NCBI GenBank assembly: GCA_021201535.1 | Contig: JAJQEU010000109.1 | Span: forward strand, 1,998-65,997 | Length of the DNA: 64,000 nucleotides | Direction: 5' to 3' | Source of the DNA: Clostridiales bacterium | GTDB lineage: Bacteria > Bacillota > Clostridia > Lachnospirales > Lachnospiraceae | Shown here: piece after piece, positions 1 through 64,000 of the stretch | How positions within the stretch are numbered: the first letter of the stretch is position 1 | Layout of the letters: the number at the start of each line of letters is the position of its first letter | Notes under the pieces: model-generated | Told to the model about the DNA's origin: nothing | The model's database searches: none | Seen by the model: only the letters and a program-made list of their open reading frames with translations | Made by a program: the position numbers and the translations under genes

Positions 1-1
1 A

Positions 2-400
2 TACATGGATGGAAATCTCACCTGTCTTTGTCTTAAAGACCTCACCCCGGATGCCGATGATGTCGCCGATGTCATATTTTTTAAAATCCTTATACGGATC
101 TTCCCCGATACTGTCTCTGGCGACATATGCCTGAATGCCGCCCTGCAGATCCTGCACATTGCAAAAAGAAGCCTTTCCCATCACACGCTTGAACATCATA
201 CGCCCGGCAACGGAAACCTCTCTGCCCTCCAGCTCGTCATAATGTGCCTTAATCTCTGCACTGTGATGTGTCACATCATATTTTGTGATCTGAAACGGAT
301 CCTTTCCCGCATCCTGCAAAGCCTTCAGCTTCTCACGGCGATTCCTCAAAATCTGGTTCAGATCCTGTCCCGGCGCATTTTCCTTCTTCTGTTCACCCAT
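2..400 (-). CDS. lysS: Lysyl-tRNA synthetase, N-terminal part (runs off the left edge)
   Basis: Manual minus-strand translation from the ATG at 400 (GAGGAG RBS upstream): MGEQKK...GRMMFKRVMGKASFCNVQD...DIGDIIGIRGEVFKTKTGEISIH. This is the class II LysRS anticodon-binding OB fold, and it follows greA as in typical Firmicutes order. Confidence 0.95.
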   Translation of the reverse strand, partial: MGEQKKENAPGQDLNQILRNRREKLKALQDAGKDPFQITKYDVTHHSAEIKAHYDELEGREVSVAGRMMFKRVMGKASFCNVQDLQGGIQAYVARDSIGEDPYKDFKKYDIGDIIGIRGEVFKTKTGEISIHV

Positions 401-482
401 CTTCTCTCCTCAACTTTCCCGAGCACATGATTGCTTTCCATACTCATTCACCGGCATATCCTGCATCCGGCTCAGTAACTTG

Positions 483-962
483 TCAGTTTGATCTCTGAAT
501 CTCCAGCACCTTATAGGTCAGCACGCCGGCCTGTGTCTCCACCTCAACAGTTTCTCCCACCTTCGCGCCGAGAAGCGCTTTTCCTACCGGCGACTCATTC
601 GAAATCATTCCCTTTAAGCTGTTCGCCTCGGTGGAACCGACGATCTTATATTCCAGTTCTTCGTCAAACTCACAGTCCATAATCCGAACCTGACATCCGA
701 CGCCGATGGCGTCAAGATCGACCTCCTCTTCCACAACAACCTCGGCATTCTTCAGAATTTTCTCAATTTCCTCAATTCGTGCCTCGATATCACGCTGCTC
801 GTCCTTCGCCGCGTCGTATTCTGCGTTTTCGGACAGATCCCCCTGCTCTCTGGCTTCTTTGATCTTCTGAGCAACCTCCTTGCGCCGAACCACTTTTAAG
901 TCCTGTAATTCTGTCTCCAGCTTCTGTAATCCCTGATATGTCAAAAGATTTTTTTTGCTCAT
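483..962 (-). CDS. greA: Transcription elongation factor GreA
   Basis: GDLSENAEYDAAK and ISNESPVGKALLG motifs. Confidence 0.97.
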   Translation of the reverse strand: MSKKNLLTYQGLQKLETELQDLKVVRRKEVAQKIKEAREQGDLSENAEYDAAKDEQRDIEARIEEIEKILKNAEVVVEEEVDLDAIGVGCQVRIMDCEFDEELEYKIVGSTEANSLKGMISNESPVGKALLGAKVGETVEVETQAGVLTYKVLEIQRSN

Positions 963-1666
963 TTATCTGCTCCTCCTGTCGATACACGTAAGGCTTCAGC
1001 CTTGACAATTACCCTATTATAGCCAATCGGAACATTGATGTCAAGAATATATGTCCCCGACTTTTCATCCTGTTTTTCATCTGACTGCGCGTACCACTTC
1101 TGTTTCTGAAACGGCAGATAGATCACATCTTCCGTGAAACGGTCCATCCACATCGGTTGATTGCGCTCAAAGTCCAGAACCATGTTCCCATAAAACGGAC
1201 ATTCCCGCGATTTCCCGATGATGCGTACGATCAGACCGTACTCCTCCTCCATGCAATTTTTCCAATCTGCAAAATAGTCCGGTCGATCCGTACAGATTTC
1301 CAGAAAATTCAGCCCCTGTTCCAGCTGTAAGAGGACCTGATCTACATCATCATCCTCCCCGAAAACCTGACCAGGGCTGTCCGTGTCGATCAAAATCGGA
1401 CAGAACGTACGATAATCCAGACCTCTCTGTTTCAAAACCTGCTCGATGACGCTCCTGCTGTACAATAGATAAGGGTTTTCCCACAGGCTTTCTTCCGACG
1501 GCCGGGAAATATCTGACGTTCTGCTTTTTCTGAAATGATCCGTCCAATATACATGCCACGCCGCAATCACCCTCCTGATGGCAGGGAAAATTTTCTCACG
1601 GAATGCAGCCGCCCCTTTTTTCTCCCATCTGTCCGTTTGCTTTTCTGATTGACACATCTCTGCCAC
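959..1666 (-). CDS. Hypothetical protein (start uncertain)
   Basis: 235-aa ORF whose stop overlaps the greA start (ATGA); no motif recognised. Confidence 0.6.
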   Translation of the reverse strand: MAEMCQSEKQTDRWEKKGAAAFREKIFPAIRRVIAAWHVYWTDHFRKSRTSDISRPSEESLWENPYLLYSRSVIEQVLKQRGLDYRTFCPILIDTDSPGQVFGEDDDVDQVLLQLEQGLNFLEICTDRPDYFADWKNCMEEEYGLIVRIIGKSRECPFYGNMVLDFERNQPMWMDRFTEDVIYLPFQKQKWYAQSDEKQDEKSGTYILDINVPIGYNRVIVKAEALRVSTGGADK

Positions 1667-1735
1667 ACTGTAAGTACAGTAACGCTTTCATTGTAAGATA
1701 TGCGGAATAAAAATAACTATTCAAAACTGTTTTTA

Positions 1736-1924
1736 CTATGAAAGTGTCGTGAATAGACAGTCAGATGGGGTGCTTGCACACCCAGATGACTGGATATTCG
1801 ACGACCAAGACGGTACGAGCAAGTAGCGCGATAGCGCGGATTGCGAGTACCGGCGGCGATTGCGGGAGTGCGAAGCACGGAGCAATCGACTTTCATAGAA
1901 GTTGGCGCGCTGCGACAGCAGCGC
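1736..1924. repeat. Structured intergenic element: 10-bp closing inverted repeat with nested hairpins (MITE/bcr1-like or ncRNA)
   Basis: CTATGAAAGT (1736-1745) pairs with ACTTTCATAG (1889-1898). Internal stems are CAGTCA/TGACTG, GGTAC/GTACC and CGATTGC/GCAATCG, with GCGC-GATA-GCGC and GTGC-GAA-GCAC mini-hairpins. An extra hairpin lies at 1907-1924. Confidence 0.6.
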
Positions 1925-1961
1925 ATGAGTGTTTACTTTGACACTTTACCCTACAGGTGAT

Positions 1962-2933
1962 TCAGCTCGTCGCCGTAAACTCCTGAAACAGCTTTTCCAG
2001 ATCCTCATAATTTTCTGCCTCGTTAATCTTTCCGCGCAATCTGGAAGAGTTCCTGTATCCGGCTGTGTACCATGCTGCATGTTTTCGAATTTCACGAATT
2101 CCGATGTACTCTCCCTTCACTTCCAGTTGAAGCCGGGCATGACGCAATACCATCTGCGCCACTTCCTCCGCGGACGGTTTCGGCAGATCTTTTCCTGTCT
2201 CCAGTCTGTACAGAATCTGGCGAAATATCCACGGATTCCCCTGTGCACCCCTGCCGATCATAAATCCGTCACAACCGGTCTGTTCCCGCATCCGCAAAAC
2301 ATCCTCCGCGGAGCGAATATCCCCATTCCCGATCACCGGTATGGAAACCGCTTCCTTCACCTGACGGATGATATCCCAGTCCGCCTTCCCGGAATAATAC
2401 TGCTGCCTGGTCCTGCCATGTACTGCAACTGCAGCCACGCCGCAGTTCTCGGCAATCTTCGCGATCTCCACCGCGTTTATATGATCCTCGTCGAATCCGC
2501 TGCGGATTTTGATTGTCACAGGCTTTTTCACCGCTCGCACCAGTTTATTTAAAATCTTTTCTGCCAGTCGGGAATCTGTCATTAACGCCGATCCCTCACC
2601 GTTATTCACCACCTTCGGCACCGGACAGCCCATATTGAAATCGAGAATTGCAAACGGCCGTTCCTCGATTTTCGCCGCCATATCCGCCAGAATGTCCGGA
2701 TCAGAACCAAACAACTGCAGAGAGACGGGCTGTTCCTCCGGATGGATTTCCAACAGTCTGTCTGTATGTTTGTTTCCATAAAAAATCGCCTTTGCACTGA
2801 CCATCTCCATGCAGAGCAGCCCTGCGCCCTGTTCCCTGCACAACAAACGAAATGGCAGGTCTGTGACTCCTGCCATGGGTGCTAATATCAGATTGTTCTC
2901 TAAAACTACGTTTCCGATTGTCAAGGTTTCCAT
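1962..2933 (-). CDS. dusB: tRNA-dihydrouridine synthase B
   Basis: LAPMAGVTD, NMGCP, GSALM, HGRT, GNGDI and IGRGA motifs. Confidence 0.95.
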   Translation of the reverse strand: METLTIGNVVLENNLILAPMAGVTDLPFRLLCREQGAGLLCMEMVSAKAIFYGNKHTDRLLEIHPEEQPVSLQLFGSDPDILADMAAKIEERPFAILDFNMGCPVPKVVNNGEGSALMTDSRLAEKILNKLVRAVKKPVTIKIRSGFDEDHINAVEIAKIAENCGVAAVAVHGRTRQQYYSGKADWDIIRQVKEAVSIPVIGNGDIRSAEDVLRMREQTGCDGFMIGRGAQGNPWIFRQILYRLETGKDLPKPSAEEVAQMVLRHARLQLEVKGEYIGIREIRKHAAWYTAGYRNSSRLRGKINEAENYEDLEKLFQEFTATS

Positions 2934-3043
2934 CTGTTTTCTGTCTCTTATTTCTGTTCTTATTTTTTGAATTTATTCTCTTTTGATTCTCAAAACAGGT
3001 TCACCCTGTCATCAGGGCAGAACATCGTCTGTTTTCTTCCCGC

Positions 3044-3820
3044 TTATCTCTTCTGCTTCTCAAAAATCAGACGCATCCCCTGCAGCGTCAGCATCGGGTC
3101 ATACACATCGATCAGATCTGTCTCCTTTTCGATCAGCCTGCCGAGTCCTCCGGTGGCAACCACCTTCACGTCATCTCTGCCGAATTCCTTTTTCATCTGT
3201 CGGATGATATACTCTGTCTGACCGATCTGTCCGTAAACAAGACCCGCCTGCATACAGACGATCGTATCCTGCGCAAGAATCGTCTGCGGCTTCCTGATCT
3301 CAAACTCGGGGAGCTTCGCCGCCATGCTCCACATCGACTGCGCCGAAGTACGGATACCGGGCGCGATGACACAGGCTGTAAATGTCCCGTCCTCATCCAC
3401 CAGATCGAATGTAGTCGCCGTCCCGTAATCCACCACGATCGCCGGCCCTCCGTACAGTTCATACACCGCTGCGGCATCCACGATCCGATCTGCTCCCACC
3501 TGGCGGGGATTGCGTCCGGCAACACGGATGCCTGTCCGGATCCCGGCCTCAATAATGATCGGCTTTGCATGTACATATTTCAAAATGGCATTTGTCAGAG
3601 AATGCATCACATTCGGCACCACCGAAGCAACGATCACATCCGTGATTGCAGAGACATTGACCTCATTATGCTCTAACAATTCACACATGACCATACCGTA
3701 TTCATCCGAAGTCCGGGTCTGGATCGTCGTCATGCGGAATGTTGTTATTAACTTTTTCCCCTGAAAAACACCCAGCGTGATATTTGTATTTCCGATATCG
3801 ACTGTCAGCAGCATTCTCAC
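3044..3820 (-). CDS. coaX: Type III pantothenate kinase
   Basis: VDIGNTN, VGADR and VVDYGTATTFD motifs. Confidence 0.95.
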   Translation of the reverse strand: MRMLLTVDIGNTNITLGVFQGKKLITTFRMTTIQTRTSDEYGMVMCELLEHNEVNVSAITDVIVASVVPNVMHSLTNAILKYVHAKPIIIEAGIRTGIRVAGRNPRQVGADRIVDAAAVYELYGGPAIVVDYGTATTFDLVDEDGTFTACVIAPGIRTSAQSMWSMAAKLPEFEIRKPQTILAQDTIVCMQAGLVYGQIGQTEYIIRQMKKEFGRDDVKVVATGGLGRLIEKETDLIDVYDPMLTLQGMRLIFEKQKR

Positions 3821-4155
3821 TCATCCTCCTCCGGTTCTCCCAGAAACACCACGCTGTAATAAAGCTCCAGGGACTCCAGCAGTTCGGCCTGCCGATCCTG
3901 TATCTGCCTGATTTTCAGAATACTGCCGATCTCATCGTACAGAAGATCTCCCTCGTTTGACGATGTCTCCAGCTGCAGGCTGCCGTCCGCGTCAAACTTC
4001 ATCACCAGTATGCCTCCGACATCCTCCGTATACAGCACGCAAAGAATTTTCAACTCCTCCCGTACCTGTTCCGGAAGCCCGTCAAACTCCGGATTAAGAT
4101 AAAATTGTTTCGTGTATGCGCTGGATGCGCAGAGCACTATTTCTTCATCGTACAT
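3817..4155 (-). CDS. Conserved Lachnospiraceae hypothetical protein (DUF6145-like)
   Basis: LCASSAYTKQFYLNPEF...LYDEIGS pattern; stop overlaps the coaX start. Confidence 0.7.
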   Translation of the reverse strand: MYDEEIVLCASSAYTKQFYLNPEFDGLPEQVREELKILCVLYTEDVGGILVMKFDADGSLQLETSSNEGDLLYDEIGSILKIRQIQDRQAELLESLELYYSVVFLGEPEEDE

Positions 4156-4173
4156 GACTTCCGTCCCCTTGTA

Positions 4174-5151
4174 TCATACATATCCGTACACGCCGCGAAC
4201 GGAAACCTCCCCGGCGGAAACACGTCTCAATCCACTCTCCGTTTCCACGAGCAGTTCGCCCTCCGCATTGATTCCCTTCGCAATACCGGTATAATTCTTT
4301 TTAAAATCCAGTACACGAACCTGTCTGCCGCAGTTCACGAGACAGGCATTGTACTCTTCCAGCAGAGCGCTCAGATCATGCGTCTCCAGAAACCGCGCGT
4401 AATATCTCTCAAACTGTCTCATACACTGTGCAGCCAGTCCGGCCCGACAGACATGGATGCCGGTCTCCAGAAAAACAGATGTCGCCGTCTGCCGTACCTC
4501 CTCCGGAAACTCCTGATTATGAACATTGATGCCCACGCCGATCACGATATGATTGACATAGTCGACCTGGGCACTCATCTCCGTCAGGATACCGCAGATT
4601 TTCCTGCCGGAACAAATGATATCGTTCGGCCATTTTATCTGAACCCCCGATACGCCGCTCATCTCCAGGGCGTCACGGACAGCCATCCCCATCACAAGGG
4701 TCAGCATAGACGCATTTGATGGCTCCAGATCCGGCTTCAGAAGCAGGGACATAAAAATCCCCTCTCCCTTTTTCGAATCCCAGGCTCTGCCGCGCCGCCC
4801 TCTGCCGGCGGTCTGCTGCTCACCGATCACAAGCAGACCCTGGCCGGCTCCCGACTCTGCCTGGCGCTTCGCTTCGTTATTGGTGGAATCCACAGAATCA
4901 TACACCAGAACCGGATGTCCGGCCCACACAGTGTCAAGATATTCGCAGACACGCTCCGCTGTCAGAAAATCCGGTTCTGAACAAAGACGATACCCTCTGT
5001 TGCGCACCGCCTCGATCTCATAGCCCATCTCCTCCAGCTGGCGAATCGCCTTCCAGACGCTTGTCCGGGTCACGCCGAACTTTTCACTGATCTCCTGTCC
5101 GGATAGAAATCCGTCTGCCTCCTGCAGGAGCCGCAAAATTTCTTCTCTCAT
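4174..5151 (-). CDS. birA: Bifunctional biotin repressor / biotin-protein ligase
   Basis: N-terminal HTH (SGQEISEKFGVTRTSVWK), QTAGRGRRGR, KWPND and KICGIL; start placed at MREEIL (5151). Confidence 0.95.
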   Translation of the reverse strand: MREEILRLLQEADGFLSGQEISEKFGVTRTSVWKAIRQLEEMGYEIEAVRNRGYRLCSEPDFLTAERVCEYLDTVWAGHPVLVYDSVDSTNNEAKRQAESGAGQGLLVIGEQQTAGRGRRGRAWDSKKGEGIFMSLLLKPDLEPSNASMLTLVMGMAVRDALEMSGVSGVQIKWPNDIICSGRKICGILTEMSAQVDYVNHIVIGVGINVHNQEFPEEVRQTATSVFLETGIHVCRAGLAAQCMRQFERYYARFLETHDLSALLEEYNACLVNCGRQVRVLDFKKNYTGIAKGINAEGELLVETESGLRRVSAGEVSVRGVYGYV

Positions 5152-5282
5152 AAATGAACCACCTGAGTCTTTCACCACTGATCTGTTCTTCCGAAAAACA
5201 CCCGACACTCACCCGGCACTGCGAAGAGTTTTTAAGGCTGTGCTCTGCGTATCGGACAGCGATTTTAAACAGACCTTTCCCC

Positions 5283-5309
5283 GTAACTGTGAAGGTACTG
5301 TACCGTTAC
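5283..5309 (+). repeat. 27-bp REP-like repeat, copy 1
   Basis: GTAACTGTGAAGGTACTGTACCGTTAC; related copies at 13498, 16902 and 22630. Confidence 0.75.
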
Positions 5310-5316
5310 GTACATC

Positions 5317-6318
5317 TTATATTGCGGCAGTTCCGAGCGTCGCCAGCATCACGGCCTTGATCGTATGCATCCGATTCTCTGCCTCATCAAACACAATCGA
5401 CTGCGGGCTTTCAAACACCTCATCGGTCACTTCCATCTCATCCAGTCCGTATTTCTTATGTATCTGCTCCCCGATGGTAGTCTTCAAATCATGGAAAGCC
5501 GGAAGACAGTGCATAAACCGGCACTGCGGACCCGCATTCTTCATCAGCGATGCATTCACCTGATACGGCGTCAGATCCCGGATCCGTTCCTCCCATACCT
5601 CGTCCGGCTCGCCCATGGAAACCCAGACATCGGTGTAGATAATATCCGCGTCCTTCGACCCGGCGTCAGCGTCCCCTGTCAGCTCGATCGTCGCACCGGT
5701 CTGTGCCGCGATCTGCCGGCAGGTATCCACGAGCTGTGAATCCGGGAAATACTTTTTATTCGTGCAGGCGACAAAATGCATACCCAGTTTTGCGCTGAGT
5801 ACCATCAGGGAATTGCCCATATTATAACGGGCGTCGCCGACATAGACCAGTTTGATTCCCTTCAGACAGCCGAAATGTTCCCTGATTGTCAGTGCATCAG
5901 CCAGCACCTGCGTCGGATGAAACTCATTCGTCAGACCATTCCAGACCGGAACCCCGGCATATTTCGCGATCTCCTCCACGATATTCTGACCGAAACCGCG
6001 ATACTCAATTCCGTCATAAATGCGTCCCAGAACGCGCGCCGTATCCGCGATGCTCTCCTTCTTACCGATCTGGGAAGCGGAAGGATCCAGAAACGTGGCG
6101 TGCATCCCCAGATCAAATGCCGCCACTTCAAAAGAGCAGCGCGTCCGCGTACTCGTCTTTTCAAAAATCAGCGCCACATTTTTTCCGCGAAGCGTATCAT
6201 GCATGACGCCCTGTTTTTTCTTCTCTTTCAGATCCGCTGCCAGATCAATCAGGTATGTGATTTCCTCCGAAGTAAAATCCAGCAGCTTTAAAAAATTCTT
6301 TCCCTGTAAACTTACCAT
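5317..6318 (-). CDS. argF: Ornithine carbamoyltransferase
   Basis: [21 protein letters not shown] and HCLPA motifs. Confidence 0.97.
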
Positions 6319-6402
6319 ATCTGCACTCCTTATATACTTTTCCTTGTGTAACTACGTCACCATACGTATTTCTCATCAGGTGCAAAGTACTGTCCTGAAC
6401 AG

Positions 6403-7338
6403 TTATCTTTTATCTTCCTTCAGATCCGTCGCCACTTCCACAATTGATTTTGACAGACCCGCGATCCCCTGAATCTCAGAAGGGATGATAATCTTGGTCG
6501 CCTTTCCGTCCGCCGCCTTCGCAAAGGCTTCCAGACTTTTAATCTGGAGAACCGCCGCATCCGGTTCTGCCTCCTTCAGGAAACGAAGGCCGTCCGCATT
6601 TGCCTGCTGAATCTTTAAGATCGCTTCGGCCTGACCCTGCGCCTCCTGTACGGTCGCTTCACGCTTTGCCTGTGCGCGAAGGATGGCTGCCTGTTTCTCT
6701 GCCTCAGCATCAAGGATAGCGGATTCCTTCTTACCCTCGGCTACGAGAATCGTCGATTTCTTCTCGCCCTCCGCACGGAGAATCGCTTCTCGCCGCTCGC
6801 GTTCCGCCTTCATCTGCTTCTCCATGGCATCCTGAATCGCCTGCGGAGGGATGATATTTTTCAACTCGACACGGTTCACTTTGATCCCCCATGGGTCCGT
6901 CGCGATATCCAGAGACGCCCGCATCTTGGTGTTGATCGTCTCACGGGAGGTCAGTGTCTCATCCAGTTCCAGATCACCGATGATGTTCCTCAGTGTCGTC
7001 GCCGTCAGGTTCTCGATCGCCATGATCGGATTCTCCACGCCGTAAGCAAACAGCTTCGGATCCGTGATCTGAAAAAAGACGACCGTGTCAATCCGCATGG
7101 TGACATTATCCTTCGTGATGACCGGCTGCGGCGCAAAATCAACGACCTGTTCCTTTAAAAGCACCCGTTTTGCAATGCGGTCGATAAACGGCACTTTCGC
7201 ATGAAGTCCTACCTCCCAGGTACCCTGATAAGCGCCCAGACGTTCCACGACGTAGGCATTCGCCTGCGGGACGATCTTGATGCAGGAGGCCAGAATAATC
7301 ACAATAATAATGACAATCACAATAATTGCTATAAACAT
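6403..7338 (-). CDS. SPFH/band 7 (QmcA-like) membrane protein
   Basis: N-terminal TM, VVERLG, QPVITKDNV and KQMKAERERR coiled coil. Confidence 0.92.
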   Translation of the reverse strand: MFIAIIVIVIIIVIILASCIKIVPQANAYVVERLGAYQGTWEVGLHAKVPFIDRIAKRVLLKEQVVDFAPQPVITKDNVTMRIDTVVFFQITDPKLFAYGVENPIMAIENLTATTLRNIIGDLELDETLTSRETINTKMRASLDIATDPWGIKVNRVELKNIIPPQAIQDAMEKQMKAERERREAILRAEGEKKSTILVAEGKKESAILDAEAEKQAAILRAQAKREATVQEAQGQAEAILKIQQANADGLRFLKEAEPDAAVLQIKSLEAFAKAADGKATKIIIPSEIQGIAGLSKSIVEVATDLKEDKR

Positions 7339-7408
7339 ATAATTCCCCTTTCGTTTTTATGACGTTACTGCCGATACGGCAGCCGCAGATCCGTTCCCGT
7401 CATCTCGC

Positions 7409-7864
7409 TCATACGTCCGCCTTTTCCACGATCAGCTTCACACCGCTGATCTCCTGAACCCTGACCGATGTATTCACGGGAATGCATTCTGTCTCCCTGA
7501 CACTCCGGGCAGACCATTCCTGTCCCCGGATCAACACTCTCCCCTTTGCGTGTACATTATCAATCTCCTCAATAACAACAGCGGACTGACCGATCAGGCT
7601 CTGCGCATTCGTCTTCTCTCTTTCATGATTGAAATGCTTCCTCGCCCACGGTCTTACAAGAAGCAGCAGAACAAAAGACACGATCAGAAATACCACAATC
7701 TGTACCTGAACCGGAGTATCCGGCAGACTCACAAACAGCGCCGCCAGAGCGCCGCCGGCAAACCAGATGGATGTCAGGCCCATAGAAACCAGCTCTACAA
7801 CCACCATCACAATAAAAACCAACAGCCATAACATCTGCGGCTGCTCCAGAAAGCTCATGCCCAT
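7409..7864 (-). CDS. NfeD family protein
   Basis: Hydrophobic N-terminus, C-terminal OB fold (LIGQ...GRVLIRGQEWSARS...GVKLIV), adjacent to the SPFH gene; start chosen from the AGGAG RBS. Confidence 0.88.
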   Translation of the reverse strand: MGMSFLEQPQMLWLLVFIVMVVVELVSMGLTSIWFAGGALAALFVSLPDTPVQVQIVVFLIVSFVLLLLVRPWARKHFNHEREKTNAQSLIGQSAVVIEEIDNVHAKGRVLIRGQEWSARSVRETECIPVNTSVRVQEISGVKLIVEKADV

Positions 7865-7976
7865 GCCCAGACTCCTCTTTTTGTATCTCACTCCATTTCA
7901 TGGTTTTCACGAATACGTCTTCAATATACTATATCTTATCCATTTTTACAATAAAAAAACGCTTGTACGCGGGAAG

Positions 7977-8020
7977 AAAAAAGACCGGAATCCGATTTTT
8001 CCTCGGATTCCGGTCTTTTT
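7977..8020. terminator. Intrinsic terminator of the SH3/hydrolase gene
   Basis: AAAAAAGACCGGAATCCGA-loop-TCGGATTCCGGTCTTTTT. Confidence 0.85.
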
Positions 8021-8055
8021 GACACATCCATCAACTCTTCAAAAGAATCTGTTTT

Positions 8056-9321
8056 TTAGTAAAACACCTGATTCCCGATCACGGTACCATTTCCGGATCC
8101 CACATGGAAATATTTGGCTCCGCCGGTATTATCCGCTCCGCCGATGGCTGCCTGCGCCGCCTGATAACAGCTGGATGAAATGCTTCCGCTGCTCAGCACA
8201 CGGGACAGCTTTCCGCTGGACGCCGGCGCAAACTGACCGCTCTGGTAAATCACACCGAAAATACTGTTCGGGAAAGAACCGCTTTTCACCCGGTTCATAA
8301 CAACCGCGCCGACCGCCAGCTGACCGTCATAACTCTCTCCTCCGGCCTCACACTGAATGAGAGCCGCCAGAAGCGTGACATCATCCGCGGATGCACTCAC
8401 GGCTGTACCGGTGCTCGTCGTCACGGTTTCGGCAGATGCCTGTTGCTCTGCCGCCGCCTGTTCTGCAGCAGCCTGAGCCGCTGCTGCCTGTTGAGCATAA
8501 ATCTCTTCCATACTGAGCGCCTCGCCTGTCTGGAGCTCCACTTCCACATAATCAGCAGAAATATAGGCAACTATATTCCCATACTCTACCGCAACCCAGC
8601 CGTTATTCTGCGCGTCTTCCCCGGAATCCGCGCCGGAAGAGATGCCATCCGTCACATCCGCTTCCCCGGCTGCCGCGCTCTGCGCCTCATCCTCTGCCGC
8701 GGAATCTGTTTCCTCTTCGGATTTCCATACGGTCAGCGCGTCGCCCGCATCCAGCACCTCACAGATCGAGGACTCCACATTTGCCTCGCTCCGCAGACGG
8801 ACACCGTCCGCAGTCACTGTCGCCACCGTATCGCAGATCTTTTCCGCCTGTGCCTCAGCTTCCTCTGCGAATACACAATATTCATTTTTTACATATCCCT
8901 CGACTTCTCCGGATACGATCAGGGACCATTCTTCACCCCTCTCGATCACCTCCGCGGCGGAACCCCTGTACATCTTTCCCACTACGTCGGCGTTCGTATC
9001 GGCCGCCGCGCGGATATTCAGACTGGAGTCCTCCTCCACAACAACAAGTAATTTATTTTCCCACTCGGAAGGTTCTTCCTCCGATACGTCCTCCGCGGAT
9101 GACTCCTCCGCGGCAGCCGCTTTAGCAGCTGCGTCTTCCTCACTTTTCTCCTGTAAATCCTGCATAAGCTCACTGCTTCCGCTGTTGTCCTGCTCTGCTT
9201 CGGCATTCCATGTTCCGGAAACAATTTCTGCGGCACTGACAGAAACGGCCGATGGAACGGATACTACTGCGAATGAAGCTGCGATAATGCCGCATTCCAA
9301 AACCAATTTTCTGAATTTCAT
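8056..9321 (-). CDS. Secreted SH3b-domain cell wall hydrolase (SleB/Hydrolase_2 C-terminus)
   Basis: Signal peptide, two SH3b-like segments (SLNIRAAA, GVRLRSEA) and a C-terminal IQCEAGGE...VGAVVMNRV...VIYQSGQF; GGAGG RBS before the ATG at 9321. Confidence 0.88.
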   Translation of the reverse strand: MKFRKLVLECGIIAASFAVVSVPSAVSVSAAEIVSGTWNAEAEQDNSGSSELMQDLQEKSEEDAAAKAAAAEESSAEDVSEEEPSEWENKLLVVVEEDSSLNIRAAADTNADVVGKMYRGSAAEVIERGEEWSLIVSGEVEGYVKNEYCVFAEEAEAQAEKICDTVATVTADGVRLRSEANVESSICEVLDAGDALTVWKSEEETDSAAEDEAQSAAAGEADVTDGISSGADSGEDAQNNGWVAVEYGNIVAYISADYVEVELQTGEALSMEEIYAQQAAAAQAAAEQAAAEQQASAETVTTSTGTAVSASADDVTLLAALIQCEAGGESYDGQLAVGAVVMNRVKSGSFPNSIFGVIYQSGQFAPASSGKLSRVLSSGSISSSCYQAAQAAIGGADNTGGAKYFHVGSGNGTVIGNQVFY

Positions 9322-9544
9322 TTGACCTCCTGTGCGATCCGCATGAAGCGAACCTCTGTTATATTTCATTTTGTCCCAAATCTGTAAAATGATTACATTT
9401 ATACAATATATTGTTCATTTTTGTTAAAAATATTACAGATTTGTTACAAAACTTTTCAAGGATTATAACAGTGCATTTCAGGTATGTCAAGAGTTTTTTC
9501 TGCAAAATGGGGATTCATCCCTAAAATCCGCCTGTTTTTGACAG

Positions 9545-9582
9545 AAAAATGGGGCGAATTCCATGAATTCACCCCATTTTTT
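9545..9582 (-). terminator. Intrinsic terminator after pgi
   Basis: AAAAATGGGGCGAATTC-CAT-GAATTCACCCCATTTTT hairpin. Confidence 0.75.
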
Positions 9583-9606
9583 GCCTTCATCATGCCTTCT
9601 GAATTT

Positions 9607-10953
9607 TTACAGACGTTTTAACAATTCTGCTCGCATATCCTCGTAACCGGGTTTGCCGAGCAAGGCAAACATATTCTTTTTGTAGCTCTCCACGCCGGGC
9701 TGATTGAACGGATTCACCCCAAGCAGATATCCGCTGACACCCACCGCAAACTCAAAGAAGTAGAACAGCTGTCCCAGGGAATATTCATCCTGCGAGGGAA
9801 TCTTTACCAGCAGATTCGGCACACTGCCGTCTGTATGTGCCATAATCGTTCCGTTCATCGCGCAGTCATTGACAAAATTCATGTCCTTCCCCGCCAGATA
9901 ATTCAGTCCATCCAGATCCGCCGGCTCCTCCCGAATCACAGGTGCGTCCGCGGGAGACTTGATCTTCATCACGGTCTCATACATGATCCGCGCGCCGTCC
10001 TGGATAAACTGACCCATGGAATGCAGGTCAGTCGTCAGATCAACGGACGCCGGGAAAATACCCTTCTGATCCTTGCCCTCGCTCTCTCCGTAAAGCTGCT
10101 TCCACCACTCGCTGATATAGTGCAGGGTCGATTCATAGTTCGCCAGCACCTCCACGCTCTTTCCCTTGCGAAGCAGAATGTTGCGGATCGCCGCATACTG
10201 CATCGCGTCATTCTCCTCAAATGGAGTCTCCAGGGCAAGACTTCTGCCGGCCGCGGCTCCGGCCATCAGCTGATCAATGTCCGCTCCGCTGACTGCGATG
10301 GGAAGCAGGCCGACCGCCGTCAGCACGGAAAACCGTCCGCCGATGTCATCCGGTACCACAAAAGTCTCATATCCCTCCTCTGTGGCAAGACCCTTCAGCG
10401 CACCTCTCGCCTGATCCGTGGTCGCGTAGATGCGTTTCGCAGCACCTGCTTTTCCGTATTTCTTTTCCAGAAGCTCCTTGAAAATCCGGAAAGCTATGGC
10501 CGGTTCCGTCGTCGTACCGGACTTGGAGATCACATTCACCGAGAAATCACGGTCTCCGATCACATCCAGAATACCCTTCAGATAAGAACCGCTGATATTA
10601 TTCCCCGCATAATAAATCTCCGGCGTCCCGCGGAGCTCCTTTGAGATGTTGTTGTAAAAACCATGGCGGAGAAACTCAATCGCAGCCCGCGCACCCAGAT
10701 AAGAACCGCCGATACCGATGACGACCAGGACATCCGAGTCGCTCTGAATCTGCGCCGCTGCCTGTTTGATGCGGGCGAACTCCTCCTTATCATAATCAAC
10801 CGGAAGATCAATCCATCCGACAAAATCATTCCCCGCTCCGGATTTTGAAACCAGCACATCCTTCGCGTCCTGTGCCAGTCTGCTCATGTACCCCACTTCC
10901 TCCTCACTGATAAAGGAAGCCGCCTTGCTGTAATCAAATGTAATTTTTCCCAT
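9607..10953 (-). CDS. pgi: Glucose-6-phosphate isomerase
   Basis: [31 protein letters not shown] and NPFNQPGVE; start at MGKITFD. Confidence 0.97.
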
Positions 10954-11115
10954 GTTCTGCTCCTTTGTGCTCTGTAATCTGCTACATATGTTATCATGTA
11001 CTCCGCCGCGCACAGTTTGTCATCTGCTGCACGGCTCATTGCCTACGCTCATTGTACCAAACAGACCTCTTTATTTCAAGAAAGACTTCCCGTTCCGTCT
11101 GATCTTTCGTATATT

Positions 11116-11433
11116 TTACGGAAAAATCTCCTGTATCACACTCCCGAAAATTTCTTCATTCTGCGGCGACAGGACCGTTTTCCCGTTGATATTCTCTTCT
11201 GTATCCTTCTGAATCCGGTTTTTCTCCCGCTGTGTGTTCATACTGCTCTGACTCAGCGCCAGTTTCGTCATTTCCTTTGTCTTTTCGGTCAGTTCCCGGA
11301 TCTGTCTCCGGCATCTTCGCACCGCAAACAGCGCGGCTATCATAAGTAAAAGCGTACACACCAGAAAACCGAGTATCAGTTCATCGGCATATGGCACGTA
11401 CCATGAATTGACCAGATAAAGTATCTGTTCCAT
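11116..11433 (-). CDS. Small single-TM hypothetical protein
   Basis: GGAGG RBS, one hydrophobic helix followed by a coiled segment. Confidence 0.65.
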   Translation of the reverse strand: MEQILYLVNSWYVPYADELILGFLVCTLLLMIAALFAVRRCRRQIRELTEKTKEMTKLALSQSSMNTQREKNRIQKDTEENINGKTVLSPQNEEIFGSVIQEIFP

Positions 11434-11753
11434 TCGCGCCTCCTTTCCGCCGGACCATTCTGTCCGCCTTGTACAGTTTAACAGAATTATTTCTTCGAAA
11501 AAAGAGGGACAGGCTGTCTTTTCGCCGCAAATTCCGACATTTTTCTTACAGTTAAATCATTTTCGTTCTTTTGAACCATCATGTACAAAATATTCCTCGA
11601 CCCGGAAACATGAGTCGTTTACCATAAAAAATCACAGAAAGAGCGGTTGACTTTTTTTTGTAAACATATACTATAATAGGAGTGAACTGATTTGAAACAG
11701 ACAGGACTGTTGACGCAGCCATCATTATCATATTGAACCAGAGGTCATTACAC

Positions 11754-12821
11754 ATGAAAAAAATCATTCTCACCGGCGGCGGTACTGCCGGACATGTAAC
11801 CCCCAATATTGCCCTTTTGCCGCGGCTCCGCGAGCTGGACTATGAGATTTCCTACATCGGTTCTTATCATGGCATTGAAAAGGGATTGATTGAAAAAGAA
11901 AACATTCCGTATTATGCGATCTCTTCCGGAAAGCTCCGCCGTTACTTTGACCCAAAGAACTTTTCAGATCCGTTTAAGGTGATGAAAGGATATCTGCAGG
12001 CCCGGCATCTGATGTTTAAACTGAAACCCGACATCGTCTTCTCCAAAGGAGGATTTGTCAGCGTTCCGGTGGTTCTGGCCGCAAAGCACGCAAAAATCCC
12101 CGTGATCATCCACGAATCAGACATCACGCCGGGACTCGCCAACAGGCTTGCCATCCCGTCGGCCACACGGATCTGCTGCAACTTCCCGGAGACATTAAGC
12201 CATCTTCCCGAAGGAAAAGCAGTCGTGTCCGGATCACCCATCCGCCGGGAGCTGCTTGACGGCGACAGGAAAAAAGCCTGTACATACACCGGGCTGACCC
12301 CGGACCGGCCGACCATCCTCATCATCGGAGGAAGCCAGGGTTCACAGGTGATCAATGAGGTTGTCCGAAGACTGCTGCCCGGGCTTCTGACCTCCTGGCA
12401 GATCATCCATCTCTGCGGCAAGGGGAATCTGGATCCGGCGCTTGCCGGAACTGCCGGTTATGTACAGTATGAATACATTAACGAAGAGCTCGCCGACCTG
12501 TTCGCAGCCGCCGATCTGGTCATCTCCCGCGCCGGTGCCAACGCAATCTGCGAGCTGCAGGCACTTGCGAAACCAAACATCCTGATCCCGCTGTCAAAGG
12601 CTGCCAGCCGGGGCGATCAGATTCTGAATGCGAGGTCTTTCGAGAAACAGGGATTCAGCTATGTGATCGAAGAGGAGCATCTGTCCGAAAATTCCCTTTC
12701 CGAGGCAATTTCCTCCGTGTGGGAGAATCGAAAAGATTATACCGCAGCTATGAAAGAGAGCCGGAAGACAGATGCCATCGAAATTATCGTCGGTCTGATC
12801 GAAGAGCTGAAAAAGAAATAA
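11754..12821 (+). CDS. murG: Undecaprenyl-PP-MurNAc-pentapeptide GlcNAc transferase
   Basis: TGGGTAGHV, GGFVS, HESD, GGSQGS and RAGA motifs. Confidence 0.96.
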   Translation: MKKIILTGGGTAGHVTPNIALLPRLRELDYEISYIGSYHGIEKGLIEKENIPYYAISSGKLRRYFDPKNFSDPFKVMKGYLQARHLMFKLKPDIVFSKGGFVSVPVVLAAKHAKIPVIIHESDITPGLANRLAIPSATRICCNFPETLSHLPEGKAVVSGSPIRRELLDGDRKKACTYTGLTPDRPTILIIGGSQGSQVINEVVRRLLPGLLTSWQIIHLCGKGNLDPALAGTAGYVQYEYINEELADLFAAADLVISRAGANAICELQALAKPNILIPLSKAASRGDQILNARSFEKQGFSYVIEEEHLSENSLSEAISSVWENRKDYTAAMKESRKTDAIEIIVGLIEELKKK

Positions 12822-12895
12822 TACCGATATATTCCGTTCGTATCCCTGCAATCGCGCAGAAGGCGGTTTTGCCTCTGCGCGGTGCATTTCAGTCA

Positions 12896-13321
12896 TTACA
12901 TATCCGTCATATTCAGCATCCCGGCAATCCCGGCAATCTCATCCGCGCTCAGTTCCGCATGATTCCATCCGAGCTTCTCTTCATTGCCGTCTCCGATGTA
13001 GCGCGGAATCAGATGCATATGGAAGTGGAATACAGTCTGTCCCGCCACCTCTCCGTTATTCTGTACGATATTAAAACCGTCACATTTTAAAACCTCTGTC
13101 ATCCGCGCAGCGAGCTTTTTAGCCAGAACGAACACTTTTGAAGCGTAATTATCCGGAAGCTCATAGATATTCGCGGCATGCGTCTTCGGCAGGATCAACG
13201 CGTGTCCCCTCGTCGCCGGGCTCGCATCCAGGATGACTGTAAACATCTCATCCTCATAAATCACGTTTGACGGGATATCTCCGCACGCCAGTTTACAAAA
13301 AATACAGTTGTCATCTTTCAT
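12896..13321 (-). CDS. HIT family nucleotide hydrolase
   Basis: CIFC N-terminus and the QTVFHFHMHLIPR histidine triad. Confidence 0.93.
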   Translation of the reverse strand: MKDDNCIFCKLACGDIPSNVIYEDEMFTVILDASPATRGHALILPKTHAANIYELPDNYASKVFVLAKKLAARMTEVLKCDGFNIVQNNGEVAGQTVFHFHMHLIPRYIGDGNEEKLGWNHAELSADEIAGIAGMLNMTDM

Positions 13322-13497
13322 ATAGTACCTCCTGATATAAATTTTGATTCGTCCATATAAACTATGTTTCTTTTTTATTATAAAAAAAATCGTTTCCAGT
13401 GTAAAGCTGATTTTATCCGGCGAAAATTAACCTCTACGATTTTACTCTTATCTGTGGTAGAATAGAAATCGTACCCGACCGGGCAGATAGAATCAAA

Positions 13498-13524
13498 GTA
13501 ACTGTGAAGATACTGAACCGCTAC
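13498..13524 (+). repeat. 27-bp REP-like repeat, copy 2
   Basis: GTAACTGTGAAGATACTGAACCGCTAC, 31 nt upstream of the mttB-family ATG. Confidence 0.75.
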
Positions 13525-13555
13525 GAATCAAACACTGAAAGGACACCATAGCATC

Positions 13556-14989
13556 ATGCAGGGAAGAATCAAATACAACGTCATGTCACCCGAAGAGCTT
13601 ACGCTCTTCAAAAACCGTATGGAGCGCCTCCTGTCAGAGCGCGGCGCACACATGAATCATCCGAAAATGAAGGAGGAACTGGCCGCCGCCGGATGCACGG
13701 TAACGGGCGACACAGTTCGTTTCCCGAAAGCAGTCATTGACCGGGCACTGGCCGCCGTTCCCCATACCTTTACGCTCTATGCACCGGATGAGACCTGTAA
13801 TATGACCTTCCCACATCCCGGGGGAAGCTTTTACACCAGAACCTGTACCGGCGCGCCGAATTATCTTCCCGTGGAAGGTGAAAAACACTATATAACACTG
13901 GCGGACACCGCAGAATGGTTCCATCTGGTGAACGAGATGGACCAGATTGATTATGTGGCACTGCCGTCCACCTGTGACGACAGCGTTCCCGGAAAAGCCA
14001 TCGATGTATTTACACTGGAAAAAGCACTTCAGATTTCCAGAAAACATATCTGGATCCAGCCCTATGAAACGGATAACACAAAATATCTGATTGAAATGTG
14101 CGCTGCAGCCGCGGGCGGAGCGGACAGGCTGCGTGAAAAGCCGATCTGCAGCTTTATCTCCTGCAGCGTCCCGGTTTTAAAGTTCAAATATATGGACGCC
14201 GAGATTTTATATGAATGCGCAAAAGCAGGCATTCCGGTCCAGCCCTGCGCACTTCCGACCGCCGGAGCCAACACACCGGTCACGGCACAGGGCACCGCTC
14301 TGGCGGCCTGCGCTGACGTGCTTGCCCAGATTGTGATGCTCGAGCTGCTCTGTCCGGGACTGCCGGTCATCGCCACTCCACTGCTGTTCTCCATGGACAT
14401 GCAGACCACTTATACCCTGCAGTCCAACACGGAAATTACGTTCGGACGTCTCATCTGCATGCAGGTGTTTGAACAGGGCTATGGCATCCCCTGTCATTCT
14501 TACGGCACGGGAACAGACAGCATGACCCTCGACGGACAGAATATGATCGAGCGCACTTCCCTCATCCACATGATGGCCATGTCGGATGCCAGCGTGCTGG
14601 GCGGCGCCGGCCAGATGGAAACAGCCAAGACCATCAATCCGCTGACGCTGATCATCGACAATGAGATTTTCGGCATCGCCAGACGTCTCCGCGCAGGGCT
14701 CGTCATTGATGATGAGACGCTCGATTTCGAGGAACTTCTGGAGGGAGACGATGAGGACGGTTATCTGATGAGCGATCACACGCTGGATCATCTGCGCGAT
14801 GCACATCGGCCGGAGCTGTTCTATAAAGGATATCTGCGCGATATTCGCGACGAGGAAAAAACAATTCTGGATCGCGCACTGGAAACATATGACACATTAC
14901 GAAAGCTTCCGGTTCCGTGTATGCTGGATGAAGAAGCTAAAAACACGGTTCACGCCATCGTGCTGCGGGCTGCGGAAGAACTGCAATGA
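13556..14989 (+). CDS. Trimethylamine methyltransferase (MttB) superfamily protein, non-pyrrolysine
   Basis: 477 aa with the MttB pattern (LSERGAHM...VRFPKAVIDRAL..VP, T..G...A.AD.LA, G.P.I, LIIDNEI, YLMSDHTLDH); uninterrupted ORF with no amber codon. Confidence 0.85.
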   Translation: MQGRIKYNVMSPEELTLFKNRMERLLSERGAHMNHPKMKEELAAAGCTVTGDTVRFPKAVIDRALAAVPHTFTLYAPDETCNMTFPHPGGSFYTRTCTGAPNYLPVEGEKHYITLADTAEWFHLVNEMDQIDYVALPSTCDDSVPGKAIDVFTLEKALQISRKHIWIQPYETDNTKYLIEMCAAAAGGADRLREKPICSFISCSVPVLKFKYMDAEILYECAKAGIPVQPCALPTAGANTPVTAQGTALAACADVLAQIVMLELLCPGLPVIATPLLFSMDMQTTYTLQSNTEITFGRLICMQVFEQGYGIPCHSYGTGTDSMTLDGQNMIERTSLIHMMAMSDASVLGGAGQMETAKTINPLTLIIDNEIFGIARRLRAGLVIDDETLDFEELLEGDDEDGYLMSDHTLDHLRDAHRPELFYKGYLRDIRDEEKTILDRALETYDTLRKLPVPCMLDEEAKNTVHAIVLRAAEELQ

Positions 14990-15048
14990 GAAGTAAATTA
15001 TATCATTAGATATTTGTCCTGACGCAGAACGATGAAAGGGATATTTTC

Positions 15049-15363
15049 ATGAAATTGACAAGAGCAGAAAAAATATGGCTTGCAGCCGTCATTATCTTTT
15101 ACGCATGCTACAACCTGCCTTTTGTGCCGGCCTACGGCCACGCGAAGGCAACCCTGATCCACGGATTGATGACGCTGATCCCTCTGTGGATTTCCGTTTA
15201 TATCGGTCTGGTAAAGATATGCCGGATCTACCGCCTGCGCGATTCGCAGACACAAAAATCCTCCTCCGGTGCAGAAATGCCGATGCCGGAAACAGACCCA
15301 AAAACATCTCTGCCGACACAGACAACAGACAGAGAAATAACGAAGGAGGATATGTCATGTTAA
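15049..15363 (+). CDS. Small two-TM membrane protein, likely partner of the solute:sodium symporter
   Basis: Two hydrophobic helices then a polar tail; overlaps the symporter start by 7 nt. Confidence 0.65.
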   Translation: MKLTRAEKIWLAAVIIFYACYNLPFVPAYGHAKATLIHGLMTLIPLWISVYIGLVKICRIYRLRDSQTQKSSSGAEMPMPETDPKTSLPTQTTDREITKEDMSC

Positions 15364-16886
15364 AAAGCTCTACCGTATGGATTGCCTTCCTGTTATATCT
15401 CGCATTTCTTCTGATCGTTGCACTGACAGAGAATATGCGTTCAAAACAAAAAAACGCCCGTGGCTTTGCAACGGCGGGCGGCAGCATCAAATGGCCGATT
15501 CTGGTGATGACCTACATCGCCTCCCTGATGAGCACCTGGGTCTTCTTCGCCGGTCCCGGCGCGTACTACCGGGGCGGCATCGGATACTGGGCATCGGAGC
15601 TGAGCTACATCTGCCTGTTTCCCGTCGTCGTACACTTTGTCATGAACAAAGTATGGATCACAAACAGCACCCGGAAATACACAACCCCTGCTGACTTTTA
15701 CTATGACCGATTCAAAAGTCCGCTGCTGCGGGTACTTCTGGCACTCATTTTTCTGAGCGCGTCCTTCCCCTATATCGCCAGCGTCCTGATCGCCATCTCT
15801 AAAGCCGCAGAGATTGCCACGGGCGGCGCCATAGCATACCGGCAGGTCGTAATCATCGTCGGTGTTGTGATCATCGCCTATGTCATGATCGGCGGATTAA
15901 AATCCATTGCGCTGACAGACACCATCCAGGGACTTGCTTATATCTCCATCCTCTGGATCATTGTATTTGCCTGCCTGTTTACCGCCTTCGGCGGTTCTCT
16001 TGGAAACGCCGTATCCACCATCTGGGAAAACACCAATGAATGGTTCTCCTACCCCGGTCCGGACGGCTGGGTTCCCTACAGTGCACGCTTCGGATACCCC
16101 TTAAGCTGCGCCATCGGCTGGACCGTTATGCTGCCCCACGTGTTTATCCGCTCCGGATACTCCGGCTCGGATCTGAACACCCAGCGGAAGCTGATGTTTC
16201 TGACGCCGCTTCTGCAGGCTTTTGTCTGGACCGGAACCATGATGATCGGTCTGGTCAGCATCGCCCTGCTGCCCGGCCTCAGCACGGATGAGACGGAATA
16301 CATCATTCCCTACCTGATCCAGAATATCATTCAGAACATCCATCCGAATATGGCTGTCGTCCTGATGATCTTTTTCTTTGTCGGTGCCGTCGCAGTGGGA
16401 ATCTCCACCGCAGATTCCTTTCTGCTGGTCACCGGCTCCATCATCTCGGAGGATCTGCTGCATCACACCTTCGGGATAAAAATGGGCGAAAAAAAACAGC
16501 TGCTGTCCGTGCGGCTCGTCATCCTGGCGGTCGGACTGATCAGCATCCTGTTCGCCATCAACCCGCCGGATCTGATCTTCACACTGATCATGTTCGCCAT
16601 CGCCATCGTCATGCCGCTGTTCCCGATCCTGGTGCTCGGCATTTACTGGAAAAAAGCAACAAAACAGGCCGCCGTCGTTTCCACCATCGTGGGCACGGTG
16701 CTCGTACTGATGACTTATTTCGTGTGGGATCTGGGCGGGTCCTGGTACGGAGCATTCGGGCTCGCAGGTTCGCTCGTGTGTATGATCGTGGTGAGCCTGC
16801 TGACACATCAGGATCCGGAGGATTCCAGAAAATTTTACGAGGCGCTGGAAAGCGGAGAACGGAAATACTATGATATCCAACCATAA
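15357..16886 (+). CDS. Sodium:solute symporter (SSS) family
   Basis: About 13 TM helices; MSTWVFFAGPG.YYRGG, DFYYDRF.S, GGLKSIALTDTIQG and ISTADSFLL; GGAGG RBS before the ATG at 15357. Confidence 0.9.
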   Translation: MLKSSTVWIAFLLYLAFLLIVALTENMRSKQKNARGFATAGGSIKWPILVMTYIASLMSTWVFFAGPGAYYRGGIGYWASELSYICLFPVVVHFVMNKVWITNSTRKYTTPADFYYDRFKSPLLRVLLALIFLSASFPYIASVLIAISKAAEIATGGAIAYRQVVIIVGVVIIAYVMIGGLKSIALTDTIQGLAYISILWIIVFACLFTAFGGSLGNAVSTIWENTNEWFSYPGPDGWVPYSARFGYPLSCAIGWTVMLPHVFIRSGYSGSDLNTQRKLMFLTPLLQAFVWTGTMMIGLVSIALLPGLSTDETEYIIPYLIQNIIQNIHPNMAVVLMIFFFVGAVAVGISTADSFLLVTGSIISEDLLHHTFGIKMGEKKQLLSVRLVILAVGLISILFAINPPDLIFTLIMFAIAIVMPLFPILVLGIYWKKATKQAAVVSTIVGTVLVLMTYFVWDLGGSWYGAFGLAGSLVCMIVVSLLTHQDPEDSRKFYEALESGERKYYDIQP

Positions 16887-16945
16887 TCAGGGAAATTCCC
16901 CGTAACTGTGAAAACACTGAACAGTTTATGGGGAATTTCCCTGAT
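16886..16945. terminator. Long hairpin between convergent genes with REP copy 3 in its loop
   Basis: 16-bp perfect inverted repeat ATCAGGGAAATTCCCC / GGGGAATTTCCCTGAT enclosing GTAACTGTGAAAACACTGAACAGTTTA (16902-16928). Confidence 0.75.
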
Positions 16946-17616
16946 CACTCCAGACAGTAAAGAGAACTGTCGCAAACGGCATCCGAACTGCCGGTCAAAA
17001 CCATCCAGAATCCATCCCGAAAGGGAATCTCCCGCTGCATAACCGGCAGTTCATCCACCACAGAAAAATAATCCAGTCCGTCTTTTAAGCCGACGCCGGT
17101 GTATTTGACATAACTCTCTTTATATGCCCACAATCTGCTGAACGCATCAAATCCGTGCTGTTCCAGCCATCGTATTTCAGAGGGATGGAAAAATCTCCGT
17201 GCCAGCTTCTCACCGTCCCCCGTGTGACAGGTCTGCAGATCCAGACCGACCTCTGCATCACTGACCGCACAAACCCAGACATCGCCGCTGTGTGAGATAG
17301 AAAAATGTACCTCCGGCAGTTCTTTCACATACGGCTTACCCTGTCCTTCCCGCTCAGCGGCCTCTGAAATACCTTCCGGATGACGGAATTCTCCCGTATA
17401 CGATCTGTCCGCATCTTCCCGGCGGCAAACGGTAATTTCTTTGATTTCCCGCCCGATATATCGGCTGATCGCCAGTCTCAGCAGCTCATGAGATTCGATT
17501 TTTTTGTCCCAGTCACAATAATATATAATCACTCTCATTATTTGCACGTTCGCCGACATATCCGATACAGTATCTCTCAGTTCATATCCGGAAAGAAACA
17601 GGATAGAAAACCGCAT
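16945..17616 (-). CDS. 4'-phosphopantetheinyl transferase (Sfp-type); start may be at 17538
   Basis: GKPY, HFSISHSG, VGLDLQ and W..KESYVKYTG.G motifs. Confidence 0.88.
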   Translation of the reverse strand: MRFSILFLSGYELRDTVSDMSANVQIMRVIIYYCDWDKKIESHELLRLAISRYIGREIKEITVCRREDADRSYTGEFRHPEGISEAAEREGQGKPYVKELPEVHFSISHSGDVWVCAVSDAEVGLDLQTCHTGDGEKLARRFFHPSEIRWLEQHGFDAFSRLWAYKESYVKYTGVGLKDGLDYFSVVDELPVMQREIPFRDGFWMVLTGSSDAVCDSSLYCLE

Positions 17617-17624
17617 CTCAGAGA

Positions 17625-18854
17625 TCAGTTATCCTCCGATCTGCCCTGATATCGCTCATACAACCGCCGAAACGCCGGCAGACTCCTCGACGCGACCTCG
17701 TCCGGCACACAGTAGGAGATACGCACCCATCCCGGCCCATAGAATGCGGTACCCGGCGCCATAAGGATTTTTTCCTGCTTTGCCGCCTCACAGAATACGG
17801 CGTCATCATCCTCCAGCGCCTTTACGAACAGATAAAACGCACCGTCCGGATGGATACAGGTATAACCGATCTCACGCAATCCGTCATACAGGATGTCTCT
17901 GGTCTTTTTATAAATACTGATATCCACCGAGGCGTCCACGCACTTCAGCAGCATCTTCTGCTGAAGAGTCGGCGCGTTGACAATGCCGAGATACCGCATG
18001 GAAGCCGTCAGACCGGCATACAGGTCACGCATATCCTGTACGCAGGGTTCCATCGCTATGTAGCCAATCCGCTCGCCGGGGATGGAGAGCGCCTTGCTGT
18101 AGGAATAGACAACGATCGTATTCGGATAATAATGTGTCAGGTACGGTACCTCAATATCATAGGCGAGCTTCCGATACGGCTCATCCGACACCAGGTAAAT
18201 CGGATGGCCGAACTCCTCCTGTTTTTTCTTCAGAATATCTGTCACCGCGCGGATCGACGCGTCCGTGTAGACAGCACCGGTCGGATTGTTCGGCGTATTA
18301 ATCAGCACAAAACGGGTGCGCGGAGTAAGCGCTGCCTCGAAAGTCTCCGGGTCCGGCTGCAGGGTCTCCATATTGCAGTAAGCAGGAACCAGCTTCCCGT
18401 AGAAAGACTCCACATAGCTCTTGTACTCCCAGAAATAAGGTGCGAAAGTGACGACCTCATCCCCCTGATCCAACAGTGTGTTGGCGATCATGGCAATCGC
18501 GGACGCAGCTCCGACCGTCATGATAATACCATCCTCATCATAACTGCAGCCGAAAGTCTCATTCAGATAATTCGCAATATGCGCGCGCACCTGCGGATAA
18601 CCGACATTCGCCGGGTAACCGTGCAGTGAAAGTGAGTTTTCCTCTTTCAGAATCTCGATCATAGATTCATTAACAACAGCCGGTGGTTCCACACTGGGAT
18701 TACCGATTGTAAAATTGAAAATATTCTCGCTGCCGTAGACGGCGGCCATTTTCTTCCCCTCTTCAAAAATATCCCGGATACAGATTGCTGCGTCCAGAGA
18801 TTTCCGTAAACGTTTTGCTATCATAGCCTTCTCCTTCATTCTGTCCTCCGGCAC
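17625..18854 (-). CDS. PLP-dependent class I/II (aspartate-type) aminotransferase
   Basis: NFTIGNP, NTPNNPTG, SDEPY, YSYSKALSIPGERIG and P.GAFY. Confidence 0.92.
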   Translation of the reverse strand: MPEDRMKEKAMIAKRLRKSLDAAICIRDIFEEGKKMAAVYGSENIFNFTIGNPSVEPPAVVNESMIEILKEENSLSLHGYPANVGYPQVRAHIANYLNETFGCSYDEDGIIMTVGAASAIAMIANTLLDQGDEVVTFAPYFWEYKSYVESFYGKLVPAYCNMETLQPDPETFEAALTPRTRFVLINTPNNPTGAVYTDASIRAVTDILKKKQEEFGHPIYLVSDEPYRKLAYDIEVPYLTHYYPNTIVVYSYSKALSIPGERIGYIAMEPCVQDMRDLYAGLTASMRYLGIVNAPTLQQKMLLKCVDASVDISIYKKTRDILYDGLREIGYTCIHPDGAFYLFVKALEDDDAVFCEAAKQEKILMAPGTAFYGPGWVRISYCVPDEVASRSLPAFRRLYERYQGRSEDN

Positions 18855-19013
18855 ACCCCTCTAAATACCACGAGTTCAGCGTCTGAAGACGTATTTTATC
18901 CGTTATTTTATCGCCCGAACGCTTTAAAGCGTTAAAGCAATAAATACGTAAACTATGATAGCATATCTGTGAAAAAAATAAAAGGAAAAATTTCCTTACG
19001 CGCCCCTGTACAC

Positions 19014-19050
19014 ATAAAAAACCGATGCAGCCTTCATAGAACTGCATCGG
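19014..19050 (-). terminator. Intrinsic terminator after the NlpC/P60 gene
   Basis: CCGATGCAG-loop-CTGCATCGG followed by a T-run on the minus strand. Confidence 0.75.
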
Positions 19051-19088
19051 AACTTTCTCTGACTTTTATTCATGCTATATTTACAGCA

Positions 19089-20333
19089 CTAAAAGATTCT
19101 CCGTACCGCAATAATTGATTTGTAGGTCGCACTCGTATACTTAATACCTCCCGCCGGATACGGCTTGGAATTGGAAGCGTTAACAATCGTGTTATTCCCC
19201 ACATAAATACCTACATGACCGCTGTAGCAGACGATATCTCCCGGCTGCATATCTGATACAGACACAGCATAGCCCACGGAACGAAGTGCACTTGAACTAT
19301 GCGGAAGAGATACGCCAAAGTGCGCATACACACTCATCACAAATCCGGAACAGTCACATCCGCTCGTCAGACTCGTACCTCCATATACATATGGATTGCC
19401 GATAAACTGGCAGGCATAATTCGCAACCGCGGAACCGGAACCGCTCGCCGTAGAACTGCTAGTACTGCTGCTGGAAGAGCTGCTCGTACTGCTACTCGAA
19501 TCACTGCTCGTGCTGCTGCTCGAATCACTGCTCGTGCTGCTGCTCGACGAACTGCTGCTCGTGGAGACGCTGGAAGAACCGCTCGTGACAGACCCCACCG
19601 TAGTCGTAGCCGCCGCGGCCTGTGCCGCTGCAATGATCTCATTCTGCTCAGCAATCGTCGCCTCATACTGAGCCGCAAGACTCTCGGCCTCAGCCAGCTT
19701 CGCATCAAAATCCTCCAGCTCACTGCTCTTCGCTGCCTTCATGGTCTCTAACTCTGCCTGCTGTTCTTCGTATGTAGCCTGAATCTCCTCCAGCTGGGCT
19801 TCCTCTTCCTCTACCTGAGCCACCAGATTCTCAACCTCAAGCTTGGTATTCTGGTACTCAACCAGCAGACTCCTGTCATATTCGTATACCGTCGAATAAC
19901 TCTCCAGCTTATTTAAAACATCTGCAAAGCTGTCTGCTCCCATCAGCGCGGTCAGGAAAGAGGAGTCGCCGTTCTCATACATGTAACAGATCCTCTCCTT
20001 CATGGACTCGTACTGTTCCTCCTCAGTCTCTTTGGCGACCTCCAGATCTGCCTGAGCCTGTGCCAGCTCGATCTTTTTATTCTCGATATCAGTCTTGGTC
20101 GTGTTGATATTGATAATGACCTCAACCAGCTCGGCATCCAGAGCGTCAATCTGTTCCTGCAGGTCTGCCTGCTGTGCCTCAATACTGCTGATCTGTGACT
20201 GTACGGAATTCAGATTGCTCTGCGCCTCGCTTTTTTTACTTTTTGCCTCTGACAAACCTGTCGCACCTGCCATCTGAGTGCCGCCAAAAACCATGACTAC
20301 AATCAGGCCAAGCGCTATAAGTCTCTTCTTCAT
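19089..20333 (-). CDS. Secreted CwlO/PcsB-like peptidoglycan endopeptidase (coiled coil, Ser-rich linker, NlpC/P60)
   Basis: Signal peptide, long coiled coil, poly-Ser linker, GNPYVYGG...DCSGF...GHVGIY. Confidence 0.92.
   Translation of the reverse strand: MKKRLIALGLIVVMVFGGTQMAGATGLSEAKSKKSEAQSNLNSVQSQISSIEAQQADLQEQIDALDAELVEVIININTTKTDIENKKIELAQAQADLEVAKETEEEQYESMKERICYMYENGDSSFLTALMGADSFADVLNKLESYSTVYEYDRSLLVEYQNTKLEVENLVAQVEEEEAQLEEIQATYEEQQAELETMKAAKSSELEDFDAKLAEAESLAAQYEATIAEQNEIIAAAQAAAATTTVGSVTSGSSSVSTSSSSSSSSTSSDSSSSTSSDSSSSTSSSSSSSTSSSTASGSGSAVANYACQFIGNPYVYGGTSLTSGCDCSGFVMSVYAHFGVSLPHSSSALRSVGYAVSVSDMQPGDIVCYSGHVGIYVGNNTIVNASNSKPYPAGGIKYTSATYKSIIAVRRIF
19491..19547. repeat. 24-bp coding tandem repeat (2.4 copies) in the Ser-rich linker
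   Basis: GCTRCTCGAATCACTGCTCGTGCT at 19491 and 19515, plus a partial third copy. Confidence 0.8.
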
Positions 20334-20547
20334 AAAATATACCTGCTCCTGTCTCTCTATCGAAATCGTTGTGTTATCATCAGATTGCTTTCACAGTATA
20401 ACATCAATACATTCAGATTTCAATACAGAAAGACATTTTTCAGAAATATTTCATATTTTTTTGTAATATTTCTGTAATAATCCGGACATTATGTACATTT
20501 ACACATTTCGGGAACTGTTTGATGAACAGTACTTTGCTCTCGAATAA

Positions 20548-21255
20548 TTATTCAGAACCCCTACTGAAAAATGTTTTCAGATATATCTTCTGCTCCGGTG
20601 TGATCCGCCTGCTCTCCACAGCCTTCTGGATTGCCTTATTATGCGTCCACCGGTCCAGCCGTTTCTCCTCTATAAATGGAAGCACCGCATCATACTGTCT
20701 GGCGAGCGCCGTGGCAAAATACCATGCGATCATCATATTGACATAGTATTCTTCCGTGCGAATGGCAGCCACTCTCTGCGGATATTCAGGTTCAAACAGA
20801 TCTTCCAGAAAATACCGCATCAGAAGCCCGATGCCGAACCGAACCGTATAGGTGTGGTCTGAACAAAGCCATCTGTCTATATGAGGAAGCAATTCTTTCC
20901 GATGTCGCTGAAATACCTTCGGCGAAAGCTGATCGCAGGCCGCCCAGTTGTTGATATAAGGCAAAAAAGCTTCAACCTTCTCCAGGCACCGCTCAAAGTC
21001 CCTCTCCCGGGAGATAAGAAAGACGTGCAGCTGATTTTCATCATAATAATCGTGCGGCAGATCCAGAAGAAACGCCGCTTCTTCCTCTGTCCCTGCCAGC
21101 TGTCTCGCATATGCACGAAGCGTCGGCGTACGCACGCCAATCACAGTTCCGGGATCAACCGTCGGGACTAATTTCGAGCTGAATGCCTGATAAGCGGCAT
21201 CCTGCAGAGTAAATAAAGTTTCCTGTATTGATGTCATCTGTCGTATTCCTTTCAT
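20548..21255 (-). CDS. DNA alkylation repair protein (AlkD-like)
   Basis: GVRTP.LR, INNWAACD, YTVRFGI, YYVNMMIAWYFATAL and NKAIQK. Confidence 0.88.
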   Translation of the reverse strand: MKGIRQMTSIQETLFTLQDAAYQAFSSKLVPTVDPGTVIGVRTPTLRAYARQLAGTEEEAAFLLDLPHDYYDENQLHVFLISRERDFERCLEKVEAFLPYINNWAACDQLSPKVFQRHRKELLPHIDRWLCSDHTYTVRFGIGLLMRYFLEDLFEPEYPQRVAAIRTEEYYVNMMIAWYFATALARQYDAVLPFIEEKRLDRWTHNKAIQKAVESRRITPEQKIYLKTFFSRGSE

Positions 21256-21570
21256 GGCAAACGAACATGTAACTGATTAGTATCTTCACCGTTACGAGGA
21301 GAAGTCCATTTAAAATCGTTCCGTGATTTACAAATTCATTATCACCCTTCTCCACAGAAAAATCAATGCTCTCAAAAAGTATCTTAAAAATATGTAAAAT
21401 AATTTTAAATGCTCTTTTCCAAAGCATAAAATCATGATATGCTTTCCCTGCACACAAAAGTTTTGCATAGAACAACCGTATAACAACAGATTTTCATTCG
21501 GAACATCCTCTGCAGAAGCAATTGCAGCGTATTGTACCGGATCACTTTTATGAAACAGGAGGGCATTCAT

Positions 21571-22560
21571 ATGGGCAGAGCAGGCGGTGGCGGCAGTATG
21601 GGCGGCATGGGCGGCGGTCACTCCGGTGGCGGACATTCCATGGGCGGCGGTATGGGCGGTTCCAGACCCGGCGGCGGACATTCGGGCGGTTCCAGACCCG
21701 GCGGCAGCGGCGGGCGTTCCGGCGGCGGGCATTCGGGCGGCTCCAGACCCGGCGGTGCAGGCGGTCCCGGCGGGCCCAGACCAGGCGGGCCGGGCGGACC
21801 TCCTCCCGGAGGGCGTCCTCCGCGGCACGGATGGTGGGGCGGCTTCCGCTTCTGGCCTTTCGGCGGATATGGCTACGGTCCCCGCGGCGGGTGCGGCGGG
21901 TGTGTGATGCCGTTTATCGTAGTCATTATCGTCATTGTGATAGCTCTCGTGACAACCGGGGTATCGAGGCTGGGAAACAGCGTACGCTATGGATTCTCCG
22001 CTTTTACCGATTCCGACACGACAGCTTATGAGACAAATGACAGATACGAGGACACGTATTCCCAAAATAACGCATCCTCATCTTCCGGTACATCAGGCAC
22101 TTCCACGACAGTCTCCTCCCGCGAAAAAGCCGACACCGGCGTTGCGTTCACCAGCGACTGCATTCTGGACGAACTGGGCTGGATAGAGGACCCGGAGACC
22201 ACCGGTGAGAGTCTGGAGGCATTTTATGATGCCACAGGCGTGCAGCCTTACATTTATTTTAAGGCATACGACGCATCCCTGACGACCGATTCCGAAAAGG
22301 AGGACTTTGCTTTCGACTGGTATGAGGAAAACATCGACAATGAAGGCACCTTCCTGTACATCTATTTCGCGGAGGAAGATTCGGACAACGACATCGGTTA
22401 CATGGTTTACGTAAACGGCTATGATATAGACTCCGTCATGGACGAGGAGGCTGTGGATATCTTCTGGGATTATGTAGACGAATACTGGTATTCCGATCTG
22501 TCCACGGACGATATGCTGACAGCGATATTCACCGCCACGGCAGACGCGATCATGAATTAA
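21571..22560 (+). CDS. Membrane protein with a Gly-rich N-terminal tail and an acidic extracellular domain
   Basis: About 100 aa of G/S/R/P low complexity (GGSRPGG x3), one TM (PFIVVIIVIVIALV) and an acidic C-terminal domain; GGAGG RBS. Confidence 0.8.
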   Translation: MGRAGGGGSMGGMGGGHSGGGHSMGGGMGGSRPGGGHSGGSRPGGSGGRSGGGHSGGSRPGGAGGPGGPRPGGPGGPPPGGRPPRHGWWGGFRFWPFGGYGYGPRGGCGGCVMPFIVVIIVIVIALVTTGVSRLGNSVRYGFSAFTDSDTTAYETNDRYEDTYSQNNASSSSGTSGTSTTVSSREKADTGVAFTSDCILDELGWIEDPETTGESLEAFYDATGVQPYIYFKAYDASLTTDSEKEDFAFDWYEENIDNEGTFLYIYFAEEDSDNDIGYMVYVNGYDIDSVMDEEAVDIFWDYVDEYWYSDLSTDDMLTAIFTATADAIMN

Positions 22561-22629
22561 CAGCTTTCCCGGATTACGTCAGACATGAGACTTGTGCGAT
22601 GCGACAGGCTTCGAAAAATAATAAGAAGG

Positions 22630-22656
22630 GAAACTGTGAAGGTACTGAACAGTTAC
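22630..22656 (+). repeat. 27-bp REP-like repeat, copy 4
   Basis: GAAACTGTGAAGGTACTGAACAGTTAC, 21 nt before the YitT ATG. Confidence 0.75.
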
Positions 22657-22677
22657 AGAAAGAAAGGATGAACAGCC

Positions 22678-23580
22678 TTGCATTCAGAGAACAAAAAAAC
22701 ATCCGGCGTTTTAGATTTTGTATTATTGGCAGCGGGCGCGATTCTCGCCGCGTTTGCCATCGAAGAGTTTCTGGTTCCGAATACCATACTGGACGGCGGC
22801 GTAGTCGGCATCAGCATCATGATCAATACCCTCTCGGGATTCCCGCTGGGTATTCTGACTTTTGCACTGAACATACCGTTTCTGATCATCAGTTCGCGGA
22901 TCCTGGGGAAGATTTTCATCGTAAAATCCATCTACGCCATGGTCATATTCTCCGTATTTCTGGAAATATTTGAACCGTGGGTCAACGCCACATCCGAGCT
23001 GCTTCTGGCCGTCTGTTTCGGCGGCGTGTTCCTTGGAGTCGGCGTAGGGCTCGTCATCCGCTTCGGCGGCTGTCTGGACGGCACGGAGAGCGTCGCCATC
23101 CTGCTGAACCGCAGATTCAAGCTTCCGACAGGCCAGACGGTGCTGCTCTTCAACGTGGTCATCTATGTCATCGCTGGTTTCCTGTTCGGCTTTGACCGTG
23201 CGATGTGCAGTCTGCTGACCTATTTTATCACGTCAAAAATCATCGACTGGGTGGAGACCGGTCTGGAACAGGCCAAAGCCGCCATGATCATCACTGACGA
23301 GGGTGAAAAGATTGCCGAACTGATTTATCAGCAGCTGGGTCGAACTGTAACGATCCTGCGCGGCGAAGGTCTGATCAGCGGAGAAAAGGTCGTTCTCTAC
23401 TGCGTTCTGACCCGCATGGAGATTTATGATCTGAAAAAACTGATCCACCGCGTGGATGCCTCCGCATTCGTGACTGTCAGCGATGTCTCCGAGATCATCG
23501 GCAACCACATCAAAAAGACGGATCCCCGTATCATTGCCACAGCAGGTGATCCGGAGTCAGAAAATGCGCAGCAATCATAA
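22678..23580 (+). CDS. YitT family membrane protein
   Basis: DGGVVGIS, LNIPF, GG..DGTE and C-terminal LGRTVT...D..AFV.VSDV.EIIG. Confidence 0.92.
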   Translation: MHSENKKTSGVLDFVLLAAGAILAAFAIEEFLVPNTILDGGVVGISIMINTLSGFPLGILTFALNIPFLIISSRILGKIFIVKSIYAMVIFSVFLEIFEPWVNATSELLLAVCFGGVFLGVGVGLVIRFGGCLDGTESVAILLNRRFKLPTGQTVLLFNVVIYVIAGFLFGFDRAMCSLLTYFITSKIIDWVETGLEQAKAAMIITDEGEKIAELIYQQLGRTVTILRGEGLISGEKVVLYCVLTRMEIYDLKKLIHRVDASAFVTVSDVSEIIGNHIKKTDPRIIATAGDPESENAQQS

Positions 23581-23603
23581 ACGCAAAAATAAAAGTGCAG
23601 ACT

Positions 23604-23647
23604 AAAAAGCAGAAGAGCCAGCGTTGTGATCGGCTCTCCTGCTTTTT
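23604..23647. terminator. Bidirectional terminator
   Basis: AAAAAGCAGAAGAGCC-loop-GGCTCTCCTGCTTTTT between convergent genes. Confidence 0.8.
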
Positions 23648-23686
23648 TATCTGCATGCGTTCAAAAACATACAGTATATTTCGTGA

Positions 23687-24007
23687 TTATTCCGCAGCCT
23701 GCAGATATTCTACTGCCGCTTTGATATACTTGTTGCCTTTTTCTTTTGCAAGCAGCTCATCGGCGGTACCGACAAAATGAACGATCTGCTCCGAACCTTC
23801 CTCCATATACTTGTCCAGATAATACAGAAATCCGTTAAAGTCATGGGTCCTTCTCACATAGGTGACCTCACTGACTCCAAACATACCGCGCACCAGCTTG
23901 TAGACATTGCCTTCCCGAATCACCAGCGTGGTCGGTGTCGTATCATCCAGCATGTATACCTGCTTTCCTTCCGGCGATGTCCCCGTATAACATGTAATGT
24001 TTCTCAT
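23687..24007 (-). CDS. Hypothetical protein (106 aa)
   Basis: AAAGGAG RBS before MRNITCY; no recognised motif. Confidence 0.7.
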   Translation of the reverse strand: MRNITCYTGTSPEGKQVYMLDDTTPTTLVIREGNVYKLVRGMFGVSEVTYVRRTHDFNGFLYYLDKYMEEGSEQIVHFVGTADELLAKEKGNKYIKAAVEYLQAAE

Positions 24008-24104
24008 AAGTCTCTCCTTTATATTGTAAAAACTGTTATATAACTGCATTTCAACTATATAATAAACAGTCTGCTTTTTCAATACCCAAATCATAAATCC
24101 GATT

Positions 24105-24136
24105 AAAAAACTGCCGCCCAAACCCATGGGCGGCAG
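24105..24136 (-). terminator. Intrinsic terminator
   Basis: CTGCCGCCCA-loop-TGGGCGGCAG with a T-run on the minus strand. Confidence 0.8.
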
Positions 24137-24154
24137 CATCTCATTCGTATGGCA

Positions 24155-24529
24155 CTACTCTTTGATCATAGTCATGATCAGTCTGTCGCCCTCCTCGCGG
24201 GAACCTGCGCGTTTAATGCGCTCCAGCTCAATCTGGAATGCCTTCAGCGAATCAATCAGAGCGTAAATTCTGGAATCACCGATATGTTTATTCTCGGAAT
24301 TCATGATCTCGGTAAGCTCTTTTGCAAACTTTACATGCTCACCCGCAATCATCTCAGCCAGCATCGCATCGCCCTCCTGGCGATTGTCTGCGCGCATCAC
24401 CTGCTCCAGCTGTCCGATAAACTTCGTGGTCTTATCAACCTCATAGTTGATCTTCTTGTCGCCCTCAAACTTGTCCGCAGAGGAAACGATGGATTTAAGC
24501 TCATCCTGAAATCTGTTTAATACTGACAT
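24155..24529 (-). CDS. Hypothetical protein built from four ~30-aa tandem repeats
   Basis: AAAGGAG RBS and own terminator; repeat consensus FxxELxxIxx[AS]xxxxEGDxxIxxxI. Confidence 0.8.
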   Translation of the reverse strand: MSVLNRFQDELKSIVSSADKFEGDKKINYEVDKTTKFIGQLEQVMRADNRQEGDAMLAEMIAGEHVKFAKELTEIMNSENKHIGDSRIYALIDSLKAFQIELERIKRAGSREEGDRLIMTMIKE

Positions 24530-24799
24530 AATAAACTTCTCCTTTCTTATTTAAACAAGATGATACTATGACTATAGCACTTTTGTTCACATTTGTCAAT
24601 GTATTGCTTGTTATACAAAACATTTTTATGACTATTGCACATCGCTCAGCTCCATAGACGCATTGTATTGTATTGGTTTTTGTAAAAATTGCTCCGTTTT
24701 TTGTTCACTCTCAACAGATTCGATTCCAGCAAAAGAAAAGCAGACAAAAGGATACAACCGTTCCTCTTATCTGCTTCACTGTCTGGTCGAAATGAGATA

Positions 24800-25318
24800 C
24801 TAAAACTCTACGCATCCGGTATACTGATCATTGATCACATAGTAAGCCGCCTTGTCCTCCGGCTTGATATAGAGTGTGATCGTTTTTACCGATACGGCGC
24901 CCTCTGTCGCCGCAAACTGCGCCAGCGCCCGCTCTGTCAGGACATCCTCACTGATCTCCTCGCCCATATACTGCAGGACGACAGTCTTTATCGGCTTTCT
25001 GGTATATTTGCGCTTCGTGGTCTCAGCAGAATCCTTAACCGCTTTCTTCGTGGATGTGACTGCTTTCTCCACATTCTTCTTCGTCGTATCAGCCGCTTTT
25101 TTCGTCGCTTTCTTCGTCTTTTCTGCCGTCTTCGCCGCAGCGTCCTTCACAACAGCCGCGGTCGCCTCGGCATTTTTCTTCGCGGCCTCTTTATTCGCCG
25201 CCTTTGCCTTCGCGCTCGCTGCTTTTGCCTCCGCCTTTTTTTCTTCTGCGGACACAACCTCTTCATTCATAATGGTTGTATCTGCAGATTCTTTGATCGT
25301 TGCTGCCATAAGTATCAT
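24800..25318 (-). CDS. DUF6465-like protein with a Lys/Ala-rich histone-H1-like N-terminus
   Basis: K/A/T-rich N-terminus and C-terminal VVLQYMGEE...LYIKPED.AAYYVIN. Confidence 0.75.
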   Translation of the reverse strand: MILMAATIKESADTTIMNEEVVSAEEKKAEAKAASAKAKAANKEAAKKNAEATAAVVKDAAAKTAEKTKKATKKAADTTKKNVEKAVTSTKKAVKDSAETTKRKYTRKPIKTVVLQYMGEEISEDVLTERALAQFAATEGAVSVKTITLYIKPEDKAAYYVINDQYTGCVEF

Positions 25319-25716
25319 CCTCCTTTATCAAAATTTATATCATTCGCCAACGCTTAAAACCCGTGTGTACGTCTTCTGCATATATGCGCTATATTCGCGC
25401 GCATGACTTCCACTATTTTCCACGCTGTCCGATTTATGCCATGCATTTTACCCCAACAGCCGAATCTTGTCAACACGAAATACGGTGGCTGCAAGAAGTA
25501 TCGCTGAAAACTGCACAATTTATGTGCCCGGTTTTTTTGATTTCCCTTGATTTCTATGTAAAATTTTACCAAAGCCTTGATTTTTCATACATTTTTTCCC
25601 ACTTTTTGTACAATTTTTCTGGATTTTATCAATTAAGATGCTATAATAGATTTATGCTTTGAAAACCGATGTTTCAAGGCAGTCATATTATTCATCATTC
25701 ATTAGGAGGGAAAGAA

Positions 25717-26394
25717 ATGGCTAAGACAAAAGTTATTTCTGCGAAAGAAGCAGGCGCTCTCGTAAAAGACGGCGATACCGTACTGATCGGCGGCTTCATG
25801 ACAAACGGAACAGCAAAATCAATCGTACATGAAGTAACGGCAAAGGATCTGACCGTTGTATGTAACGACGCAGGATTCCTGAACGAAGGCACCGGCCGTC
25901 TTCTCGCAAACCATCAGGTAAAGAGACTGATCGCGACACATGTAGGTCTGAACAAAGAATGCGGACAGCAGTATAATGAAGGCATTCTTGATCTGAAGCT
26001 TCAGCCGCAGGGCACACTCGCCGAGCAGGTTCGTGCGGGCGGCGCGGGACTGGGCGGATTTCTGACACCCACCGGCGTCGGCACGATCGTTGCGGACAGC
26101 TCCTCACCGACTACTCTGGAGGGCAAACAGCTCATCGAACTGGACGGCAAAGAGTATCTTCTGGAGAAGGCGATTCGCGGCGACGTCGCCATCGTTCAGG
26201 GTTATATCGCTGATGAGTCCGGCAATATCCGCTATAAAGGCTCCATCCGCAACTTTAACGTACTGATGGCATCCGCAGCAGATACCGTTATCGTAGAGGT
26301 CGAGAAGATCGTTCCGGCCGGCGAGATCGGACCGAACTATGTAGAGACCCCGCACATCTTCGTTGATTACTTAGTATTAAAGGAGGAAGCATAA
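25717..26394 (+). CDS. 3-oxoacid/acetoacetate CoA-transferase, alpha subunit (AtoD/CtfA-like)
   Basis: [35 protein letters not shown] and RNFN..MA. Confidence 0.92.
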
Positions 26395-26395
26395 G

Positions 26396-27052
26396 ATGGA
26401 AAGAAGCGAGATTAAACCCTTTATCGCAAAACGTGTTGCAAAAGAGATCCATGACGGCGATGTTGTAAACCTCGGCATCGGACTTCCGACGATGGTTCCT
26501 GACTATGTAGACCCGACCATTAAGATTACCCTGCAGTCCGAGAATGGTTTTATCGGCTTGTCTGCCGTTGATCCGGACTCTGACGACGCACCGTACACTG
26601 TAAACGCAGGTGGACAGCCGGCGGGTATCGAGAAGGACGGTATGTTCTTTGACTCTTCCATCTCCTTCGCCATCATTCGCGGCGGACACGTGGACGCTAC
26701 CGTACTCGGCTCCCTTCAGGTAGATGAGAAGGGCAATATCGCGAACTGGATCATCCCCGGCAAGATGGTTCCGGGCATGGGCGGCGCGATGGATCTGGTT
26801 GTCGGCGCCAAAAAGGTGATCGTTGCGATGGAGCACACCCAGAAGGGTGCGCCGAAGATCTTAAAGGAGTGCACACTTCCCCTGACCGCAAAAGGACAGG
26901 TAAATCTTATCGTGACCGAGATGGCTGTGATCGAAGTGACTCCGGACGGTCTGGTGCTGACCGAGTACAACCCTGAGTTTACCGTAGAAGAGATTCAGGC
27001 TGCCACGGAAGCGGAACTGACCATCTCCCCGGACCTGAAACCGATGGTATAA
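26396..27052 (+). CDS. 3-oxoacid/acetoacetate CoA-transferase, beta subunit (AtoA/CtfB-like)
   Basis: VNLGIGLPT, catalytic QSENG, IRGGHVD and GMGGAMDLV. Confidence 0.92.
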
Positions 27053-27142
27053 AACCAGTCGTATCATATGACATGAGTTTTTCTGTCTGCGAAAACCGTA
27101 TTCCGGTTTTCCGACGTCAGACACAACATCATCATATATGTT

Positions 27143-27179
27143 AAAAACAGGAGAACATGCTACTGTCTCCTGTTTTTTT
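27143..27179 (+). terminator. Intrinsic terminator after the CoA-transferase pair
   Basis: AAAAACAGGAGA-loop-TCTCCTGTTTTTTT. Confidence 0.8.
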
Positions 27180-27309
27180 ATGTTTTTATGGGGTCAGACC
27201 CCGGCAAGAAATTATAAACTTTCTGAATTTTTTATAAAATCGCATCCCTTAAAATCATATTCTTCGATTGTTTTCGTTCATTTTCGCTTCCTGAAATCGA
27301 CGCATTATT

Positions 27310-27464
27310 TGTTGTTTCAACAGTTTTTTGCTTTTGTTTGTAAAATTCAACAAATCCTCTTTGGTAATTTTATGCAATATATCCATTGACTTTCTGTAAA
27401 AAATCAGCTATTTTATAATCACAAATTGTTGAATTAAAAGTTTTAAAATTGTCATTTCAACAAG
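27310..27464. promoter_or_regulatory. Candidate promoter and operators of the hexitol operon
   Basis: TTGACT (27386) with a 17-bp spacer to TATTTT; repeated TGTTG/TTCAACA half-sites at 27310-27322, 27343-27355, 27425-27435 and 27454-27464. Confidence 0.45.
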
Positions 27465-27480
27465 AAAGGGGGTATTTTAT

Positions 27481-28413
27481 ATGATCTACACGGTTACACT
27501 AAACCCGGCGCTTGACAAGACGGTCGAGATTCCGTCCCTGACCATCGATTCCGTAAACCGCATCACTTGCATGCGCACGGATCCGGGCGGAAAGGGAATC
27601 AACGTATCCAAAGTTATCTCAAAGCTGGGCGGAAAAAGCACCGCCGTCGGCATCCTCGGCGGAAACACCGGATATTCAATCGCAGCCGCGGTCAAGGCCA
27701 TGGGGATTAAGACCGGATTCCTGTTTGCAGAGGGCGAAACCCGCACCAACATGAAGATCGTGGATCCGGTTCTGCACACCAATACCGACATCAACGAGCC
27801 AGGCTTCGAGGTTCCGAAAGAAGTTACGGAACAACTTCTTCAGAACGTACTCGGCAAACTGACAGCGAAGGATATCGTAGTCCTCTCCGGCAGCATCCCA
27901 CAGGGATGCCCGAAGACCGTCTACCGCAAATGGATCAGCGCATGCGGCAAAAAGGGCGCGCGCGTCATCCTGGACGCAGACGGAGAACAGTTCGCGGCAG
28001 GGCTTGAGGCGGGACCTTATCTGATCAAGCCGAACCATCACGAACTCTCCGCGCTGATGGGCAGAGATTTGAACACACCGGTAGAATTGGGACGCGCGGC
28101 GCACGAGCTTCAAAAGCGGTACGGCATCCGGAAAATTGTCGTCTCAATGGGCAGTGCAGGCGCACTGTATGTATCGGCAGGAGAAATGATTCACGCGGAA
28201 GGTCTGCGGGTACCGGTCGGAAGCACGGTCGGCGCCGGGGACAGCGTGGTGGCGGCTCTGGCCCTGGCGGAAGAAAAAGACATGGTTCTCGCGGAGGCAG
28301 CCCGTCTCTCCACCGCGACGGGCGCGGCAAACGTGATGTGCAACGGCTCGCAGGCCGCAGAATACGAAACGGTTAAAGAACTTCTGCCGAAAGTGATCCT
28401 TCATCACTTTTGA
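27481..28413 (+). CDS. 1-phosphofructokinase-family hexose-phosphate kinase (FruK/LacC type PfkB)
   Basis: TVTLNPALD, GGKGINVS, LIKPN..EL, VSMG..GA and STVGAGDS. Confidence 0.9.
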   Translation: MIYTVTLNPALDKTVEIPSLTIDSVNRITCMRTDPGGKGINVSKVISKLGGKSTAVGILGGNTGYSIAAAVKAMGIKTGFLFAEGETRTNMKIVDPVLHTNTDINEPGFEVPKEVTEQLLQNVLGKLTAKDIVVLSGSIPQGCPKTVYRKWISACGKKGARVILDADGEQFAAGLEAGPYLIKPNHHELSALMGRDLNTPVELGRAAHELQKRYGIRKIVVSMGSAGALYVSAGEMIHAEGLRVPVGSTVGAGDSVVAALALAEEKDMVLAEAARLSTATGAANVMCNGSQAAEYETVKELLPKVILHHF

Positions 28414-28462
28414 ACTTGTAAAACAAAAACAGATTGATTATGATAGAAAGGAGTTTTGTATA

Positions 28463-29734
28463 ATGAAAGCAAAAGGTGTACGTCTTCACGGCGCCAATGA
28501 TCTCAGACTGGAGGAATTTGAGCTCCCGGAGATCACAGACGATGAAATCCTGGTAAAGGTCGTCTCCGACAGCATCTGCATGTCCACCTACAAGTGCGCG
28601 ATTCTGGGAACGGAACACAAACGCGTACATGAAGATGTGGCCGAACATCCCGCGATTATGGGACATGAGTTTGCGGGCGATATCGTGAAGGTCGGCAAAA
28701 ATCATCAGGAAAAATTCAAACCCGGCATGAAATTTACACTCCAGCCGGCACTGAATTACAAGGGAACCATGTGGAGTCCGGGATACTCCTACGAGTTTTT
28801 CGGAGGAAACACCACATACTGCGTCATCCCCTCAGAGGTCATGGAGCTCGGATGTCTACTGGAATACAGAGGAAAGGCTTACTACGAGGCATCCCTGGCG
28901 GAACCGATGTCCTGCAGTATCGGCGCCTTTCACGCAGCCTACCACACAAAGATGGGTGTTTACAGCCACCATATGGGCATACGGGAAGGCGGTAAACTCG
29001 CTATCATGGCGGGAGCCGGTCCGATGGGTCTTGGCGCCCTGACCTATGCGCTGCACTGTGATATACGGCCTTCTCTGGTCGTTGTAACTGACCTGAATCA
29101 GGAACGTCTCGATCGCGCCTCGCAGTTGTTCCCGCCTGAAGAAATCGCAAAGGAAGGCATCCGGCTTCTCTTTGTCAACACCGGAAGCACCTCGGATCCC
29201 GTACAGAATCTGCTGGCTATCACCGACGGCACCGGATATGACGATGTGCTCTGTTATGCTCCGGTTGCCTCTGTCATCACCCAGTCAAGTGCCATTCTCG
29301 GCCGTGACGGCTGCCTGAACTTTTTTGCCGGACCGACGGACAAAAAATTCAGTGCAGAGATGAACTTTTATGATGTCCACTACAATTCTACACACGTAAT
29401 GGGTACCACCGGAGGCAATACGGAGGATATGATTGAATCCCTGCAGCTGACCGAACAGGGTCGCATCAATCCCGCGGTCATGGTAACTCACATCGGCGGT
29501 CTTGACGCCGCAGCGGACACCACGCTGAATCTGCCGAAGATTCCGGGCGGCAAGAAACTGATCTACACGCATCTGGCCATGCCGCTGACCGCGCTGACGG
29601 ACCTGAGAAAAACCGGCGAAGCACAGCAGGATGAGCGAATGATTGCTCTGGCGGACATCGTGGACGCGCATATGGGACTGTGGAGCCCTGAAGCGGAGGA
29701 ATATCTGCTTCAAAACTTTATCACTGAAGAATAA
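28463..29734 (+). CDS. Zn-dependent sugar-phosphate dehydrogenase, SorE/YggP family
   Basis: SDSICMSTYK, GHEFAG, ASLAEP, AGPMG, DGCLNFFAGP, VHYNSTHV and IPGGKKLIY match recalled E. coli YggP / sorbose-1-P reductase motifs. Confidence 0.85.
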   Translation: MKAKGVRLHGANDLRLEEFELPEITDDEILVKVVSDSICMSTYKCAILGTEHKRVHEDVAEHPAIMGHEFAGDIVKVGKNHQEKFKPGMKFTLQPALNYKGTMWSPGYSYEFFGGNTTYCVIPSEVMELGCLLEYRGKAYYEASLAEPMSCSIGAFHAAYHTKMGVYSHHMGIREGGKLAIMAGAGPMGLGALTYALHCDIRPSLVVVTDLNQERLDRASQLFPPEEIAKEGIRLLFVNTGSTSDPVQNLLAITDGTGYDDVLCYAPVASVITQSSAILGRDGCLNFFAGPTDKKFSAEMNFYDVHYNSTHVMGTTGGNTEDMIESLQLTEQGRINPAVMVTHIGGLDAAADTTLNLPKIPGGKKLIYTHLAMPLTALTDLRKTGEAQQDERMIALADIVDAHMGLWSPEAEEYLLQNFITEE

Positions 29735-29787
29735 CTGTCAGGATTTCCTGTTCGCGGAATCCTGACACGAACAGGAGGATAAACTAT

Positions 29788-30549
29788 ATGGATACTATGG
29801 AAGCTCGCAGAAATGCGATTGCCCAACTAATTGATGACAACGGAACAATAAGTTTTTCACAGCTGAAGGAAGCCTTTCCGGACGTTTCGGAAATGACGCT
29901 GCGCACAGATCTGAAATGTCTGGACGAGGCAAGGCGGATTCTTCGCGTACATGGGGGAGCCAAATCCGTACAGGTTGTAATCGGAACGGACGATCTGCTG
30001 AAACGTAAGTCCATCCGCAATATTTCCCAAAAGCAGATGATTGCCGAAAAAGCAGTGACATTGCTTCGTCCGGACACTACCATTTTTCTGGATTCCGGCA
30101 GCACTACGACCACACTGGCCCGGCAGTTTCCGGATCAGTCCTATCTGATCTACACGACCGGCCTGAGTTGCGCAACAGAGCTTTGCGGCCTGTCCGCCCC
30201 CACGGTCATGCTCCCCGGAGGAATGCTGAACCGCTACAGCCAGAGCGTATTCGGTTTTTCCGCGATAAAAGAACTGGAAAGGGTCAATTTTGACCAGGCC
30301 TTTCTCGGAATTACCGGTTACCATGCATCGTCCGGTTTTTCCTGCGGCATCAGTGACGAAGCGATTCTGAAGCAGACGGCAATCCGCCAGTCGGAACAGG
30401 TCATTGCGCTTATGGATTCCTCAAAGGTTGATATCAAATGCAGCTTCTCCATCTGCGGTCTGACAGATGTGGACATCATTGTCTCCGATGGGAAACTGCC
30501 GCAGGAATTTCTTTCGGAATGTGAGAGATACGGCGTTCAGGTGATATAG
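29788..30549 (+). CDS. DeoR/GlpR family transcriptional regulator
   Basis: VSEMTLRTDL HTH, RVHGGA and IFLDSGSTT. Confidence 0.93.
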   Translation: MDTMEARRNAIAQLIDDNGTISFSQLKEAFPDVSEMTLRTDLKCLDEARRILRVHGGAKSVQVVIGTDDLLKRKSIRNISQKQMIAEKAVTLLRPDTTIFLDSGSTTTTLARQFPDQSYLIYTTGLSCATELCGLSAPTVMLPGGMLNRYSQSVFGFSAIKELERVNFDQAFLGITGYHASSGFSCGISDEAILKQTAIRQSEQVIALMDSSKVDIKCSFSICGLTDVDIIVSDGKLPQEFLSECERYGVQVI

Positions 30550-30658
30550 TCCGCAGGCAGGTATACCGGGAAATACTGACAGTTTCCTTTGCTGCAGCAG
30601 ATTAAAAGTCTTCGGTTTGGGCAATTCTCTATAGTAGTTGTGTAAGGGAGAATTACTC

Positions 30659-32533
30659 ATGAAAACAAAAGTACAGAGTTTTGGTAAATTCTTATCGGCA
30701 ATGGTAATGCCGAATATCGGCGCGCTGATCGCATTCGGCCTTCTCGCCGCGCTGTTTACGGACAACGGCTGGATCCCCAACGAGGGATTTAACAGCATCG
30801 TCAGTCCACTGCTGACCTACCTGATCCCGATCCTGATCGCCTCCACCGGCGGCAAGCTGGTCGCAGGCGAACGCGGACGGATCGTCGGAGCCATCGCGGT
30901 GGTCGGAGCCATCATGAGCGACACCAGCATCACGATGCTGATGGCCGCCATGGTCATGGGACCGCTGGCAGGCTTCTGCATGAAAAAATTTGACCAGTTT
31001 ATGGAAGGGCGGATGCCGGCAGGCTTCGAAATGCTGATCAACAACTTTTCCGCGGGCATCATCGGCATGCTGCTCGCCATCGTCGGTTACCTCGTCATCG
31101 GTCCGATCATGTCGGCCGTGCTGGTCGTGCTTTCGGGCGGCGTCAATATCCTGGTAAACAACGGGCTGCTCCCGCTTGTCGCGATTTTTATCGAACCGGC
31201 GAAGGTACTGTTTTTGAACAACGCGATTAACCACGGCATCTTCACACCGCTCGCGACAGCGCAGGCGGCGGAGACAGGCAAGTCCATCATGTACATGCTT
31301 GAGCCAAACCCCGGCCCCGGACTCGGCGTCCTGCTCGCCTACATGTTCTTCTGTAAAGATAAAAAGACAAAGGATTCGGCTCCGGGCGCTGTCATCATCC
31401 ACCTGCTCGGCGGTATCCATGAAATATATTTCCCATATATTCTGATGAATCCATTGGTGATCATTGCACCGATTGCGGGTAATATCGTAGCAATTTTCTG
31501 GTTCAACCTGACCGGCTGCGGACTGGTAGGACCGGCATCCCCCGGTTCCATCATCCTTTACCTGATGATGACGCCGGCATCCGACATGTTGAAAGTAATT
31601 ATCGGCGTGGCGATTGCAACAGCGATCTCCTTCCTCATCGCCTCTCCCATTGTCCGGAGAGCCGGCGGCAAGAGTCTCGAGGAAGCACAGCAGGAGGTAG
31701 CGTCACGAAAAGCAGAAGCAAAGGGGCTTACTGCAGAAGTCACTTCCGATGTGACAGTGAAATCTTCTGAAGTCAGAAAAATTATCTTTGCCTGCGATGC
31801 CGGCATGGGGTCCTCCGCGATGGGCGCGACAAAATTCCGCAACCGGATCAAAGCCCTGCGGCCGGATATTTCCGTAACAAATACATCCGTAGATACCATC
31901 CCGCCGGACTGCGATATCGCTGTTGTACAGACAACGCTGGCGGCCAGAGCGCAGAAATCAGCACCGCAGGCGGAGCTGATCACGATCGGAAACTTCCTGG
32001 CGGACCCGGCACTGGATGATCTGTACGAGCGGCTGACCTCGGGAGATAAAACGGTCATTGAAAGTAAAACAGAAAATACAGCTGAACGCGCCGCATCAGA
32101 AGAACCGGCAAAACCTCAGGTTATTATCGCGGACGGCATTAAGCTCGGTCAGAAACCCGTTTCCAAAGAGGACGCCATCCGGGCAGCCGGTGAACTTCTG
32201 GAAAAACTCGGCTATGTCGACCACAGCTATGTCGACGCTATGCAGGAGCGCGAAAAACTCACTACCACCTACATGGGCATGGGCGTTGCGATCCCCCACG
32301 GCACATCCGAAGCGAAGGGGCAGGTAAAAAAGACCGGCATCGTCTTCCTGCAGTATCCCGATGGCGTTGACTTCGGCGAGGAGAAAGCACAGCTCGTCTT
32401 CGGTATCGCAGGCATCGGCGATGAACATTTGGATCTTCTGGCAAAAATCTGCACCATGCTGGAGGATGAGGATCGTCTGGAAACACTGAAGACTACAGGC
32501 GACGCAGACTGGGTATTGGAGCAATTGACGTGA
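30659..32533 (+). CDS. mtlA: Mannitol-family PTS EIICBA
   Basis: VQSFGKFLSAMVMPNIGA, NNAINHGIF, GGIHEIYFP, EIIB FACDAGMGSSAMGA and EIIA GVAIPHGT; substrate not proven. Confidence 0.85.
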   Translation: MKTKVQSFGKFLSAMVMPNIGALIAFGLLAALFTDNGWIPNEGFNSIVSPLLTYLIPILIASTGGKLVAGERGRIVGAIAVVGAIMSDTSITMLMAAMVMGPLAGFCMKKFDQFMEGRMPAGFEMLINNFSAGIIGMLLAIVGYLVIGPIMSAVLVVLSGGVNILVNNGLLPLVAIFIEPAKVLFLNNAINHGIFTPLATAQAAETGKSIMYMLEPNPGPGLGVLLAYMFFCKDKKTKDSAPGAVIIHLLGGIHEIYFPYILMNPLVIIAPIAGNIVAIFWFNLTGCGLVGPASPGSIILYLMMTPASDMLKVIIGVAIATAISFLIASPIVRRAGGKSLEEAQQEVASRKAEAKGLTAEVTSDVTVKSSEVRKIIFACDAGMGSSAMGATKFRNRIKALRPDISVTNTSVDTIPPDCDIAVVQTTLAARAQKSAPQAELITIGNFLADPALDDLYERLTSGDKTVIESKTENTAERAASEEPAKPQVIIADGIKLGQKPVSKEDAIRAAGELLEKLGYVDHSYVDAMQEREKLTTTYMGMGVAIPHGTSEAKGQVKKTGIVFLQYPDGVDFGEEKAQLVFGIAGIGDEHLDLLAKICTMLEDEDRLETLKTTGDADWVLEQLT

Positions 32534-32669
32534 TGCATCCGCTATACCACACAAATACGCCTGTAGATTTCGGACAAAGCCGAAGAAGAACGACAGAAGG
32601 AAGCCTTTCACATTGCAACAATTTAACACTACTATATAACACTACCATAAATAACAGGAGGAATTTACT

Positions 32670-32933
32670 ATGAAGACATTTGAGTACACAATCAAAGATA
32701 ACGAAGGTATCCACGCACGCCCGGCCGGACTGCTCGTAAAGGAGATTGCAAACTACGAATCAGCAGTTTCCATCACATCCAACGCCACCGGCAAAAAAGT
32801 AAAAGCCAGCAGCGTCATGATGCTGATGACCCTCGGCGTGAAGAAGGGCATGACCATCACAGTGACCGTAGAGGGAGCCGACGAAGACAACGCCGCGGCA
32901 GGCATTCAGGCATTCCTGAAAGCAAACCTGTAA
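32670..32933 (+). CDS. ptsH: Phosphocarrier protein HPr
   Basis: GIHARPA (His15); 87 aa. Confidence 0.92.
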   Translation: MKTFEYTIKDNEGIHARPAGLLVKEIANYESAVSITSNATGKKVKASSVMMLMTLGVKKGMTITVTVEGADEDNAAAGIQAFLKANL

Positions 32934-33075
32934 TCAAAGGTGCGATTCACAGTGTATTGGTTTTTGAAAACAGAGTCGTCGTGCCTGCACGTAAGAAACT
33001 GTTTTCAGACGCCAATACAACCTGTGAAGAGGGGGACTGTGAAGCGTAACCCTCATTTTTGAAAGGAGAAGCCAC

Positions 33076-34689
33076 ATGGAACAATACACAGGCAAATCCA
33101 TTTTTAAGAAAATTGCGATTGGCAGGGTTTACCTCTATCAAAAAAAAGAAAACTCCGTGCGCCGGGAGCATGTAGAAGACGTTGAGCAGGAAATCAAACG
33201 CTTTGAGGCGGCAAAAACCGTCGCCCTCGGCCAGCTGGAACGCATCTACCAGAAAGCCTTAAAGGAAGTCGGCGAGGACAACGCCGCCGTGTTCGAAGTT
33301 CACATGATGATGATGGACGACGAAGGCTTTGTTGACTCCATCTGCCACATTATCCGGGAACAGAAGGTGAATGCGGAGTATGCCGTGGCGACAACCGGCG
33401 ACAATTTTTCCGCCATGTTTGCTCAGATGGACGACGATTACATGAGAGCCCGCGCGGCGGACGTCAAGGACATCTCCGAGCGTCTGGTCTCCGTACTGTG
33501 CGGCAGGGAAACCGACATGGGCAGCCTGGACGAGCCGGTCGTTCTGATGGCGGATGATCTGGCGCCCAGCGAGACCGTCCAACTGGACAAAGCAAAAATT
33601 CTCGCCTTCGTGACCCGCCATGGCTCCTCAAATTCCCACACAGCCATTCTGGCCCGCACCATGAACATCCCGGCGATCATCGGCATCGACGTGCAGGATG
33701 AATGGAAGGGAAAAACCGTTATCGTGGACGGATATACCGGAAATGTGACCATCGATCCGGATCCGGAATACCTGAAGACCATGACAGAAAAAATGCAGGC
33801 GGATGTGAAAAAGCAGGAGCTGTTAAAAGAACTGAAGGGAAAAGAAACCGTCACGAAAAACGGACGAAAAATCCATCTTTACGCCAACATCGGCGGCGTA
33901 AAAGATGTCGCCTCCGTCCTGCAAAACGACGGCGAGGGCATCGGCCTGTTCCGGAGTGAATTTCTCTATCTCGAATCCGACGATTTCCCCACGGAAGAGG
34001 AGCAGTTCCAGGCATACAAGACCGTAGCCGAAAACATGGCCGGCAAAAAGGTCATCGTGCGGACACTGGATATCGGCGCGGACAAACAGGTCGATTATTT
34101 CGGTCTGGCAAAAGAGGACAATCCGGCGATGGGATATCGCGCTATCCGCATCTGTCTGGATCAGCCGGAAATCTTCCGCACGCAGCTACGGGCGCTCCTT
34201 CGGGCCAGCGCTTACGGAAACATCTCCATCATGTTCCCCATGATCATCTCCGTCCAGGAGGTGCTGGAGTGTAAACGAATCCTCGCAGAAGTGAAAGCTG
34301 AATTGAAAGCAGAGGGTATCGCGTACAAGGACGTGGAAGTGGGCATCATGATTGAAACGCCGGCCTCCGTCTGGATCAGCGAAGAACTCGGACGCGAAGT
34401 CGATTTCTTCAGCATCGGCACCAACGACCTGACCCAGTACACGCTGGCAATCGACCGGCAGAATGCGAAGCTGGACAACATCAACGATCCGCACCATCCG
34501 GCCGTCCTGCGGTCCATTCAGACCGTCATCGAAAACGGTCACAAGGGCGGCGCCTGGGTCGGCATCTGCGGCGAACTCGGCGCGGATACCACACTGACCG
34601 AAACCTTTGTGAATATGGGAATCGATGAGCTGTCCGTATCGCCGTCGTTTATCCTGCCGGTGCGGGACGCCGTGAGGAAGCTGGATTAA
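33076..34689 (+). CDS. ptsI: PTS enzyme I
   Basis: GSSNSHTAILAR, GIGLFRSE, RTLDIGADK, FSIGTNDL and GICGE. Confidence 0.96.
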   Translation: MEQYTGKSIFKKIAIGRVYLYQKKENSVRREHVEDVEQEIKRFEAAKTVALGQLERIYQKALKEVGEDNAAVFEVHMMMMDDEGFVDSICHIIREQKVNAEYAVATTGDNFSAMFAQMDDDYMRARAADVKDISERLVSVLCGRETDMGSLDEPVVLMADDLAPSETVQLDKAKILAFVTRHGSSNSHTAILARTMNIPAIIGIDVQDEWKGKTVIVDGYTGNVTIDPDPEYLKTMTEKMQADVKKQELLKELKGKETVTKNGRKIHLYANIGGVKDVASVLQNDGEGIGLFRSEFLYLESDDFPTEEEQFQAYKTVAENMAGKKVIVRTLDIGADKQVDYFGLAKEDNPAMGYRAIRICLDQPEIFRTQLRALLRASAYGNISIMFPMIISVQEVLECKRILAEVKAELKAEGIAYKDVEVGIMIETPASVWISEELGREVDFFSIGTNDLTQYTLAIDRQNAKLDNINDPHHPAVLRSIQTVIENGHKGGAWVGICGELGADTTLTETFVNMGIDELSVSPSFILPVRDAVRKLD

Positions 34690-34755
34690 AACAGCAAACA
34701 TCTCAAAACACGCTTCCGCCAGCTGATTCGCAGCTGCCGGATTCGACGCACACAT

Positions 34756-34781
34756 AAATCCCCGGCTTAAGCCGGGGATTT
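34756..34781. repeat. Perfect 26-bp palindrome (CCCCGGCT family, copy 1)
   Basis: AAATCCCCGGCTTAAGCCGGGGATTT. Confidence 0.8.
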
Positions 34782-34783
34782 GT

Positions 34784-34888
34784 AGCAAGCATGTGAATAA
34801 CATTCTCAAGAAGACACATATCATAGCCGCGCTTCTTCATGAGCTTATAGTCCTTTTTGAAAGCAGTCTGATATTTAATCGTCCGTAT
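34784..34888 (-). pseudogene. YafQ-family toxin remnant (start ATG to ATA, truncated after ~35 codons)
   Basis: Manual translation (I)RTIKYQTAFKKDYKLMKKRGYDMCLLENVIHMLA overlapping the upstream stop; similarity ends at the palindrome. Confidence 0.75.
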
Positions 34889-36029
34889 CTAAATCCTCCA
34901 TTAACTCATACACAGATGAAAAACCACGGCTTAACCCTACGCCGTTTCTGGCGTCTTCAATGGCTTTCACCGTCTCAGCATTCGGCAGAGGATTTTTTGC
35001 TTTTTCTTTGCCCTTTTCATGCCATTCATTCAAAACAGCTTCCACTTGTGCTATTAACTGCTCTTTGTTCGGGATATAGGAAACATATCTGGAAGCAAAG
35101 ATTGTATTTGACAGACCACCGAGAGCATATTCAGCAGCTATGCTATCTTTGTCTGTACAAAGGATAATCCCGATTGGCGGGTTATCATGTTCATCGTTTA
35201 CTTCTGCGGTGTAATAATTCAGATACATATTGAGTTGTCCAACTGCTTCCGGCGTAAGTTTGGCTGTTTTCAGTTCAAACAGCACATATGCCCGGAGAAT
35301 TTTGTTGTAGAAAACCATATCCACATAATAATGTACATTGTTAAGCGTTATGCGCTGCTGCGTACCCACAAACATAAAGCCACGCCCTAATTCTAAGAGG
35401 AATTTCTCTATTTGCGCCACAAGTGCTTTCTCAAGATTGCTTTCAAGCATAGGCTTATTCTCCGGCACACCCAGAAATTCAAATACATAAGGGTCTTTAA
35501 TCATGTCCAGAGGTGTAGCCATTTCAATTCCTTTTTTTGCAAGAGCAAGTACCGTTTCTCTATTTGTTTTTCCCTCTGACAGTAATAGCCGTTCATAGAG
35601 CGATGTGGAAATCTGGCGTTTCAGTTCCCGTATTGACCATCCAGAGTTAACAGCTTCCTTTTCATAGAAACTGCGTTTATCCACGTCGGAAATAGATAAA
35701 AGTTCGCAATAATGCGACCAACTCAATTTGCCAGACACTGTCTGGCAAATTGGATAAGCAAGATAAAACGCCCTCATATTCTGTAAATTGGAGCGTGAAA
35801 ACCCTTTCCCAAACTCCTGCGTCAAATCTTTCGAAAGCTGTTTTAAAGTTTGTCTCCCGTAACCTGCCCGTTCCCTGTTTTCCTGTTCATACTCTACAAT
35901 AATTCTGCCCACATTCCAGTAGGTAGAAAGAAGTTCGGTATTTACCTGTACCGCCACGTTCTGACGTGCACTTATCAGTAATTCCCTGATTTCGTTTATC
36001 ATGGAATCATTATATGTTAAGTCGTTCAT
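34875..36029 (-). CDS. YhcG/DUF1016 PD-(D/E)XK nuclease-domain protein with a fused DinJ/RelB-like C-terminal tail
   Basis: YWNVGR.IV, GKGFS.SNL..MR.FY, LSWSHY, KDPYVFEFL, FLLELGRGF, DMVFYN..L..YV.FELK, GQLNMY and PPIGIILC; extra 37-aa tail PNAETVKAIEDARNG...ELMEDL. Confidence 0.88.
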   Translation of the reverse strand: MNDLTYNDSMINEIRELLISARQNVAVQVNTELLSTYWNVGRIIVEYEQENRERAGYGRQTLKQLSKDLTQEFGKGFSRSNLQNMRAFYLAYPICQTVSGKLSWSHYCELLSISDVDKRSFYEKEAVNSGWSIRELKRQISTSLYERLLLSEGKTNRETVLALAKKGIEMATPLDMIKDPYVFEFLGVPENKPMLESNLEKALVAQIEKFLLELGRGFMFVGTQQRITLNNVHYYVDMVFYNKILRAYVLFELKTAKLTPEAVGQLNMYLNYYTAEVNDEHDNPPIGIILCTDKDSIAAEYALGGLSNTIFASRYVSYIPNKEQLIAQVEAVLNEWHEKGKEKAKNPLPNAETVKAIEDARNGVGLSRGFSSVYELMEDLDTDD

Positions 36030-36170
36030 TTTTACCGCCCTCTTTAATGTGTGATGCAATCAAAGTATAACACAAAAGCTACTCTATTTCCATAGTATCA
36101 AATTTATAAAATTCTTATATGAAAGAAGCTCCGGCAAACTTTTTATAATAGTCGCCCCTTATAAAAATGG

Positions 36171-36821
36171 TCAGACTATTTCGCCATTTTCCATTTCATA
36201 TACCTGATCGCAGAGAATGCTTATATCCTCCGCGCTGTGGCTGGCAATCAGAAGCAGCTTATCCTGCGTTCTCAGTGACAGAAGCAACTTACGAACCTCC
36301 GCCACACCATGTTTATCCAAACCATTCATCGGTTCGTCCAAGACTAATACCGACGGCTGTTCCATAATCGCCTGTGCCAGGCCAAGACGCTGCCTCATCT
36401 CCAGACTGTATTTTTTCACCGGCATTTTCGATTCCGGATCCAATCCGGTCTGTCTCATTGCCTTTTTCATATCTTCTTTTGTTATTTTGTTTTTGATGCC
36501 TGCCAGCACAACCAGATTCTTTAACCCACTATAATAGGGAATGAATCCGGGTGTTTCAATAATAATGCCTGCATCCGGCAGATAATCTACATCCTTACCT
36601 ATGATTTTTCCGTCCGCTTTCACATATCCTTCCGTGGGTTTTACAAAACCGCAGATGCAGCGCATAAGCATAGTTTTCCCGCATCCGTTATTTCCCACCA
36701 GCCCATAAATGTGCCCGCTTTCCAATCGCAGGGAAATATTATTTAAAATTTCTTTTTTACTCAGTGTCAGAGAGACTCTGTTTACTTCGATCACTTTATT
36801 CACCCCGTTTATTTCAAACAT
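36171..36821 (-). CDS. ABC transporter ATP-binding subunit
   Basis: Walker A GNNGCGKT, Walker B LVLDEP and H-loop IASH; signature reads YSLEMRQR. Confidence 0.92.
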   Translation of the reverse strand: MFEINGVNKVIEVNRVSLTLSKKEILNNISLRLESGHIYGLVGNNGCGKTMLMRCICGFVKPTEGYVKADGKIIGKDVDYLPDAGIIIETPGFIPYYSGLKNLVVLAGIKNKITKEDMKKAMRQTGLDPESKMPVKKYSLEMRQRLGLAQAIMEQPSVLVLDEPMNGLDKHGVAEVRKLLLSLRTQDKLLLIASHSAEDISILCDQVYEMENGEIV

Positions 36822-36945
36822 CTCCGCAGCTTTTCCATCCTCACGTTTCTTTTTTGCGTCTTAAAAACATTCGACCTGTGCGGTTGGACGCTCTGTGGCG
36901 CGTCCAACCCTGCTCACACATTCGCAAAACCCGCGTTTCTTCCGG

Positions 36946-37797
36946 CTACAGCACCCGATATCTCCGCGATACAATCAGGCTGACCGCTATGAGCCCGATA
37001 CTTCCCGCCGCCAGATAAACATAAGACCCCCACATCGGGAAAACCATCTCGCTCAGATACTCTTCATAATGCACCCATGGGACGATGTGTGTGATGGGAA
37101 AAAGCCACATTCCCTTCATCTTCACCTCCATAAAGACCACTCCCATAATAAGCAAAAACGCATTGATCAGCACTCCCGCATACTTTTGGTTGCAAAGCGA
37201 AGCCGCTAAAAGTATCATAGCAATTACAATAAAATGAAGCAGCAGCAGAAAAAATGAATGAACCAGCGCTTCTGGAAGCGACATCTGCTGATACAAATTG
37301 CCCGGCACAAGTTCAACAACATAATCTCCTGTCCGATCCGGATAAGCGGATGTAAAATGTGTCATCGCATCTGAAAATCCCATCTGCCATGTTCCGCATC
37401 CCATCATCATGAGGCAGGTGATCCAAAAGAGAACCCCAACCACAAAAAGACTCGCCTTCACTGCAAAAAGCACCTGTCCCGCAATCCAGATTTTTTTCTC
37501 ACAGCGTATCTGATAAAACAGATGTATTCCGCTTTTTTGCGGAAAATCAGCCAGAAGAACTAAAAACAAAAGCGGCAGTACCAACAGCACCACCCCTGAA
37601 TTGCTCAGTGCAATAAATCCCTCCAAAACCGACACCGGTTCTCCCATAAGATCGGCGCATTCTGCCAGCGGGGCAACAACCTGTACATGAATAAACACTG
37701 CCATTACTGCCAGTATAATCAATCTGCTGTTCCTTAACCACTGCCGGAATTCCGCAGATGATATGCGCCATATCATGCAGCCCGCTGTATTACCCAT
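36946..37797 (-). CDS. Multi-TM ABC-2-type permease-like protein
   Basis: About six hydrophobic segments; directly upstream of the ATPase; start overlaps the previous stop. Confidence 0.7.
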   Translation of the reverse strand: MGNTAGCMIWRISSAEFRQWLRNSRLIILAVMAVFIHVQVVAPLAECADLMGEPVSVLEGFIALSNSGVVLLVLPLLFLVLLADFPQKSGIHLFYQIRCEKKIWIAGQVLFAVKASLFVVGVLFWITCLMMMGCGTWQMGFSDAMTHFTSAYPDRTGDYVVELVPGNLYQQMSLPEALVHSFFLLLLHFIVIAMILLAASLCNQKYAGVLINAFLLIMGVVFMEVKMKGMWLFPITHIVPWVHYEEYLSEMVFPMWGSYVYLAAGSIGLIAVSLIVSRRYRVL

Positions 37798-38534
37798 TAC
37801 ACCCTCTCCTCTGCACTTCCATATAAAACGCCACAAACAGGCCGGCATATACGGTCAGCATAAAAAACATCGACACATACCAGTACCTGTTCCCGGAAAT
37901 ATTCACAACAGAATCCATAAAAAAGGCTGAAATCAGCTCTGTCCGGTCTCCCGCACCTGAAAAGCTTTCATTCAGTAATCTCTGTAATACCTGTATGTAA
38001 ATATAATTAAGAAGAAACGGCAGGCAGAGCAGCATATATTTATCCCGGATTAAAATGGCCGCGCCCAAACCGAACACACACGCAAACATGCCGTACAGAA
38101 AAATCCCCAGAAGCCTCTTCACCACAAATATCGTTATTCCGGCGCCGCCCCCGTAAAGCTGAAGCCAGATCGTCTGTTCATCCTGGGGAAATGCAGAAAA
38201 CCCCGGAAATACCGACATCATCACAAGTCCAAAAATGCCATATCCCGCCGTAAAACCAATCCCCCCTGCCAGAGCGCCCCCTGTCAGTTTAGATATACTG
38301 TATCTGAAATTCCCCATACGGATCAGCTGAAATCCTGTCTCCCCGCTCTGCCGCTCCGAAGATAACGTTACCAGATATCCAAAACTCAAAAGCAAAGGAA
38401 GCAGCAGCGGAAGCCAACCGCTTAACACCTGCATCCACATCACCAGATCGCTTTTCCCGATTTCCGCTGCCGCCTCCTTTTCCGTTTGCAGCATCAGCGC
38501 AAAAATCGTAATACTCTTTCCGGTATAATCATAA
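37790..38534 (-). pseudogene. ABC permease-like gene, 3' fragment (split by the IS)
   Basis: Hydrophobic ORF whose native frame resumes at ..DYTGKSITIF just outside the IS inverted repeat. Confidence 0.75.
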
Positions 38535-40398
38535 TATAGGCTCTCGGAATCTTGAGCCTCCCGGCCGAATTTCAGCGGCCGACTGAACATTGAAAAGTAA
38601 ATATTATCCAAAATGCAACGGTTATAGCGCAGTTTAGTAAAAAAGAGCGCAGAGTAGTAGACCATATTCAAAACATGGCTTATAATGGTATTGCTTATTC
38701 AGATAAGCGGCCTGCTAAAAGAGATCTCTGAGGCGTGAAGTCTTTGGCGGGTCCCAGGCATCAAGATGTTGGCACATCATGATGCAGAACAGGCGGCAGT
38801 ACCACATCTTAGTTGAACGGTATCTGCCGTCTTCTATTTTATAGTCTACTTTCTCACGTTTATTACAGCGTTCTGCGGAGGTTCTGGCATTATATTCCAT
38901 TTTCCATTCTTTGCTGCTGCGCGGCGGGTTATTGAATAACCTTGGGTTGTCTTTCATGGCAAGATGAACCGTCCTGCCGTATTTCGCATCCGAGCAGGGA
39001 TTTTCACAGGTACATGTAATTTTTCCACCTGCAAAGCTGATCTTCGGGCATTTGAATTTGGTCCTGCCTTTATCGACTTCCGTGCCGTCGCGTCGCATGG
39101 TATATCCTTCGCGGCACACGGGGACGCCATCATTGTTGATTGTGAAATCATCTTTATAAACTGGCGGCCGCCCGCCTTTTCCATTGAGGTCAATAAATGG
39201 CGTGATTCCCTGTTCACGGCAGTATGTATAAACAGGCATGGCATCATGCGCGGAGTCAAGAAGCAGCTTTTTGACGACTGCTTCGGGGAGAAACTGTTTC
39301 ATGGAGAACCAGTTATAAAGGAACCCATGGGAATCATGCCTGGAAGCGGGTCCCAGAAAAGGAAATACAGGAAGGTCATTCTCTGAATCCGAAGCGGTCA
39401 GCATATACAGGTCATAACCAAAGTAGTAGCAGTTCCGAAGGGAATCCCAGCCGATGTTGCAGTCAGGCTGGCTGTAGGTGCGGTTGCATTTACAGTTATG
39501 GATTCCTTTTTCGAGGCAGTCACAGGTACGTTTTTTTCGCTCTCTGGCGGCGGTACGGATGGGGGTCCCATCGCCTGCGAGGGAAAGAGAAAAAAGATTA
39601 ATCAGGCCATCGGCTGCAGAGCGTTTGAGAAAGAGAGTGCTGAAAATCTCGTAGAGCATCCGGCAGGGTTCCATATCATGGGGAGGATCCTGCTCAAAGC
39701 GCTCAAAGAGTTCTTTGACAGTTACTTTCTCAACAGGGGCAGCTTTTTCTCCATTTTTAGATGGCTTTTTGGGTTTTTCTTTCGGCGGATGGACAGAATC
39801 TGAAATATTATTTTTATCAGAGAGCCAGAGCCGCCTTTGAAAGTCGTAAAAGGTAGCGGTGCCCGGTGTATCGCCAACGAGAAAACCGGAAATGATGGCA
39901 TGAAGGTGGTTTTCCTTCAGGTCAGCAGCCCACTTGGTATAGGAGACAATACCGAATTCCACGGAAACAAGGATGGATCGAAGCATATCGGAAGGGAGCC
40001 TTGGCTCAGGGCCGAAGACAGAATACCGGTCCCGCATGATGGAATCGACCTCGGAGAGGTCAAGATTCCAGAACTTTTCCATAATCTCCCAGGTGGAAGA
40101 AGAAAGGGAATTTGGGGCATCAGGATAATATTTACGAAGCTGTGCCAGGACACGATCCTGGTAGGCGGCATGGCCGCCGGAATTAACAGGTTTCATATGT
40201 GCACCTCCAATCAAGCGTGAAATATCTTCTTGATTGAAGGGCGCGCCTCGCAGCCTCTGGCGAGGCAAAGACAGCAAGGCGCGCCGCACATTTTACCCCA
40301 TTTGTCAATAGTTTTTTTTGAAAAAAGTGGGGGGAATTAAAAAAAAGGGGTCTTAAAAAGCCATGTTTTATGCAGGGTTGAGATTCCGAGAGTCTATA
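38535..40398 (-). mobile_element. Insertion sequence (~1.86 kb), DDE type, family uncertain
   Basis: Terminal inverted repeats TATAG[G/A]CTCTCGGAATCT (17/18 match) flanked by TAA (38532-34 and 40399-401). An alternative boundary 38539-40394 with a TA duplication also fits. Confidence 0.88.
38715..40196 (-). CDS. IS transposase (DDE, IS4/IS5/IS1182-like)
   Basis: LAGDGTP, YYFGY, LLLDSAHDA and YNARTSAERCNKREK; Cys-rich insert; GGAGG RBS before MKPVN. Confidence 0.85.
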   Translation of the reverse strand: MKPVNSGGHAAYQDRVLAQLRKYYPDAPNSLSSSTWEIMEKFWNLDLSEVDSIMRDRYSVFGPEPRLPSDMLRSILVSVEFGIVSYTKWAADLKENHLHAIISGFLVGDTPGTATFYDFQRRLWLSDKNNISDSVHPPKEKPKKPSKNGEKAAPVEKVTVKELFERFEQDPPHDMEPCRMLYEIFSTLFLKRSAADGLINLFSLSLAGDGTPIRTAARERKKRTCDCLEKGIHNCKCNRTYSQPDCNIGWDSLRNCYYFGYDLYMLTASDSENDLPVFPFLGPASRHDSHGFLYNWFSMKQFLPEAVVKKLLLDSAHDAMPVYTYCREQGITPFIDLNGKGGRPPVYKDDFTINNDGVPVCREGYTMRRDGTEVDKGRTKFKCPKISFAGGKITCTCENPCSDAKYGRTVHLAMKDNPRLFNNPPRSSKEWKMEYNARTSAERCNKREKVDYKIEDGRYRSTKMWYCRLFCIMMCQHLDAWDPPKTSRLRDLF

Positions 40399-40505
40399 TA
40401 ATCCGCAATGGAGGATAAACATAATGTCAACACACCCGCGACCATTAACAGGACAAAGGGGAAATGCAGACACTTCATTAATTCCGTTTTTATACAGCGC
40501 AGCAT
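40399..40505 (-). pseudogene. ABC permease-like gene, 5' fragment (split by the IS)
   Basis: GGGGAG RBS, then MLRCIKTELMKCLHFPFVLLMVAGVLTLCLSSIAD running into the IS end. Confidence 0.75.
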
Positions 40506-40519
40506 GTTTCTCTCCCCTT

Positions 40520-41836
40520 TTATTCTTCTGTGTCCAGTCTATATGTGTAATAATAAATATCTCCTGTAAAAACATCCACATATAACCGAATCCCTTCATT
40601 CTTTATCTGATTTACTCCGCGGATTTCCCAACACGGAAAAATGATTTTTTCCTCCGGATCTTCAGAATCAAGGAAATTTACCGCATAATACACTAAGCCT
40701 GCTGTCTCTGCTTTTATATTCAACTGCGAAGCCAGCTTCTCGTCCAGAAAAACCGCCAAATCTTCAAGTCCGATGATCTCTTTTTCAGAATAAAGCGTTG
40801 TCATCTTCTCTGCTTCATTATATCCGGAAAACGCCGTCACCCCGGAATCATCCATAACATACGCATTTTTATTGTCACAAGCGGGAAAAACATCCCCGTT
40901 GATCTGATAGGACCCTGTCTGCATATATGCCAATGGAATTCCATCATATATCCGGCGCATGATGTATTCATATGCATAAATATCTTTTAATTTAAATACG
41001 CATACCTCTGCGATTTCATTTTCCACACCCTCCTCCGGCGGAAATGGAGTTCCCTGACGAAAATACTCCAAAACCATCTCAGCCCCTTCCTCCACTGTCA
41101 TTTCACCGCTGGCCAGCTCATATTTTTCGTTTGCCAGTTCAGAGTAACTGCCATACGCAACAACATCTTCTTCAGAGTAGGAATACCCCAGCGCATCCAT
41201 TGCCGCAGAAGAAGTACTCCCCAGATATTCTGTTATTTTTCCGTCGCTCATGGAATAAATTCCACCGGAAGTAATCTGGATATGACACAGGTTATTATCG
41301 ATAAATGCGCCTTCTCCCGAACTTAATTCGGACATATGATTATAAAAAGTATAATAGTTTCCGCCCGCATCTACCCCCAGCTCGGTCGAAACTACCTTTA
41401 CCTCAGTCTCCATATCTATTTCGCTCTTTTTCCCGATACTCTCCAGCCAGTTTTCTATCGTATCCCAGCTCTCTTCCACCGTAATTCCGTGATCTTCTGC
41501 AACAAGAAGCTTCATGTCTTCTGATTCCGGAAAACTATCAAATTCGCAATTTTCAAAATTGATCCTGGAGTATTCCGAATGTCTCACAGTCTCTATCTCT
41601 GTGTCATATTGCTCCCTGCATACAGAAATCGGAGTCAAATCCCTCAAAATTTTTTCCTGATAATCCTCAACAGAAAACACGGTATCCGGACTGTCAGCAT
41701 CCTCAATAGAATCTGTGGAGACTTCTGAAACAGTTTCCCCCTCCTGATCTGATGTCGCGCAGGCCGCGAATCCCATAAGGCATAATAATGCCGCTCCGAC
41801 CATAAACCAACGAACTTTGCGATAATTTCTATGCAT
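40520..41836 (-). CDS. Acidic lipoprotein, unknown function
   Basis: Basic N-terminus, hydrophobic core and lipobox FAAC; first gene of the permease/ABC operon. Confidence 0.75.
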   Translation of the reverse strand: MHRNYRKVRWFMVGAALLCLMGFAACATSDQEGETVSEVSTDSIEDADSPDTVFSVEDYQEKILRDLTPISVCREQYDTEIETVRHSEYSRINFENCEFDSFPESEDMKLLVAEDHGITVEESWDTIENWLESIGKKSEIDMETEVKVVSTELGVDAGGNYYTFYNHMSELSSGEGAFIDNNLCHIQITSGGIYSMSDGKITEYLGSTSSAAMDALGYSYSEEDVVAYGSYSELANEKYELASGEMTVEEGAEMVLEYFRQGTPFPPEEGVENEIAEVCVFKLKDIYAYEYIMRRIYDGIPLAYMQTGSYQINGDVFPACDNKNAYVMDDSGVTAFSGYNEAEKMTTLYSEKEIIGLEDLAVFLDEKLASQLNIKAETAGLVYYAVNFLDSEDPEEKIIFPCWEIRGVNQIKNEGIRLYVDVFTGDIYYYTYRLDTEE

Positions 41837-41868
41837 GGCGCTCCCCTCCTCTACAGACAAAATATCAC

Positions 41869-41894
41869 ATCCGTTTGTATTCTTTTTGTACTTT
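41869..41894. promoter_or_regulatory. Putative response-regulator box upstream of the lipoprotein operon
   Basis: 26-bp sequence identical to 44431-44456; TACAAA-N5-TACAAA direct repeat on the minus strand. Confidence 0.7.
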
Positions 41895-41943
41895 CAGATT
41901 GTTCAATATTCCGTATTCACCCCTGTGCATACAAAACAACTGC

Positions 41944-41970
41944 AACCCTGCCGCAAAGACAGGGTTGCTC
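41944..41970 (-). terminator. Hairpin after the histidine kinase gene
   Basis: GCAACCCTG-loop-CAGGGTTGC. Confidence 0.6.
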
Positions 41971-43584
41971 TCACCTGATATGAAAATAAAATTCCGGACC
42001 GCCCGCCGTGTTTCTGACTCCGTAATCCGCCCGGTACATCTTTAATATCGCTTCACTGATCGCCAGCCCCATGCCGGAAGAACCTTCCTGCACGGTACGG
42101 GAAGCATCGCCCTGATATAAAGGTTCCCAGATGCGAGACAATTCCTCAGCGGAAAGCTCCGGTCCGTCATTGTATATACTGACGCCATGATCATAAACCG
42201 TGATGCGGATCCCGCCTTTTGTACTGCAGAATTTTACCGCGTTGGAGATATAATTATCCATGACCATTTCCATGAGCGCCGCATCGGAAGTCACCTGCCC
42301 GCTTCCCTGAATATCCCATGTCAGGGAAAGCTCCTTTTTCTGCATCAGGTCCTCGTAACGCTCACAAATCCGTTCTGCTGTCTCCTTCAATAAACACGGT
42401 TCTTTTTTTATCTCACAGTCCGCGTCTGTCACACGCGTATAGACCAGCATACTGTTCAGCAGATCATTCATATGATCCGCCTCCCTGCCGATCATATCGA
42501 TGTAATGCGTCTGCTTTTCCTGCTGCAGTCCGGCCTCCAGACACTCCGCACTGTTTTTGATCACTGCCGTCGGTGTCTTCATCTCATGCGCGATAGCATT
42601 TAAAAATGTCTCACGCAACCGGCGAATGTTTTCCTGCTTTTTTTTTACGTAAAGATACACGCAGATCAGGAAAACTGCCAGCGCCTCCCCCAGCACCAGA
42701 ATAGGCAGAATATACTGTTTGATAATCCCGGAATGCAGCGTCAGCTTCCGGATATTGACCGAAATACAGCATTCGTACGCGGCAATGCGGTTCGCGTTTG
42801 TCAGATGAACAAAATATCGGCTTCCGGAAGCGTAAATATCCCGGGAATCTGTTTCCATCTCTGACATATCGTATTTTTCCGGCACAGAGAGTGACTCACT
42901 GCTGTTAATGTAAACAGAAAGGTAACCGGCCTGTATCTGATCCGAATCCTGCAATCCTGTATCTGTCTCATCCAATTCCGTCAGACGCCTTACCATCACC
43001 GAAGTATATCTCTCGTTTTCATACAGACTGTTCGTCAGCTCATAGACAATCTCTCCCGTAGCACGGTCACAAAGCACCACCCGCATCGGATAAAATTTAT
43101 CCTCTCCGCGATAATAACCGTCCATCTCGGAAATATAAAGACGTTGACTCCACTGCGGATTTTGTCTGTATTCCTCAAAAAAATCCGTCATCTCGTCTTC
43201 AAAATATTTTCCGAGCGCAAAATACTCCGTCAGGATTTCTCCATCCTCGAAGCTCTGCCAGCGGCAGATAATATTATCATTTGTCGTTCCTTTGCTGAAT
43301 CCCGCCGAAGAATAAGTACCCGCTGCGATCTCATAGCAGCTGTCCGACATCTCATTTCCCGTGCGGGGCAGGGCATCCAGAGCCGCATATAAAATCTCCG
43401 CCGCATTTCCGCTGTCGGACGCGGCCTCCACTGCCTCCTGCATCTGTGTCATGACTGACTCCGCTTCCGCCTCCTGGTTCTGTTTCTCCATGGAAAAAAG
43501 ATAAGCGGAGCAGATAAACATGATTCCCAGAAAAACCACCTCAATCCAGACCGCAGTCTGATAATTCTTCCACCAGAATCGCAT
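41971..43584 (-). CDS. Sensor histidine kinase
   Basis: Two TMs around a large extracellular domain; AHEMKTP H-box, NYISNAVKF, YNDG and GMGLAI. Confidence 0.93.
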   Translation of the reverse strand: MRFWWKNYQTAVWIEVVFLGIMFICSAYLFSMEKQNQEAEAESVMTQMQEAVEAASDSGNAAEILYAALDALPRTGNEMSDSCYEIAAGTYSSAGFSKGTTNDNIICRWQSFEDGEILTEYFALGKYFEDEMTDFFEEYRQNPQWSQRLYISEMDGYYRGEDKFYPMRVVLCDRATGEIVYELTNSLYENERYTSVMVRRLTELDETDTGLQDSDQIQAGYLSVYINSSESLSVPEKYDMSEMETDSRDIYASGSRYFVHLTNANRIAAYECCISVNIRKLTLHSGIIKQYILPILVLGEALAVFLICVYLYVKKKQENIRRLRETFLNAIAHEMKTPTAVIKNSAECLEAGLQQEKQTHYIDMIGREADHMNDLLNSMLVYTRVTDADCEIKKEPCLLKETAERICERYEDLMQKKELSLTWDIQGSGQVTSDAALMEMVMDNYISNAVKFCSTKGGIRITVYDHGVSIYNDGPELSAEELSRIWEPLYQGDASRTVQEGSSGMGLAISEAILKMYRADYGVRNTAGGPEFYFHIR

Positions 43585-43722
43585 GCCATTCCCTCCGTTT
43601 TTGCATTTGCCGAATTCTTTCACAAATATCTCCTCCCTGTATGTCACAGTAACCCGTACAAGCCTCTCAAAATCCGCAGAGCAGTCTTTACTGCTTATCC
43701 GGACAAATCTATACCCGGCGCG

Positions 43723-44397
43723 TCATGGCCGCGTTTCCATCATATAACCGGATTTGATGATCGTCCGGATACATTTCCCGTATTTTCCCAGCGCTTTCCG
43801 CAAATTCTTGACATGTGTATCAACCGCCCGGTCGCTTCCCTCATAATCGTAACCCCACAGCTTTAACAGAATCTGCTCCCGCGTCAGCACCCGCCCCGCA
43901 TTGTTCATAAAATAGCGAAGCAATTCGAAATCCAATGCCTGAAGGACAACATACTCCCCGCCGCACATCACCTGCCTCCGCTCCGGCTGCAAACGGATGC
44001 CTGATACTTCCAGCCAGCCGCTGCCCCGCTGTCCCCGCTCCAGAACGGCGCGGCACTTCGCGAGAAGCACCGCCAGAGAAAACGGCTTCAATATGTAATC
44101 GTCCGCCCCCAGCTGATAGCCGTAAAGCTGATCCGTCTCCTGCACACGGGCTGTCAAAAATAAAATCGGCACATTCTCTTTTTCCCTGATTTTGCGACAG
44201 AGCGTAAATCCGTCCATCTGCGGCATCATTACATCCAGAAGCACCAGATGATAGTCCCGTATCTGAATCATCTCCCAGGCTTCCTGTCCGTCCGCCGCCG
44301 TATCCACCTCAAAACCGTTCGCGGAAAGATAATCATGGATCAGTTCGCGCATATTCGCATTGTCTTCCGCCAGCAGAATTCTTTTCATGGGTTCCAT
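43723..44397 (-). CDS. OmpR/PhoB family response regulator
   Basis: LLAEDN, LLDVMMP.MDG, GADDYILKPF, W...Y....RAVDTHVKNLRK and GY. Confidence 0.95.
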   Translation of the reverse strand: MEPMKRILLAEDNANMRELIHDYLSANGFEVDTAADGQEAWEMIQIRDYHLVLLDVMMPQMDGFTLCRKIREKENVPILFLTARVQETDQLYGYQLGADDYILKPFSLAVLLAKCRAVLERGQRGSGWLEVSGIRLQPERRQVMCGGEYVVLQALDFELLRYFMNNAGRVLTREQILLKLWGYDYEGSDRAVDTHVKNLRKALGKYGKCIRTIIKSGYMMETRP

Positions 44398-44430
44398 CTC
44401 CCTCCCCTTTGATTACAGACAGTATAGCCG

Positions 44431-44456
44431 ATCCGTTTGTATTCTTTTTGTACTTT
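44431..44456. promoter_or_regulatory. Putative autoregulatory response-regulator box
   Basis: Identical to 41869-41894; lies just upstream of a TATACT -10 on the minus strand. Confidence 0.7.
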
Positions 44457-44505
44457 TTCTATACTTTCCAAATCCCGTTTGCAACTTTTACCCAAAAAAC
44501 ACAAT

Positions 44506-44525
44506 CCCCCGGCTTTAGCCGGGGG
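44506..44525. repeat. CCCCCGGCT palindrome, copy 2
   Basis: CCCCCGGCTTTAGCCGGGGG. Confidence 0.75.
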
Positions 44526-44788
44526 TATCAGATAAATGCTTCTTTCCAACATAATCCGCAACTCCTCCAATAACAGCATTGTAACCTTTTTCTGCTGTTT
44601 TTCAATATGATTTGCAACCTTTTTCGATTTATTTTCCCTGTCCCTTTTATTATTTTTCTGGTATAATGTCAATATTAGGCTGAGAAAATAAACGAGTTCG
44701 GAAAGCCGCTGGTTTTTCGCGCATTTCCCTGATGTTAATGCGCATCAGCACAGAATCATTTTAACAGCGATCAGAGGGTAAACCATTT

Positions 44789-45496
44789 ATGTCAGATTCA
44801 CAGAGCACCCATACCATCTCCACCGATTTCATGGACTGTTTTCTGACGCTCTCCCGGGGCAGCAAACGTCTGGAAGCATTAGGACAGCCTGAATTTTTGA
44901 AAAAGGGAACCATTCTCGTCCGTTCCGGTGAAATCCCCGGATATTGCTATATTGTCCGGACGGGACGCGTCATCTGTTATGAGTTCTCCTTCAACGGAGA
45001 GCAGCGGATCTACAATTTTATGGAACCCGGTTCCCTGCTTCTGGAGGAGTTTCTGCTGTTTGACAGACCGTGTCCGATTTTTTTCGCGACAGCGCTGGAT
45101 TCCGAGTTGGTAAAAATCACGAAACAGGATCTGACCGACGCGCTGCGGCGGGATTTTGATATCGTCATGGACGTCTGCGAATCCATCTCCGCCAAACACC
45201 TTTCCGCGATGGAATACCAGCGCGTAGGGTACCATCAGGATGCGGGCTGGCAAATCTGCCGTTTTCTCCTGCTTCTGATCGAGCATTACGGGGAAAAAGA
45301 GAATGGCCGGATACAGATAACGGAAAAGTTTTCCCATCAGATGATCGCCGATTTTCTGGGCATGAACCGCGTTACGGTCAGCCGAAAGCTGAAGGAGCTC
45401 CGCTCTCTCGGCCTGATTGCCTCTGAAAAGGGGAAACTCAGTGTTCCGGACGTCAACGCTATCAAAAAGTACATGGACTCTATTCAGGGATTTTAG
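44789..45496 (+). CDS. Crp/Fnr family regulator
   Basis: cNMP-binding barrel (CYIVRTGRV...GEQRI) and HTH SHQMIADFLGMNRVTVSRKL. Confidence 0.92.
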   Translation: MSDSQSTHTISTDFMDCFLTLSRGSKRLEALGQPEFLKKGTILVRSGEIPGYCYIVRTGRVICYEFSFNGEQRIYNFMEPGSLLLEEFLLFDRPCPIFFATALDSELVKITKQDLTDALRRDFDIVMDVCESISAKHLSAMEYQRVGYHQDAGWQICRFLLLLIEHYGEKENGRIQITEKFSHQMIADFLGMNRVTVSRKLKELRSLGLIASEKGKLSVPDVNAIKKYMDSIQGF

Positions 45497-45511
45497 GAAG
45501 GAACTGCCGTC

Positions 45512-46222
45512 ATGAAAAATCCAAACTACGTAAAACCTGTCAGTTTGTGGAATTCCTCCCGGATTCTTTCGCCGGACTTTATTCTGCCCTGTCTGGAAAA
45601 GCTTGGTTCTGCGAAAAAAGTTCCGAAAAACACTTATATTTACCGTTCCGAGGAGATTCCGGACTGCTGCTATATCGTAAAAAGCGGGGAGGTCATCGCT
45701 TTGGAGACGACCTCCGGTGGAAATGAGTTCCTCCATTTCCTTATGGACGAAAACGCCATATTCGGGGACGTCAATATGCTGATGGAAAAACCTCTGCCCA
45801 TCCGCTTCCGCACAGCGACGGACTGCGAGTTAATCTGCATCCCGAAGGAAAAACTGATGACGGCGATCGCACAGGATTCCCGCATTTTCATGGAACTGTA
45901 TCTCTCCGCCGCCAACAAGTTTCTGGATTCCATAGAAGAGCTGAGGGAATTTAAGCTCTATCCGGCATCCTGGCGTCTGATTAAGATGCTTCTTACTTTC
46001 GCGGACAAATACGGAACGGATTACGACGGAAAGCTCCTCATCCGACGCAAACTGAGCATCAACTATCTGACCGCCCTCATCGGCGTCAACCGCGCCACCA
46101 CTATCCGGTCGCTGAACGGCCTGAAAAAAGAGAAGCTGATTGAAACCGTCAACGGCTTCTACTGCATCCGGGATCCGGAAGCCCTCAAAAGATATCAGGC
46201 TCGCCTTGCCGAGGATCTGTAG
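45512..46222 (+). CDS. Crp/Fnr family regulator (tandem paralog)
   Basis: CYIVKSGEV...IFGD and HTH LTALIGVNRATTIRSL. Confidence 0.92.
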   Translation: MKNPNYVKPVSLWNSSRILSPDFILPCLEKLGSAKKVPKNTYIYRSEEIPDCCYIVKSGEVIALETTSGGNEFLHFLMDENAIFGDVNMLMEKPLPIRFRTATDCELICIPKEKLMTAIAQDSRIFMELYLSAANKFLDSIEELREFKLYPASWRLIKMLLTFADKYGTDYDGKLLIRRKLSINYLTALIGVNRATTIRSLNGLKKEKLIETVNGFYCIRDPEALKRYQARLAEDL

Positions 46223-46254
46223 TAAGGAACTGTTCAAAAATAACTTTGCACCGG

Positions 46255-47373
46255 TTATTTTTCGGCAGTACTGACCGCGTGCGTCAATATAAATTCCCTT
46301 GCTTTGTCCCGGATCAGCTGCGCCTCCAGCGCATCCCGATCCAACGTCCGGCAAACCTCATCAAAATCCGCCGCGCACTGCTCTGCAATCCGCTCCATTG
46401 CCTGAAATACCTCCGGCTCGCCGACCCGGATCCCCTCGCGATCCGCCACCGCCGTAAACAGCACATCAAACAACGCCGCATCCCTGGCCTGATCCCTGTG
46501 TTCATCTCTCCACTGCTTTTCACTGAGTTCCATCGACCCAAGCCGGGTTTCAAACATCTCGTCACAAATTTCATCGTTGCTCATGGACGACTTTAAGTGT
46601 GCCCTCTTTGTCTGAATCTCACGCAGCTTCTGATCAAAATCCGCCGGAAGGTCATGATAACGCCTGACGCACTCTTTCACCCCTGCAAGAAAACAGTCGA
46701 TTTCTATTCCCTGTTGGTCTGCCGAGACAGACTGAAGCATATAATCCATGGCTTCCGCGCGAACCTGAGACATCGGCCGGTGTACATCCGCCGCGTGATA
46801 CGCCTCTCGCAGCAGATAAACACATTCTGTCAACATACGGCACACCGGATCCTGCACGGCAGCTGCTTTTTCCCGTGCCTCCATGGCATCCAGGCGGGCT
46901 TCCGTCATCGAATCCGGCAGGACGGTTTTCATATTTCTGCAGGCTTTCGTCAGCACGTCCGCCGCAAATCTCTCCTCATCATCCCGCGGCACATCGGTCC
47001 GGATCCCTTTATAGGGACCTAATGTCGCATCCGGATATACATCCGCTTCCACAAGAAAACGGACGCCTCCGTCCCCACGCCAGGTTATCTCCCGCAGACA
47101 GGGTTTCCCTACGGGATGAAGACGCGTTTCCCTCACGTACTGCCGGTACGCTGCGGGAATGCACAGATCGAGTGCTTCGTCATAAAGGACCCGCGGTCCG
47201 TATATTTTTTCGATTTCCTCCCGCGGCGCCAGTCCCGGTGCGTATCCGGGCACAACGATTCTATCCGTATGTTCCAGATACGCGTCATGGAGCGCCTTCG
47301 CGAACTCCTCCGGCTCCAGAATCAGCTCCGTTGTGATCGCGCCGTCCTTCCTCTCCTCGTGTTCTGCTCTCAT
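46255..47373 (-). CDS. Atypical trigger-factor-like protein (N and C domains, no FKBP domain)
   Basis: Tig N-domain pattern (VPG..PG.AP..EIEKIYG...YDEA...LGPYKG) joined to a Tig C-domain pattern (LPDSM.E...D.M; LF.AVADREGI.V.E). Confidence 0.75.
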   Translation of the reverse strand: MRAEHEERKDGAITTELILEPEEFAKALHDAYLEHTDRIVVPGYAPGLAPREEIEKIYGPRVLYDEALDLCIPAAYRQYVRETRLHPVGKPCLREITWRGDGGVRFLVEADVYPDATLGPYKGIRTDVPRDDEERFAADVLTKACRNMKTVLPDSMTEARLDAMEAREKAAAVQDPVCRMLTECVYLLREAYHAADVHRPMSQVRAEAMDYMLQSVSADQQGIEIDCFLAGVKECVRRYHDLPADFDQKLREIQTKRAHLKSSMSNDEICDEMFETRLGSMELSEKQWRDEHRDQARDAALFDVLFTAVADREGIRVGEPEVFQAMERIAEQCAADFDEVCRTLDRDALEAQLIRDKAREFILTHAVSTAEK

Positions 47374-47388
47374 ATCCGCCCTCCGATC

Positions 47389-48039
47389 CTACAGAATCAC
47401 CTTCGTTTCCGTACCGATCCCTCTCAGAACAGACATAAGGATGGCGGCGTCGTGCTCCTGCGCGTACTTTTCAAGGATATCCCGAAATGTTTTTTCCTCA
47501 TCCTCCTCCCGCGCCAGAGCGCCCAGTTCTATCAGATCCGCCCCGTAGCCGCTCATTTCGTCCAGCTTTTTCAAAAGCTCATCTTCCTCCGGCATGCGAT
47601 CCGGATAAATCCAGGTCAACACCGACTTCCGGTTATAATTGGCCGCCTCAAAAAGAATCGACCGTGTCGCATCCTCATAGGGGAGCAGCGGTGCGCTGAT
47701 CAGATCCGTGCCCTGCTTTGCCGCCTGCACAGCCAGCCTGGCGATATACATATATTTTGCCGGGTGTTTTCCCCCGATCACCGCATCCCGGAAGCTGAAC
47801 ATCAACGGTTTTTCTTTCGCCGCCTCCCGCACCGCTTTCAGTGCGGACGGCACCTCCTTAAAGGTAATCTCAAAGATATCGTCATGCTCGTCGCTGCGCC
47901 ACTCGATCGCCGCCACAGCCGGGTCGGCCGCCAGCGCTTCTGTCTGTGCGATGATATCTTTCCTGGAAGCCGCTTTCACGATACCGATGGCTGCTCCCGC
48001 TGTCAATTCTGTCCGGTTGATTTTAATTGTTCTGCTCAT
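47389..48039 (-). CDS. Type I 3-dehydroquinate dehydratase (AroD)-like protein, catalytic residues absent
   Basis: IEWRSD, PLMFSFR...GG and GADL.E.; His and Schiff-base Lys positions substituted; C-terminus short. Confidence 0.7.
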   Translation of the reverse strand: MSRTIKINRTELTAGAAIGIVKAASRKDIIAQTEALAADPAVAAIEWRSDEHDDIFEITFKEVPSALKAVREAAKEKPLMFSFRDAVIGGKHPAKYMYIARLAVQAAKQGTDLISAPLLPYEDATRSILFEAANYNRKSVLTWIYPDRMPEEDELLKKLDEMSGYGADLIELGALAREEDEEKTFRDILEKYAQEHDAAILMSVLRGIGTETKVIL

Positions 48040-48419
48040 TTCCCTGTTTCTTCCTTTCCCTCTGTACCAGATCTTTTTTTAAAAATCGCCGCTACGTTTC
48101 TTCCATATTTAAATTCATAAGAGATCTCATCCATCCTCGCATGCGTACAGGGACTCCGGTCATCCCGGACGGGATTATATAATCCTCCGGCATGCACAAA
48201 CTGCAGACCGACGCCCTCCGTGGACAGGCTGGCGGACACGGTCAGCATGCCCTCTCCCCTGTCCGCGCCGCAGATATTTAAAAACAATTCCAGCGCGGAG
48301 GCCGTAACCGCTTCCTTCCACTCGCCGGAAAATCCGGAATCCGCGTCGCCAAGGCACCGCAGATACTCTTCAAACCACGGCAGGTTCTCCCGCGCCGGAA
48401 CAATGGCCAGCTTTTCCAC
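48036..48419 (-). CDS. Degenerate RsbW/anti-sigma HATPase-like small protein
   Basis: GTG start overlapping the upstream TAG, GGAGGTG RBS; ELFLN N-box and MDEISYEFKYGRN tail. Confidence 0.55.
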   Translation of the reverse strand: MEKLAIVPARENLPWFEEYLRCLGDADSGFSGEWKEAVTASALELFLNICGADRGEGMLTVSASLSTEGVGLQFVHAGGLYNPVRDDRSPCTHARMDEISYEFKYGRNVAAIFKKRSGTEGKEETGK

Positions 48420-48850
48420 TAGCGGATCACCTCCACTTCCTCCTCCTGTCTGGAACACAGAAAAGCCTCGTGCCCTTCCTCCAGCTCGCGAACATCCGCC
48501 TCCCGCAGATCCGCTCCGGTCAGCAGCATTTCCTCGACACGCGCCAGAAGCTCCAGCCGGTTTTTGTCTTCCGGAGATGCGTAAAACAGCGACATCCGGC
48601 TGATCGCTCCAAACCGGTTGATTTCCCTCGACAGATGAGGAAGAAGTGCCAGTTCCGTGAGCGAAAGCTCCCATGGGTCGCCCACGGGCCGATCTTCCGT
48701 CTGTCCGGCCGCAGGCAAAGGGTGAAACACGCACGTCACCCCGCCGCTGGTATACTCCTCGCCCATGACCGCCTGAAGCTTTCCGTACTCTTCCCGGATA
48801 TAAAAATCCCGTTCTTCACGAATCAAATCCCGGATTTTATCTCTGTCCAT
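48419..48850 (-). CDS. Hypothetical protein (143 aa)
   Basis: Overlaps both neighbours, GGAGG RBS; no motif recognised. Confidence 0.65.
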   Translation of the reverse strand: MDRDKIRDLIREERDFYIREEYGKLQAVMGEEYTSGGVTCVFHPLPAAGQTEDRPVGDPWELSLTELALLPHLSREINRFGAISRMSLFYASPEDKNRLELLARVEEMLLTGADLREADVRELEEGHEAFLCSRQEEEVEVIR

Positions 48851-50384
48851 ATCTTCCCTCCCTGTCAAATCCATCTAAGTCCAATTGTTCCAGACGGGCG
48901 ATCCTGTCTGTGATACTCTTTTTTCGCTCCTCAAACTGCAGTTCCCTGTTATACGTATAATATTTTTCACATCCGTAATGTCCGATAAACCGTGCGCAGT
49001 AATAGTTCGCCGTGAGCTCGGTCACAAGAATCAGCATCTCATCGCCGTCCGAAAAAGCTTTTTCACAAAAATCAAATGTATTTTGGAGAATCCGCTGCGC
49101 TTCCTCCACCTCGCTCCGCAGAGAAAACAGGGTATCGTCATAGGTCTCCCGGATGATCGTAAAATCGTCCTCACCGGCGTTCTTTTTTAATATCTTTTCC
49201 CGGTACAACTCGAGCTGCGCGGCAACGCGGCGGGTTTCCTTTTGCTTTTCAGGGGACAGGGATGAGGATGCCCTGCCCTTCGCAATCTCCTCCCTCATTT
49301 CCCCGCAGTATTTTTCCAACAGCTCTGCTGCGGGAGCACCGTCCGCAATCTCCGGCCCAATCTGCCGAACCAGCCTGACCAGACGGGCGAGCATATCCTC
49401 CGTGTCGCAGATGCCTCTCATTTTCGTCGTAACCGCCCCAAAGATAATTCCCAGAAGAGAAAACCTCTCGTCTATTTTAGCCGTCGAAGCCCGCGCGACA
49501 ATATCCTCGGAAACCGTTCCGTCCAGGATCGCGTCGATTTTATAATCGCTCCGGTATTTGTGGTACAGGTCATAATAAATAGCAAAATCCCTGGCGATCT
49601 TCGGATCCTGCAGATACTGGCAGACCAGCCTGTCGTTGACGACCAGCCCGTTTTCTTCATACAGCTTTATCATCTCCGAGAGATCCTCCCAGCTTCGCGC
49701 GGTCACAAAAGTTTTGCCGTCCACAGTACTTTGAACCCGGTAAAAATCATCCGTTTTCGCGTAAAGATACGTCATGACCGCCGGATGTACGCCGTTCCTG
49801 TAAGCATAATCCTTCCAGACCTCATAATCCGGCTCCACATCGATCCGTTTCAGGCGATCCCACGTGACAATATCAAAATCCCGAACCGATTTATTATACT
49901 CGGGCGGGTTTCCCGCAGTCACTACGATCCACCCCTCCGGCAGCCTGTGCTGTCCGAAGATCTTAAACTGCAGAAACTGCAGCATACAGGGCGCGAGCGT
50001 CTCGGAAATGCAGTTGATCTCGTCCAGGAAAAGAATCCCCTCCGTGATGCCGGTATCCCGCATCAGGTCATAGACCGATCCGATGATCTCGCTCATGGTG
50101 TACTCGGAAACCTGATACGTCTTTCCGCCGTACTCTTTTTCCACAATATAGGGAAGGCCCAGGGCGCTCTGTCTGGTATGGTGCGTCATGGAATAGGAGA
50201 TCAGACCCACGCCCAGCTCCGAGGCAATCTGCCGCATGACGGCCGTTTTTCCGATTCCGGGCGGACCGATCAGAAACACCGGCCGCTGTTTTTCCGTGGG
50301 GATTTTATAACATCCGAATTCATCCTTCGTCAGATAAGCTTTCAGCGCTCCCCGGATCTGTTCTTTTGCCTCAGCGATATTCAT
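48837..50384 (-). CDS. MoxR-type AAA+ ATPase with a long helical C-terminus
   Basis: GPPGIGKT, LFLDEIN, AGNP and WDRL. Confidence 0.88.
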   Translation of the reverse strand: MNIAEAKEQIRGALKAYLTKDEFGCYKIPTEKQRPVFLIGPPGIGKTAVMRQIASELGVGLISYSMTHHTRQSALGLPYIVEKEYGGKTYQVSEYTMSEIIGSVYDLMRDTGITEGILFLDEINCISETLAPCMLQFLQFKIFGQHRLPEGWIVVTAGNPPEYNKSVRDFDIVTWDRLKRIDVEPDYEVWKDYAYRNGVHPAVMTYLYAKTDDFYRVQSTVDGKTFVTARSWEDLSEMIKLYEENGLVVNDRLVCQYLQDPKIARDFAIYYDLYHKYRSDYKIDAILDGTVSEDIVARASTAKIDERFSLLGIIFGAVTTKMRGICDTEDMLARLVRLVRQIGPEIADGAPAAELLEKYCGEMREEIAKGRASSSLSPEKQKETRRVAAQLELYREKILKKNAGEDDFTIIRETYDDTLFSLRSEVEEAQRILQNTFDFCEKAFSDGDEMLILVTELTANYYCARFIGHYGCEKYYTYNRELQFEERKKSITDRIARLEQLDLDGFDREGRYGQR

Positions 50385-50415
50385 TGCGCTCCTCCTGAAA
50401 ATCAATTACTGCCGG

Positions 50416-50526
50416 CCATCCCGGTGTTTCCTCTCTGATGAAAAACATGACCGTCCCGGCGTTTTTTACTCCGATGAAAAAGATAGCCGTCCCGGCGTTT
50501 CTGCTCAGATGGCAAACATAGCCATC
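50416..50526. repeat. Degenerate ~35-bp tandem triplication overlapping the LRR gene stop
   Basis: Units at 50416, 50451 and 50487: CCRTCCCGGYGTTT...GATG..AAA.AT.. Confidence 0.7.
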
Positions 50527-52379
50527 ACATCAATTTCGCTGCCGGAAGCTTTTCTGTGTTCCAGCAGCGCAGCGACCATCTCCATCTTCTTTTCCCGCTG
50601 GGCGCGTTCCAGCATATTCGTAAAAAGCTCCGTCCCAATCGCAAAATGTCCGGAAATATACGTCGCGGCGTCCGGCAGATTTCCCGTGACCACGGCGGAC
50701 AGGGTCTTTTCCAAATGGCTTCGGATGTATTCCCGGTACCCGGCGGCGATTCCATCCGTATATCGATCCGCGGCGCGGCAGTATCCGATGGCGGCAAAAA
50801 TCTGATCTTCCTCATCGAACTCCCCGATCGCCATTCCCGGAGCCGTGACGGAGATCAGGCTGTGGCATTGCGAAAACGGCTTTTCATGCAGCTCGCCTAC
50901 CGTCCGCGGCAGTTCGATCTCCTGCAGTGACTCCATGCCGGTAAAGGCGCGGGGACCGATTTTCTCCACGCTTTCCGGAACATATATAAACCGGATCTCC
51001 TTTTTGCCGGAAAAAGCGCCGCCCAGGATCTCCCGGATTCCTTCCGTCAGACGAAGTTCAGAACCCCGGGCGCACAGGCCGACGCATGCGCCGTCCGCCA
51101 CGACAAATCCATTCGCGTCCGCCAGCGCCGTACAACCGTCAAAACAGCCCTCGCCCAGTTCCGATATCCCGACCGGAACGGAAATCCCGACAAGACCTGC
51201 GCAGCCGGAAAATACACGCGCCCCCATATGCTCCAGAGAATCCGGCAAACGTATCCGCGCCAGCGAACGGCATTGCCCGAACGCCCCGGTTTGAAGCGAA
51301 CAGACACCGTCGGCGATATCCACCCGCTCAAGAGCCACGCACTGGGAAAACGCATCCTCCGGCACCTCCGAAACCGACGCAGGAACAGACACCTCCGTAA
51401 TGCTTCTCAGTCCCGAAAAGGCGCTTTCTCCGATAAATTCCAGGCCGTCCGGCAGCTTCAGCTCCCGGATACATCTGCAAAGGCAGAATGCCCTCCTTTC
51501 GATCCGCTTTACCGTATCAGGAATGGAAATCTTCTCGAGAGAAATACACTCATAAAAAGCGTCGATCCCGATCCGTTCCAGCCCCTCCTCCAGATTAATC
51601 CGGCTCAGATTACTGCAGCCGGAGAACGCCCAGTCTCCGATTGCCTCCACCGGTCCGTTAAACTTCACGTCGACCAGCGCGCTGCAGCCGAAAAACATCC
51701 ATCCGCGAAGCGTTTTCAGGGATGCGGGAAATTCAATCCGGTGCAGTCCCCTGCAGCCGGAGAACGCGCCTCCCTCAATCTCCTCGATCCCGTTTTCAAA
51801 GGATATGTCAGCCAGGCGCTTGCAATCCTTAAAACAGCGCCATCCGATCCGCCGGACGCTCCCGGGGATATGGATCCGGGTCAGGCCGGAGCATTCCCGG
51901 AAAGCCCTCCATCCAATCCGCAAAAGTGTACCGGGCAGTGTTATCTCATCCAGAAGGATCCTCTCCGCGAATGCGTCCGCGCTGATCTCCTCCACGCCGG
52001 CCGGCACCGACGCTCTGCGTATATTGCGCCTTGCCTTCAAAAGACACCGGCCGAGAATCAGGAAATCCTCCTGCCATTCGTTTTCATTTTCGCTGTAATA
52101 CTTATAATACGGAGTTCCCTTAAAGGCGTCATTCCCGATATGGCAAAGCGTCTGCGGAGCCCGGACTGCTTGCAGGTTATCACACCAGAGAAACGCCTCG
52201 TCCTCTACAGATTCTACGCCCTCCGGGATCACAATCTCCCGCAGGGAACGGCAGTTCTGAAACGCTTTCTCCCCAATCGTGCGCACGCCGTCCGGAAGCG
52301 TAAGATACGGCTCCTGTCCGCGGTACTTTACCAGCACCCCGTCTGTTATCTCAAAAGCATTCTCATCATCACGGTTCAT
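50505..52379 (-). CDS. BspA-type (LRR_5) leucine-rich repeat protein without a signal peptide
   Basis: About 20 repeats of LxxIxIPxxVxxIGxxAFxxC; N-terminal DGVLVKYRG cap. Confidence 0.92.
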   Translation of the reverse strand: MNRDDENAFEITDGVLVKYRGQEPYLTLPDGVRTIGEKAFQNCRSLREIVIPEGVESVEDEAFLWCDNLQAVRAPQTLCHIGNDAFKGTPYYKYYSENENEWQEDFLILGRCLLKARRNIRRASVPAGVEEISADAFAERILLDEITLPGTLLRIGWRAFRECSGLTRIHIPGSVRRIGWRCFKDCKRLADISFENGIEEIEGGAFSGCRGLHRIEFPASLKTLRGWMFFGCSALVDVKFNGPVEAIGDWAFSGCSNLSRINLEEGLERIGIDAFYECISLEKISIPDTVKRIERRAFCLCRCIRELKLPDGLEFIGESAFSGLRSITEVSVPASVSEVPEDAFSQCVALERVDIADGVCSLQTGAFGQCRSLARIRLPDSLEHMGARVFSGCAGLVGISVPVGISELGEGCFDGCTALADANGFVVADGACVGLCARGSELRLTEGIREILGGAFSGKKEIRFIYVPESVEKIGPRAFTGMESLQEIELPRTVGELHEKPFSQCHSLISVTAPGMAIGEFDEEDQIFAAIGYCRAADRYTDGIAAGYREYIRSHLEKTLSAVVTGNLPDAATYISGHFAIGTELFTNMLERAQREKKMEMVAALLEHRKASGSEIDVMAMFAI

Positions 52380-52438
52380 ACGAACACCTCTTACCAGCTG
52401 TTACAGCGCTCGGTTGCGCGATACCCTGATACATATGA

Positions 52439-54040
52439 TTAAGACGATAAACTGTCCTCCCGCAGCACAACCTTCATTGCCCAGTGCGGAACCTCGGGCG
52501 TTTCTCGCCCCGTATCCAGAAACACAAACGCCGTGTCATATTTCGGCGGCATGGCCGGATAAGTTCCATAGCCGTCCGTAAAATAAATCATCCCCCGCAG
52601 ATTGGAAAATTCATGGCGGCGGAGCAGCCCGTCGACATATGTGAACACCGGACGGAAATCCGTTCCTCCGAAGCCCTTTAAGCTCATACCCTCCATATAT
52701 CGGTCAAACTCTTCCTGCGAAGTGATTTTCTGATCCTCCTCCACCCGCGCGCCGCACTGTATGATATGCACATTGACCGTAGTGAAAAAATTTTCACTCT
52801 GTTTCATGATATTCCAGGTCTTTGCGACAAACGCCTGCACGACCTCGCCGGCGACGGACTGGGATGTATCCAGTGCGATCACAAACTCCCGCACCTTTCG
52901 GACCTCTTTGGACTCCAACGGTTCGATCAGTGGCATCCTTCCGTACCGTTTCATCGCCCAGGTATACAAAATGGGGTCAAATTCATCGTCGTTGACCTCG
53001 ATATTCTCCCCGAGAACGGAAAACTTTCTCAGAAATTCAGCGTAATCGTATCTCTCCCGGCTGATCTCCCGCAGCGCCTGTATCAGATTGCCGTCGGAAC
53101 TGCCCCAGGTATCCGGCATGGTATCCAGTTCTACCCGGATCCGCTCCGAAATCTCCTGCCACCGGCGTTTTAATTCCTCCGGCGACAGCGCCTGCCGATC
53201 CTTTATTTCATCTTTCCGGTTTTCGTCGGAGGGCAGGCCTCCTGTGTCTGTCGAATCCTTTTTCTCTCCCGCGGGATTCCCGCCGGCGGCGTCCGTCTGC
53301 GGGGCATCCTCCGCGTCCGGTTCCGGCGGTCCGGCGCCGCCCGGGCTATCCGCGTCGCCCGTCTCCGGCGGCGTTTCCTTCGCGTCCTCCGTCCGGTCAG
53401 AGCGTTTCCCTTCGTCGGAACTGTCCGGCGCGGATGGTTCTCCGTACCAGAATTCATGGTCGTCCGCGTAAAAATACTCCCGCAGCCGTGTCATCTCGCT
53501 TTTTTCCAGCCCGGACTCTTTGAAATGCCGGTAGATCCGCTCCGCGGTCAGGGCGGGCAGCTCATCCTTTAACCGGACGATCAGCCACTGCTGCCGCTCC
53601 TGGCGTTCACAGAAAAATGTCTTCACATTCTGCTCCGCGATGATGTTTTCCACCATAATATCACAGGAGAGATCCCAGAGCTCCCGGTCAATCTTCGCGT
53701 CCACAAACAGATGGCGAAACACACAGTGGAGAACCAGATGCAGATAATTCCGGTTCACGATCGCCGGCGACCGCTGAAACTGTCTGCACAGGTAATCCGA
53801 ATGATAGAACAGGCTTCTCCCGTCCGTAGCAATCTCCGGTGTCGCGCTCTCTTCCCCGAACCGGATCTCAAGCAATGCCGATTCCAGAAAACGGAAATTC
53901 AGCAGGATAGTATTGCGGGAAAGGCGCAGAATATCCTTCGACAGGTCCGAAGCTTCCCGCCGCCTCCTCATATCGTCTAAGTCAGCATAATGTCCGTCGA
54001 AAGTCCGAGCATATTTCGGCAGCTGATCCGCAGTCTCCAT
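52439..54040 (-). CDS. DUF2201-type metallopeptidase-like and VWA domain protein
   Basis: ATDG...Y, HLVLHCVFRH, acidic linker, MIDAS LDTSQS, GGTDFRPVF and YFTDGYG. Confidence 0.88.
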   Translation of the reverse strand: METADQLPKYARTFDGHYADLDDMRRRREASDLSKDILRLSRNTILLNFRFLESALLEIRFGEESATPEIATDGRSLFYHSDYLCRQFQRSPAIVNRNYLHLVLHCVFRHLFVDAKIDRELWDLSCDIMVENIIAEQNVKTFFCERQERQQWLIVRLKDELPALTAERIYRHFKESGLEKSEMTRLREYFYADDHEFWYGEPSAPDSSDEGKRSDRTEDAKETPPETGDADSPGGAGPPEPDAEDAPQTDAAGGNPAGEKKDSTDTGGLPSDENRKDEIKDRQALSPEELKRRWQEISERIRVELDTMPDTWGSSDGNLIQALREISRERYDYAEFLRKFSVLGENIEVNDDEFDPILYTWAMKRYGRMPLIEPLESKEVRKVREFVIALDTSQSVAGEVVQAFVAKTWNIMKQSENFFTTVNVHIIQCGARVEEDQKITSQEEFDRYMEGMSLKGFGGTDFRPVFTYVDGLLRRHEFSNLRGMIYFTDGYGTYPAMPPKYDTAFVFLDTGRETPEVPHWAMKVVLREDSLSS

Positions 54041-54120
54041 CGCAGCCTCCTATTCCGAACCGGTGTGGTTATTCCCGCTCCGGCAACTGATTCGCAATCT
54101 CTGTCGCAGCCTCCAGTTCC

Positions 54121-56559
54121 TTAATCCCGCTCCGGCAGCGGCGGCATCGTATCAAACTTCTGTCTCAGATCCTCCGCTCCGAATTCAGTCTTTCCCGTTT
54201 TTTCATTTTCACGAAGCGCTCTCCACAGGCGTTCCGGCGTAATCGGAAGCTCCCGAAGCGTCAGGCCGGTCGCGTAGTTGATCGCGTTGCCGATCGCCGA
54301 ACCGACCGGTGCGGTACTTCCCTCGCCCGCCTCCTTCGCCCCAAGCGGTCCTTCCGGATCGTATTCGCTGCAGATAAAGGTCCTGATATTCGGCATATCC
54401 AGAGCCGTCGGGAAACGGTAATCACGAAAGCTCGGATTTAAGTGCCGACCCTCGCTGCTGTACTGGCACTCCTCATAACAGGTAAAACCGAAACCGAGCA
54501 GTACGGAACCTTCGATCTGCCCCTCCACCGCGCGGATATTCAGCGGCCTTCCGCAGTCATGCCCGAACGCGAAATCGTCAAGCGAAACCTGTCCGGTCTC
54601 CTTATCCACCGTAACCTTCGCCGCCGATGCGGAGAAAGAATACGCGGTCGCGTAGTTTCCTACATTTTTCACATAAATATCCTTGTCGCCCTCATGCGCG
54701 AACGAACCCACGCCCACGACGCAGCGTCCGAAGTTTTTCTCCTCATATCCGAACAGCGCCTCATTGTAAGAAATATTCTTTTCCGGGTCGCCCTTGATAA
54801 AGACGCGGTGGTCCTTCATGGTAATGTCGGAGGGTTTGCACCCCCACTCCTCTGCCCAGTGGGAAAGCAGCTTGAACTTTGCGTCTCCCACCGCCCGGTG
54901 GCAGGCGTTTCCGCCGAGGAAAGTCACACGGGAGCCGAAGGAACCCGCATCCCACGGCGTCGTCGTCGTGTCGGACTGCACACACTTAACCTCGTCCATC
55001 CGGAGCCCCAGCTCCTCCGCCACGATCATCGTCATCACCGTATCGCATCCCTGCCCGATGTCGTTGGCGCCGGTAAATACAACCGCGTATCCCTCACGGT
55101 TCAGCCTGACGATCGTGGAAGCCGAACAGTAATGGGGCGTTACCAGTACGGGGAACCCGGTGCCGGACATGAATCCGGAGCCCGACAATCCCACGCCCTC
55201 CCCGCTTCCGAGCGGATACCGCCACCTGTGTTCCCAGTCGATCGCATCAGCAACCGCCGTCAGGCACTCGTCAAATTTACAGGAGGTAAATTCCAGACCG
55301 GTAGGGCCGGTATAATACGGCGTAATCTCATTATCACGGCGCAGCTTCAGCGGATCGATGCCAAGGGAATTCGCCACCTCATCCATGTGTATCTCATGGG
55401 CGAAATGTACCTGACACGCCGAATAACCTCTCATGGCGCCGGAAGCGGGGTGGTTGGTGTATGGCCTCCGCGCCGTCATGTCGATGTTTTCCACCTTGTA
55501 GGGAAAGGTCGCGCAGATCAGCGAAAGGGTATTGGCCGCAATGCCGGATCCTCCGTAGGCTCCCCCGTCCAGGATATGCTTGCAGCGTTTTGCCAGAAGC
55601 TTTCCTTCCTTTGTGAAAGCGCTCTCAATCTCAAAGGAAATGGGATGTCTGGTTCTTGTACACATAAATACCTCATCCCGCTTTAAAATGCACTTGACCG
55701 GATGGCCGGTCATCTGTGCGAACTTGCACGGGCAGAGCTCATGGGCGAATGCGTCCAGCTTTCCGCCGAACCCGCCGCCGATCATCGGCTTGATCAGATG
55801 CACCTGGCTCTCCGGCACACCAAGCCCCCAGGCAATCCAGTAACGGCTGACATAAGCGCCCTGCGTCGTCGTCCAGATCGTATATTCCCCATTCTCGTAC
55901 TTTGCGATCGCCCCGTGCGGCTCAATCGCCGCGTGAACCATCTCCTGCGTCTTATAATAATGCTTATCCGTGTAATAGGCTTCCTCAAACACCCGGTCCG
56001 GCTCTCCCGCCTTCATGGTGGTAAAAATAGAGAGATTACCCGTCCCCGGATAATGGATCGCCGGAGCGTCCGGCTGCATGGAGTAAAACGGATCCAGCAC
56101 CGGTTCCAGCGGTTCGTATTCTACCTTTACCAGCGCCGCCGCCTCCGTGGCGGCCTCCTCCGTCGTGGCGCAGACCGCGGCGACCTCGTCGCCGGCCATA
56201 CGGACCTTTTTACGGCACAGCGGCTCCTTGTCCGCCAGCTCCTTGAAAGCCTCAGGGTTCCCCAGGTTGTGTCCCTCCGGGAAATCCTTTCCGGTAAGCG
56301 TCGCCTTTACCCCCGGCACCTTCAGCGCTTCCGTGAAATCAATGCTTTTGATGAGCGCATGGGCGTAGGGGCTGTGTACCAGCTTACAATACCATGTGCC
56401 GGGCAGATCCACGTCGTCCGTATAGACCGCGGAGCCGGTTACCTTTGCCTCCGCGTCGATCCTGATATACGCGTTTCCCCTGCCTGCCAGTTCATAATCC
56501 TCGGGATCCTTGTATACGCTCTCTACATCCGCGTAATATTCTTTCGCCATAACCGCCAT
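54121..56559 (-). CDS. Xanthine-oxidase-family molybdopterin-binding large subunit (HcrA/CoxL-like)
   Basis: AKVTG...Y.DD, HAAIEPH, TTTQ, GGGFGGK, GAMRG, DIGQG, SRVTF.GGNA, EGQIEG and GAKEAGE; TAATG coupling to the 2Fe-2S gene. Confidence 0.93.
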   Translation of the reverse strand: MAVMAKEYYADVESVYKDPEDYELAGRGNAYIRIDAEAKVTGSAVYTDDVDLPGTWYCKLVHSPYAHALIKSIDFTEALKVPGVKATLTGKDFPEGHNLGNPEAFKELADKEPLCRKKVRMAGDEVAAVCATTEEAATEAAALVKVEYEPLEPVLDPFYSMQPDAPAIHYPGTGNLSIFTTMKAGEPDRVFEEAYYTDKHYYKTQEMVHAAIEPHGAIAKYENGEYTIWTTTQGAYVSRYWIAWGLGVPESQVHLIKPMIGGGFGGKLDAFAHELCPCKFAQMTGHPVKCILKRDEVFMCTRTRHPISFEIESAFTKEGKLLAKRCKHILDGGAYGGSGIAANTLSLICATFPYKVENIDMTARRPYTNHPASGAMRGYSACQVHFAHEIHMDEVANSLGIDPLKLRRDNEITPYYTGPTGLEFTSCKFDECLTAVADAIDWEHRWRYPLGSGEGVGLSGSGFMSGTGFPVLVTPHYCSASTIVRLNREGYAVVFTGANDIGQGCDTVMTMIVAEELGLRMDEVKCVQSDTTTTPWDAGSFGSRVTFLGGNACHRAVGDAKFKLLSHWAEEWGCKPSDITMKDHRVFIKGDPEKNISYNEALFGYEEKNFGRCVVGVGSFAHEGDKDIYVKNVGNYATAYSFSASAAKVTVDKETGQVSLDDFAFGHDCGRPLNIRAVEGQIEGSVLLGFGFTCYEECQYSSEGRHLNPSFRDYRFPTALDMPNIRTFICSEYDPEGPLGAKEAGEGSTAPVGSAIGNAINYATGLTLRELPITPERLWRALRENEKTGKTEFGAEDLRQKFDTMPPLPERD

Positions 56560-57041
56560 TATGCACGCACCTCCCTCGCCAAAACCTTCGCCGCGGCGTC
56601 GATTGCCTCCACGATCTTCGCATAGCCTGTACATCTGCACAGGTTGCCCGCGATACCGTCCCTGATCTCCTGCTCCGTGGGATGCGGATTTTCATGCAGC
56701 AGAGATAACGCGGACATGATCATGCCCGGTGTACAGAAGCCGCACTGCAGCGCCCACTTATCCATAAATTCTTTCTGCACCGGATGCAGCACTCCGTCCT
56801 TTTTGACACCTTCGATCGTCACGACCTCATGGCCGTCCGCCTCCACGGCAAGCATCATGCAGGAATCAATCGCCGCCCCGTCCAGGAGAATGGTGCACGC
56901 GCCGCATTCTCCTTCCTCGCAGCCTCTTTTCGTACCTGTCAGATGCATCTGTTTCCGGAGGAAATCCACCATGGTAAGCCCGTCGGCGACCAGCTCCTCC
57001 ACATCCTCTCCATTAAGTTTAAAGCTAATGATATGTTTCAC
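56559..57041 (-). CDS. 2x[2Fe-2S] small subunit (CoxS/XdhC-type ferredoxin subunit)
   Basis: GCEEGECGACT, QCGFCTPG and GNLCRCTGY. Confidence 0.96.
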   Translation of the reverse strand: MKHIISFKLNGEDVEELVADGLTMVDFLRKQMHLTGTKRGCEEGECGACTILLDGAAIDSCMMLAVEADGHEVVTIEGVKKDGVLHPVQKEFMDKWALQCGFCTPGMIMSALSLLHENPHPTEQEIRDGIAGNLCRCTGYAKIVEAIDAAAKVLAREVRA

Positions 57042-57056
57042 GCTGATTCCTCCTTC

Positions 57057-57944
57057 CTACACTTTCCGCGTCGCGACCGCTTCTTTTATGGCACGCTTTG
57101 TATAGACGCGCACCATATCCGCCCGGTACTCCGCGGATGCCCGGACGTCGGAAATGGGCTTCGCCTCTCCCATGGCCAGCCGGCCGGCTTCCTCCAGCGT
57201 CTCCTCAGTGATCTCTCTGCCTTTTAAGAACTCCTCCGCCTGACAGGCGCGCAGGGGAGTGATCCCGACGCCTCCCATGGCGATTCTCACATCTGCAACC
57301 GTTTTTTTATCCATCCGGATCCACGCCGCCACTCCGATAATCGCCAGATCCATCGCCTTCCTCACAGAATGCTTAAAATAAGCGGATCCCTCACCGGACT
57401 TTAACGCCGATATCAGAATCTCCGTCACAATCTCCCCGCCGTTTTTATCCAGGCAGGTCTTTTTGACGCCCTTGAAAAATTCTCCGATCGGGATGATCCT
57501 GCCGCCTCCCGGACGGTAAGTGGAAACCTCCGCGTTCATCGCCAGTAAAATCGAAGCGGTATCCGCGGACGGCGATGCGTTGCAGATATTTCCCGCCATG
57601 GTTCCCTTGCGGCGGATCTGAGCGGAAGCCACATAATGCGCCGCCTGAGAAACCGCGGGCATCTTTTCCCTGACAAGGTCAGATGTCTGGATGGCGAACA
57701 GCTTTGTGTTCGCGCCGACCCTTAGCCCTCTCCCTTCTTCAAATTCCAGCGTATCCAGCCCCGGGATCCCCTTGATATCGACCACAGAATCCACATCCTT
57801 TAAGACACGCTCTTTCAGCAAGATGATCACGTCCGTCCCGCCGGACATAAGAATCGCGCGCGGACCAAGCTCTGTCATTTTCGCAGAGGCTTCCTCCAGA
57901 CTTCGGACCGCGTAATAATCAATTGCCGGTAAAGCCATACTCAT
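57057..57944 (-). CDS. FAD-binding medium subunit (CoxM-type)
   Basis: GGTDV, ASAQIRRKGTMAGNICNASPSAD and ISDVRASAEYR; no [4Fe-4S] Cys insert. Confidence 0.94.
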   Translation of the reverse strand: MSMALPAIDYYAVRSLEEASAKMTELGPRAILMSGGTDVIILLKERVLKDVDSVVDIKGIPGLDTLEFEEGRGLRVGANTKLFAIQTSDLVREKMPAVSQAAHYVASAQIRRKGTMAGNICNASPSADTASILLAMNAEVSTYRPGGGRIIPIGEFFKGVKKTCLDKNGGEIVTEILISALKSGEGSAYFKHSVRKAMDLAIIGVAAWIRMDKKTVADVRIAMGGVGITPLRACQAEEFLKGREITEETLEEAGRLAMGEAKPISDVRASAEYRADMVRVYTKRAIKEAVATRKV

Positions 57945-58094
57945 TTCCTTCCTTTCTTTGTTGCTTCTTTTGACAAAAGTTTATCAAAAAGAACCCGGGG
58001 AAGCCATGCGCATATGCGACAGGGGTTGCAAATGCGACTAACGCATTTTTATTTTCCCTGCAGCGTTCCCGATCTCATCCTTCTTTTCATCCTG

Positions 58095-58757
58095 TTATAT
58101 GCTTTCCGATCCGTCCGGAAGCGGCGCGGGACGAACGCCGACGCGTACCACCTGAAACCGCTCTCTGCCGTTCTCTTCCTGTCGCGACAGCGTCGTAACG
58201 CCTCCGCCGGGCTGCGGAATCGCCATCACATCTTTTGCGCTTTTCATTTCAATCTGTTCTGTCAGACATATGGCCGCGCGTATAACACCCGCATGCGCGA
58301 CGACGATCAGATCATCCTCCGGCGTCTGCCGGGAAAGCAGAGACAGTTCTTTCAGGAAGCGCTCTCCGGCCTCCCGAAAGGTTTCCGCGCCCGGCACCCG
58401 ATAATCGCCAATGTTCTCTCCTCTCTTTTCATATTCCCCGGGATACCGCTCCCTGATTTCACGAAACGTCAGACCGTCCCAGGCGCCCATGGACGCTTCC
58501 CGCAGATTCTCCCGCACCAGAATATCTGGTTTTCCATCGGAAAACAGCAGATCTGCGCTTTCCCTGCAGCGCAGCAGCGGACTGGTATAGACTTTTCCCC
58601 CGGTACAGATCCTTTGCTCTGCCATCTGTCCCGCAAACCAGTTTCCCAACAGTTCCATCTGCCGGATCCCGCGCGCGCTGAGCGGGAGATCCGTACAGCC
58701 GATGCAGCGTCCCTCCCGGCGCGCCGCCGTTTCCCCGTGTCTGATAAGATAGATCAT
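58095..58757 (-). CDS. Histidine phosphatase (PGAM/CobC-like)
   Basis: IRHGET, TSPL.RC, E...G.WDG, GAE and VVAHAGVIR. Confidence 0.9.
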   Translation of the reverse strand: MIYLIRHGETAARREGRCIGCTDLPLSARGIRQMELLGNWFAGQMAEQRICTGGKVYTSPLLRCRESADLLFSDGKPDILVRENLREASMGAWDGLTFREIRERYPGEYEKRGENIGDYRVPGAETFREAGERFLKELSLLSRQTPEDDLIVVAHAGVIRAAICLTEQIEMKSAKDVMAIPQPGGGVTTLSRQEENGRERFQVVRVGVRPAPLPDGSESI

Positions 58758-58760
58758 CCT

Positions 58761-59681
58761 TTACCCCTGCTTTATGAAAACCGCCGTCCCGTGAAGATCC
58801 ATAAGGGGAACGACAAACAAACCGTTTTCCTCACAGTAACGCCGCGCCGCCCTGCGGACGCCCGGAAACTGCAGGCTGTTATAATCATGGAGGACAATGC
58901 ATCCGCCCGCCGCCAGCCTGGGATAGAAAAACCGCAGCCCCTGATAAACCGGCTCGCCAAGATCAGGATCCAGACTGACCAGCGCAAGTTCTCCCATCTC
59001 ATCCGACAGTCCCCCCGAAACACTATCCGGGAAATATCCTGCAATCAGGCGCGCCTTCTCAGGATAAGGAAGCCTTTTTTCGACTGTCTCCACACTCGTA
59101 TCCGAGAAATCGCACAGACGCGCAGAGGCCTTTCTTCCATCGGGGACAATCCTCCTCTCGATCTCGAGATCCCGCGCATCAAAACCACAGAACGTGTCAA
59201 ACAGAAAAAGCCGGCGTTCGGGAAACAGCCGGTTCAGCTCGACCGCCGTATCTCCCCGATAGACGCCAAGCTCCGCAATGCTGCCGGAGACTCCTCTCTC
59301 TCGGATTTCCCGCGCCAGCAAACGGATCACGGCAAGCCTGGCGTCCTGGCTGCCGCGGTAAAACAGAGCCTCCCTTATGTCCCCCACAAAACCGGCCTGT
59401 AAAATCTGATTTTTGATCCCGGTATTCGCCTGTCTGTTTAAAGTCCCGATACAGATCACATCCGGCCGCCGATCCAAAGCACACAACAGCGGCAGGACCG
59501 GAACGCCATCGATCTCGCTTCCCTGCAATGTTTCATCGTTATCAATATAACAGATCAGCTGGTGATCCGCAGGCAGCCAGGCCGAAATCATCCGCCCAGC
59601 CTGCCCGGCGCCGAAAATTGCCGTTCGAACCGCGTCATTCGTCCGGTCGTTGATTCTGTCACACTTTTTAATTGTCGTCAT
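58761..59681 (-). CDS. TylF/MycF/NovP-family O-methyltransferase with an N-terminal Rossmann-like domain
   Basis: IFGAGQAG N-domain; AELGVYRG, LFDTFCGF, GYFPDS, LVSLDPDL and LHDY; ATGA overlap with xdhC. Confidence 0.85.
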   Translation of the reverse strand: MTTIKKCDRINDRTNDAVRTAIFGAGQAGRMISAWLPADHQLICYIDNDETLQGSEIDGVPVLPLLCALDRRPDVICIGTLNRQANTGIKNQILQAGFVGDIREALFYRGSQDARLAVIRLLAREIRERGVSGSIAELGVYRGDTAVELNRLFPERRLFLFDTFCGFDARDLEIERRIVPDGRKASARLCDFSDTSVETVEKRLPYPEKARLIAGYFPDSVSGGLSDEMGELALVSLDPDLGEPVYQGLRFFYPRLAAGGCIVLHDYNSLQFPGVRRAARRYCEENGLFVVPLMDLHGTAVFIKQG

Positions 59682-60718
59682 ATTGCCTCCAGGAGTACAT
59701 CCAGAACACCGCCGCAGACCATGCCCTCGTCCTCCGCTGCCTCCGCGGTCATATCTACATGAATCAGCTCCGGTGTGAAGGAATCCCTGATCATAAGCTG
59801 CCGGCCACGGTTTGCCACCTCGGCTTCCACACAGCCGCCGCCGATCGTTCCGATCGTCCTTCCATCCGGCAGAATCAGCATCTTGGTTCCGGTCTCCCGA
59901 GGTGCGGAACCCCTGCGCCTGACAATCGTCGCCAGAACCTCTCTGGATGCGCCGCACCCCGGAATCTCCGGAGGCTCCAGAATGCCTTTTAATATTTCCT
60001 TTGAGTATCCGCAGTGATTCTTTTTCTTATTCTTGACCTCCACAATCTGAGCCATGACCGAGATCGCGATTTCTTCCGGGGTCTCCGCCCCGATATCCAG
60101 GCCGATCGGAGAATAGACCTGATCCAGCACGCTTTTATCTACTCCCTCCGCAACAAGAGATTCCTTCACAAGAGCGACCCTCCGCCGGCTTCCGATCATA
60201 CCGATATAACCGTGCGGCTTTGCCGCGATCGCCCGCAGACATTCCCTGTCATACCGATGCCCTCTGGTCACGATCACAAAATAGGTGTCCGCGTCTCCGC
60301 TCACCTGCCGGAGGCTGTTTTCAAAAGAATCAACAAGAATTTCATCAGTGCCCTGCCGTCTCGCGTTGTTTGCGTACGTCGGCCGATCCTCCAGTACGGT
60401 AACATGGCAGCCCAGCATCCGACCCATGGAAATGATCGGCATGGACACATGCCCGCCGCCGCAAATCACAATTTTTTTCTCGTTTCCGAGTATCTCACTG
60501 TAAATACGATTCCCCGCCAGATCGGCCAGACCGCAGATATCAATCCCTGAAATTGCTTTTTCGTAACTGGAAAAAAAGCCCCTGTCCTCTGTTTCCCACA
60601 CGAGTTTTCCATTTGAAAACAGCGCTTTTTTTCCGATTTGATCACCCTCGATCACTGTAAAGACCTGATTCCTGTAATTTGGGTTGATCCTGCTGATTTT
60701 TTCATATAATTCGATCAT
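59678..60718 (-). CDS. XdhC/CoxI family Moco chaperone (Rossmann domain before the CoxI domain)
   Basis: GGGHVS, IVTRGH..D, YIGMIGSRR, PIGLDIGAETPEEIAIS, GSAPR..G.KM, GTIGGGC.E and CGG. Confidence 0.92.
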   Translation of the reverse strand: MIELYEKISRINPNYRNQVFTVIEGDQIGKKALFSNGKLVWETEDRGFFSSYEKAISGIDICGLADLAGNRIYSEILGNEKKIVICGGGHVSMPIISMGRMLGCHVTVLEDRPTYANNARRQGTDEILVDSFENSLRQVSGDADTYFVIVTRGHRYDRECLRAIAAKPHGYIGMIGSRRRVALVKESLVAEGVDKSVLDQVYSPIGLDIGAETPEEIAISVMAQIVEVKNKKKNHCGYSKEILKGILEPPEIPGCGASREVLATIVRRRGSAPRETGTKMLILPDGRTIGTIGGGCVEAEVANRGRQLMIRDSFTPELIHVDMTAEAAEDEGMVCGGVLDVLLEAI

Positions 60719-60766
60719 ATAAAGCCCCTCCATTCTGATCTGATTCATATGATATTGCTATTGCTT

Positions 60767-61711
60767 CTACATAATATTCTCCCGCCGCCAGTCAGCGTCC
60801 GGAAAGATATCGTCATACTTCTTTTTCGCAAACTCTTCTATCTGGCCCACGTATTCCTCATACAACGCCAGCAGCCGTCTGCCCCGTTCGGACACTGACG
60901 CCGTGCCTCCGTTTCGTCCGCCCGGCTTTCGCTCAATAATGCGATAGCCCAGTTCATCCTCCGCGAGCTTAATGATATGCCATCCCTTGCTGTAGGAAAT
61001 ACCCATTTTTTCACACGCATCCCGGACATTTCCCAATCGATCTACCAGACGCAGCAGCGTGGCCGTTCCCTGACCGAAAAAATGCTGTTTACCGGCCAGA
61101 TGCACCCGCACCTCCGCCCGCATCAGACGCTGATCGTGAAGACGTACCAGTCTCTCAAAATCCGTCTGCGTATCTGCGTCAATCATGGCGCCTTCATCCG
61201 TTACCGGAAGCAGATACGGCACGATATCCATGGACAAAAAAGCTCCTTTCAGCCCTCCTTCACCCTCATAACGCAGAATGTCCGGCAGCAGCCCGGCGTC
61301 GATCAGAACCGGATGCCCCCACTTTTCCCGGCTGACGGGTATAATCAGCGGTTCTTCCCGCGAAAGCTCTTCATGCACCGTATGTTCCGTAAACAAAGCG
61401 ACATCCGCCGGGCAGAAAAAGACGCGGTCACACCGTCCTTTAAGAAAATCAAAACCGATTTTTGCCGAGTCAAGCATCTGCGTCGTCTCGTAATTGCGAT
61501 TCTCCAGGAAAGTAACTCCCAGATTGTTCAGGCTTTTCCTTAACTCCTCCGAGCGGTAACCGGTAACCACAACGATGTCCCTGACCCCGCATTTTCTGAA
61601 ATTTACAATGACCCTTTCCGTCAGCATCATGTCCCCGATCTTCATCATCTGTTTAAACTGCTTCATTCGGGTGGACATGCCCGCCGCAGCAATTACCGCA
61701 CCTGTTCTCAC
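60767..61711 (-). CDS. MocA/MobA-like nucleotidyltransferase fused to a ModE-type winged HTH
   Basis: IAAAGMSTRM, D...F, GHPVLI and DADT..D; C-terminal A...MGISYSKGW...ER..GG..GG...S..G. Confidence 0.85.
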   Translation of the reverse strand: MRTGAVIAAAGMSTRMKQFKQMMKIGDMMLTERVIVNFRKCGVRDIVVVTGYRSEELRKSLNNLGVTFLENRNYETTQMLDSAKIGFDFLKGRCDRVFFCPADVALFTEHTVHEELSREEPLIIPVSREKWGHPVLIDAGLLPDILRYEGEGGLKGAFLSMDIVPYLLPVTDEGAMIDADTQTDFERLVRLHDQRLMRAEVRVHLAGKQHFFGQGTATLLRLVDRLGNVRDACEKMGISYSKGWHIIKLAEDELGYRIIERKPGGRNGGTASVSERGRRLLALYEEYVGQIEEFAKKKYDDIFPDADWRRENIM

Positions 61712-61752
61712 ACTGACACCGCCTGTTTTTTCTTTTAGTTTATTTTAAAAAA

Positions 61753-61791
61753 AATAATCGGTCATGTAGCCTATACTACAAACCGATTATT
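61753..61791 (-). terminator. Terminator after aspS
   Basis: AATAATCGGT...ACCGATTATT stem with inner TGTAG/CTACA and a T-run on the minus strand. Confidence 0.7.
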
Positions 61792-61800
61792 ATTTACAAG

Positions 61801-61820
61801 CCCCCGGCTGAAGCCGGGGG
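61801..61820. repeat. CCCCCGGCT palindrome, copy 3
   Basis: CCCCCGGCTGAAGCCGGGGG, 15 nt after the aspS stop. Confidence 0.75.
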
Positions 61821-61835
61821 GGCATCTTTGCTTCC

Positions 61836-63620
61836 CTATATTTTCCGGATTGCCAAACCCAGTTCCTCCAATTGCTTCGCATCCACCGCACCCGGCGCAT
61901 CCGTAAGCAGGCACGATGCATCCTTTACCTTCGGGAACGCGATCACATCGCGGATTGATTCTGCCTGTACCATAAGCATCACCATACGATCCAGACCGTA
62001 AGCCAGTCCCGCATGGGGAGGCACGCCATACTTGAAAGCCTCAAGCAAAAATCCGAACTGTGCCCACGCCTGCTCCTGCGTAAAGCCCAGCACCTCGAAC
62101 ATCTTTTCCTGAATATCGTTCTGATGGATACGGACAGAACCTCCGCCCAGCTCCGTACCGTTCAGCACGATATCATAAGCCTTCGCGCGCACCGCGCCGG
62201 GGTCGGAATCAATCTTATCCCAGTCCTCCTCCATCGGCATGGTAAACGGGTGATGCATCGCCTTGAAGCGATTCTCCTCGTCTGACCATTCCAGGAGAGG
62301 GAACTCTGTCACCCAGAGGAAATTGAACTGCTTCGGATCCAGGAGTTCCATCTCCCTCGCCATGTGCAGGCGAAGCGCGCCGAGCACATCCCAGACCACT
62401 TTATTTTTATCTGCAGCAAACAGCAGCAGGTCGCCCGGCTTTCCGCCCATAGCGTCAATCAGTGCCTGCAGTCCTTCCTCCGTGAAAAATTTGGAGAAAG
62501 AGGATTTTTTCGTTCCGTCTGTTTTACACTGGATGTACGCAAGTCCTTTCGCGCCGTAGGTCTTTGCCAGATCCACAAGCTTATCGGTCTGCTTGCGTCC
62601 CAGATCGCCCTTGCCGGGAACACAGATACCGCGGACGCTGCCGCCGTTCTCCAGCGCGTTCGCAAACACGCCGAACTCACAGCCCCTCACAGTCTCAGAG
62701 ACATCGACCAGTTCCATCCCGAAACGGGTGTCCGGCTTGTCCGAACCGAAGCGGTCCATCGCCTCCTGCCAGGTCATGCGCGGAATCGGCAGCGGTATCT
62801 CGACGCCGATCGCTTTACGGAACACATACTGCAACAGCCGCTCGTTGACGTCAATCACATCATCCACATCCACAAAAGCCATCTCCATGTCCGCCTGCGT
62901 AAACTCCGGCTGGCGGTCCGCACGCAGATCCTCATCGCGGAAGCAGCGCGCAATCTGGAAATAGCGGTCGTATCCGGAGCACATCAGCAGCTGCTTGAAC
63001 AGCTGCGGCGACTGGGGCAGAGCATAAAAATTGCCCGGATGAACACGGCTCGGTACCAGATAATCTCTGGCACCCTCCGGCGTCGATTTCGTCAGCATCG
63101 GTGTTTCGATTTCCAGAAAACCTTCCTTCGCCATAAACTCCCGCAGCAGATAAGCAACTCTGCTGCGCAGCATCAGGTTGCGCTGAATGTCCGGCCGCCT
63201 CAGATCCAGATAACGATATTTCAGACGGATGTCGTCCCTCGTCTGGGAATTCTCCTCGATGGGGAACGGCGGCGTATCAGACTCAGAGAGAATTCGGATC
63301 GACTCCGCGATCACCTCGATATCTCCGGTTTTCAGATTTTCATTGACCGCGGCAGCGCGCTTCTGGATGATCCCCTCCACTGCAATCACAAACTCATTTC
63401 GAAGTGTGCCGGCCTTCGCAAAGCCCTCAGCGCCGACATTGTTCTCATCAAATACGATCTGAAGCAGACCCGAACGATCTCTCAAATCGATAAAAATCAG
63501 GCTGCCCAGATTCCTCCTCCTCTGCACCCAGCCCATCACGGTGACTTTTGTACCCGTATCGGAGGCGGATACCTCCGTACATCTGTGGGACCGCTTCAGG
63601 CCCCGCATAGACTCTGCCAT
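61836..63620 (-). CDS. aspS: Aspartyl-tRNA synthetase
   Basis: GWVQRRR, LKYRYLDLRR, EGARDY, CFRDED, HHPFT and PPHAGLAYGLDR. Confidence 0.97.
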   Translation of the reverse strand: MAESMRGLKRSHRCTEVSASDTGTKVTVMGWVQRRRNLGSLIFIDLRDRSGLLQIVFDENNVGAEGFAKAGTLRNEFVIAVEGIIQKRAAAVNENLKTGDIEVIAESIRILSESDTPPFPIEENSQTRDDIRLKYRYLDLRRPDIQRNLMLRSRVAYLLREFMAKEGFLEIETPMLTKSTPEGARDYLVPSRVHPGNFYALPQSPQLFKQLLMCSGYDRYFQIARCFRDEDLRADRQPEFTQADMEMAFVDVDDVIDVNERLLQYVFRKAIGVEIPLPIPRMTWQEAMDRFGSDKPDTRFGMELVDVSETVRGCEFGVFANALENGGSVRGICVPGKGDLGRKQTDKLVDLAKTYGAKGLAYIQCKTDGTKKSSFSKFFTEEGLQALIDAMGGKPGDLLLFAADKNKVVWDVLGALRLHMAREMELLDPKQFNFLWVTEFPLLEWSDEENRFKAMHHPFTMPMEEDWDKIDSDPGAVRAKAYDIVLNGTELGGGSVRIHQNDIQEKMFEVLGFTQEQAWAQFGFLLEAFKYGVPPHAGLAYGLDRMVMLMVQAESIRDVIAFPKVKDASCLLTDAPGAVDAKQLEELGLAIRKI

Positions 63621-63634
63621 AATAAATTTCCTTT

Positions 63635-64000
63635 CTAGTTTTTATAGAACTCTACGAACTCCCCGTATCCCTCTTTCTCCAGCTGCTCCTTCTGAAACTT
63701 TTTATTCTTATTCATACGAATCACCAGTACCTGCTCTCCCGCGGCTCTCGCCTCCTGCGCCTGCGCGATCACTTCCACCAGACGATCTCCCGGGAAGCCC
63801 TTTTCAATCAGGTAAGCCGTCTTCTTCGGCTGCTCGGGAATCTGAAATCCGCTCTCCATCAGAAGAAGGATAATCCGCTCAAAGCCGATGGAAAATCCGC
63901 AGGCAGGGACATCTCTGCCGGTGAAATTCCCGACCATCTTATCATAGCGGCCGCCGCCTCCGCAGCTGCCGCCGAACTCAGGCATGGCGATCTCGAAGAT
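63635..64000 (-). CDS. hisS: Histidyl-tRNA synthetase, C-terminal part (runs off the right edge)
   Basis: GGGGRYD and GFSIGFERI; upstream of aspS in the usual hisS-aspS order. Confidence 0.9.
   Translation of the reverse strand: MFEIAMPEFGGSCGGGGRYDKMVGNFTGRDVPACGFSIGFERIILLLMESGFQIPEQPKKTAYLIEKGFPGDRLVEVIAQAQEARAAGEQVLVIRMNKNKKFQKEQLEKEGYGEFVEFYKN

Follow-up and report, generated by a model that had tools for sequence, protein, structure and literature searches.

Six-gene mannitol-type phosphotransferase locus of a Lachnospiraceae bacterium with a putative entry into glycolysis through fructose-1-phosphate

The window analyzed here is a stretch of 64,000 nucleotides (64 kb) from a gut Lachnospiraceae bacterium, and six co-directional genes occupy positions 27481-34689 of its + strand. 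They encode a 1-phosphofructokinase (1-PFK), a Zn dehydrogenase, a DeoR regulator, a mannitol-family EIICBA, HPr and Enzyme I (EI) (Table 1). The PTS gene set proposed in a sequence-only reading of the window was recovered in full at the same positions, on the + strand, and the gene identities and the operon layout are established. The hairpin upstream of the cluster terminates a CoA-transferase operon and forms the 5' limit of the PTS transcription unit; it was missing from the terminator scan list because its loop is longer than 8 nt.

Table 1. Features of the PTS locus, numbered from the first nucleotide of the window
Feature	Position	Strand	Basis
Hairpin and T-run	27146..27179	+	ACAGGAGA...TCTCCTGT then TTTTTTT; seen in the sequence itself
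Putative promoter and operator region	27309..27464	+	Promoter-like site, palindrome and half-sites
1-Phosphofructokinase, fruK-type, PfkB family, 310 aa	27481..28413	+	TIGR03828
SorE/YggP-family Zn-dependent MDR dehydrogenase, 423 aa	28463..29734	+	ADH_N and ADH_zinc_N
DeoR-family transcriptional regulator, 253 aa	29788..30549	+	HTH_DeoR and DeoRC
Mannitol-family PTS EIICBA, 624 aa	30659..32533	+	PRK15083
HPr phosphocarrier protein, 87 aa	32670..32933	+	His15 motif GIHARPAG
PTS Enzyme I, 537 aa	33076..34689	+	TIGR01417, 629 bits; all three PEP-utilizer domains

The first gene had been read as a 1-PFK-type kinase, and its product scored 326 bits against the '1-phosphofructokinase' equivalog model, above the cut-off of 292. 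The scores with the LacC (tagatose-6-P kinase) and Pfk-2 models were 160 and 173 bits, far below the respective cut-offs of 410 and 353, and the ATP-site motif TVGAGDS (GAGD) is intact. Kinases from seven distant loci behaved in the same way; all exceeded the 1-PFK equivalog cut-off (316-352 bits vs 292) and fell below those for tagatose-6-P kinase and Pfk-2. These model scores classify the locus kinase as a 1-PFK equivalog and suggest fructose-1-phosphate (F1P) as its substrate.

The assignment of the EIICBA to the mannitol family held up, with a PRK15083 score of 747 bits against a cut-off of 589. The protein shares 51% identity with E. coli MtlA and 48% with E. coli CmtA, and its phosphorylation sites are kept, with the IIB Cys motif CDAGMGSS and the IIA His motif PHGT aligned. 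Translation could start at ATG 30659 (624 aa) or at TTG 30638 (631 aa); the public gene calls carry the 624-aa form. The clade of the window EII includes neither E. coli MtlA nor CmtA and is roughly as far from one as from the other, so the substrate could be another polyol; mannitol is the substrate predicted for this clade by homology. A FruA-type fructose EII was not found at the locus, where fructose-EII models matched only the IIA domain, far below their cut-offs.

We examined the region upstream of the kinase gene for regulatory elements. A promoter-like site at 27386-27414 is followed by a 38-bp imperfect palindrome at 27426-27463 (TTGTTGAATTAAAAGTTTT|AAAATTGTCATTTCAACAA), and additional TTGTTG..CAACA half-sites are present at 27309-27322 and 27344-27353. 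When the upstream sequences of the window and 12 window-type loci were pooled, 11 of the 26 contained the k-mer TGTTTCAA/TTGAAACA; the variants found in the window, TTGTTGAA/TTTCAACA, were present in 11 of the 13 regions preceding fruK and in no region preceding the EII gene. The pattern makes the palindromic region a likely, if putative, DeoR operator. The regulator had been read as DeoR-type and has both domains of that family; it is probably the repressor of the operon.

The locus had also been described as lacking mtlD and mtlR, and our searches agree. Using E. coli MtlD, E. coli MtlR and a PRD-type MtlR as tblastn queries, we obtained no match in the 64-kb window, even at E <= 10; the window has the DeoR regulator and MtlR of neither type. 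A MtlD homologue was likewise missing from all 80 related dehydrogenase-bearing loci, and the statement that mtlD is absent covers these loci together with the window. No gene of the Mannitol_dh Pfam family was present at loci L088-L091 or L093. The classical mannitol PTS (mtlADR of E. coli, mtlARFD or mtlAFD of Firmicutes) shares with the window a mannitol-family EIICBA with conserved phosphorylation motifs, but in place of MtlD, a long-chain polyol dehydrogenase (PF01232), the window encodes a Zn-MDR dehydrogenase and a 1-PFK, and its regulator is DeoR-type instead of MtlR.

The dehydrogenase had been placed in the YggP/SorE group, which is borne out by 54% identity to E. coli YggP over 419 aa and 48% identity to Serratia SorE over 416 aa, the SorE reference being taken from the canonical operon sorC-sorD-sorFBAM-sorE. 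With 423 aa, the protein is homologous over its full length to this subfamily (about 410-425 aa), which is compact (253 clusters at E <= 1e-30 in a library-wide search). The Zn ligands C39, H68, E69 and E147 (Cys, His-Glu, Glu; polyol-dehydrogenase type) are invariant or nearly so and align with the Zn site of sorbitol dehydrogenase; the Rossmann motif GAGPMG...VVTD is present, and in the AF2 model (pLDDT 93.4) the protein adopts an MDR fold. The catalytic motifs of the enzyme are intact. Four residues beside the Zn ligands (V31, T42, A71 and A143) are found both in E. coli YggP, which is cmtAB-linked, and in the mannitol-PTS-linked clade; the corresponding residues of SorE are A, S, C and G. 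Public records annotate the protein only as 'zinc-binding dehydrogenase', 'threonine dehydrogenase-like' or 'sorbose-1-P reductase', and it is abundant; single 90%-identity clusters occur on 220 and 308 contigs, and at least about 600 species genomes match its family motif.

SorE, the only characterized member of the family, has a 2-keto-1-phosphate as its substrate. L-Sorbose and D-fructose are C5 epimers, as are L-sorbose-1-P, the substrate of SorE, and D-fructose-1-P; D-glucitol-6-P (L-gulitol-1-P), which SorE forms, stands in the same relation to D-mannitol-1-P. It follows that the SorE reaction, transposed to the fructose series, would interconvert mannitol-1-P and fructose-1-P. By analogy with SorE, with which it shares the subfamily, the length class and the Zn ligands, the locus enzyme would be expected to react at C2, on the carbonyl or the alcohol, beside the C1 phosphate; C2 oxidoreduction of a ketose-1-phosphate/alditol-1-phosphate pair is predicted solely from the known SorE reaction and the linkage to FruK. 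The predicted direction, oxidation, is opposite to that of SorE, and the substrate series is the C5 epimer. We propose that the dehydrogenase may be an NAD-dependent mannitol-1-phosphate 2-dehydrogenase with fructose-1-phosphate as its product. A sister clade at about 60% identity occurs in a wholly different, non-PTS context, indicating that the family function is not fixed at that level of identity.

We compared the locus with 80 species-level loci carrying a dehydrogenase at 59-88% identity. A mannitol-type EII lies within 7 kb of the dehydrogenase in 59 of them, and at least 42 of these 59 also have a 1-PFK. The 1-PFK gene is directly upstream of the dehydrogenase gene on the same strand in 36 loci, and the gap between the two is typically about 60 nt (38 same-strand upstream pairs). 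An automated count gave 13 PTS-linked loci with adequate flanks and no 1-PFK within 7 kb; L041, one of the 13, does carry FruK, leaving about 12 that truly lack it. In Roseburia and Agathobacter the dedicated FruK is missing and a canonical fruK-containing PTS operon adjoins the locus. In 31 of the 59 PTS-linked loci the dehydrogenase is followed by a DeoR orthologue; the mannitol activator MtlR of the PRD type (HTH_11, Mga, two PRD, EIIA_2) is present in 23 of the 80 loci and is the sole regulator in 20 PTS-linked ones. These related loci share the mtlA-mtlR(PRD)-mtlF backbone of the classical mannitol PTS, from which mannitol-1-P would be the expected uptake product. The layout in Clostridia, mtlA(IICB)-mtlR-mtlF(IIA)-fruK-yggP, is that of the classical Firmicute mtlARFD with mtlD swapped out, and four more complete or near-complete genomes, retrieved via MtlR, have the same layout and no Mannitol_dh gene. 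The association of a mannitol EII with 1-PFK and a YggP-type dehydrogenase is seen repeatedly in Lachnospiraceae, Oscillospiraceae, Coriobacteriia, Clostridiaceae, Halanaerobiales and Negativicutes, often with the mannitol-specific MtlR as regulator, establishing the linkage across phyla.

The position of the kinase bears on the possibility that the dehydrogenase is a non-homologous MtlD analogue, which would oxidize mannitol-1-P at C5 to fructose-6-P, with the PfkB kinase serving as a 6-phosphofructokinase or being otherwise linked, for example for fructose from a separate PTS. The EII, MtlR and MtlF context points to mannitol-1-P as the likely substrate and not to the carbon that is oxidized, the kinase is absent in cis from about a dozen PTS-linked loci, and Pfk-2 is itself of the PfkB family. 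However, all kinases tested pass the 1-PFK equivalog cut-off and reach less than half of that for Pfk-2, the kinase gene is the immediate upstream neighbor in 36 loci, and classical mtlD operons have no kinase (E. coli mtlADR as examined; Firmicute mtlARFD from the literature). The only known chemistry of the family takes place at the carbon next to the one bearing the phosphate ester, and glycolytic PFKs are already present in these anaerobes. We therefore regard oxidation at C5 as quite improbable.

The same comparison leaves very little room for a sorbose pathway in which the dehydrogenase would be SorE proper, an L-sorbose-1-phosphate reductase. Some public records do name close homologues 'L-sorbose 1-phosphate reductase', and the identity to the enzyme of the canonical sor operon is close to one half. 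Yet neither sorFBAM (the mannose-family sorbose EII) nor sorD (glucitol-6-P dehydrogenase) adjoins the dehydrogenase in any of the 59 PTS-linked loci, and the window likewise encodes a mannitol-family EIICBA as its only EII and has no glucitol-6-P dehydrogenase. SorE differs from the locus enzyme at the residues flanking the Zn ligands, including T42, A71 and A143, and falls in another clade. Halanaerobium polyolivorans, whose locus (L070) reads mtlR-EIICBA-fruK-yggP-HPr, grows on mannitol and fails to grow on L-sorbose, sorbitol or dulcitol (PMC10536098).

The growth pattern of H. polyolivorans also speaks against a different substrate or direction, in which the EII would import another hexitol or polyol (glucitol, an uncommon hexitol, arabinitol) to yield a ketose-1-P other than F1P, or F1P would be reduced to mannitol-1-P as a fermentative electron sink. 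The distance of the window EII clade from experimentally characterized MtlA and from CmtA is in keeping with such a scheme, as is the fact that SorE is physiologically a reductase; E. coli keeps cmtAB-yggP next to a working mtlAD, a hint that the two have non-identical roles. Against this, in Clostridia the same dehydrogenase clade is linked to MtlR and MtlF and to EIIs of the E. coli MtlA group (61-64% identity), the kinases are 1-PFK equivalogs and not kinases for tagatose or other ketoses, and an uptake EII together with a kinase indicates catabolism. We consider this scheme unlikely, though it retains some weight.

The reading we favor, and hold to be fairly probable, is that the locus is a mannitol catabolic PTS operon in which carbon would enter glycolysis via fructose-1-phosphate in place of fructose-6-phosphate. 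The phosphoryl group of PEP would pass through EI and HPr to the mannitol-type EIICBA, which would bring in mannitol as D-mannitol-1-phosphate. The SorE/YggP-type Zn dehydrogenase would then oxidize C2, next to the phosphorylated carbon, to give D-fructose-1-phosphate, probably with NAD+, and the FruK paralogue would use ATP to convert this to fructose-1,6-bisphosphate (FBP), which an ordinary aldolase would split. DeoR would probably repress at the palindromic operator just upstream of fruK, with F1P or M1P as the sugar phosphate that would release it. The fructose PTS operon fruR-fruK-fruA similarly combines a DeoR-type regulator with a 1-PFK and has F1P as an intermediate, as predicted here, but in the window the EII is mannitol-type and not FruA-type, and a dehydrogenase stands between uptake and FruK. 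The hexitol-1-P to ketose-1-P route put forward in the sequence-only reading is supported by these genomic and chemical arguments. Support for the fructose-1-phosphate route comes from comparative genomics, and overall the locus probably represents a new variant of mannitol catabolism; we found no published description of a mannitol to F1P to FBP route in the literature.

E. coli yggP had been described as an uncharacterized gene beside the cmt PTS; it does adjoin cmtBA and is annotated only as a 'putative zinc-binding dehydrogenase'. Both the window and E. coli cmtBA-yggP-yggF pair a mannitol-family EII with a YggP dehydrogenase having the same Zn-flanking residues, and within our comparison set the closest relatives of E. 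coli YggP are mannitol-PTS-linked clostridial proteins (58%). The cryptic E. coli cluster differs from the window locus in its split IICB and IIA and in having no kinase and no DeoR; it has instead the FBPase YggF, FumE and YggC. The location of yggF after yggP would fit carbon entry at the level of FBP. E. coli has both mtlD and yggP, and the genome of H. polyolivorans also has mtlD according to its paper (PMC10536098), showing that the two routes can coexist and that 'replacement' of mtlD is not universal.

On balance, we lean slightly towards a broader proposal, that the YggP branch consists of mannitol-1-phosphate 2-dehydrogenases which, with FruK, would form a previously unrecognized mannitol to M1P to F1P to FBP pathway, major and perhaps predominant in gut Lachnospiraceae and Oscillospiraceae, many Clostridia, Halanaerobiales and Negativicutes. 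Under this proposal E. coli yggP and the 'cryptic' cmt operon would also acquire a function, and YggF would return FBP carbon to hexose-6-P. Sugar alcohols, mannitol included, are common in the diet and in pharmaceuticals, and the main organisms that consume them include gut Clostridia; a pathway predictor searching for mtlD would class these organisms as unable to use mannitol. If the proposal is true, central carbohydrate metabolism would gain both a new enzyme activity and a new variant pathway, and F1P, a known regulatory metabolite, would become an intermediate of polyol catabolism. The putative mannitol to F1P to FBP gene arrangement is widespread in anaerobes and offers a functional clue for E. 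coli yggP, which, if borne out, would be the first functional handle on this gene and on cmtAB.

We examined the hexitol PTS locus that the sequence-only reading had described, and it holds as six genes, all co-directional on the + strand at 27481-34689. The absence of mtlD and mtlR, which that reading had also reported, was borne out when tblastn with E. coli MtlD, E. coli MtlR and a PRD-type MtlR found nothing in the 64-kb window at E <= 10. The six genes form a discrete unit, since a hairpin with a T-run bounds them on the 5' side and their 3' neighbors are unrelated (a YhcG nuclease, plus an ABC transporter encoded on the opposite strand). The kinase retained an intact GAGD ATP-site motif and scored only 160-173 bits with models of tagatose-6-P kinase and Pfk-2, whose cut-offs are 353-469. 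The EIICBA has an alternative in-frame TTG start at 30638 that lengthens it by 7 residues. The alignment of EI to the TIGR01417 model (565 positions) covers 2-539 and thus leaves out the last ~25 C-terminal model positions; the 537-aa length is probably genuine, because gene calls in four public contigs agree on it. The source organism is a gut anaerobe resembling Lachnospiraceae. The identical dehydrogenase and the same gene order were present in the MAGs GCA_021203165 and GCA_021203225, and the nearest dehydrogenase homologues (86-96% identity) carry the labels Lachnospiraceae, Mediterraneibacter, Enterocloster and Anaerobutyricum.

Features of the PTS unit and its upstream region (window coordinates)
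Feature	Position	Strand	Remarks
CoA-transferase, subunits A and B	25669-27052		AtoDA/ScoAB type
Hairpin + T-run	27146-27179		3' end of the CoA-transferase genes
TTGTTG..CAACA half-sites	within 27309-27464		additional, 5' of the palindrome
Promoter-like site	27386-27414		upstream of fruK
38-bp imperfect palindrome	27426-27463		between promoter-like site and fruK ribosome-binding site
PfkB kinase, fruK	27481-28413	+	TIGR03828 1-phosphofructokinase equivalog, 326 bits (cut-off 292)
Medium-chain Zn dehydrogenase	28463-29734	+	423 aa; no equivalog-level match
DeoR regulator	29788-30549	+
Mannitol-family EIICBA	30659-32533	+	PRK15083, 747 bits (cut-off 589)
HPr	32670-32933	+
EI	33076-34689	+	537 aa

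The CoA-transferase genes adjoin the PTS unit on its 5' side, with the terminator-like hairpin in between, and they are also its neighbors in MAG contigs of the same species (related loci L002 and L005). We do not count the 83-aa ORF at 27138-27389 among the genes, since it matched no family and overlaps both the terminator and the AT-rich stretch with the promoter. We read the palindrome and the accompanying half-sites as a candidate DeoR operator. Of 13 window-type loci, 11 had these half-site words 5' of fruK and none had them 5' of the EII gene, suggesting that one DeoR-controlled promoter may serve the whole PTS unit. No sequencing run matched the window above 12% of the sampled words.

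To place the unit among its relatives, we ran a family alignment against a single genome of each species, which gave at least 597 confirmed relatives, and took the best 80 loci (59-88% identity to the window dehydrogenase), in which ORFs were called and matched to a reference-protein panel and all neighbors were clustered. Among these best 80, a mannitol-family EII lay within 7 kb of the dehydrogenase in 59, and an MtlD homologue was found in none. A PfkB kinase was present in at least 42 of the 59 EII-linked loci; in 36 loci it stood immediately 5' of the dehydrogenase on the same strand, with a gap of typically ~60 nt and sometimes an overlap. The kinases of seven phylogenetically distant loci all scored above the 1-phosphofructokinase (1-PFK) equivalog cut-off and below those for tagatose-6-P kinase and Pfk-2. 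A DeoR regulator occurred in 31 of the 59 PTS-linked loci, three of which also had a PRD-type regulator. MtlR, the Firmicute mannitol activator (700 aa; HTH_11, Mga, two PRD and EIIA_2 domains), was encoded in 23 of the 80 loci and was the only regulator in 20 PTS-linked ones.

Among PTS-linked loci whose flanks were complete, about 12 had no kinase in cis. In L020, L022, L031, L032 and L035 (loci of Roseburia, Agathobacter and Lachnoclostridium), a yggP-deoR-mtlA unit without a dedicated kinase adjoins another operon, which encodes a canonical 1-PFK, HPr and EI and, in L020, also a 683-aa EII. These units still have FruK next door, the canonical 1-PFK operon being immediately adjacent. The neighboring 1-PFK shares 36% identity with the window kinase, and the window FruK is thus a paralogue dedicated to the mannitol unit.

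Four architectures recurred among the loci. Type A, that of the window and of its relatives without a dedicated kinase just described, is fruK-yggP-deoR-mtlA(IICBA) with or without ptsH-ptsI (Lachnospiraceae, some Erysipelotrichia and Coriobacteriia); in type B, mtlA is divergent from mtlR-fruK-yggP-deoR (Agathobaculum, Butyricicoccus, Faecalibacterium); and type D is mtlA-mtlF-deoR-fruK-HPr-yggP (Sporomusa, Anaerospora). Type C, mtlA(IICB)-mtlR-mtlF(IIA)-fruK-yggP with or without HPr-EI (Clostridium, Caloramator, Alkaliphilus, Halanaerobium, Geosporobacter), has the same backbone as the classical mtlARFD operon, but with fruK and yggP in place of mtlD. This layout was borne out by five further loci. 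These, four reached via MtlR and one via the dehydrogenase (Clostridium thermarum, C. estertheticum, Alkaliphilus metalliredigens QYMF, Pelosinus sp. UFO1 and Caloramator sp. E03), were analyzed with independent gene calls and Pfam, which returned PTS_EIIC/IIB, a PRD regulator, EII, PfkB and ADH_N/ADH_zinc_N, and a Mannitol_dh gene in none of the five. We sought a classical mtlARFD control through MtlR homologues, and the five sampled loci all carried fruK-yggP instead.

When a tree was built from the IIC domains, the EIIs from the Clostridial loci grouped with E. coli MtlA (55-64% identity), and the window EII clade was separate, roughly equidistant from MtlA (51%) and CmtA (48%). The case for mannitol as the substrate of the type C EIIs is strong; for the window EII clade, mannitol is suggested by homology, by the common dehydrogenase clade and by the MtlR family of type B. 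Two mannitol EII genes (IICB and IICBA) flank mtlR in many Clostridial loci, namely L056, L058, L060, L066, L071, L084, L088, L090 and L091. Their IIC domains are near-identical within a genome, and the pairs are therefore recent tandem duplicates, not two specificities or lineages.

The window dehydrogenase shares 54% identity over its full length with E. coli YggP and 48% with SorE of a Serratia plasmid, whose gene belongs to a textbook operon, sorC-sorD-sorFBAM-sorE. Searched against 1.8 billion cluster representatives, the family proved compact, with proteins of ~420 aa. The polyol-dehydrogenase-type catalytic Zn ligands C39, H68, E69 and E147 are invariant or nearly so in the family, and a structural-Zn Cys cluster is absent. 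After the Rossmann motif GAGPMG comes VVTD, whose Asp suggests NAD rather than NADP as the likely cofactor; some distant family members have G/S-R there. There is no solved structure for the SorE/YggP family, the nearest PDB sequences being sorbitol dehydrogenases. An AF2 model built from 100 homologues (pLDDT 93.4, pTM 0.91) has an MDR fold extended by helices at the C-terminus, and its Foldseek neighbors (butanediol, threonine and sorbitol dehydrogenases, ~20% identity) indicate a generic MDR fold only.

MtlD (EC 1.1.1.17) oxidizes mannitol-1-P at C5 to fructose-6-P. SorE acts on L-sorbose-1-P, reducing its C2 carbonyl to form D-glucitol-6-P, which is L-gulitol-1-P; it may also reduce fructose-1-P, an activity that we left out of the evidence. 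L-sorbose and D-fructose differ solely at C5, as do L-gulitol-1-P and D-mannitol-1-P, and the new C2 center has the same configuration in both products. By our own reasoning from Fischer projections, a SorE-like site that takes the other C5 epimer would therefore interconvert D-fructose-1-P and D-mannitol-1-P, not glucitol-1-P. The sequences match this argument: V31, T42, A71 and A143, which flank the Zn ligands, occur both in the mannitol-PTS-linked clade and in E. coli YggP, the cmtAB-linked protein, whereas the corresponding residues in SorE and the proteins closest to it are A, S, C and G.

In E. coli the gene order is cmtB-cmtA-yggP-yggF-fumE-yggC (L001:5977-11331; E. coli K-12, 3073976-3079330), and yggP, correctly described earlier as an uncharacterized neighbor of cmtAB, has no annotation beyond putative zinc-binding dehydrogenase. 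The closest relatives of YggP in the comparison set were mannitol-PTS-linked clostridial proteins (58%). The genes 3' of yggP encode the class II FBPase YggF, FumE (formerly YggD) and the P-loop protein YggC. YggF would favor a route through fructose-1-P, as an FBPase is of use if carbon enters at fructose-1,6-bisphosphate and superfluous if it enters at fructose-6-P.

A sister dehydrogenase clade (~60% identity to the window protein, 55% to SorE) has no PTS nearby. Its cluster comprises deoR, a yggP-like gene, an E2 lipoyl acyltransferase, E3, a fused E1 alpha/beta (824 aa), an SDR, an unknown 430-aa protein and an FGGY kinase (loci L062, L065, L073, L079 and L086, about 10001-19000 each, and L092:8001-19130 of Thermoclostridium stercorarium CP110889). 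The gene content suggests an unexplored route for a polyol or sugar phosphate that would end in ThDP/lipoamide-dependent cleavage. The sister clade keeps all basic residues considered as phosphate ligands, and every conserved Lys, Arg and His is common to the PTS-linked and non-PTS clades. The occurrence of this clade in wholly non-PTS clusters indicates that specificity in the SorE/YggP family can shift at ~60% identity.

Halanaerobium polyolivorans carries mtlR-EIICBA-fruK-yggP-HPr (L070; NZ_JAJFAT010000001, 279126-300373). It grew on mannitol and not on sorbitol, dulcitol or L-sorbose (PMC10536098), which argues against the latter three as substrates of its orthologue. Its species description assigns mannitol use to a mannitol PTS and mtlD in the genome (PMC10536098). 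Within 10 kb of the L070 EII locus, the only mannitol EII locus seen there, no MtlD homologue was found.

A search of about 8.3 million full-text papers and preprints, with thin coverage of subscription journals, where earlier work is possible, gave no description of a mannitol-1-P to fructose-1-P route or of yggP function. We consider it reasonably probable, as the sequence-only reading proposed, that mannitol-1-P is oxidized at C2 to fructose-1-P, which FruK would convert to fructose-1,6-bisphosphate; this pathway is well supported by gene linkage in several phyla, displacement of mtlD, the kinase class and stereochemical logic. The window system is, as to its kind, a PTS-linked polyol-phosphate catabolic operon. 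The fructose-1-P and mtlD routes may coexist in H. polyolivorans, as in E. coli, and the published assignment of the H. polyolivorans mannitol pathway may need checking.

What the first reader, a model, noticed from the sequence alone, without database searches (positions are those of the whole stretch)
34703..34985. Fossil DinJ-YafQ module: antitoxin tail fused to YhcG, toxin decapitated
Seen: the YhcG ORF continues past its usual end into PNAETVKAIEDARNGVGLSRGFSSVYELMEDLDTDD, a DinJ/RelB-like C-terminus. In another frame, overlapping the stop, lies (I)RTIKYQTAFKKDYKLMKKRGYDMCLLENVIHMLA, a YafQ-like N-terminus. One G-to-A change would explain both ATG to ATA and DADD to DTDD. YafQ similarity stops at the 26-bp palindrome. 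This is not in the ORF track. Known: the DinJ C-terminus is the toxin-neutralising part. Inference: a deletion fused the genes and the toxin was silenced; the chimera might still neutralise YafQ toxins in trans.
Basis: partly seen in the sequence, partly recalled or inferred. Interest (0 to 1): 0.66.

Follow-up and report, generated by a model that had tools for sequence, protein, structure and literature searches.

The report
Dead toxin-antitoxin remnant fused to nuclease
A broken DinJ-YafQ toxin-antitoxin gene pair lies next to a horizontally acquired YhcG nuclease gene whose reading frame now runs on into the surviving end of the antitoxin gene; it is most likely an evolutionary leftover, not a working system.

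Summary
On the minus strand, a YhcG/DUF1016 PD-(D/E)XK nuclease gene (ATG at 36029) does not stop where its 84-91% identical relatives stop. It reads through three codons (KAK) into 39 codons that are the C-terminal toxin-binding region of a RelB/DinJ antitoxin (70% identical to DinJ of Pusillibacter faecalis plasmid pMM59_02, 82% to a 90-aa metagenomic DinJ). The next gene overlaps the stop codon by the 14 nt seen in intact dinJ-yafQ modules. It is the first 35 (at most 43) codons of a YafQ toxin (Pfam YafQ_toxin 33.5 bits, profile positions 1-41 of 88). It has ATA where relatives have ATG. It lacks the whole C-terminal half, where every published active-site residue lies. The DinJ DNA-binding half is absent. 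The fusion occurs only in this strain (the window plus three near-identical metagenome contigs). Two other YhcG relatives carry unrelated read-through tails of similar length. The best reading is a decayed, horizontally acquired TA module with an accidental in-frame read-through. How the genes were joined is unresolved, and neutralisation of toxins in trans is untested and unlikely. This is ordinary biology, read well by the first stage. Interest is low to moderate.

The parts
35004..36029 (-). yhcG core: 342 codons from the ATG, a DUF1016_N + YhcG_C PD-(D/E)XK nuclease. It is collinear with 342-aa relatives up to their stop position.
   Evidence: Pfam E 1e-49 and 2e-56. PADLOC PDC-S02 E 4e-137. 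84-91% identical relatives end here. The conserved D, E and K columns are intact.
36064..36092 (-). Promoter-like site (TGGAAA, 17 nt, TG-TATACT) upstream of yhcG. DNA similarity to yhcG relatives begins at about 36077-36094.
   Evidence: This is a consensus match only.
34995..35003 (-). Three junction codons (AAA GCA AAA = KAK) of uncertain origin. The first AAA sits where relatives have TAA or TAG.
   Evidence: DNA alignment with three yhcG relatives.
34875..34994 (-). dinJ' : the last 39 codons plus the stop of a RelB/DinJ antitoxin (NPLPNAET...DLDTDD), the toxin-binding region, in frame with yhcG. The RHH DNA-binding half is missing.
   Evidence: P0122 reads GNPIPNAET where the window reads KNPLPNAET. 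No DinJ N-terminal match exists anywhere in the window.
34784..34888 (-). yafQ' : codons 1-35 of a YafQ-family toxin, with ATA in place of ATG and TAG immediately upstream in the same frame. It overlaps dinJ' by 14 nt. Weak similarity may continue to 34754.
34756..34781 (.). Perfect 26-nt palindrome AAATCCCCGGCTT/AAGCCGGGGATTT, a strong hairpin on both strands. It lies 66 nt after the ptsI stop and probably acts as a shared transcript-end hairpin. It is unique in the window.
   Evidence: The simple terminator scan did not call it because the T-run is short.
34769..34770 (.). Synteny breakpoint with the closest relative genome (L016, PtsI 97% aa). Similarity runs from 27306 to 34769 and stops at the palindrome centre.
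34703..34840 (-). 45-aa ORF (MKKRGYDM...) called as a gene in public assemblies. It is an internal ATG within the yafQ' frame that runs out into the spacer, and is most likely not a real gene.
33076..34689 (+). ptsI (PTS enzyme I), a convergent host gene on the native, higher-GC side.

Best explanation
A horizontally acquired type II dinJ-yafQ toxin-antitoxin module has decayed to a piece of about 210 nt. It has lost the dinJ promoter and RHH DNA-binding half on one side and the catalytic half of yafQ on the other. What survives is the dinJ 3' end (39 codons) and the yafQ 5' end (35-43 codons, with no ATG). A horizontally acquired yhcG nuclease gene now abuts the dinJ fragment. This yhcG has no stop codon where its relatives stop, and it happens to be in the dinJ frame. 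It is therefore translated into a YhcG protein carrying a 42-residue C-terminal extension: KAK plus the DinJ toxin-binding region. The palindrome downstream probably ends both this transcript and the convergent ptsI transcript. Shown here: the homologies, the frames, the junction positions, the rarity of the fusion, and the loss of the toxin's catalytic half. Inferred: that the fusion is an accident without selected function, and that the joining event was an illegitimate deletion or recombination.
For: The tail is the DinJ C-terminus. The remnant is the YafQ N-terminus, with the 14-nt overlap also found in the three intact comparators. The intact comparator DinJ and YafQ are homologous to solved DinJ-YafQ complexes 4Q2U, 4ML0 and 9LEW. 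The YafQ active-site residues H50, H63, D67, R83, H87 and F91 (PMC7584586) all lie beyond the remnant. Of 114 close YhcG relatives that could be scored, 112 end 2-11 residues after the conserved Trp, while the window has 48 residues there. Two relatives (P0027, P0061) carry 44-45-residue read-through tails of unrelated sequence, so accidental stop-loss extension recurs in this family. P0134 is another truncated DinJ fused to a fragment of an unrelated gene, a nitroreductase. None of the 101 tail homologues is YhcG-sized. The fusion is seen only in three >=99.9% identical contigs from one study. GC is 0.38-0.46 in the remnant and yhcG against 0.54 in ptsI. The nearest relative genome lacks the whole segment. 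No other DinJ or YafQ is in the window.
Against: The tail shows no decay. It matches 27 of 30 defined consensus positions of its family and includes the extreme C-terminus (consensus, which is partly circular). In E. coli DinJ, the last nine residues are needed for YafQ binding (PMC12301738). The same module occurs naturally behind several different N-terminal domains and as stand-alone 44-70-aa proteins, so it can plausibly act on its own. Neither fragment carries a frameshift or a stop, so the event is recent and selection cannot be assessed. Only 64 kb of the genome was available, so a partner toxin elsewhere cannot be excluded.
Confidence: 0.82

Rival explanations
1. The chimera is a working orphan antitoxin, an 'anti-addiction' factor. 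The DinJ tail displayed on YhcG binds YafQ toxins of incoming plasmids or elements and protects the host from post-segregational killing or from a YafQ-based abortive response.
For: The complete toxin-binding region is retained and near-consensus. The intact relatives of the fossil sit on small plasmids of gut Clostridia. The module occurs on its own and with varied N-domains. The anti-addiction principle has been demonstrated for ccd (PMC2654758).
Against: The tail is only 62-70% identical to the plasmid DinJ tails, and non-cognate cross-talk is reported as rare (PMC12301738). The fusion occurs in a single strain. An in-frame junction is expected by chance one time in three. Unrelated read-through tails exist in relatives. 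No partner toxin is in the window.
Confidence: 0.07
2. The tail alters YhcG itself. An antitoxin C-terminus without its toxin is expected to be disordered and protease-prone, and so could act as a degradation tag or autoinhibitory arm on a candidate defence nuclease.
For: YhcG matches the PADLOC candidate defence family PDC-S02. Type II antitoxins are labile relative to their toxins (PMC2654758). That free antitoxin C-termini are disordered and are cut by Lon or Clp is my own background knowledge, not taken from a paper read here. The AF2 model gives the tail low confidence, which is weak evidence.
Against: There is no evidence of selection. The effect could equally be neutral or mildly harmful. 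The AF2 model is poor throughout (mean pLDDT 45.7), so it says nothing specific about the tail.
Confidence: 0.07
3. The resemblance is due to chance, or the tail is a normal YhcG feature, or the junction is an assembly artefact.
For: Neither Pfam nor NCBIfam scores the isolated tail. The tail alone finds no DinJ in the PDB.
Against: E-values of 3e-9 to 3e-14 in very large databases, with all listed hits inside annotated DinJ genes. Two adjacent fragments keep the gene order, the frames and the 14-nt overlap of intact modules. Close YhcG relatives lack the tail. The identical junction appears in three independent assemblies.
Confidence: 0.01

Closest known systems
DinJ-YafQ type II toxin-antitoxin modules (E. 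coli dinJ-yafQ, PDB 4Q2U/4ML0; closest intact copies on Pusillibacter faecalis pMM59_02 and a Flavonifractor plautii plasmid)
   Same: Same gene order and the same 14-nt antitoxin/toxin overlap. The tail is 62-70% identical to the C-terminal 37 residues of the plasmid DinJ proteins, and 82% to the metagenomic DinJ P0122. The remnant is 65-73% identical to the N-terminus of the plasmid YafQ proteins.
   Different: There is no RHH DNA-binding half and no promoter of its own. The toxin has no ATG and lacks residues from about 45 to 90, which include all the active-site residues. The antitoxin fragment is translated as part of another protein.
YhcG / DUF1016 PD-(D/E)XK nucleases (PADLOC candidate defence family PDC-S02), common on ICEs and other mobile elements
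   Same: Both Pfam domains are present at full length, and the protein is 84-91% identical to many gut Clostridia copies. Its GC content is foreign to the flanks, and relatives sit in varied genomic contexts, including an ICE-like one (PMC4316617).
   Different: It carries a 42-residue C-terminal extension of antitoxin origin in place of the usual 2-11 residues after the conserved Trp.
Decayed chromosomal TA loci and the anti-addiction model (chromosomal ccd of Erwinia chrysanthemi against F-plasmid ccd)
   Same: A chromosomal copy related to plasmid-borne modules. The antitoxin part outlives the toxin, as expected once a toxin has been inactivated (PMC2654758).
   Different: Here only the toxin-binding peptide survives, as a fusion, and no protective activity has been shown.
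Domain-shuffled antitoxins carrying the same 'PNxET...GIGLSRGFSSV.ELMEDLNADD' module
   Same: The identical module is found behind RHH (34 of 100), MazE/PrlF, Phd/YefM and HTH domains, in tandem copies, and alone.
   Different: In those proteins the partner domain is a DNA-binding antitoxin domain or is absent. None of them is a YhcG nuclease.

Membership tests
RelB/DinJ antitoxin (PF04221) | N-terminal ribbon-helix-helix DNA-binding and dimerisation domain | tested here: not met
   The tail starts at about DinJ residue 51. tblastn with two full DinJ proteins finds only residues 54-90 anywhere in the window.
RelB/DinJ antitoxin (PF04221) | C-terminal toxin-binding region homologous to DinJ | tested here: met
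   70% identity at E 3e-9 to a plasmid DinJ. 82% identity at E 3e-14 to P0122, which itself matches PF04221 over profile positions 4-81 of 82. The link to the solved DinJ structures 4Q2U and 9LEW is indirect, through the full-length comparator. The isolated tail does not score on Pfam or the PDB.
RelB/DinJ antitoxin (PF04221) | Binds and neutralises a cognate toxin | not testable with these tools
   Needs co-expression and pull-down experiments.
YafQ toxin (PF15738) | Profile match above Pfam's gathering score | tested here: met
   33.5 bits against a 30-bit cut-off, but on profile positions 1-41 of 88 only.
YafQ toxin (PF15738) | Active-site residues (E. coli H50, H63, D67, R83, H87, F91; C-terminal HS(E/D)LF motif) | tested here: not met
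   The alignment with three intact YafQ proteins ends at residue 35-44. The RECH...PDW...HSDLF half is absent. The residue list is from PMC7584586.
YafQ toxin (PF15738) | Translatable ORF with a start codon | tested here: not met
   TAG then ATA CGG at the start position. The first ATG is codon 17. Caveat: L096 has ATT at the same position with an otherwise intact ORF.
YhcG/DUF1016 PD-(D/E)XK nuclease | DUF1016_N and YhcG_C domains with the conserved D...E.K core | tested here: met
   PF17761 E 1e-49 and PF06250 E 2e-56. The invariant D237, E252 and K254 columns (384-aa numbering) are present.
Functional type II TA system | Active toxin plus an autoregulating antitoxin in one operon | tested here: not met
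   The toxin is truncated, the antitoxin DNA-binding domain is missing, and there is no separate promoter region.

The most novel reading that the evidence does not exclude
The YhcG-DinJ(C) chimera could be a selected orphan toxin-binding protein. A candidate defence nuclease would display an antitoxin peptide that captures YafQ toxins of invading plasmids or phage-triggered TA systems, acting as an anti-addiction or anti-TA factor. Alternatively, YafQ binding to the tail could regulate the nuclease. The evidence does not exclude this. The tail is complete and near-consensus, the intact relatives are plasmid-borne, and the same peptide exists as stand-alone small proteins in gene neighbourhoods that look mobile or counter-defence-like.
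Probability: 0.06. Interest if true: 0.6.

Novelty: new member of a known kind. Interest (0 to 1): 0.25.

Why it matters
As it stands, this is a clean example of how TA modules decay: the toxin's catalytic half goes, and the antitoxin's toxin-binding end persists. It also shows how a stop-less neighbouring gene can pick up a ready-made protein-binding peptide. For annotation there are three points. The 45-aa ORF is spurious. The YhcG gene carries a foreign 42-residue tail. Neither TA fragment should be called a TA system. If the tail did bind YafQ toxins, this would be a natural case of an antitoxin peptide recruited onto a candidate defence nuclease. Nothing here argues that it does.

Tried and rejected
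- Word-indexed protein searches with the 42-aa tail and the 45-aa remnant found nothing or only the window's own ORF, because the queries were too short. Plasmid tblastn and the exhaustive phmmer search were used instead.
- Pfam and NCBIfam on the isolated tail gave no hit. The PDB search with the tail alone gave only insignificant TRAP matches.
- Search for a precursor arrangement yhcG-dinJ-yafQ. None of the close yhcG relatives examined and none of 80 intact yafQ metagenome loci shows it. Those 80 loci are all close to the Pusillibacter type, so the sample is narrow.
- Search for an empty site. Only L016 shares the ptsI spacer, and its contig ends 1.2 kb further on. The ABC genes that flank yhcG in the window are not next to ptsI in any of the 80 relatives.
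- The 'YRECH' string in the long tail of YhcG relative P0027 looked toxin-like. It is read-through over the antisense strand of an unrelated gene, with no significant TA match.
- The AlphaFold2 model of the fusion was too poor to use (mean pLDDT 45.7; the alignment holds only sequences 83-91% identical to the query). No fold search was run on it.
- Public-run look-ups found no run holding the locus (shares <=0.14), so there is no expression evidence.
- Rfam found nothing credible at the palindrome.
- Possible continuation of yafQ' through the palindrome to the ptsI spacer. Only a gapped 'L.P.IY' match was found. It is not significant on its own, and that stretch is shared with L016, which has no YafQ match. 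This is left open.

Full report
WHAT IS THERE. On the minus strand an ORF runs from 36059 to 34875. Its likely start is the ATG at 36029, which follows an AAGAGGG Shine-Dalgarno sequence and a promoter-like site, giving 384 aa. Pfam places DUF1016_N (E 1e-49) and the YhcG PD-(D/E)XK domain (E 2e-56) on the first ~325 residues of that 384-aa protein and nothing on the last ~50. PADLOC assigns the protein to the candidate defence family PDC-S02 (E 4e-137). The match ends at residue 342.

THE TAIL IS NOT A YhcG FEATURE. The 120 best relatives are 83-91% identical over 84-89% of the 394-aa query, and most are about 342 aa long. The longer ones mostly have spurious N-terminal extensions. I counted residues after the conserved Trp (W336). 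Of 114 relatives that could be scored, 112 have 2-11 residues there. The window has 48. At the DNA level, yhcG similarity ends at about 34990-35019. Where relatives read AAA GAA TAA or TAG, the window reads AAA GAA AAA GCA AAA and continues. Two relatives, P0027 and P0061, also lack the usual stop and carry 44-45-residue tails of unrelated sequence. I checked P0027: its tail is read-through over the antisense strand of a neighbouring gene and has no significant TA match. Accidental stop-loss extension therefore recurs in this gene family.

THE TAIL IS THE C-TERMINUS OF A DinJ ANTITOXIN. tblastn of the 42 residues against 72,556 plasmids hit 224 records. All listed hits lie at the 3' end of genes annotated RelB/DinJ, nearly all followed by a YafQ or RelE toxin gene. 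The best is Pusillibacter faecalis pMM59_02 (70% over 37 residues, E 3e-9), followed by a Flavonifractor plautii plasmid (62%). An exhaustive phmmer search of 1.84e9 representative proteins gave 101 hits at E<=1e-3. The best is P0122, a 90-aa RHH DinJ that is 82% identical (E 3e-14) and reads ...GNPIPNAET... where the window reads ...KNPLPNAET.... DinJ-derived sequence therefore starts at the Asn codon at 34994-34992. Only the three KAK codons (35003-34995) remain of unclear origin. The full-length Pusillibacter DinJ is homologous to the solved DinJ structures 9LEW, 4Q2U and 4ML0, and the PNxxT..AI motif aligns. [quoted passage not shown] The isolated tail is too short to score on Pfam, NCBIfam or the PDB, so the link to the solved structures is indirect. 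The RHH half of DinJ is nowhere in the window.

THE NEXT FRAME HOLDS THE HEAD OF A YafQ TOXIN. In the intact comparators, the Pusillibacter and Flavonifractor plasmids and L096, dinJ and yafQ overlap by 14 nt. The two plasmids read ATGCTGACGATTAA there. The window has ATACGGACGATTAA at the same place. From there it reads IRTIKYQTAFKKDYKLMKKRGYDMCLLENVIHMLA, which is 65-73% identical to the plasmid toxins. It scores above the gathering threshold on PF15738, but only on profile positions 1-41 of 88. Firm similarity ends at codon 35 (34786-34784). A gapped match (L.P.IY) could extend it to 34754. The rest of the toxin is missing, including the conserved DH, RECH, PD and HSDLF positions seen in the intact comparators. 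Those positions are the published active site: H50, H63, D67, R83, H87 and F91 in E. coli numbering, and deletion of the C-terminal motif abolishes activity (PMC7584586). The toxin is therefore dead because of truncation.

The codon geometry is right. The G of ATG is also the first base of the Ala codon in the antitoxin frame, so a single G-to-A change gives both ATA and Thr. But the closest DinJ relative (L096) reads ...DSDD, with ATT at the toxin start position. TAG lies just upstream there as well, and the 90-codon YafQ ORF is otherwise complete. A non-ATG codon at this position is therefore not proof of silencing.

The 45-aa ORF called as a gene in public assemblies (34703-34840) is just an internal ATG of this dead frame.

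THE 3' BOUNDARY AND THE PALINDROME. A perfect 26-nt palindrome occupies 34756-34781. It is unique in the window and folds into a 13-bp hairpin on either strand. It begins 2 nt after the last firm YafQ codon and lies 66 nt after the ptsI stop. Rfam finds nothing credible there. The simple terminator scan did not call it because the T-run is short. Its role as a shared transcript-end hairpin is therefore an inference.

The nearest genome in the species collection is a Lachnospiraceae MAG (L016, PtsI 97% aa). It is collinear with the window from 27306 to 34769 and diverges exactly at the palindrome centre. An aldo/keto-reductase-like gene follows, with no YhcG, DinJ or YafQ match. The left arm is thus shared with L016. 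The right arm and everything beyond it are not. I cannot tell which of the two states is ancestral.

ORIGIN. GC content is 0.54 in ptsI, 0.38 in yafQ', 0.46 in dinJ' and 0.41 in yhcG. Close yhcG relatives sit in unrelated contexts, including an ICE-like one with RepA_N and T4SS coupling-protein genes. DUF1016 genes are known passengers of mobile elements (PMC4316617). Intact relatives of the TA fragment are on small plasmids. Both pieces are therefore foreign to this chromosome.

How they were joined is unresolved. No yhcG relative examined has dinJ-yafQ downstream. None of 80 intact yafQ loci has yhcG within 3 kb, though that sample is narrow. No dinJ 5' half lies upstream of yhcG.

The fusion itself is real. 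The same junction appears in three independent assemblies. It is confined to one strain-level lineage (>=99.9% identity, no variation in the fossil).

DOES IT DO ANYTHING? Most likely not (confidence 0.82). An in-frame junction is expected one time in three. Unrelated read-through tails occur in relatives. Another truncated DinJ fused to a nitroreductase fragment exists (P0134). The fusion is not conserved anywhere else, and no partner toxin is in the window.

Some points run against a confident 'junk' verdict. The tail is complete and matches 27 of 30 defined family consensus positions. It scores above the family median on a family HMM, but that family was selected using this tail as query, so the score is partly circular. 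The module is also clearly autonomous in nature. Among 100 homologues, 34 have the RelB RHH domain, single cases have MazE/PrlF, Phd/YefM or HTH domains, some carry the module in tandem, and about 60 are short proteins with no other Pfam domain.

Two minor rivals therefore remain. One is a trans-acting anti-addiction or orphan-antitoxin role (PMC2654758 for the principle; 0.07). The other is an effect of a labile antitoxin tail on YhcG stability or activity (0.07). Cross-talk between non-cognate pairs is reported as rare (PMC12301738), and the tail is only 62-70% identical to the plasmid DinJ tails. The AF2 model was too poor to say anything, and no expression data could be found.

COMPARISON AND VERDICT. 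The locus fails the membership tests for a functional DinJ (no RHH domain), a functional YafQ (no active site, no start codon) and a TA system. It passes only as homologous fragments of each. The yhcG part is a regular family member with an unusual tail. This is a new instance of a known phenomenon, TA decay with a gene-fusion by-product, and not a new kind of system. Its evolutionary scenario is reasonable but only partly demonstrable, and its functional suggestion remains speculation.

Noticed in passing
L097:1501-1671; L098:810-980; L100:191-361 (homologues of window 34878-34994): The DinJ-type toxin-binding module also occurs as stand-alone 44-70-aa proteins with no DNA-binding domain and no toxin gene downstream. 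P0207 (56 aa) lies directly after an SSB gene. P0158 (56 aa) lies between a NAD-synthase-like gene and a NADAR gene. These neighbourhoods look like those of mobile elements or counter-defence genes, so these may be orphan anti-toxin (anti-TA) peptides. This is a more interesting lead than the fossil itself.
   Followed up: partly
L096:295-567: The locus encoding the closest DinJ relative (P0122) has a complete 90-codon YafQ ORF. At the canonical start position it has ATT, preceded by TAG. This is either a weak non-AUG start for the toxin or a very recent inactivation.
   Followed up: partly
window 34756-34781 vs L016:7668-7690: Collinearity with the nearest relative genome stops exactly at the centre of the perfect 26-nt palindrome. 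Only the left arm is shared. It is unexplained whether the second arm was created at the rearrangement, for example by a template switch, or whether the hairpin was itself the breakpoint.
   Followed up: partly
window 35724-35752: A 29-nt perfect palindrome (14-nt arms, CAATTTGCCAGACA/TGTCTGGCAAATTG) lies inside the yhcG coding sequence, where it encodes ..PICQTVSGKL... It is also present in the relatives L006 and L013. Other relatives carry a different sequence block here (..YQIQQTVSVKL..), which suggests a mosaic gene.
   Followed up: no
P0134 (111 aa), P0027 and P0061 (380-381 aa): Other accidental-looking fusions exist. One is a nitroreductase N-terminal fragment joined to DinJ residues from about 38 to 90. 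The other two are YhcG relatives with 44-45-residue read-through tails of unrelated sequence.
   Followed up: partly
L006:2716-3641 and 4001-5029: One metagenome contig carries two yhcG copies in opposite orientation next to each other. One of them is split into two ORFs (186 aa + 114 aa).
   Followed up: no
window 36171-40289: Upstream of yhcG lie an ABC ATPase gene and several ORFs with no Pfam hit on record in the public gene calls. The 300-aa ORF next to the ATPase looks like a membrane protein from its sequence. GC is 0.44-0.47. This cluster is not adjacent to ptsI in any of the 80 related genomes, so the non-native segment may extend well beyond yhcG.
   Followed up: partly
window 27306-34689: The native side appears to be a sugar-alcohol PTS cluster: zinc-type alcohol dehydrogenase, DeoR regulator, EIICBA, HPr and PtsI. 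It is conserved at 83-93% nt identity in MAG U_127035.
   Followed up: no

Follow-up and report, generated by a model that had tools for sequence, protein, structure and literature searches.

We analyzed a 64,000-nt window of a Clostridiales genome (G000), along which all positions below are counted. Three copies of one hairpin, designated HP1, HP2 and HP3, punctuate the variable interval between the hisS-aspS and PTS-ptsI operons. A sequence search with the motif CCCCGGCTnnAGCCGGGG located them at 34759–34778, 44506–44525 and 61801–61820. The interval and its flanks contain the following features.

33076–34689, plus strand: ptsI (PTS enzyme I), conserved core flank
34756–34781, no strand assigned: HP1, perfect 26-nt palindrome AAAT-CCCCGGCTTAAGCCGGGG-ATTT, full sequence AAATCCCCGGCTTAAGCCGGGGATTT
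34778–34879, minus strand: YafQ-like toxin remnant, 34 N-terminal codons, IKYQTAFKKDYKLMKKRGYDMCLLENVIHMLATN
34875–36059, minus strand: YhcG/DUF1016 PD-(D/E)XK nuclease gene, from a Pfam scan
36171–44397, minus strand: ABC/two-component genes of the HP1–HP2 module (ABC ATPase, four unannotated membrane-type ORFs, histidine kinase [HK], response regulator [RR])
41971–43647, minus strand: histidine kinase of that module
43723–44397, minus strand: OmpR-type response regulator of that module
44506–44525, minus strand: HP2, CCCCCGGCTAAAGCCGGGGG, then ATTGTGTTTTTTGGG on the minus strand
44526–44625, minus strand: relic of an AAA_14/DUF4143 ATPase cassette, promoter region plus 7 codons
44634–61795: Mo-hydroxylase module, 17.2 kb; two Crp/Fnr genes on the plus strand, remaining genes on the minus strand
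61753–61791, minus strand: AT-rich hairpin followed by eight U, ΔG −20 kcal/mol
61801–61820, minus strand: HP3, CCCCCGGCTTCAGCCGGGGG, 16 nt past the aspS stop codon, without a U-tract
61836–63620, minus strand: aspS, with the 3′ end of hisS before it; the other conserved core flank

The palindromes are perfect, bulge-free and 20 to 26 nt long. HP2 and HP3 fit the strict 20-mer, from which HP1 (core 34759–34778, TCCCCGGCTTAAGCCGGGGA) differs at the outer pair, T:A in place of C:G. HP1 lies 67 nt past the ptsI stop codon, with convergent ptsI (plus strand) on one side and YhcG and the yafQ remnant (minus strand) on the other; upstream of the remnant, the YhcG ORF carries a DinJ-like tail. HP2 is orphaned in G000, upstream of the RR promoter, and the DUF4143 relic runs through its 7 codons (ATGTTGGAAAGAAGCATTTAT, 44532–44552) and CTGATA into HP2. 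The Mo module occupies the space between this relic and HP3, the final sequence on the aspS side that is still conserved with relatives. Its minus-strand genes are trigger-like, AroD-like, MoxR, BspA-LRR, VWA, the Mo/FeS/FAD subunits, a TylF-like methyltransferase, XdhC and MobA. The AT-rich hairpin at 61753–61791 is a component of this module, is also found in the relative G009 and is the sole canonical terminator shape downstream of aspS in G000. The original prediction therefore holds for the layout of the locus: three palindromes are present, the first at exactly 34756–34781; they divide a nuclease/ABC/two-component module (34782–44505) from a Mo-enzyme module (44634–61795); and the first copy marks the truncation point of yafQ, since translation and coordinates place the end of the 34 codons inside the outer arm of the palindrome.

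Each hairpin stands at the 3′ end of a transcription unit or a relic of one, as a stable GC-rich stem-loop with a core ΔG of −16.3 to −17.7 kcal/mol. HP1 (core ΔG −16.3 kcal/mol, four to five T among the first 8 nt on either strand) is shaped like a putative bidirectional terminator, with A and T tracts on both sides and a position between convergent genes. HP2 is the top terminator-like site of the region and has the clearest intrinsic-terminator shape among the three, being followed on the minus strand by the U-tract ATTGTGTTTTTT; HP2-type copies in relatives lie 3 to 36 nt past the stop codons of DUF4143 or of a gene that we call gene X. Because the aspS-proximal copies, HP3 included, have no U-tract in any of four species, they are probably not canonical intrinsic terminators.

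Distribution of the palindrome

The 18-mer core of the motif occurs three times in the 2.77-Mb, 128-contig assembly, and all three occurrences are inside the window, giving a density of 3 copies within 27 kb versus none in the remaining 2.70 Mb. No match arose in 100 dinucleotide-preserving shuffles of the window, and perfect GC-rich 8-bp hairpins number only 116 in the whole genome. The half-site CCCCGGCT occurs at chance frequency (91 observed genome-wide versus 84.5 expected). The claim that the core part has no copy is correct, because the core motif is restricted to these three and the half-site is at chance. G000 does have a true dispersed repeat family, of a different sequence, with ∼50 copies that overlap Clostridiales-1 RNA.

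Among relatives, none of 400 other genera of the family has the motif, nor does any of 16 other families, and it is lacking in 26 of 31 genomes of the genus. Outside G000, it is found in the four closest species only: four copies within 12 kb in G041, two within 1.7 kb in G016, two within 5 kb in G009 and one in G018. Every copy lies between or beside aspS and ptsI, and the orientation is uniform. The only near-identical contigs found have the same arrangement as G000. Viral contigs that contain the motif (67) have unrelated flanks.

Across the 12 copies from five species, the stem is invariant save for one compensatory C:G to T:A change of the outer pair, and variation is otherwise restricted to two central bases. 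The consensus in the aspS sense is GAT[A/G]-CCCCCGGCT-NN-AGCCGGGGG-[A/C]TTG, the flanks of the 12 copies showing only GATN and NTTG tendencies; GATN 5′ of the stem is common to three nonorthologous positions. The loop bases go with the right-hand flank, being TA beside ptsI and AA beside RR. HP1 has orthologs with an identical TTAA loop in G041 and G009. For HP2, orthologs lie upstream of RR in G041 and G009, and one in G016 lies downstream of gene X; HP3 has orthologs after aspS in G041, G016 and G018 (one mismatch). The invariant stem, the single compensatory change and the shared GATN support a probable common descent of the copies.

Alignment endpoints and module content

Cross-species alignments repeatedly break at a hairpin edge or within about 9 nt of it. 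Homology between G000 and G041 stops at 61801, the outer base of HP3, and restarts at 34780, beside HP1. Differing DNA follows each of the aspS-proximal copies in four species within 0 to 9 nt, and the right end of the Mo module is 5 to 9 nt from HP3. In G016, a 1693-bp insert consisting of an AAA+PDDEXK_3 gene (gene X), its own hairpin and 27 nt begins at the base directly following the aspS hairpin, no recipient sequence being lost relative to G041; the 27 extra nt after the second copy mean that the two species do not differ by a clean hairpin-by-hairpin crossover. On its ptsI side, G016 retains only CCCCGGCTTA, the ptsI-proximal half of HP1, followed by unrelated DNA, which places the break ≤1 nt from the palindrome center. 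In G018, homology upstream of RR ceases at the expected start of HP2. The yafQ cuts, at codon 34 in G000 and near codon 6 in G041, both abut HP1; the two truncations are independent and have a common right endpoint at HP1.

Several junctions are 6 to 23 nt away from the stem. The deletion of the DUF4143 gene in G000 runs from codon 8 to a point 6 nt short of HP2, and the junctions of this gene are located 6 to 14 nt outside the stem, not within it. A 56-nt relic of an ABC gene is present upstream of the DUF4143 gene in G041. In all, about ten endpoints of independent insertions, deletions or translocations fall on the palindrome or next to it in the five-species series.

The modules differ in conservation. 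RR and HK are conserved at 87 to 92% in G041, G009 and G018, and the ABC part varies. The YhcG gene of G041 is 94.7% identical in nucleotide sequence to that of G000 and forms a single-gene unit with a hairpin copy on either side; YhcG homologs are patchy, occurring in 143 of 400 genera, with up to 81% amino acid identity in other genera. A full-length DUF4143 gene adjoins a hairpin copy in G009 and G041. All single-gene units beside hairpins (YhcG, AAA+PDDEXK_3 gene X and AAA_14/DUF4143) encode a PD-(D/E)XK-type protein. Part of the Mo module is present in G018 (contig C6), and G009 has the module at another locus (C32:10316–26621), 93% identical, with aspS and ptsI only 85 to 88% identical. 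These comparisons show that the Mo module moves between loci as a unit.

The motif is rare, not randomly placed and found at one locus only, and endpoints coincide with hairpins across species; because of this, the reading of the hairpins as candidate module borders or recombination hotspots is supported.

Searches for transposases and recombinases

The linkage to tnpA(Y1)/tnpB that the original prediction had raised was not borne out. The sole Y1_Tnp (PF01797) match in G000 is weak (57.6 bits) and is on contig C97, away from the window contig (C84), and PF01797 detected no Y1 transposase in the hairpin carriers G009 and G018. No transposase turned up when all ORFs between 29.8 and 64 kb of the window were scanned with Pfam. 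Contig C84 has no match to tyrosine (PF00589) or serine (PF00239) recombinases, and no recombinase was found near the locus in relatives, the nearest in G009 being about 63 kb off. No conserved cleavage tetranucleotide is evident around the 12 copies, all of which are one palindrome in one orientation rather than distinct left and right imperfect subterminal hairpins. A duplicated palindrome flanks none of 29 YhcG loci of other genera.

Discussion

The explanation that we prefer, at about even confidence, is that these are locus-restricted, terminator-type palindromes, copied from the aspS/ptsI terminator, that insulate the modules and serve as preferred break and join points. A resident palindrome of the aspS/ptsI terminator would have been copied when DNA inserted beside it, and the hairpin array would later have been reshuffled via duplication and deletion. 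As RNA, the hairpins may terminate or insulate transcription, or protect 3′ ends, module by module. As DNA, they may be preferred sites of breakage and joining: the event would begin with fork stalling or with structure-specific cutting at the base or tip of the hairpin, and repair would rely on homology along the conserved flank and on illegitimate joining at the opposite one. A dedicated transposase or recombinase is not needed, and none was seen. No one simple event appears to account for the origin of the extra copies. A 20- to 26-bp palindrome is expected to extrude rarely, which weighs against the active role proposed here for the DNA structure.

It is possible, if somewhat unlikely, that the hairpins are passive markers with no role in breakage: ordinary terminators under selection, at which alignments end with the last constrained bases, the island changing fast and gaining its extra copies via ordinary segmental duplication or via illegitimate recombination helped by homology. 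Short palindromes tend to be stable, and selection by itself would in part account for breakpoints that adjoin the outermost conserved element of a core operon; HP1 and HP3 do flank conserved core operons, several junctions are 6 to 23 nt from the stem and not at it, and the 56-nt ABC-gene relic in G041 points to segmental duplication followed by decay. Pure selection, however, should keep a U-tract at the aspS copy, and zero of four have one. Passive marking also sits poorly with two independent yafQ truncations that share one right endpoint at HP1, with a G016 insert that begins at the first base after the hairpin without loss of recipient DNA, and with the one break at the palindrome center. 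Moreover, three to four identical stems at one locus, with the motif in 0 of 400 other genera, call for a copying process tied to the site.

Another account is site-specific recombination, in which the palindrome, with 7- to 9-bp arms and a short spacer between them, is an att- or res-like core used by a recombinase encoded elsewhere and modules accreted with a site left at each border. The outcome would resemble pdif modules, integrative elements in decay or the res-I-like palindromes that surround toxin-antitoxin cassettes in Photorhabdus. The site-module-site-module-site layout in a single orientation fits this account, as do the HP-YhcG-HP unit of G041, the HP-geneX-HP unit of G016 versus a lone hairpin at the latter place in G041, the restriction of variation to two central bases, and the one break at the center; the Photorhabdus locus is a precedent (PMC13617665). 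We nevertheless regard it as unlikely. Neither contig C84 nor the locus in relatives has a tyrosine or serine recombinase closer than the one about 63 kb off in G009, and, with the motif missing in 400 other genera and in 26 of the 31 genomes of the genus, no reservoir of elements with a matching site is visible, the 67 motif-bearing viral contigs having unrelated flanks. The loop bases follow the right-hand flank and are not split half per flank, and the DUF4143 junctions are outside the stem. Differing central dinucleotides would block serine-recombinase exchange, which is a further point against this mechanism.

Two related accounts invoke cutting at the hairpin base. Very unlikely, in our view, is a recombinase-free cassette array, in which the base of an extruded hairpin or cruciform would be cut, perhaps by the YhcG, AAA+PDDEXK_3 or DUF4143 proteins, foreign DNA joined, and the palindrome duplicated by fill-in; with every insertion, another landing site and another terminator would be added, yielding an integron-like array without an integrase. 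Slightly less likely still is the selfish version, in which the PD-(D/E)XK-type proteins cut the base of the extruded palindrome, repair copies their own genes into the break and the palindrome is duplicated when the staggered ends are filled in. That each single-gene unit beside a hairpin encodes such a protein, that YhcG is as patchy as a mobile gene would be (143 of 400 genera, ≤81% amino acid identity elsewhere), and that a staggered cut at the cruciform base would yield palindrome-insert-palindrome are set against the 0 of 29 YhcG loci in other genera with a duplicated flanking palindrome and against the two-component/ABC and Mo modules, which the same hairpins bound with no such gene at the borders.

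Of the original proposal of transposase-less hairpin elements or recombination hotspots, the border and hotspot part is supported. A transposase-less hairpin element is unlikely, the motif being absent from 400 other genera and no mobile carrier unit having been seen. The specific reading as IS200/IS605- or REP/RAYT-type subterminal hairpins whose Y1 transposase was lost, despite the short GC-rich hairpin and the weak Y1_Tnp homolog (57.6 bits, C97), is rejected and effectively refuted, because no Y1, TnpB or recombinase gene is linked (G009 and G018 have the hairpin without a Y1 gene), the three copies are at a single locus and not dispersed (the dispersed repeat of the genome being another sequence, ∼50 copies overlapping Clostridiales-1 RNA), and the identical palindromes form no left-end/right-end pairs and have no evident conserved cleavage tetranucleotide.

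Most small accessory modules in gut Firmicutes are in hotspots without a mobile-element gene, and their arrival is poorly understood. This locus provides an unusually clean natural series of five species with one repeated 20- to 26-nt palindrome. Were the palindrome an active site of breakage and joining, or a recombinase site, the growth of an island beside terminators, with each module kept transcriptionally insulated, would have an explanation. If it is a passive terminator only, exact borders for the Mo-enzyme, two-component/ABC and nuclease modules are still gained.

Relation to described systems

The hairpins share with intrinsic and bidirectional terminators a GC-rich 8- to 9-bp stem, a 4-nt loop, a ΔG of −16 to −18 kcal/mol and a position just past stop codons, together with the U-tract of HP2 and the A and T tracts on both sides of HP1. 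Terminators are normally idiosyncratic, whereas here one stem is reused one to four times per locus in five species and nowhere else, and the aspS-proximal copies have no U-tract.

Integron attC sites and CALIN arrays are likewise cassettes parted by a palindromic site in one orientation, with content that differs among relatives and no integrase nearby; on C84, no adjacent IntI-type tyrosine recombinase (PF00589) was found. attC sites, however, are imperfect palindromes of 50 to 150 nt with R″, L″, L′ and R′ boxes and extrahelical bases. The palindromes here are perfect and 20 to 26 nt long, and among the modules are multioperon blocks that have promoters of their own and genes on both strands. 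REP/BIME sequences with RAYT, and IS200/IS605 ends (PATEs), are also short GC-rich extragenic hairpins. REP/RAYT systems have tens to hundreds of dispersed extragenic copies per genome, and in G000 there are 3 copies within 27 kb and a half-site at chance; the copies are nondispersed, have no Y1 link and lack left/right asymmetry. Acinetobacter pdif modules resemble the present ones as accessory modules bounded by short repeated sites without a recombinase of their own. They are bounded by XerC/D sites, often carry toxin-antitoxin or resistance genes, have an 11-6-11 architecture in alternating orientation and are found on plasmids, unlike the chromosomal sites here, with 8- to 9-bp arms, a 2- to 4-nt center and a single orientation.

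Palindromes are known hotspots for breaks and rearrangement, the fragile ones in experiments being hundreds of bp long, far longer than the 20 to 26 bp here (PMC4245961, PMC3315005). Such palindromes are cleaved as hairpins by SbcCD; the likeness is in the apparent rearrangement endpoints at the base or center of a perfect palindrome.

In Photorhabdus, a 24- to 28-nt palindrome is present once at an empty site and on both sides of a toxin-antitoxin cassette in a sister genome (Mol Biol Evol 2026; PMC13617665). That locus has no mobility gene, involves toxin-antitoxin remnants and has a palindrome resembling a Tn3 resolution site (res-I-like), the cassette having plasmid or Tn3 relatives (PMC13617665). 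The aspS-ptsI palindromes differ in that no known recombinase site or mobile element similar to them was found and that up to four copies bound modules of 1.3 to 17 kb. The two loci are alike in the lone hairpin of G041 where G016 has HP-geneX-HP, in the HP-YhcG-HP unit of G041 and in the presence of a toxin-antitoxin remnant.

A palindrome repeated three times between ptsI and aspS

The original prediction of three palindrome copies (HP1 to HP3) held when the window was searched by pattern. The strict 20-mer was found at 44506-44525 (HP2) and 61801-61820 (HP3). A third site, 34759-34778, has two mismatches because its outer pair is T:A; it belongs to a perfect 26-nt palindrome, AAATCCCCGGCTTAAGCCGGGGATTT, which occupies exactly the predicted 34756-34781 (HP1). 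None of 100 dinucleotide-preserving shuffles of the window matched the palindrome pattern. The 18-mer core CCCCGGCTNNAGCCGGGG occurs three times genome-wide (2.77 Mb, 128 contigs), always inside the window, and the claim that the core part lacks copies was correct. Perfect GC-rich 8-bp hairpins number only 116 in the whole genome. Half-sites occur at chance frequency, and candidate half-palindrome relics elsewhere in the genome were rejected as chance-level matches, the one look-alike (contig C34, E = 0.07) lying in coding DNA. The shuffles, together with the absence of the motif elsewhere in the genome and in 400 genera, rule out a chance origin of the three copies. The palindrome observation is real and far beyond chance.

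Gene map of the interval, with identities assigned by Pfam
33076-34689, plus strand: ptsI, preceded by a DeoR regulator, PTS EIIABC and HPr
34778-34879, minus strand: YafQ-like remnant, next after HP1
34875-36059, minus strand: YhcG/DUF1016 nuclease
Between YhcG and the OmpR-type regulator: ABC ATPase, four unannotated membrane-type ORFs and a histidine kinase (HK)
43723-44397, minus strand: OmpR-type response regulator (RR), then HP2
After HP2, plus strand: two Crp/Fnr genes, ahead of the Mo-hydroxylase train
End gene(s) at 60767-61711, minus strand: Mo-hydroxylase train, with XdhC and MobA last
61753-61791: AT-rich hairpin followed by eight U, before HP3
61836-63620, minus strand: aspS, after HP3, with hisS beyond

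The YafQ-like frame translates as IKYQTAFKKDYKLMKKRGYDMCLLENVIHMLATN and stops resembling YafQ inside the outer arm of HP1, in agreement with the proposal that this copy marks the yafQ truncation point. The YhcG ORF continues into a DinJ/RelB-like tail (34875-35000, minus strand; …ETVKAIEDARNGVGLSRGFSSVYELMEDLDTDD), with the YafQ-like stump directly after it; the same tail, ending …ADD*, is present in the related species G041. A toxin-antitoxin pair has apparently fused and decayed beside HP1. An identical 26-bp box occurs twice, upstream of the RR operon (44431-44456) and downstream of HK (41869-41894), and the exact repeat was confirmed. TACAAA-type repeats upstream of RR are kept in G009 and G041, two of the closest species of the genus; G016, a third, has a truncated copy after its second hairpin.

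The hairpins are confined to one locus in closely related species

The motif was found in 0 of 16 other families of the order and 0 of 400 other genera of the family. The genus is represented by 31 species genomes, and only the species closest by aspS identity have the motif. In G041, four copies sit inside 12 kb of a single contig, and one of them has a loop-closing mismatch; G016 has two, 1.7 kb apart; G009 has two, 5 kb apart; and G018 has a single copy with one mismatch. Every copy in the genus lies between aspS and ptsI or directly beside either, in identical orientation relative to aspS. An alignment of 12 copies shows an invariant stem, with variation confined to two central positions, one compensatory change (C:G to T:A) at the outer pair and a 5′-side GATN common to three non-orthologous positions. 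The hairpins form a small family of repeats, related by descent and limited to a single locus.

A scan of all-species genomes (596 Gb) returned at least 120 loci in many phyla. This is about the chance expectation for 16 fixed bases, and the scan is therefore uninformative on generic abundance; none of the loci listed was related to the window beyond weak coding matches. A phage origin was rejected, as the 67 viral contigs with the motif are at about chance level, with unrelated flanks and no extended consensus. Contigs encoding the exact HPr protein are 99.9-100% identical, with the same arrangement, and represent essentially the same strain. A look-up of the exact RR protein for strain variants and a metagenome scan with HP1 plus its flank each returned no match.

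Rearrangement endpoints coincide with the hairpins

Endpoints of rearrangement recurrently coincide with hairpin edges and once with a centre. Breakpoints are described here in aspS-sense orientation, and the relatives' genomes are draft assemblies. On the aspS side, homology between the window's genome (G000) and G041 stops at 61801, the outer base of HP3; it resumes on the ptsI side at 34780, beside HP1. Past the aspS-proximal copy, G000, G041, G016 and G018 diverge from one another within 0-9 nt. Relative to G041, G016 carries a 1693-bp insert that starts at the first base after the aspS hairpin and is made up of a single AAA+PDDEXK_3 gene, another copy of the hairpin and a further 27 nt, after which the G041 sequence resumes without loss. 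G009 has a deletion of the aspS hairpin and the 5′ half of this gene, leaving a 264-aa stump and then an HP2-type copy. The YhcG gene of G041, 94.7% identical to that of the window, is a single-gene unit between two hairpin copies. Both G000 and G041 have a yafQ truncation that ends at HP1, the first at codon 34 and the second at about codon 6.

At HP2, an AAA_14/DUF4143 ATPase gene that G009 and G041 retain in full beside a hairpin copy is reduced in G000 to its promoter and seven initial codons (44532-44625), the remainder being deleted up to the CTGATA before HP2. Homology upstream of RR in G018 ends where HP2 would begin. The break at a centre is in G016, where ptsI is followed by CCCCGGCTTA before unrelated sequence takes over, no more than one base from the middle of the palindrome.

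The motif is thus neither abundant nor randomly placed, and breakpoints between species fall at it. This supports the part of the original prediction that took the hairpins for module borders at a recombination hotspot; its likening of them to HUH-transposon hairpins failed.

On the G016 ptsI contig (C125, locus L233), only the ptsI-proximal palindrome half is left (AAATCCCCGGCTTA), downstream of ptsI; beyond it come a terminator hairpin distinct from the palindrome and a convergent gene resembling aldo/keto reductases. In G016, aspS is on a separate contig from ptsI.

In G000 the Mo module, 17 kb long, spans 44634-61795, and its right end lies 5-9 nt from HP3. In G009, the module is on another contig (C32:10316-26621) at 93% identity, whereas aspS and ptsI are only 85-88% identical. 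In G018 (C6), it adjoins RR-HK at a different junction with no hairpin. From these comparisons, the module seems to move, or to be exchanged, as a unit. A divergent MATE-type gene precedes it in G009 and G018 and is missing from G000.

Terminator-like shape of the hairpins

Folded as RNA, the hairpin cores have energies of -16.3 to -17.7 kcal/mol. No site between 34 and 46 kb looks more like a terminator than HP2, which runs into ATTGTGTTTTTT on the minus strand. HP1, with A and T tracts on both sides and convergent genes around it, has the shape of a bidirectional terminator. HP3 lacks a U-tract, and the canonical terminator shape downstream of aspS is that of the adjoining AT-rich hairpin. 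In a more distant species the aspS terminator is related but not the same (CCCGGC-TGCAT-GCCGGG, with A/T tracts); the aspS hairpin copy is therefore probably descended from an ordinary terminator. Covariation gives little evidence either way, as the stems are nearly invariant with one compensatory change. Rfam gave no match at the hairpins; its only match in the window is Clostridiales-1 RNA (1736-1898, 122.9 bits).

Other repeats and excluded identities

The 3′ part of the Clostridiales-1 RNA and adjoining sequence (1860-1960) belong to a dispersed repeat of about 50 genome copies, many at contig ends; in G018, additional copies separate HK from RR and adjoin the Crp genes. The palindrome has a different sequence, and identity with this repeat was rejected. 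A repeat of ~26 nt (46221-46247) lies in the 33 nt that separate the stop codons of two convergent genes, the second Crp gene and the trigger-factor-like gene. Other copies are on G000 contigs C35, C80 and C40, and G016, G018 and G004 have them at many contig ends. Another palindrome, GGCGGAACT-N-AGTTCCGCC, forms a second clustered family: three copies fall within 7 kb of G000 contig C32 (2352, 3323, 6934), which has little convincing coding sequence, and a fourth is on C72 (2051). A longer repeat with the hairpin CGCGCGAA-AACAC-TTCGCGCG lies 20-250 nt from four contig ends (C14, C36, C118, C126) and probably marks the border of a multi-copy element or operon at which the assembly breaks.

Identity with IS200/IS605 or REP ends was rejected: the copies are neither dispersed nor left-end/right-end pairs, the Y1 transposase family has one weak match in G000, on another contig, and none in G009 or G018, both hairpin carriers, and Pfam identified no transposase among ORFs from 29.8 to 64 kb. 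A linked-recombinase site was rejected on the absence of tyrosine and serine recombinases from the window's contig, and an integron attC because the hairpins are too short, perfect and bulge-free.

A general nuclease-plus-palindrome cassette was likewise rejected: 0 of 29 YhcG loci of other genera have a duplicated palindrome around the gene. YhcG/DUF1016 is scattered across the family: homologues turned up in 143 of 400 genera, those in unrelated genera are 65-81% identical in amino acids, and several contain in-frame stops, a pattern that suggests frequent horizontal transfer and decay.

Proposed origin and known parallels

The hairpins are a locus-restricted, same-orientation family of terminator-shaped palindromes. 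We interpret them as palindromic border elements or terminators that recur at an island hotspot. The family would have arisen when a resident aspS/ptsI terminator palindrome was copied as DNA inserted beside it, and the array would later have been reshuffled. Two features point to segmental duplication, then decay: G041 keeps 56 nt of an ABC gene as a relic upstream of its DUF4143 gene, and it shares the DUF4143-hairpin-RR junction with G000. A clean hairpin-by-hairpin crossover was considered as the origin of this junction in G041, but its position, 10-14 nt outside the stem, does not demonstrate one.

As RNA, the hairpins may insulate modules, HP2 standing between upstream transcription and the RR promoter boxes. 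As DNA, the palindrome may be a favoured place for breakage and joining, where repair is anchored by homology on the conserved flank. A purely passive reading of the hairpins is a serious rival. Rearrangement is known to concentrate at palindromes, which SbcCD cleaves (PMC4245961, PMC3315005), but those studied are far longer than the hairpins here, and for this reason an active break/join role of the DNA palindrome is only moderately likely.

The closest published parallel that we found is in Photorhabdus, where a 24-bp palindrome is present once at an empty site and twice around a toxin-antitoxin cassette, and is read by the authors as a res-like site (PMC13617665). Given this parallel, a recombinase acting in trans on the palindrome stays a serious rival explanation.
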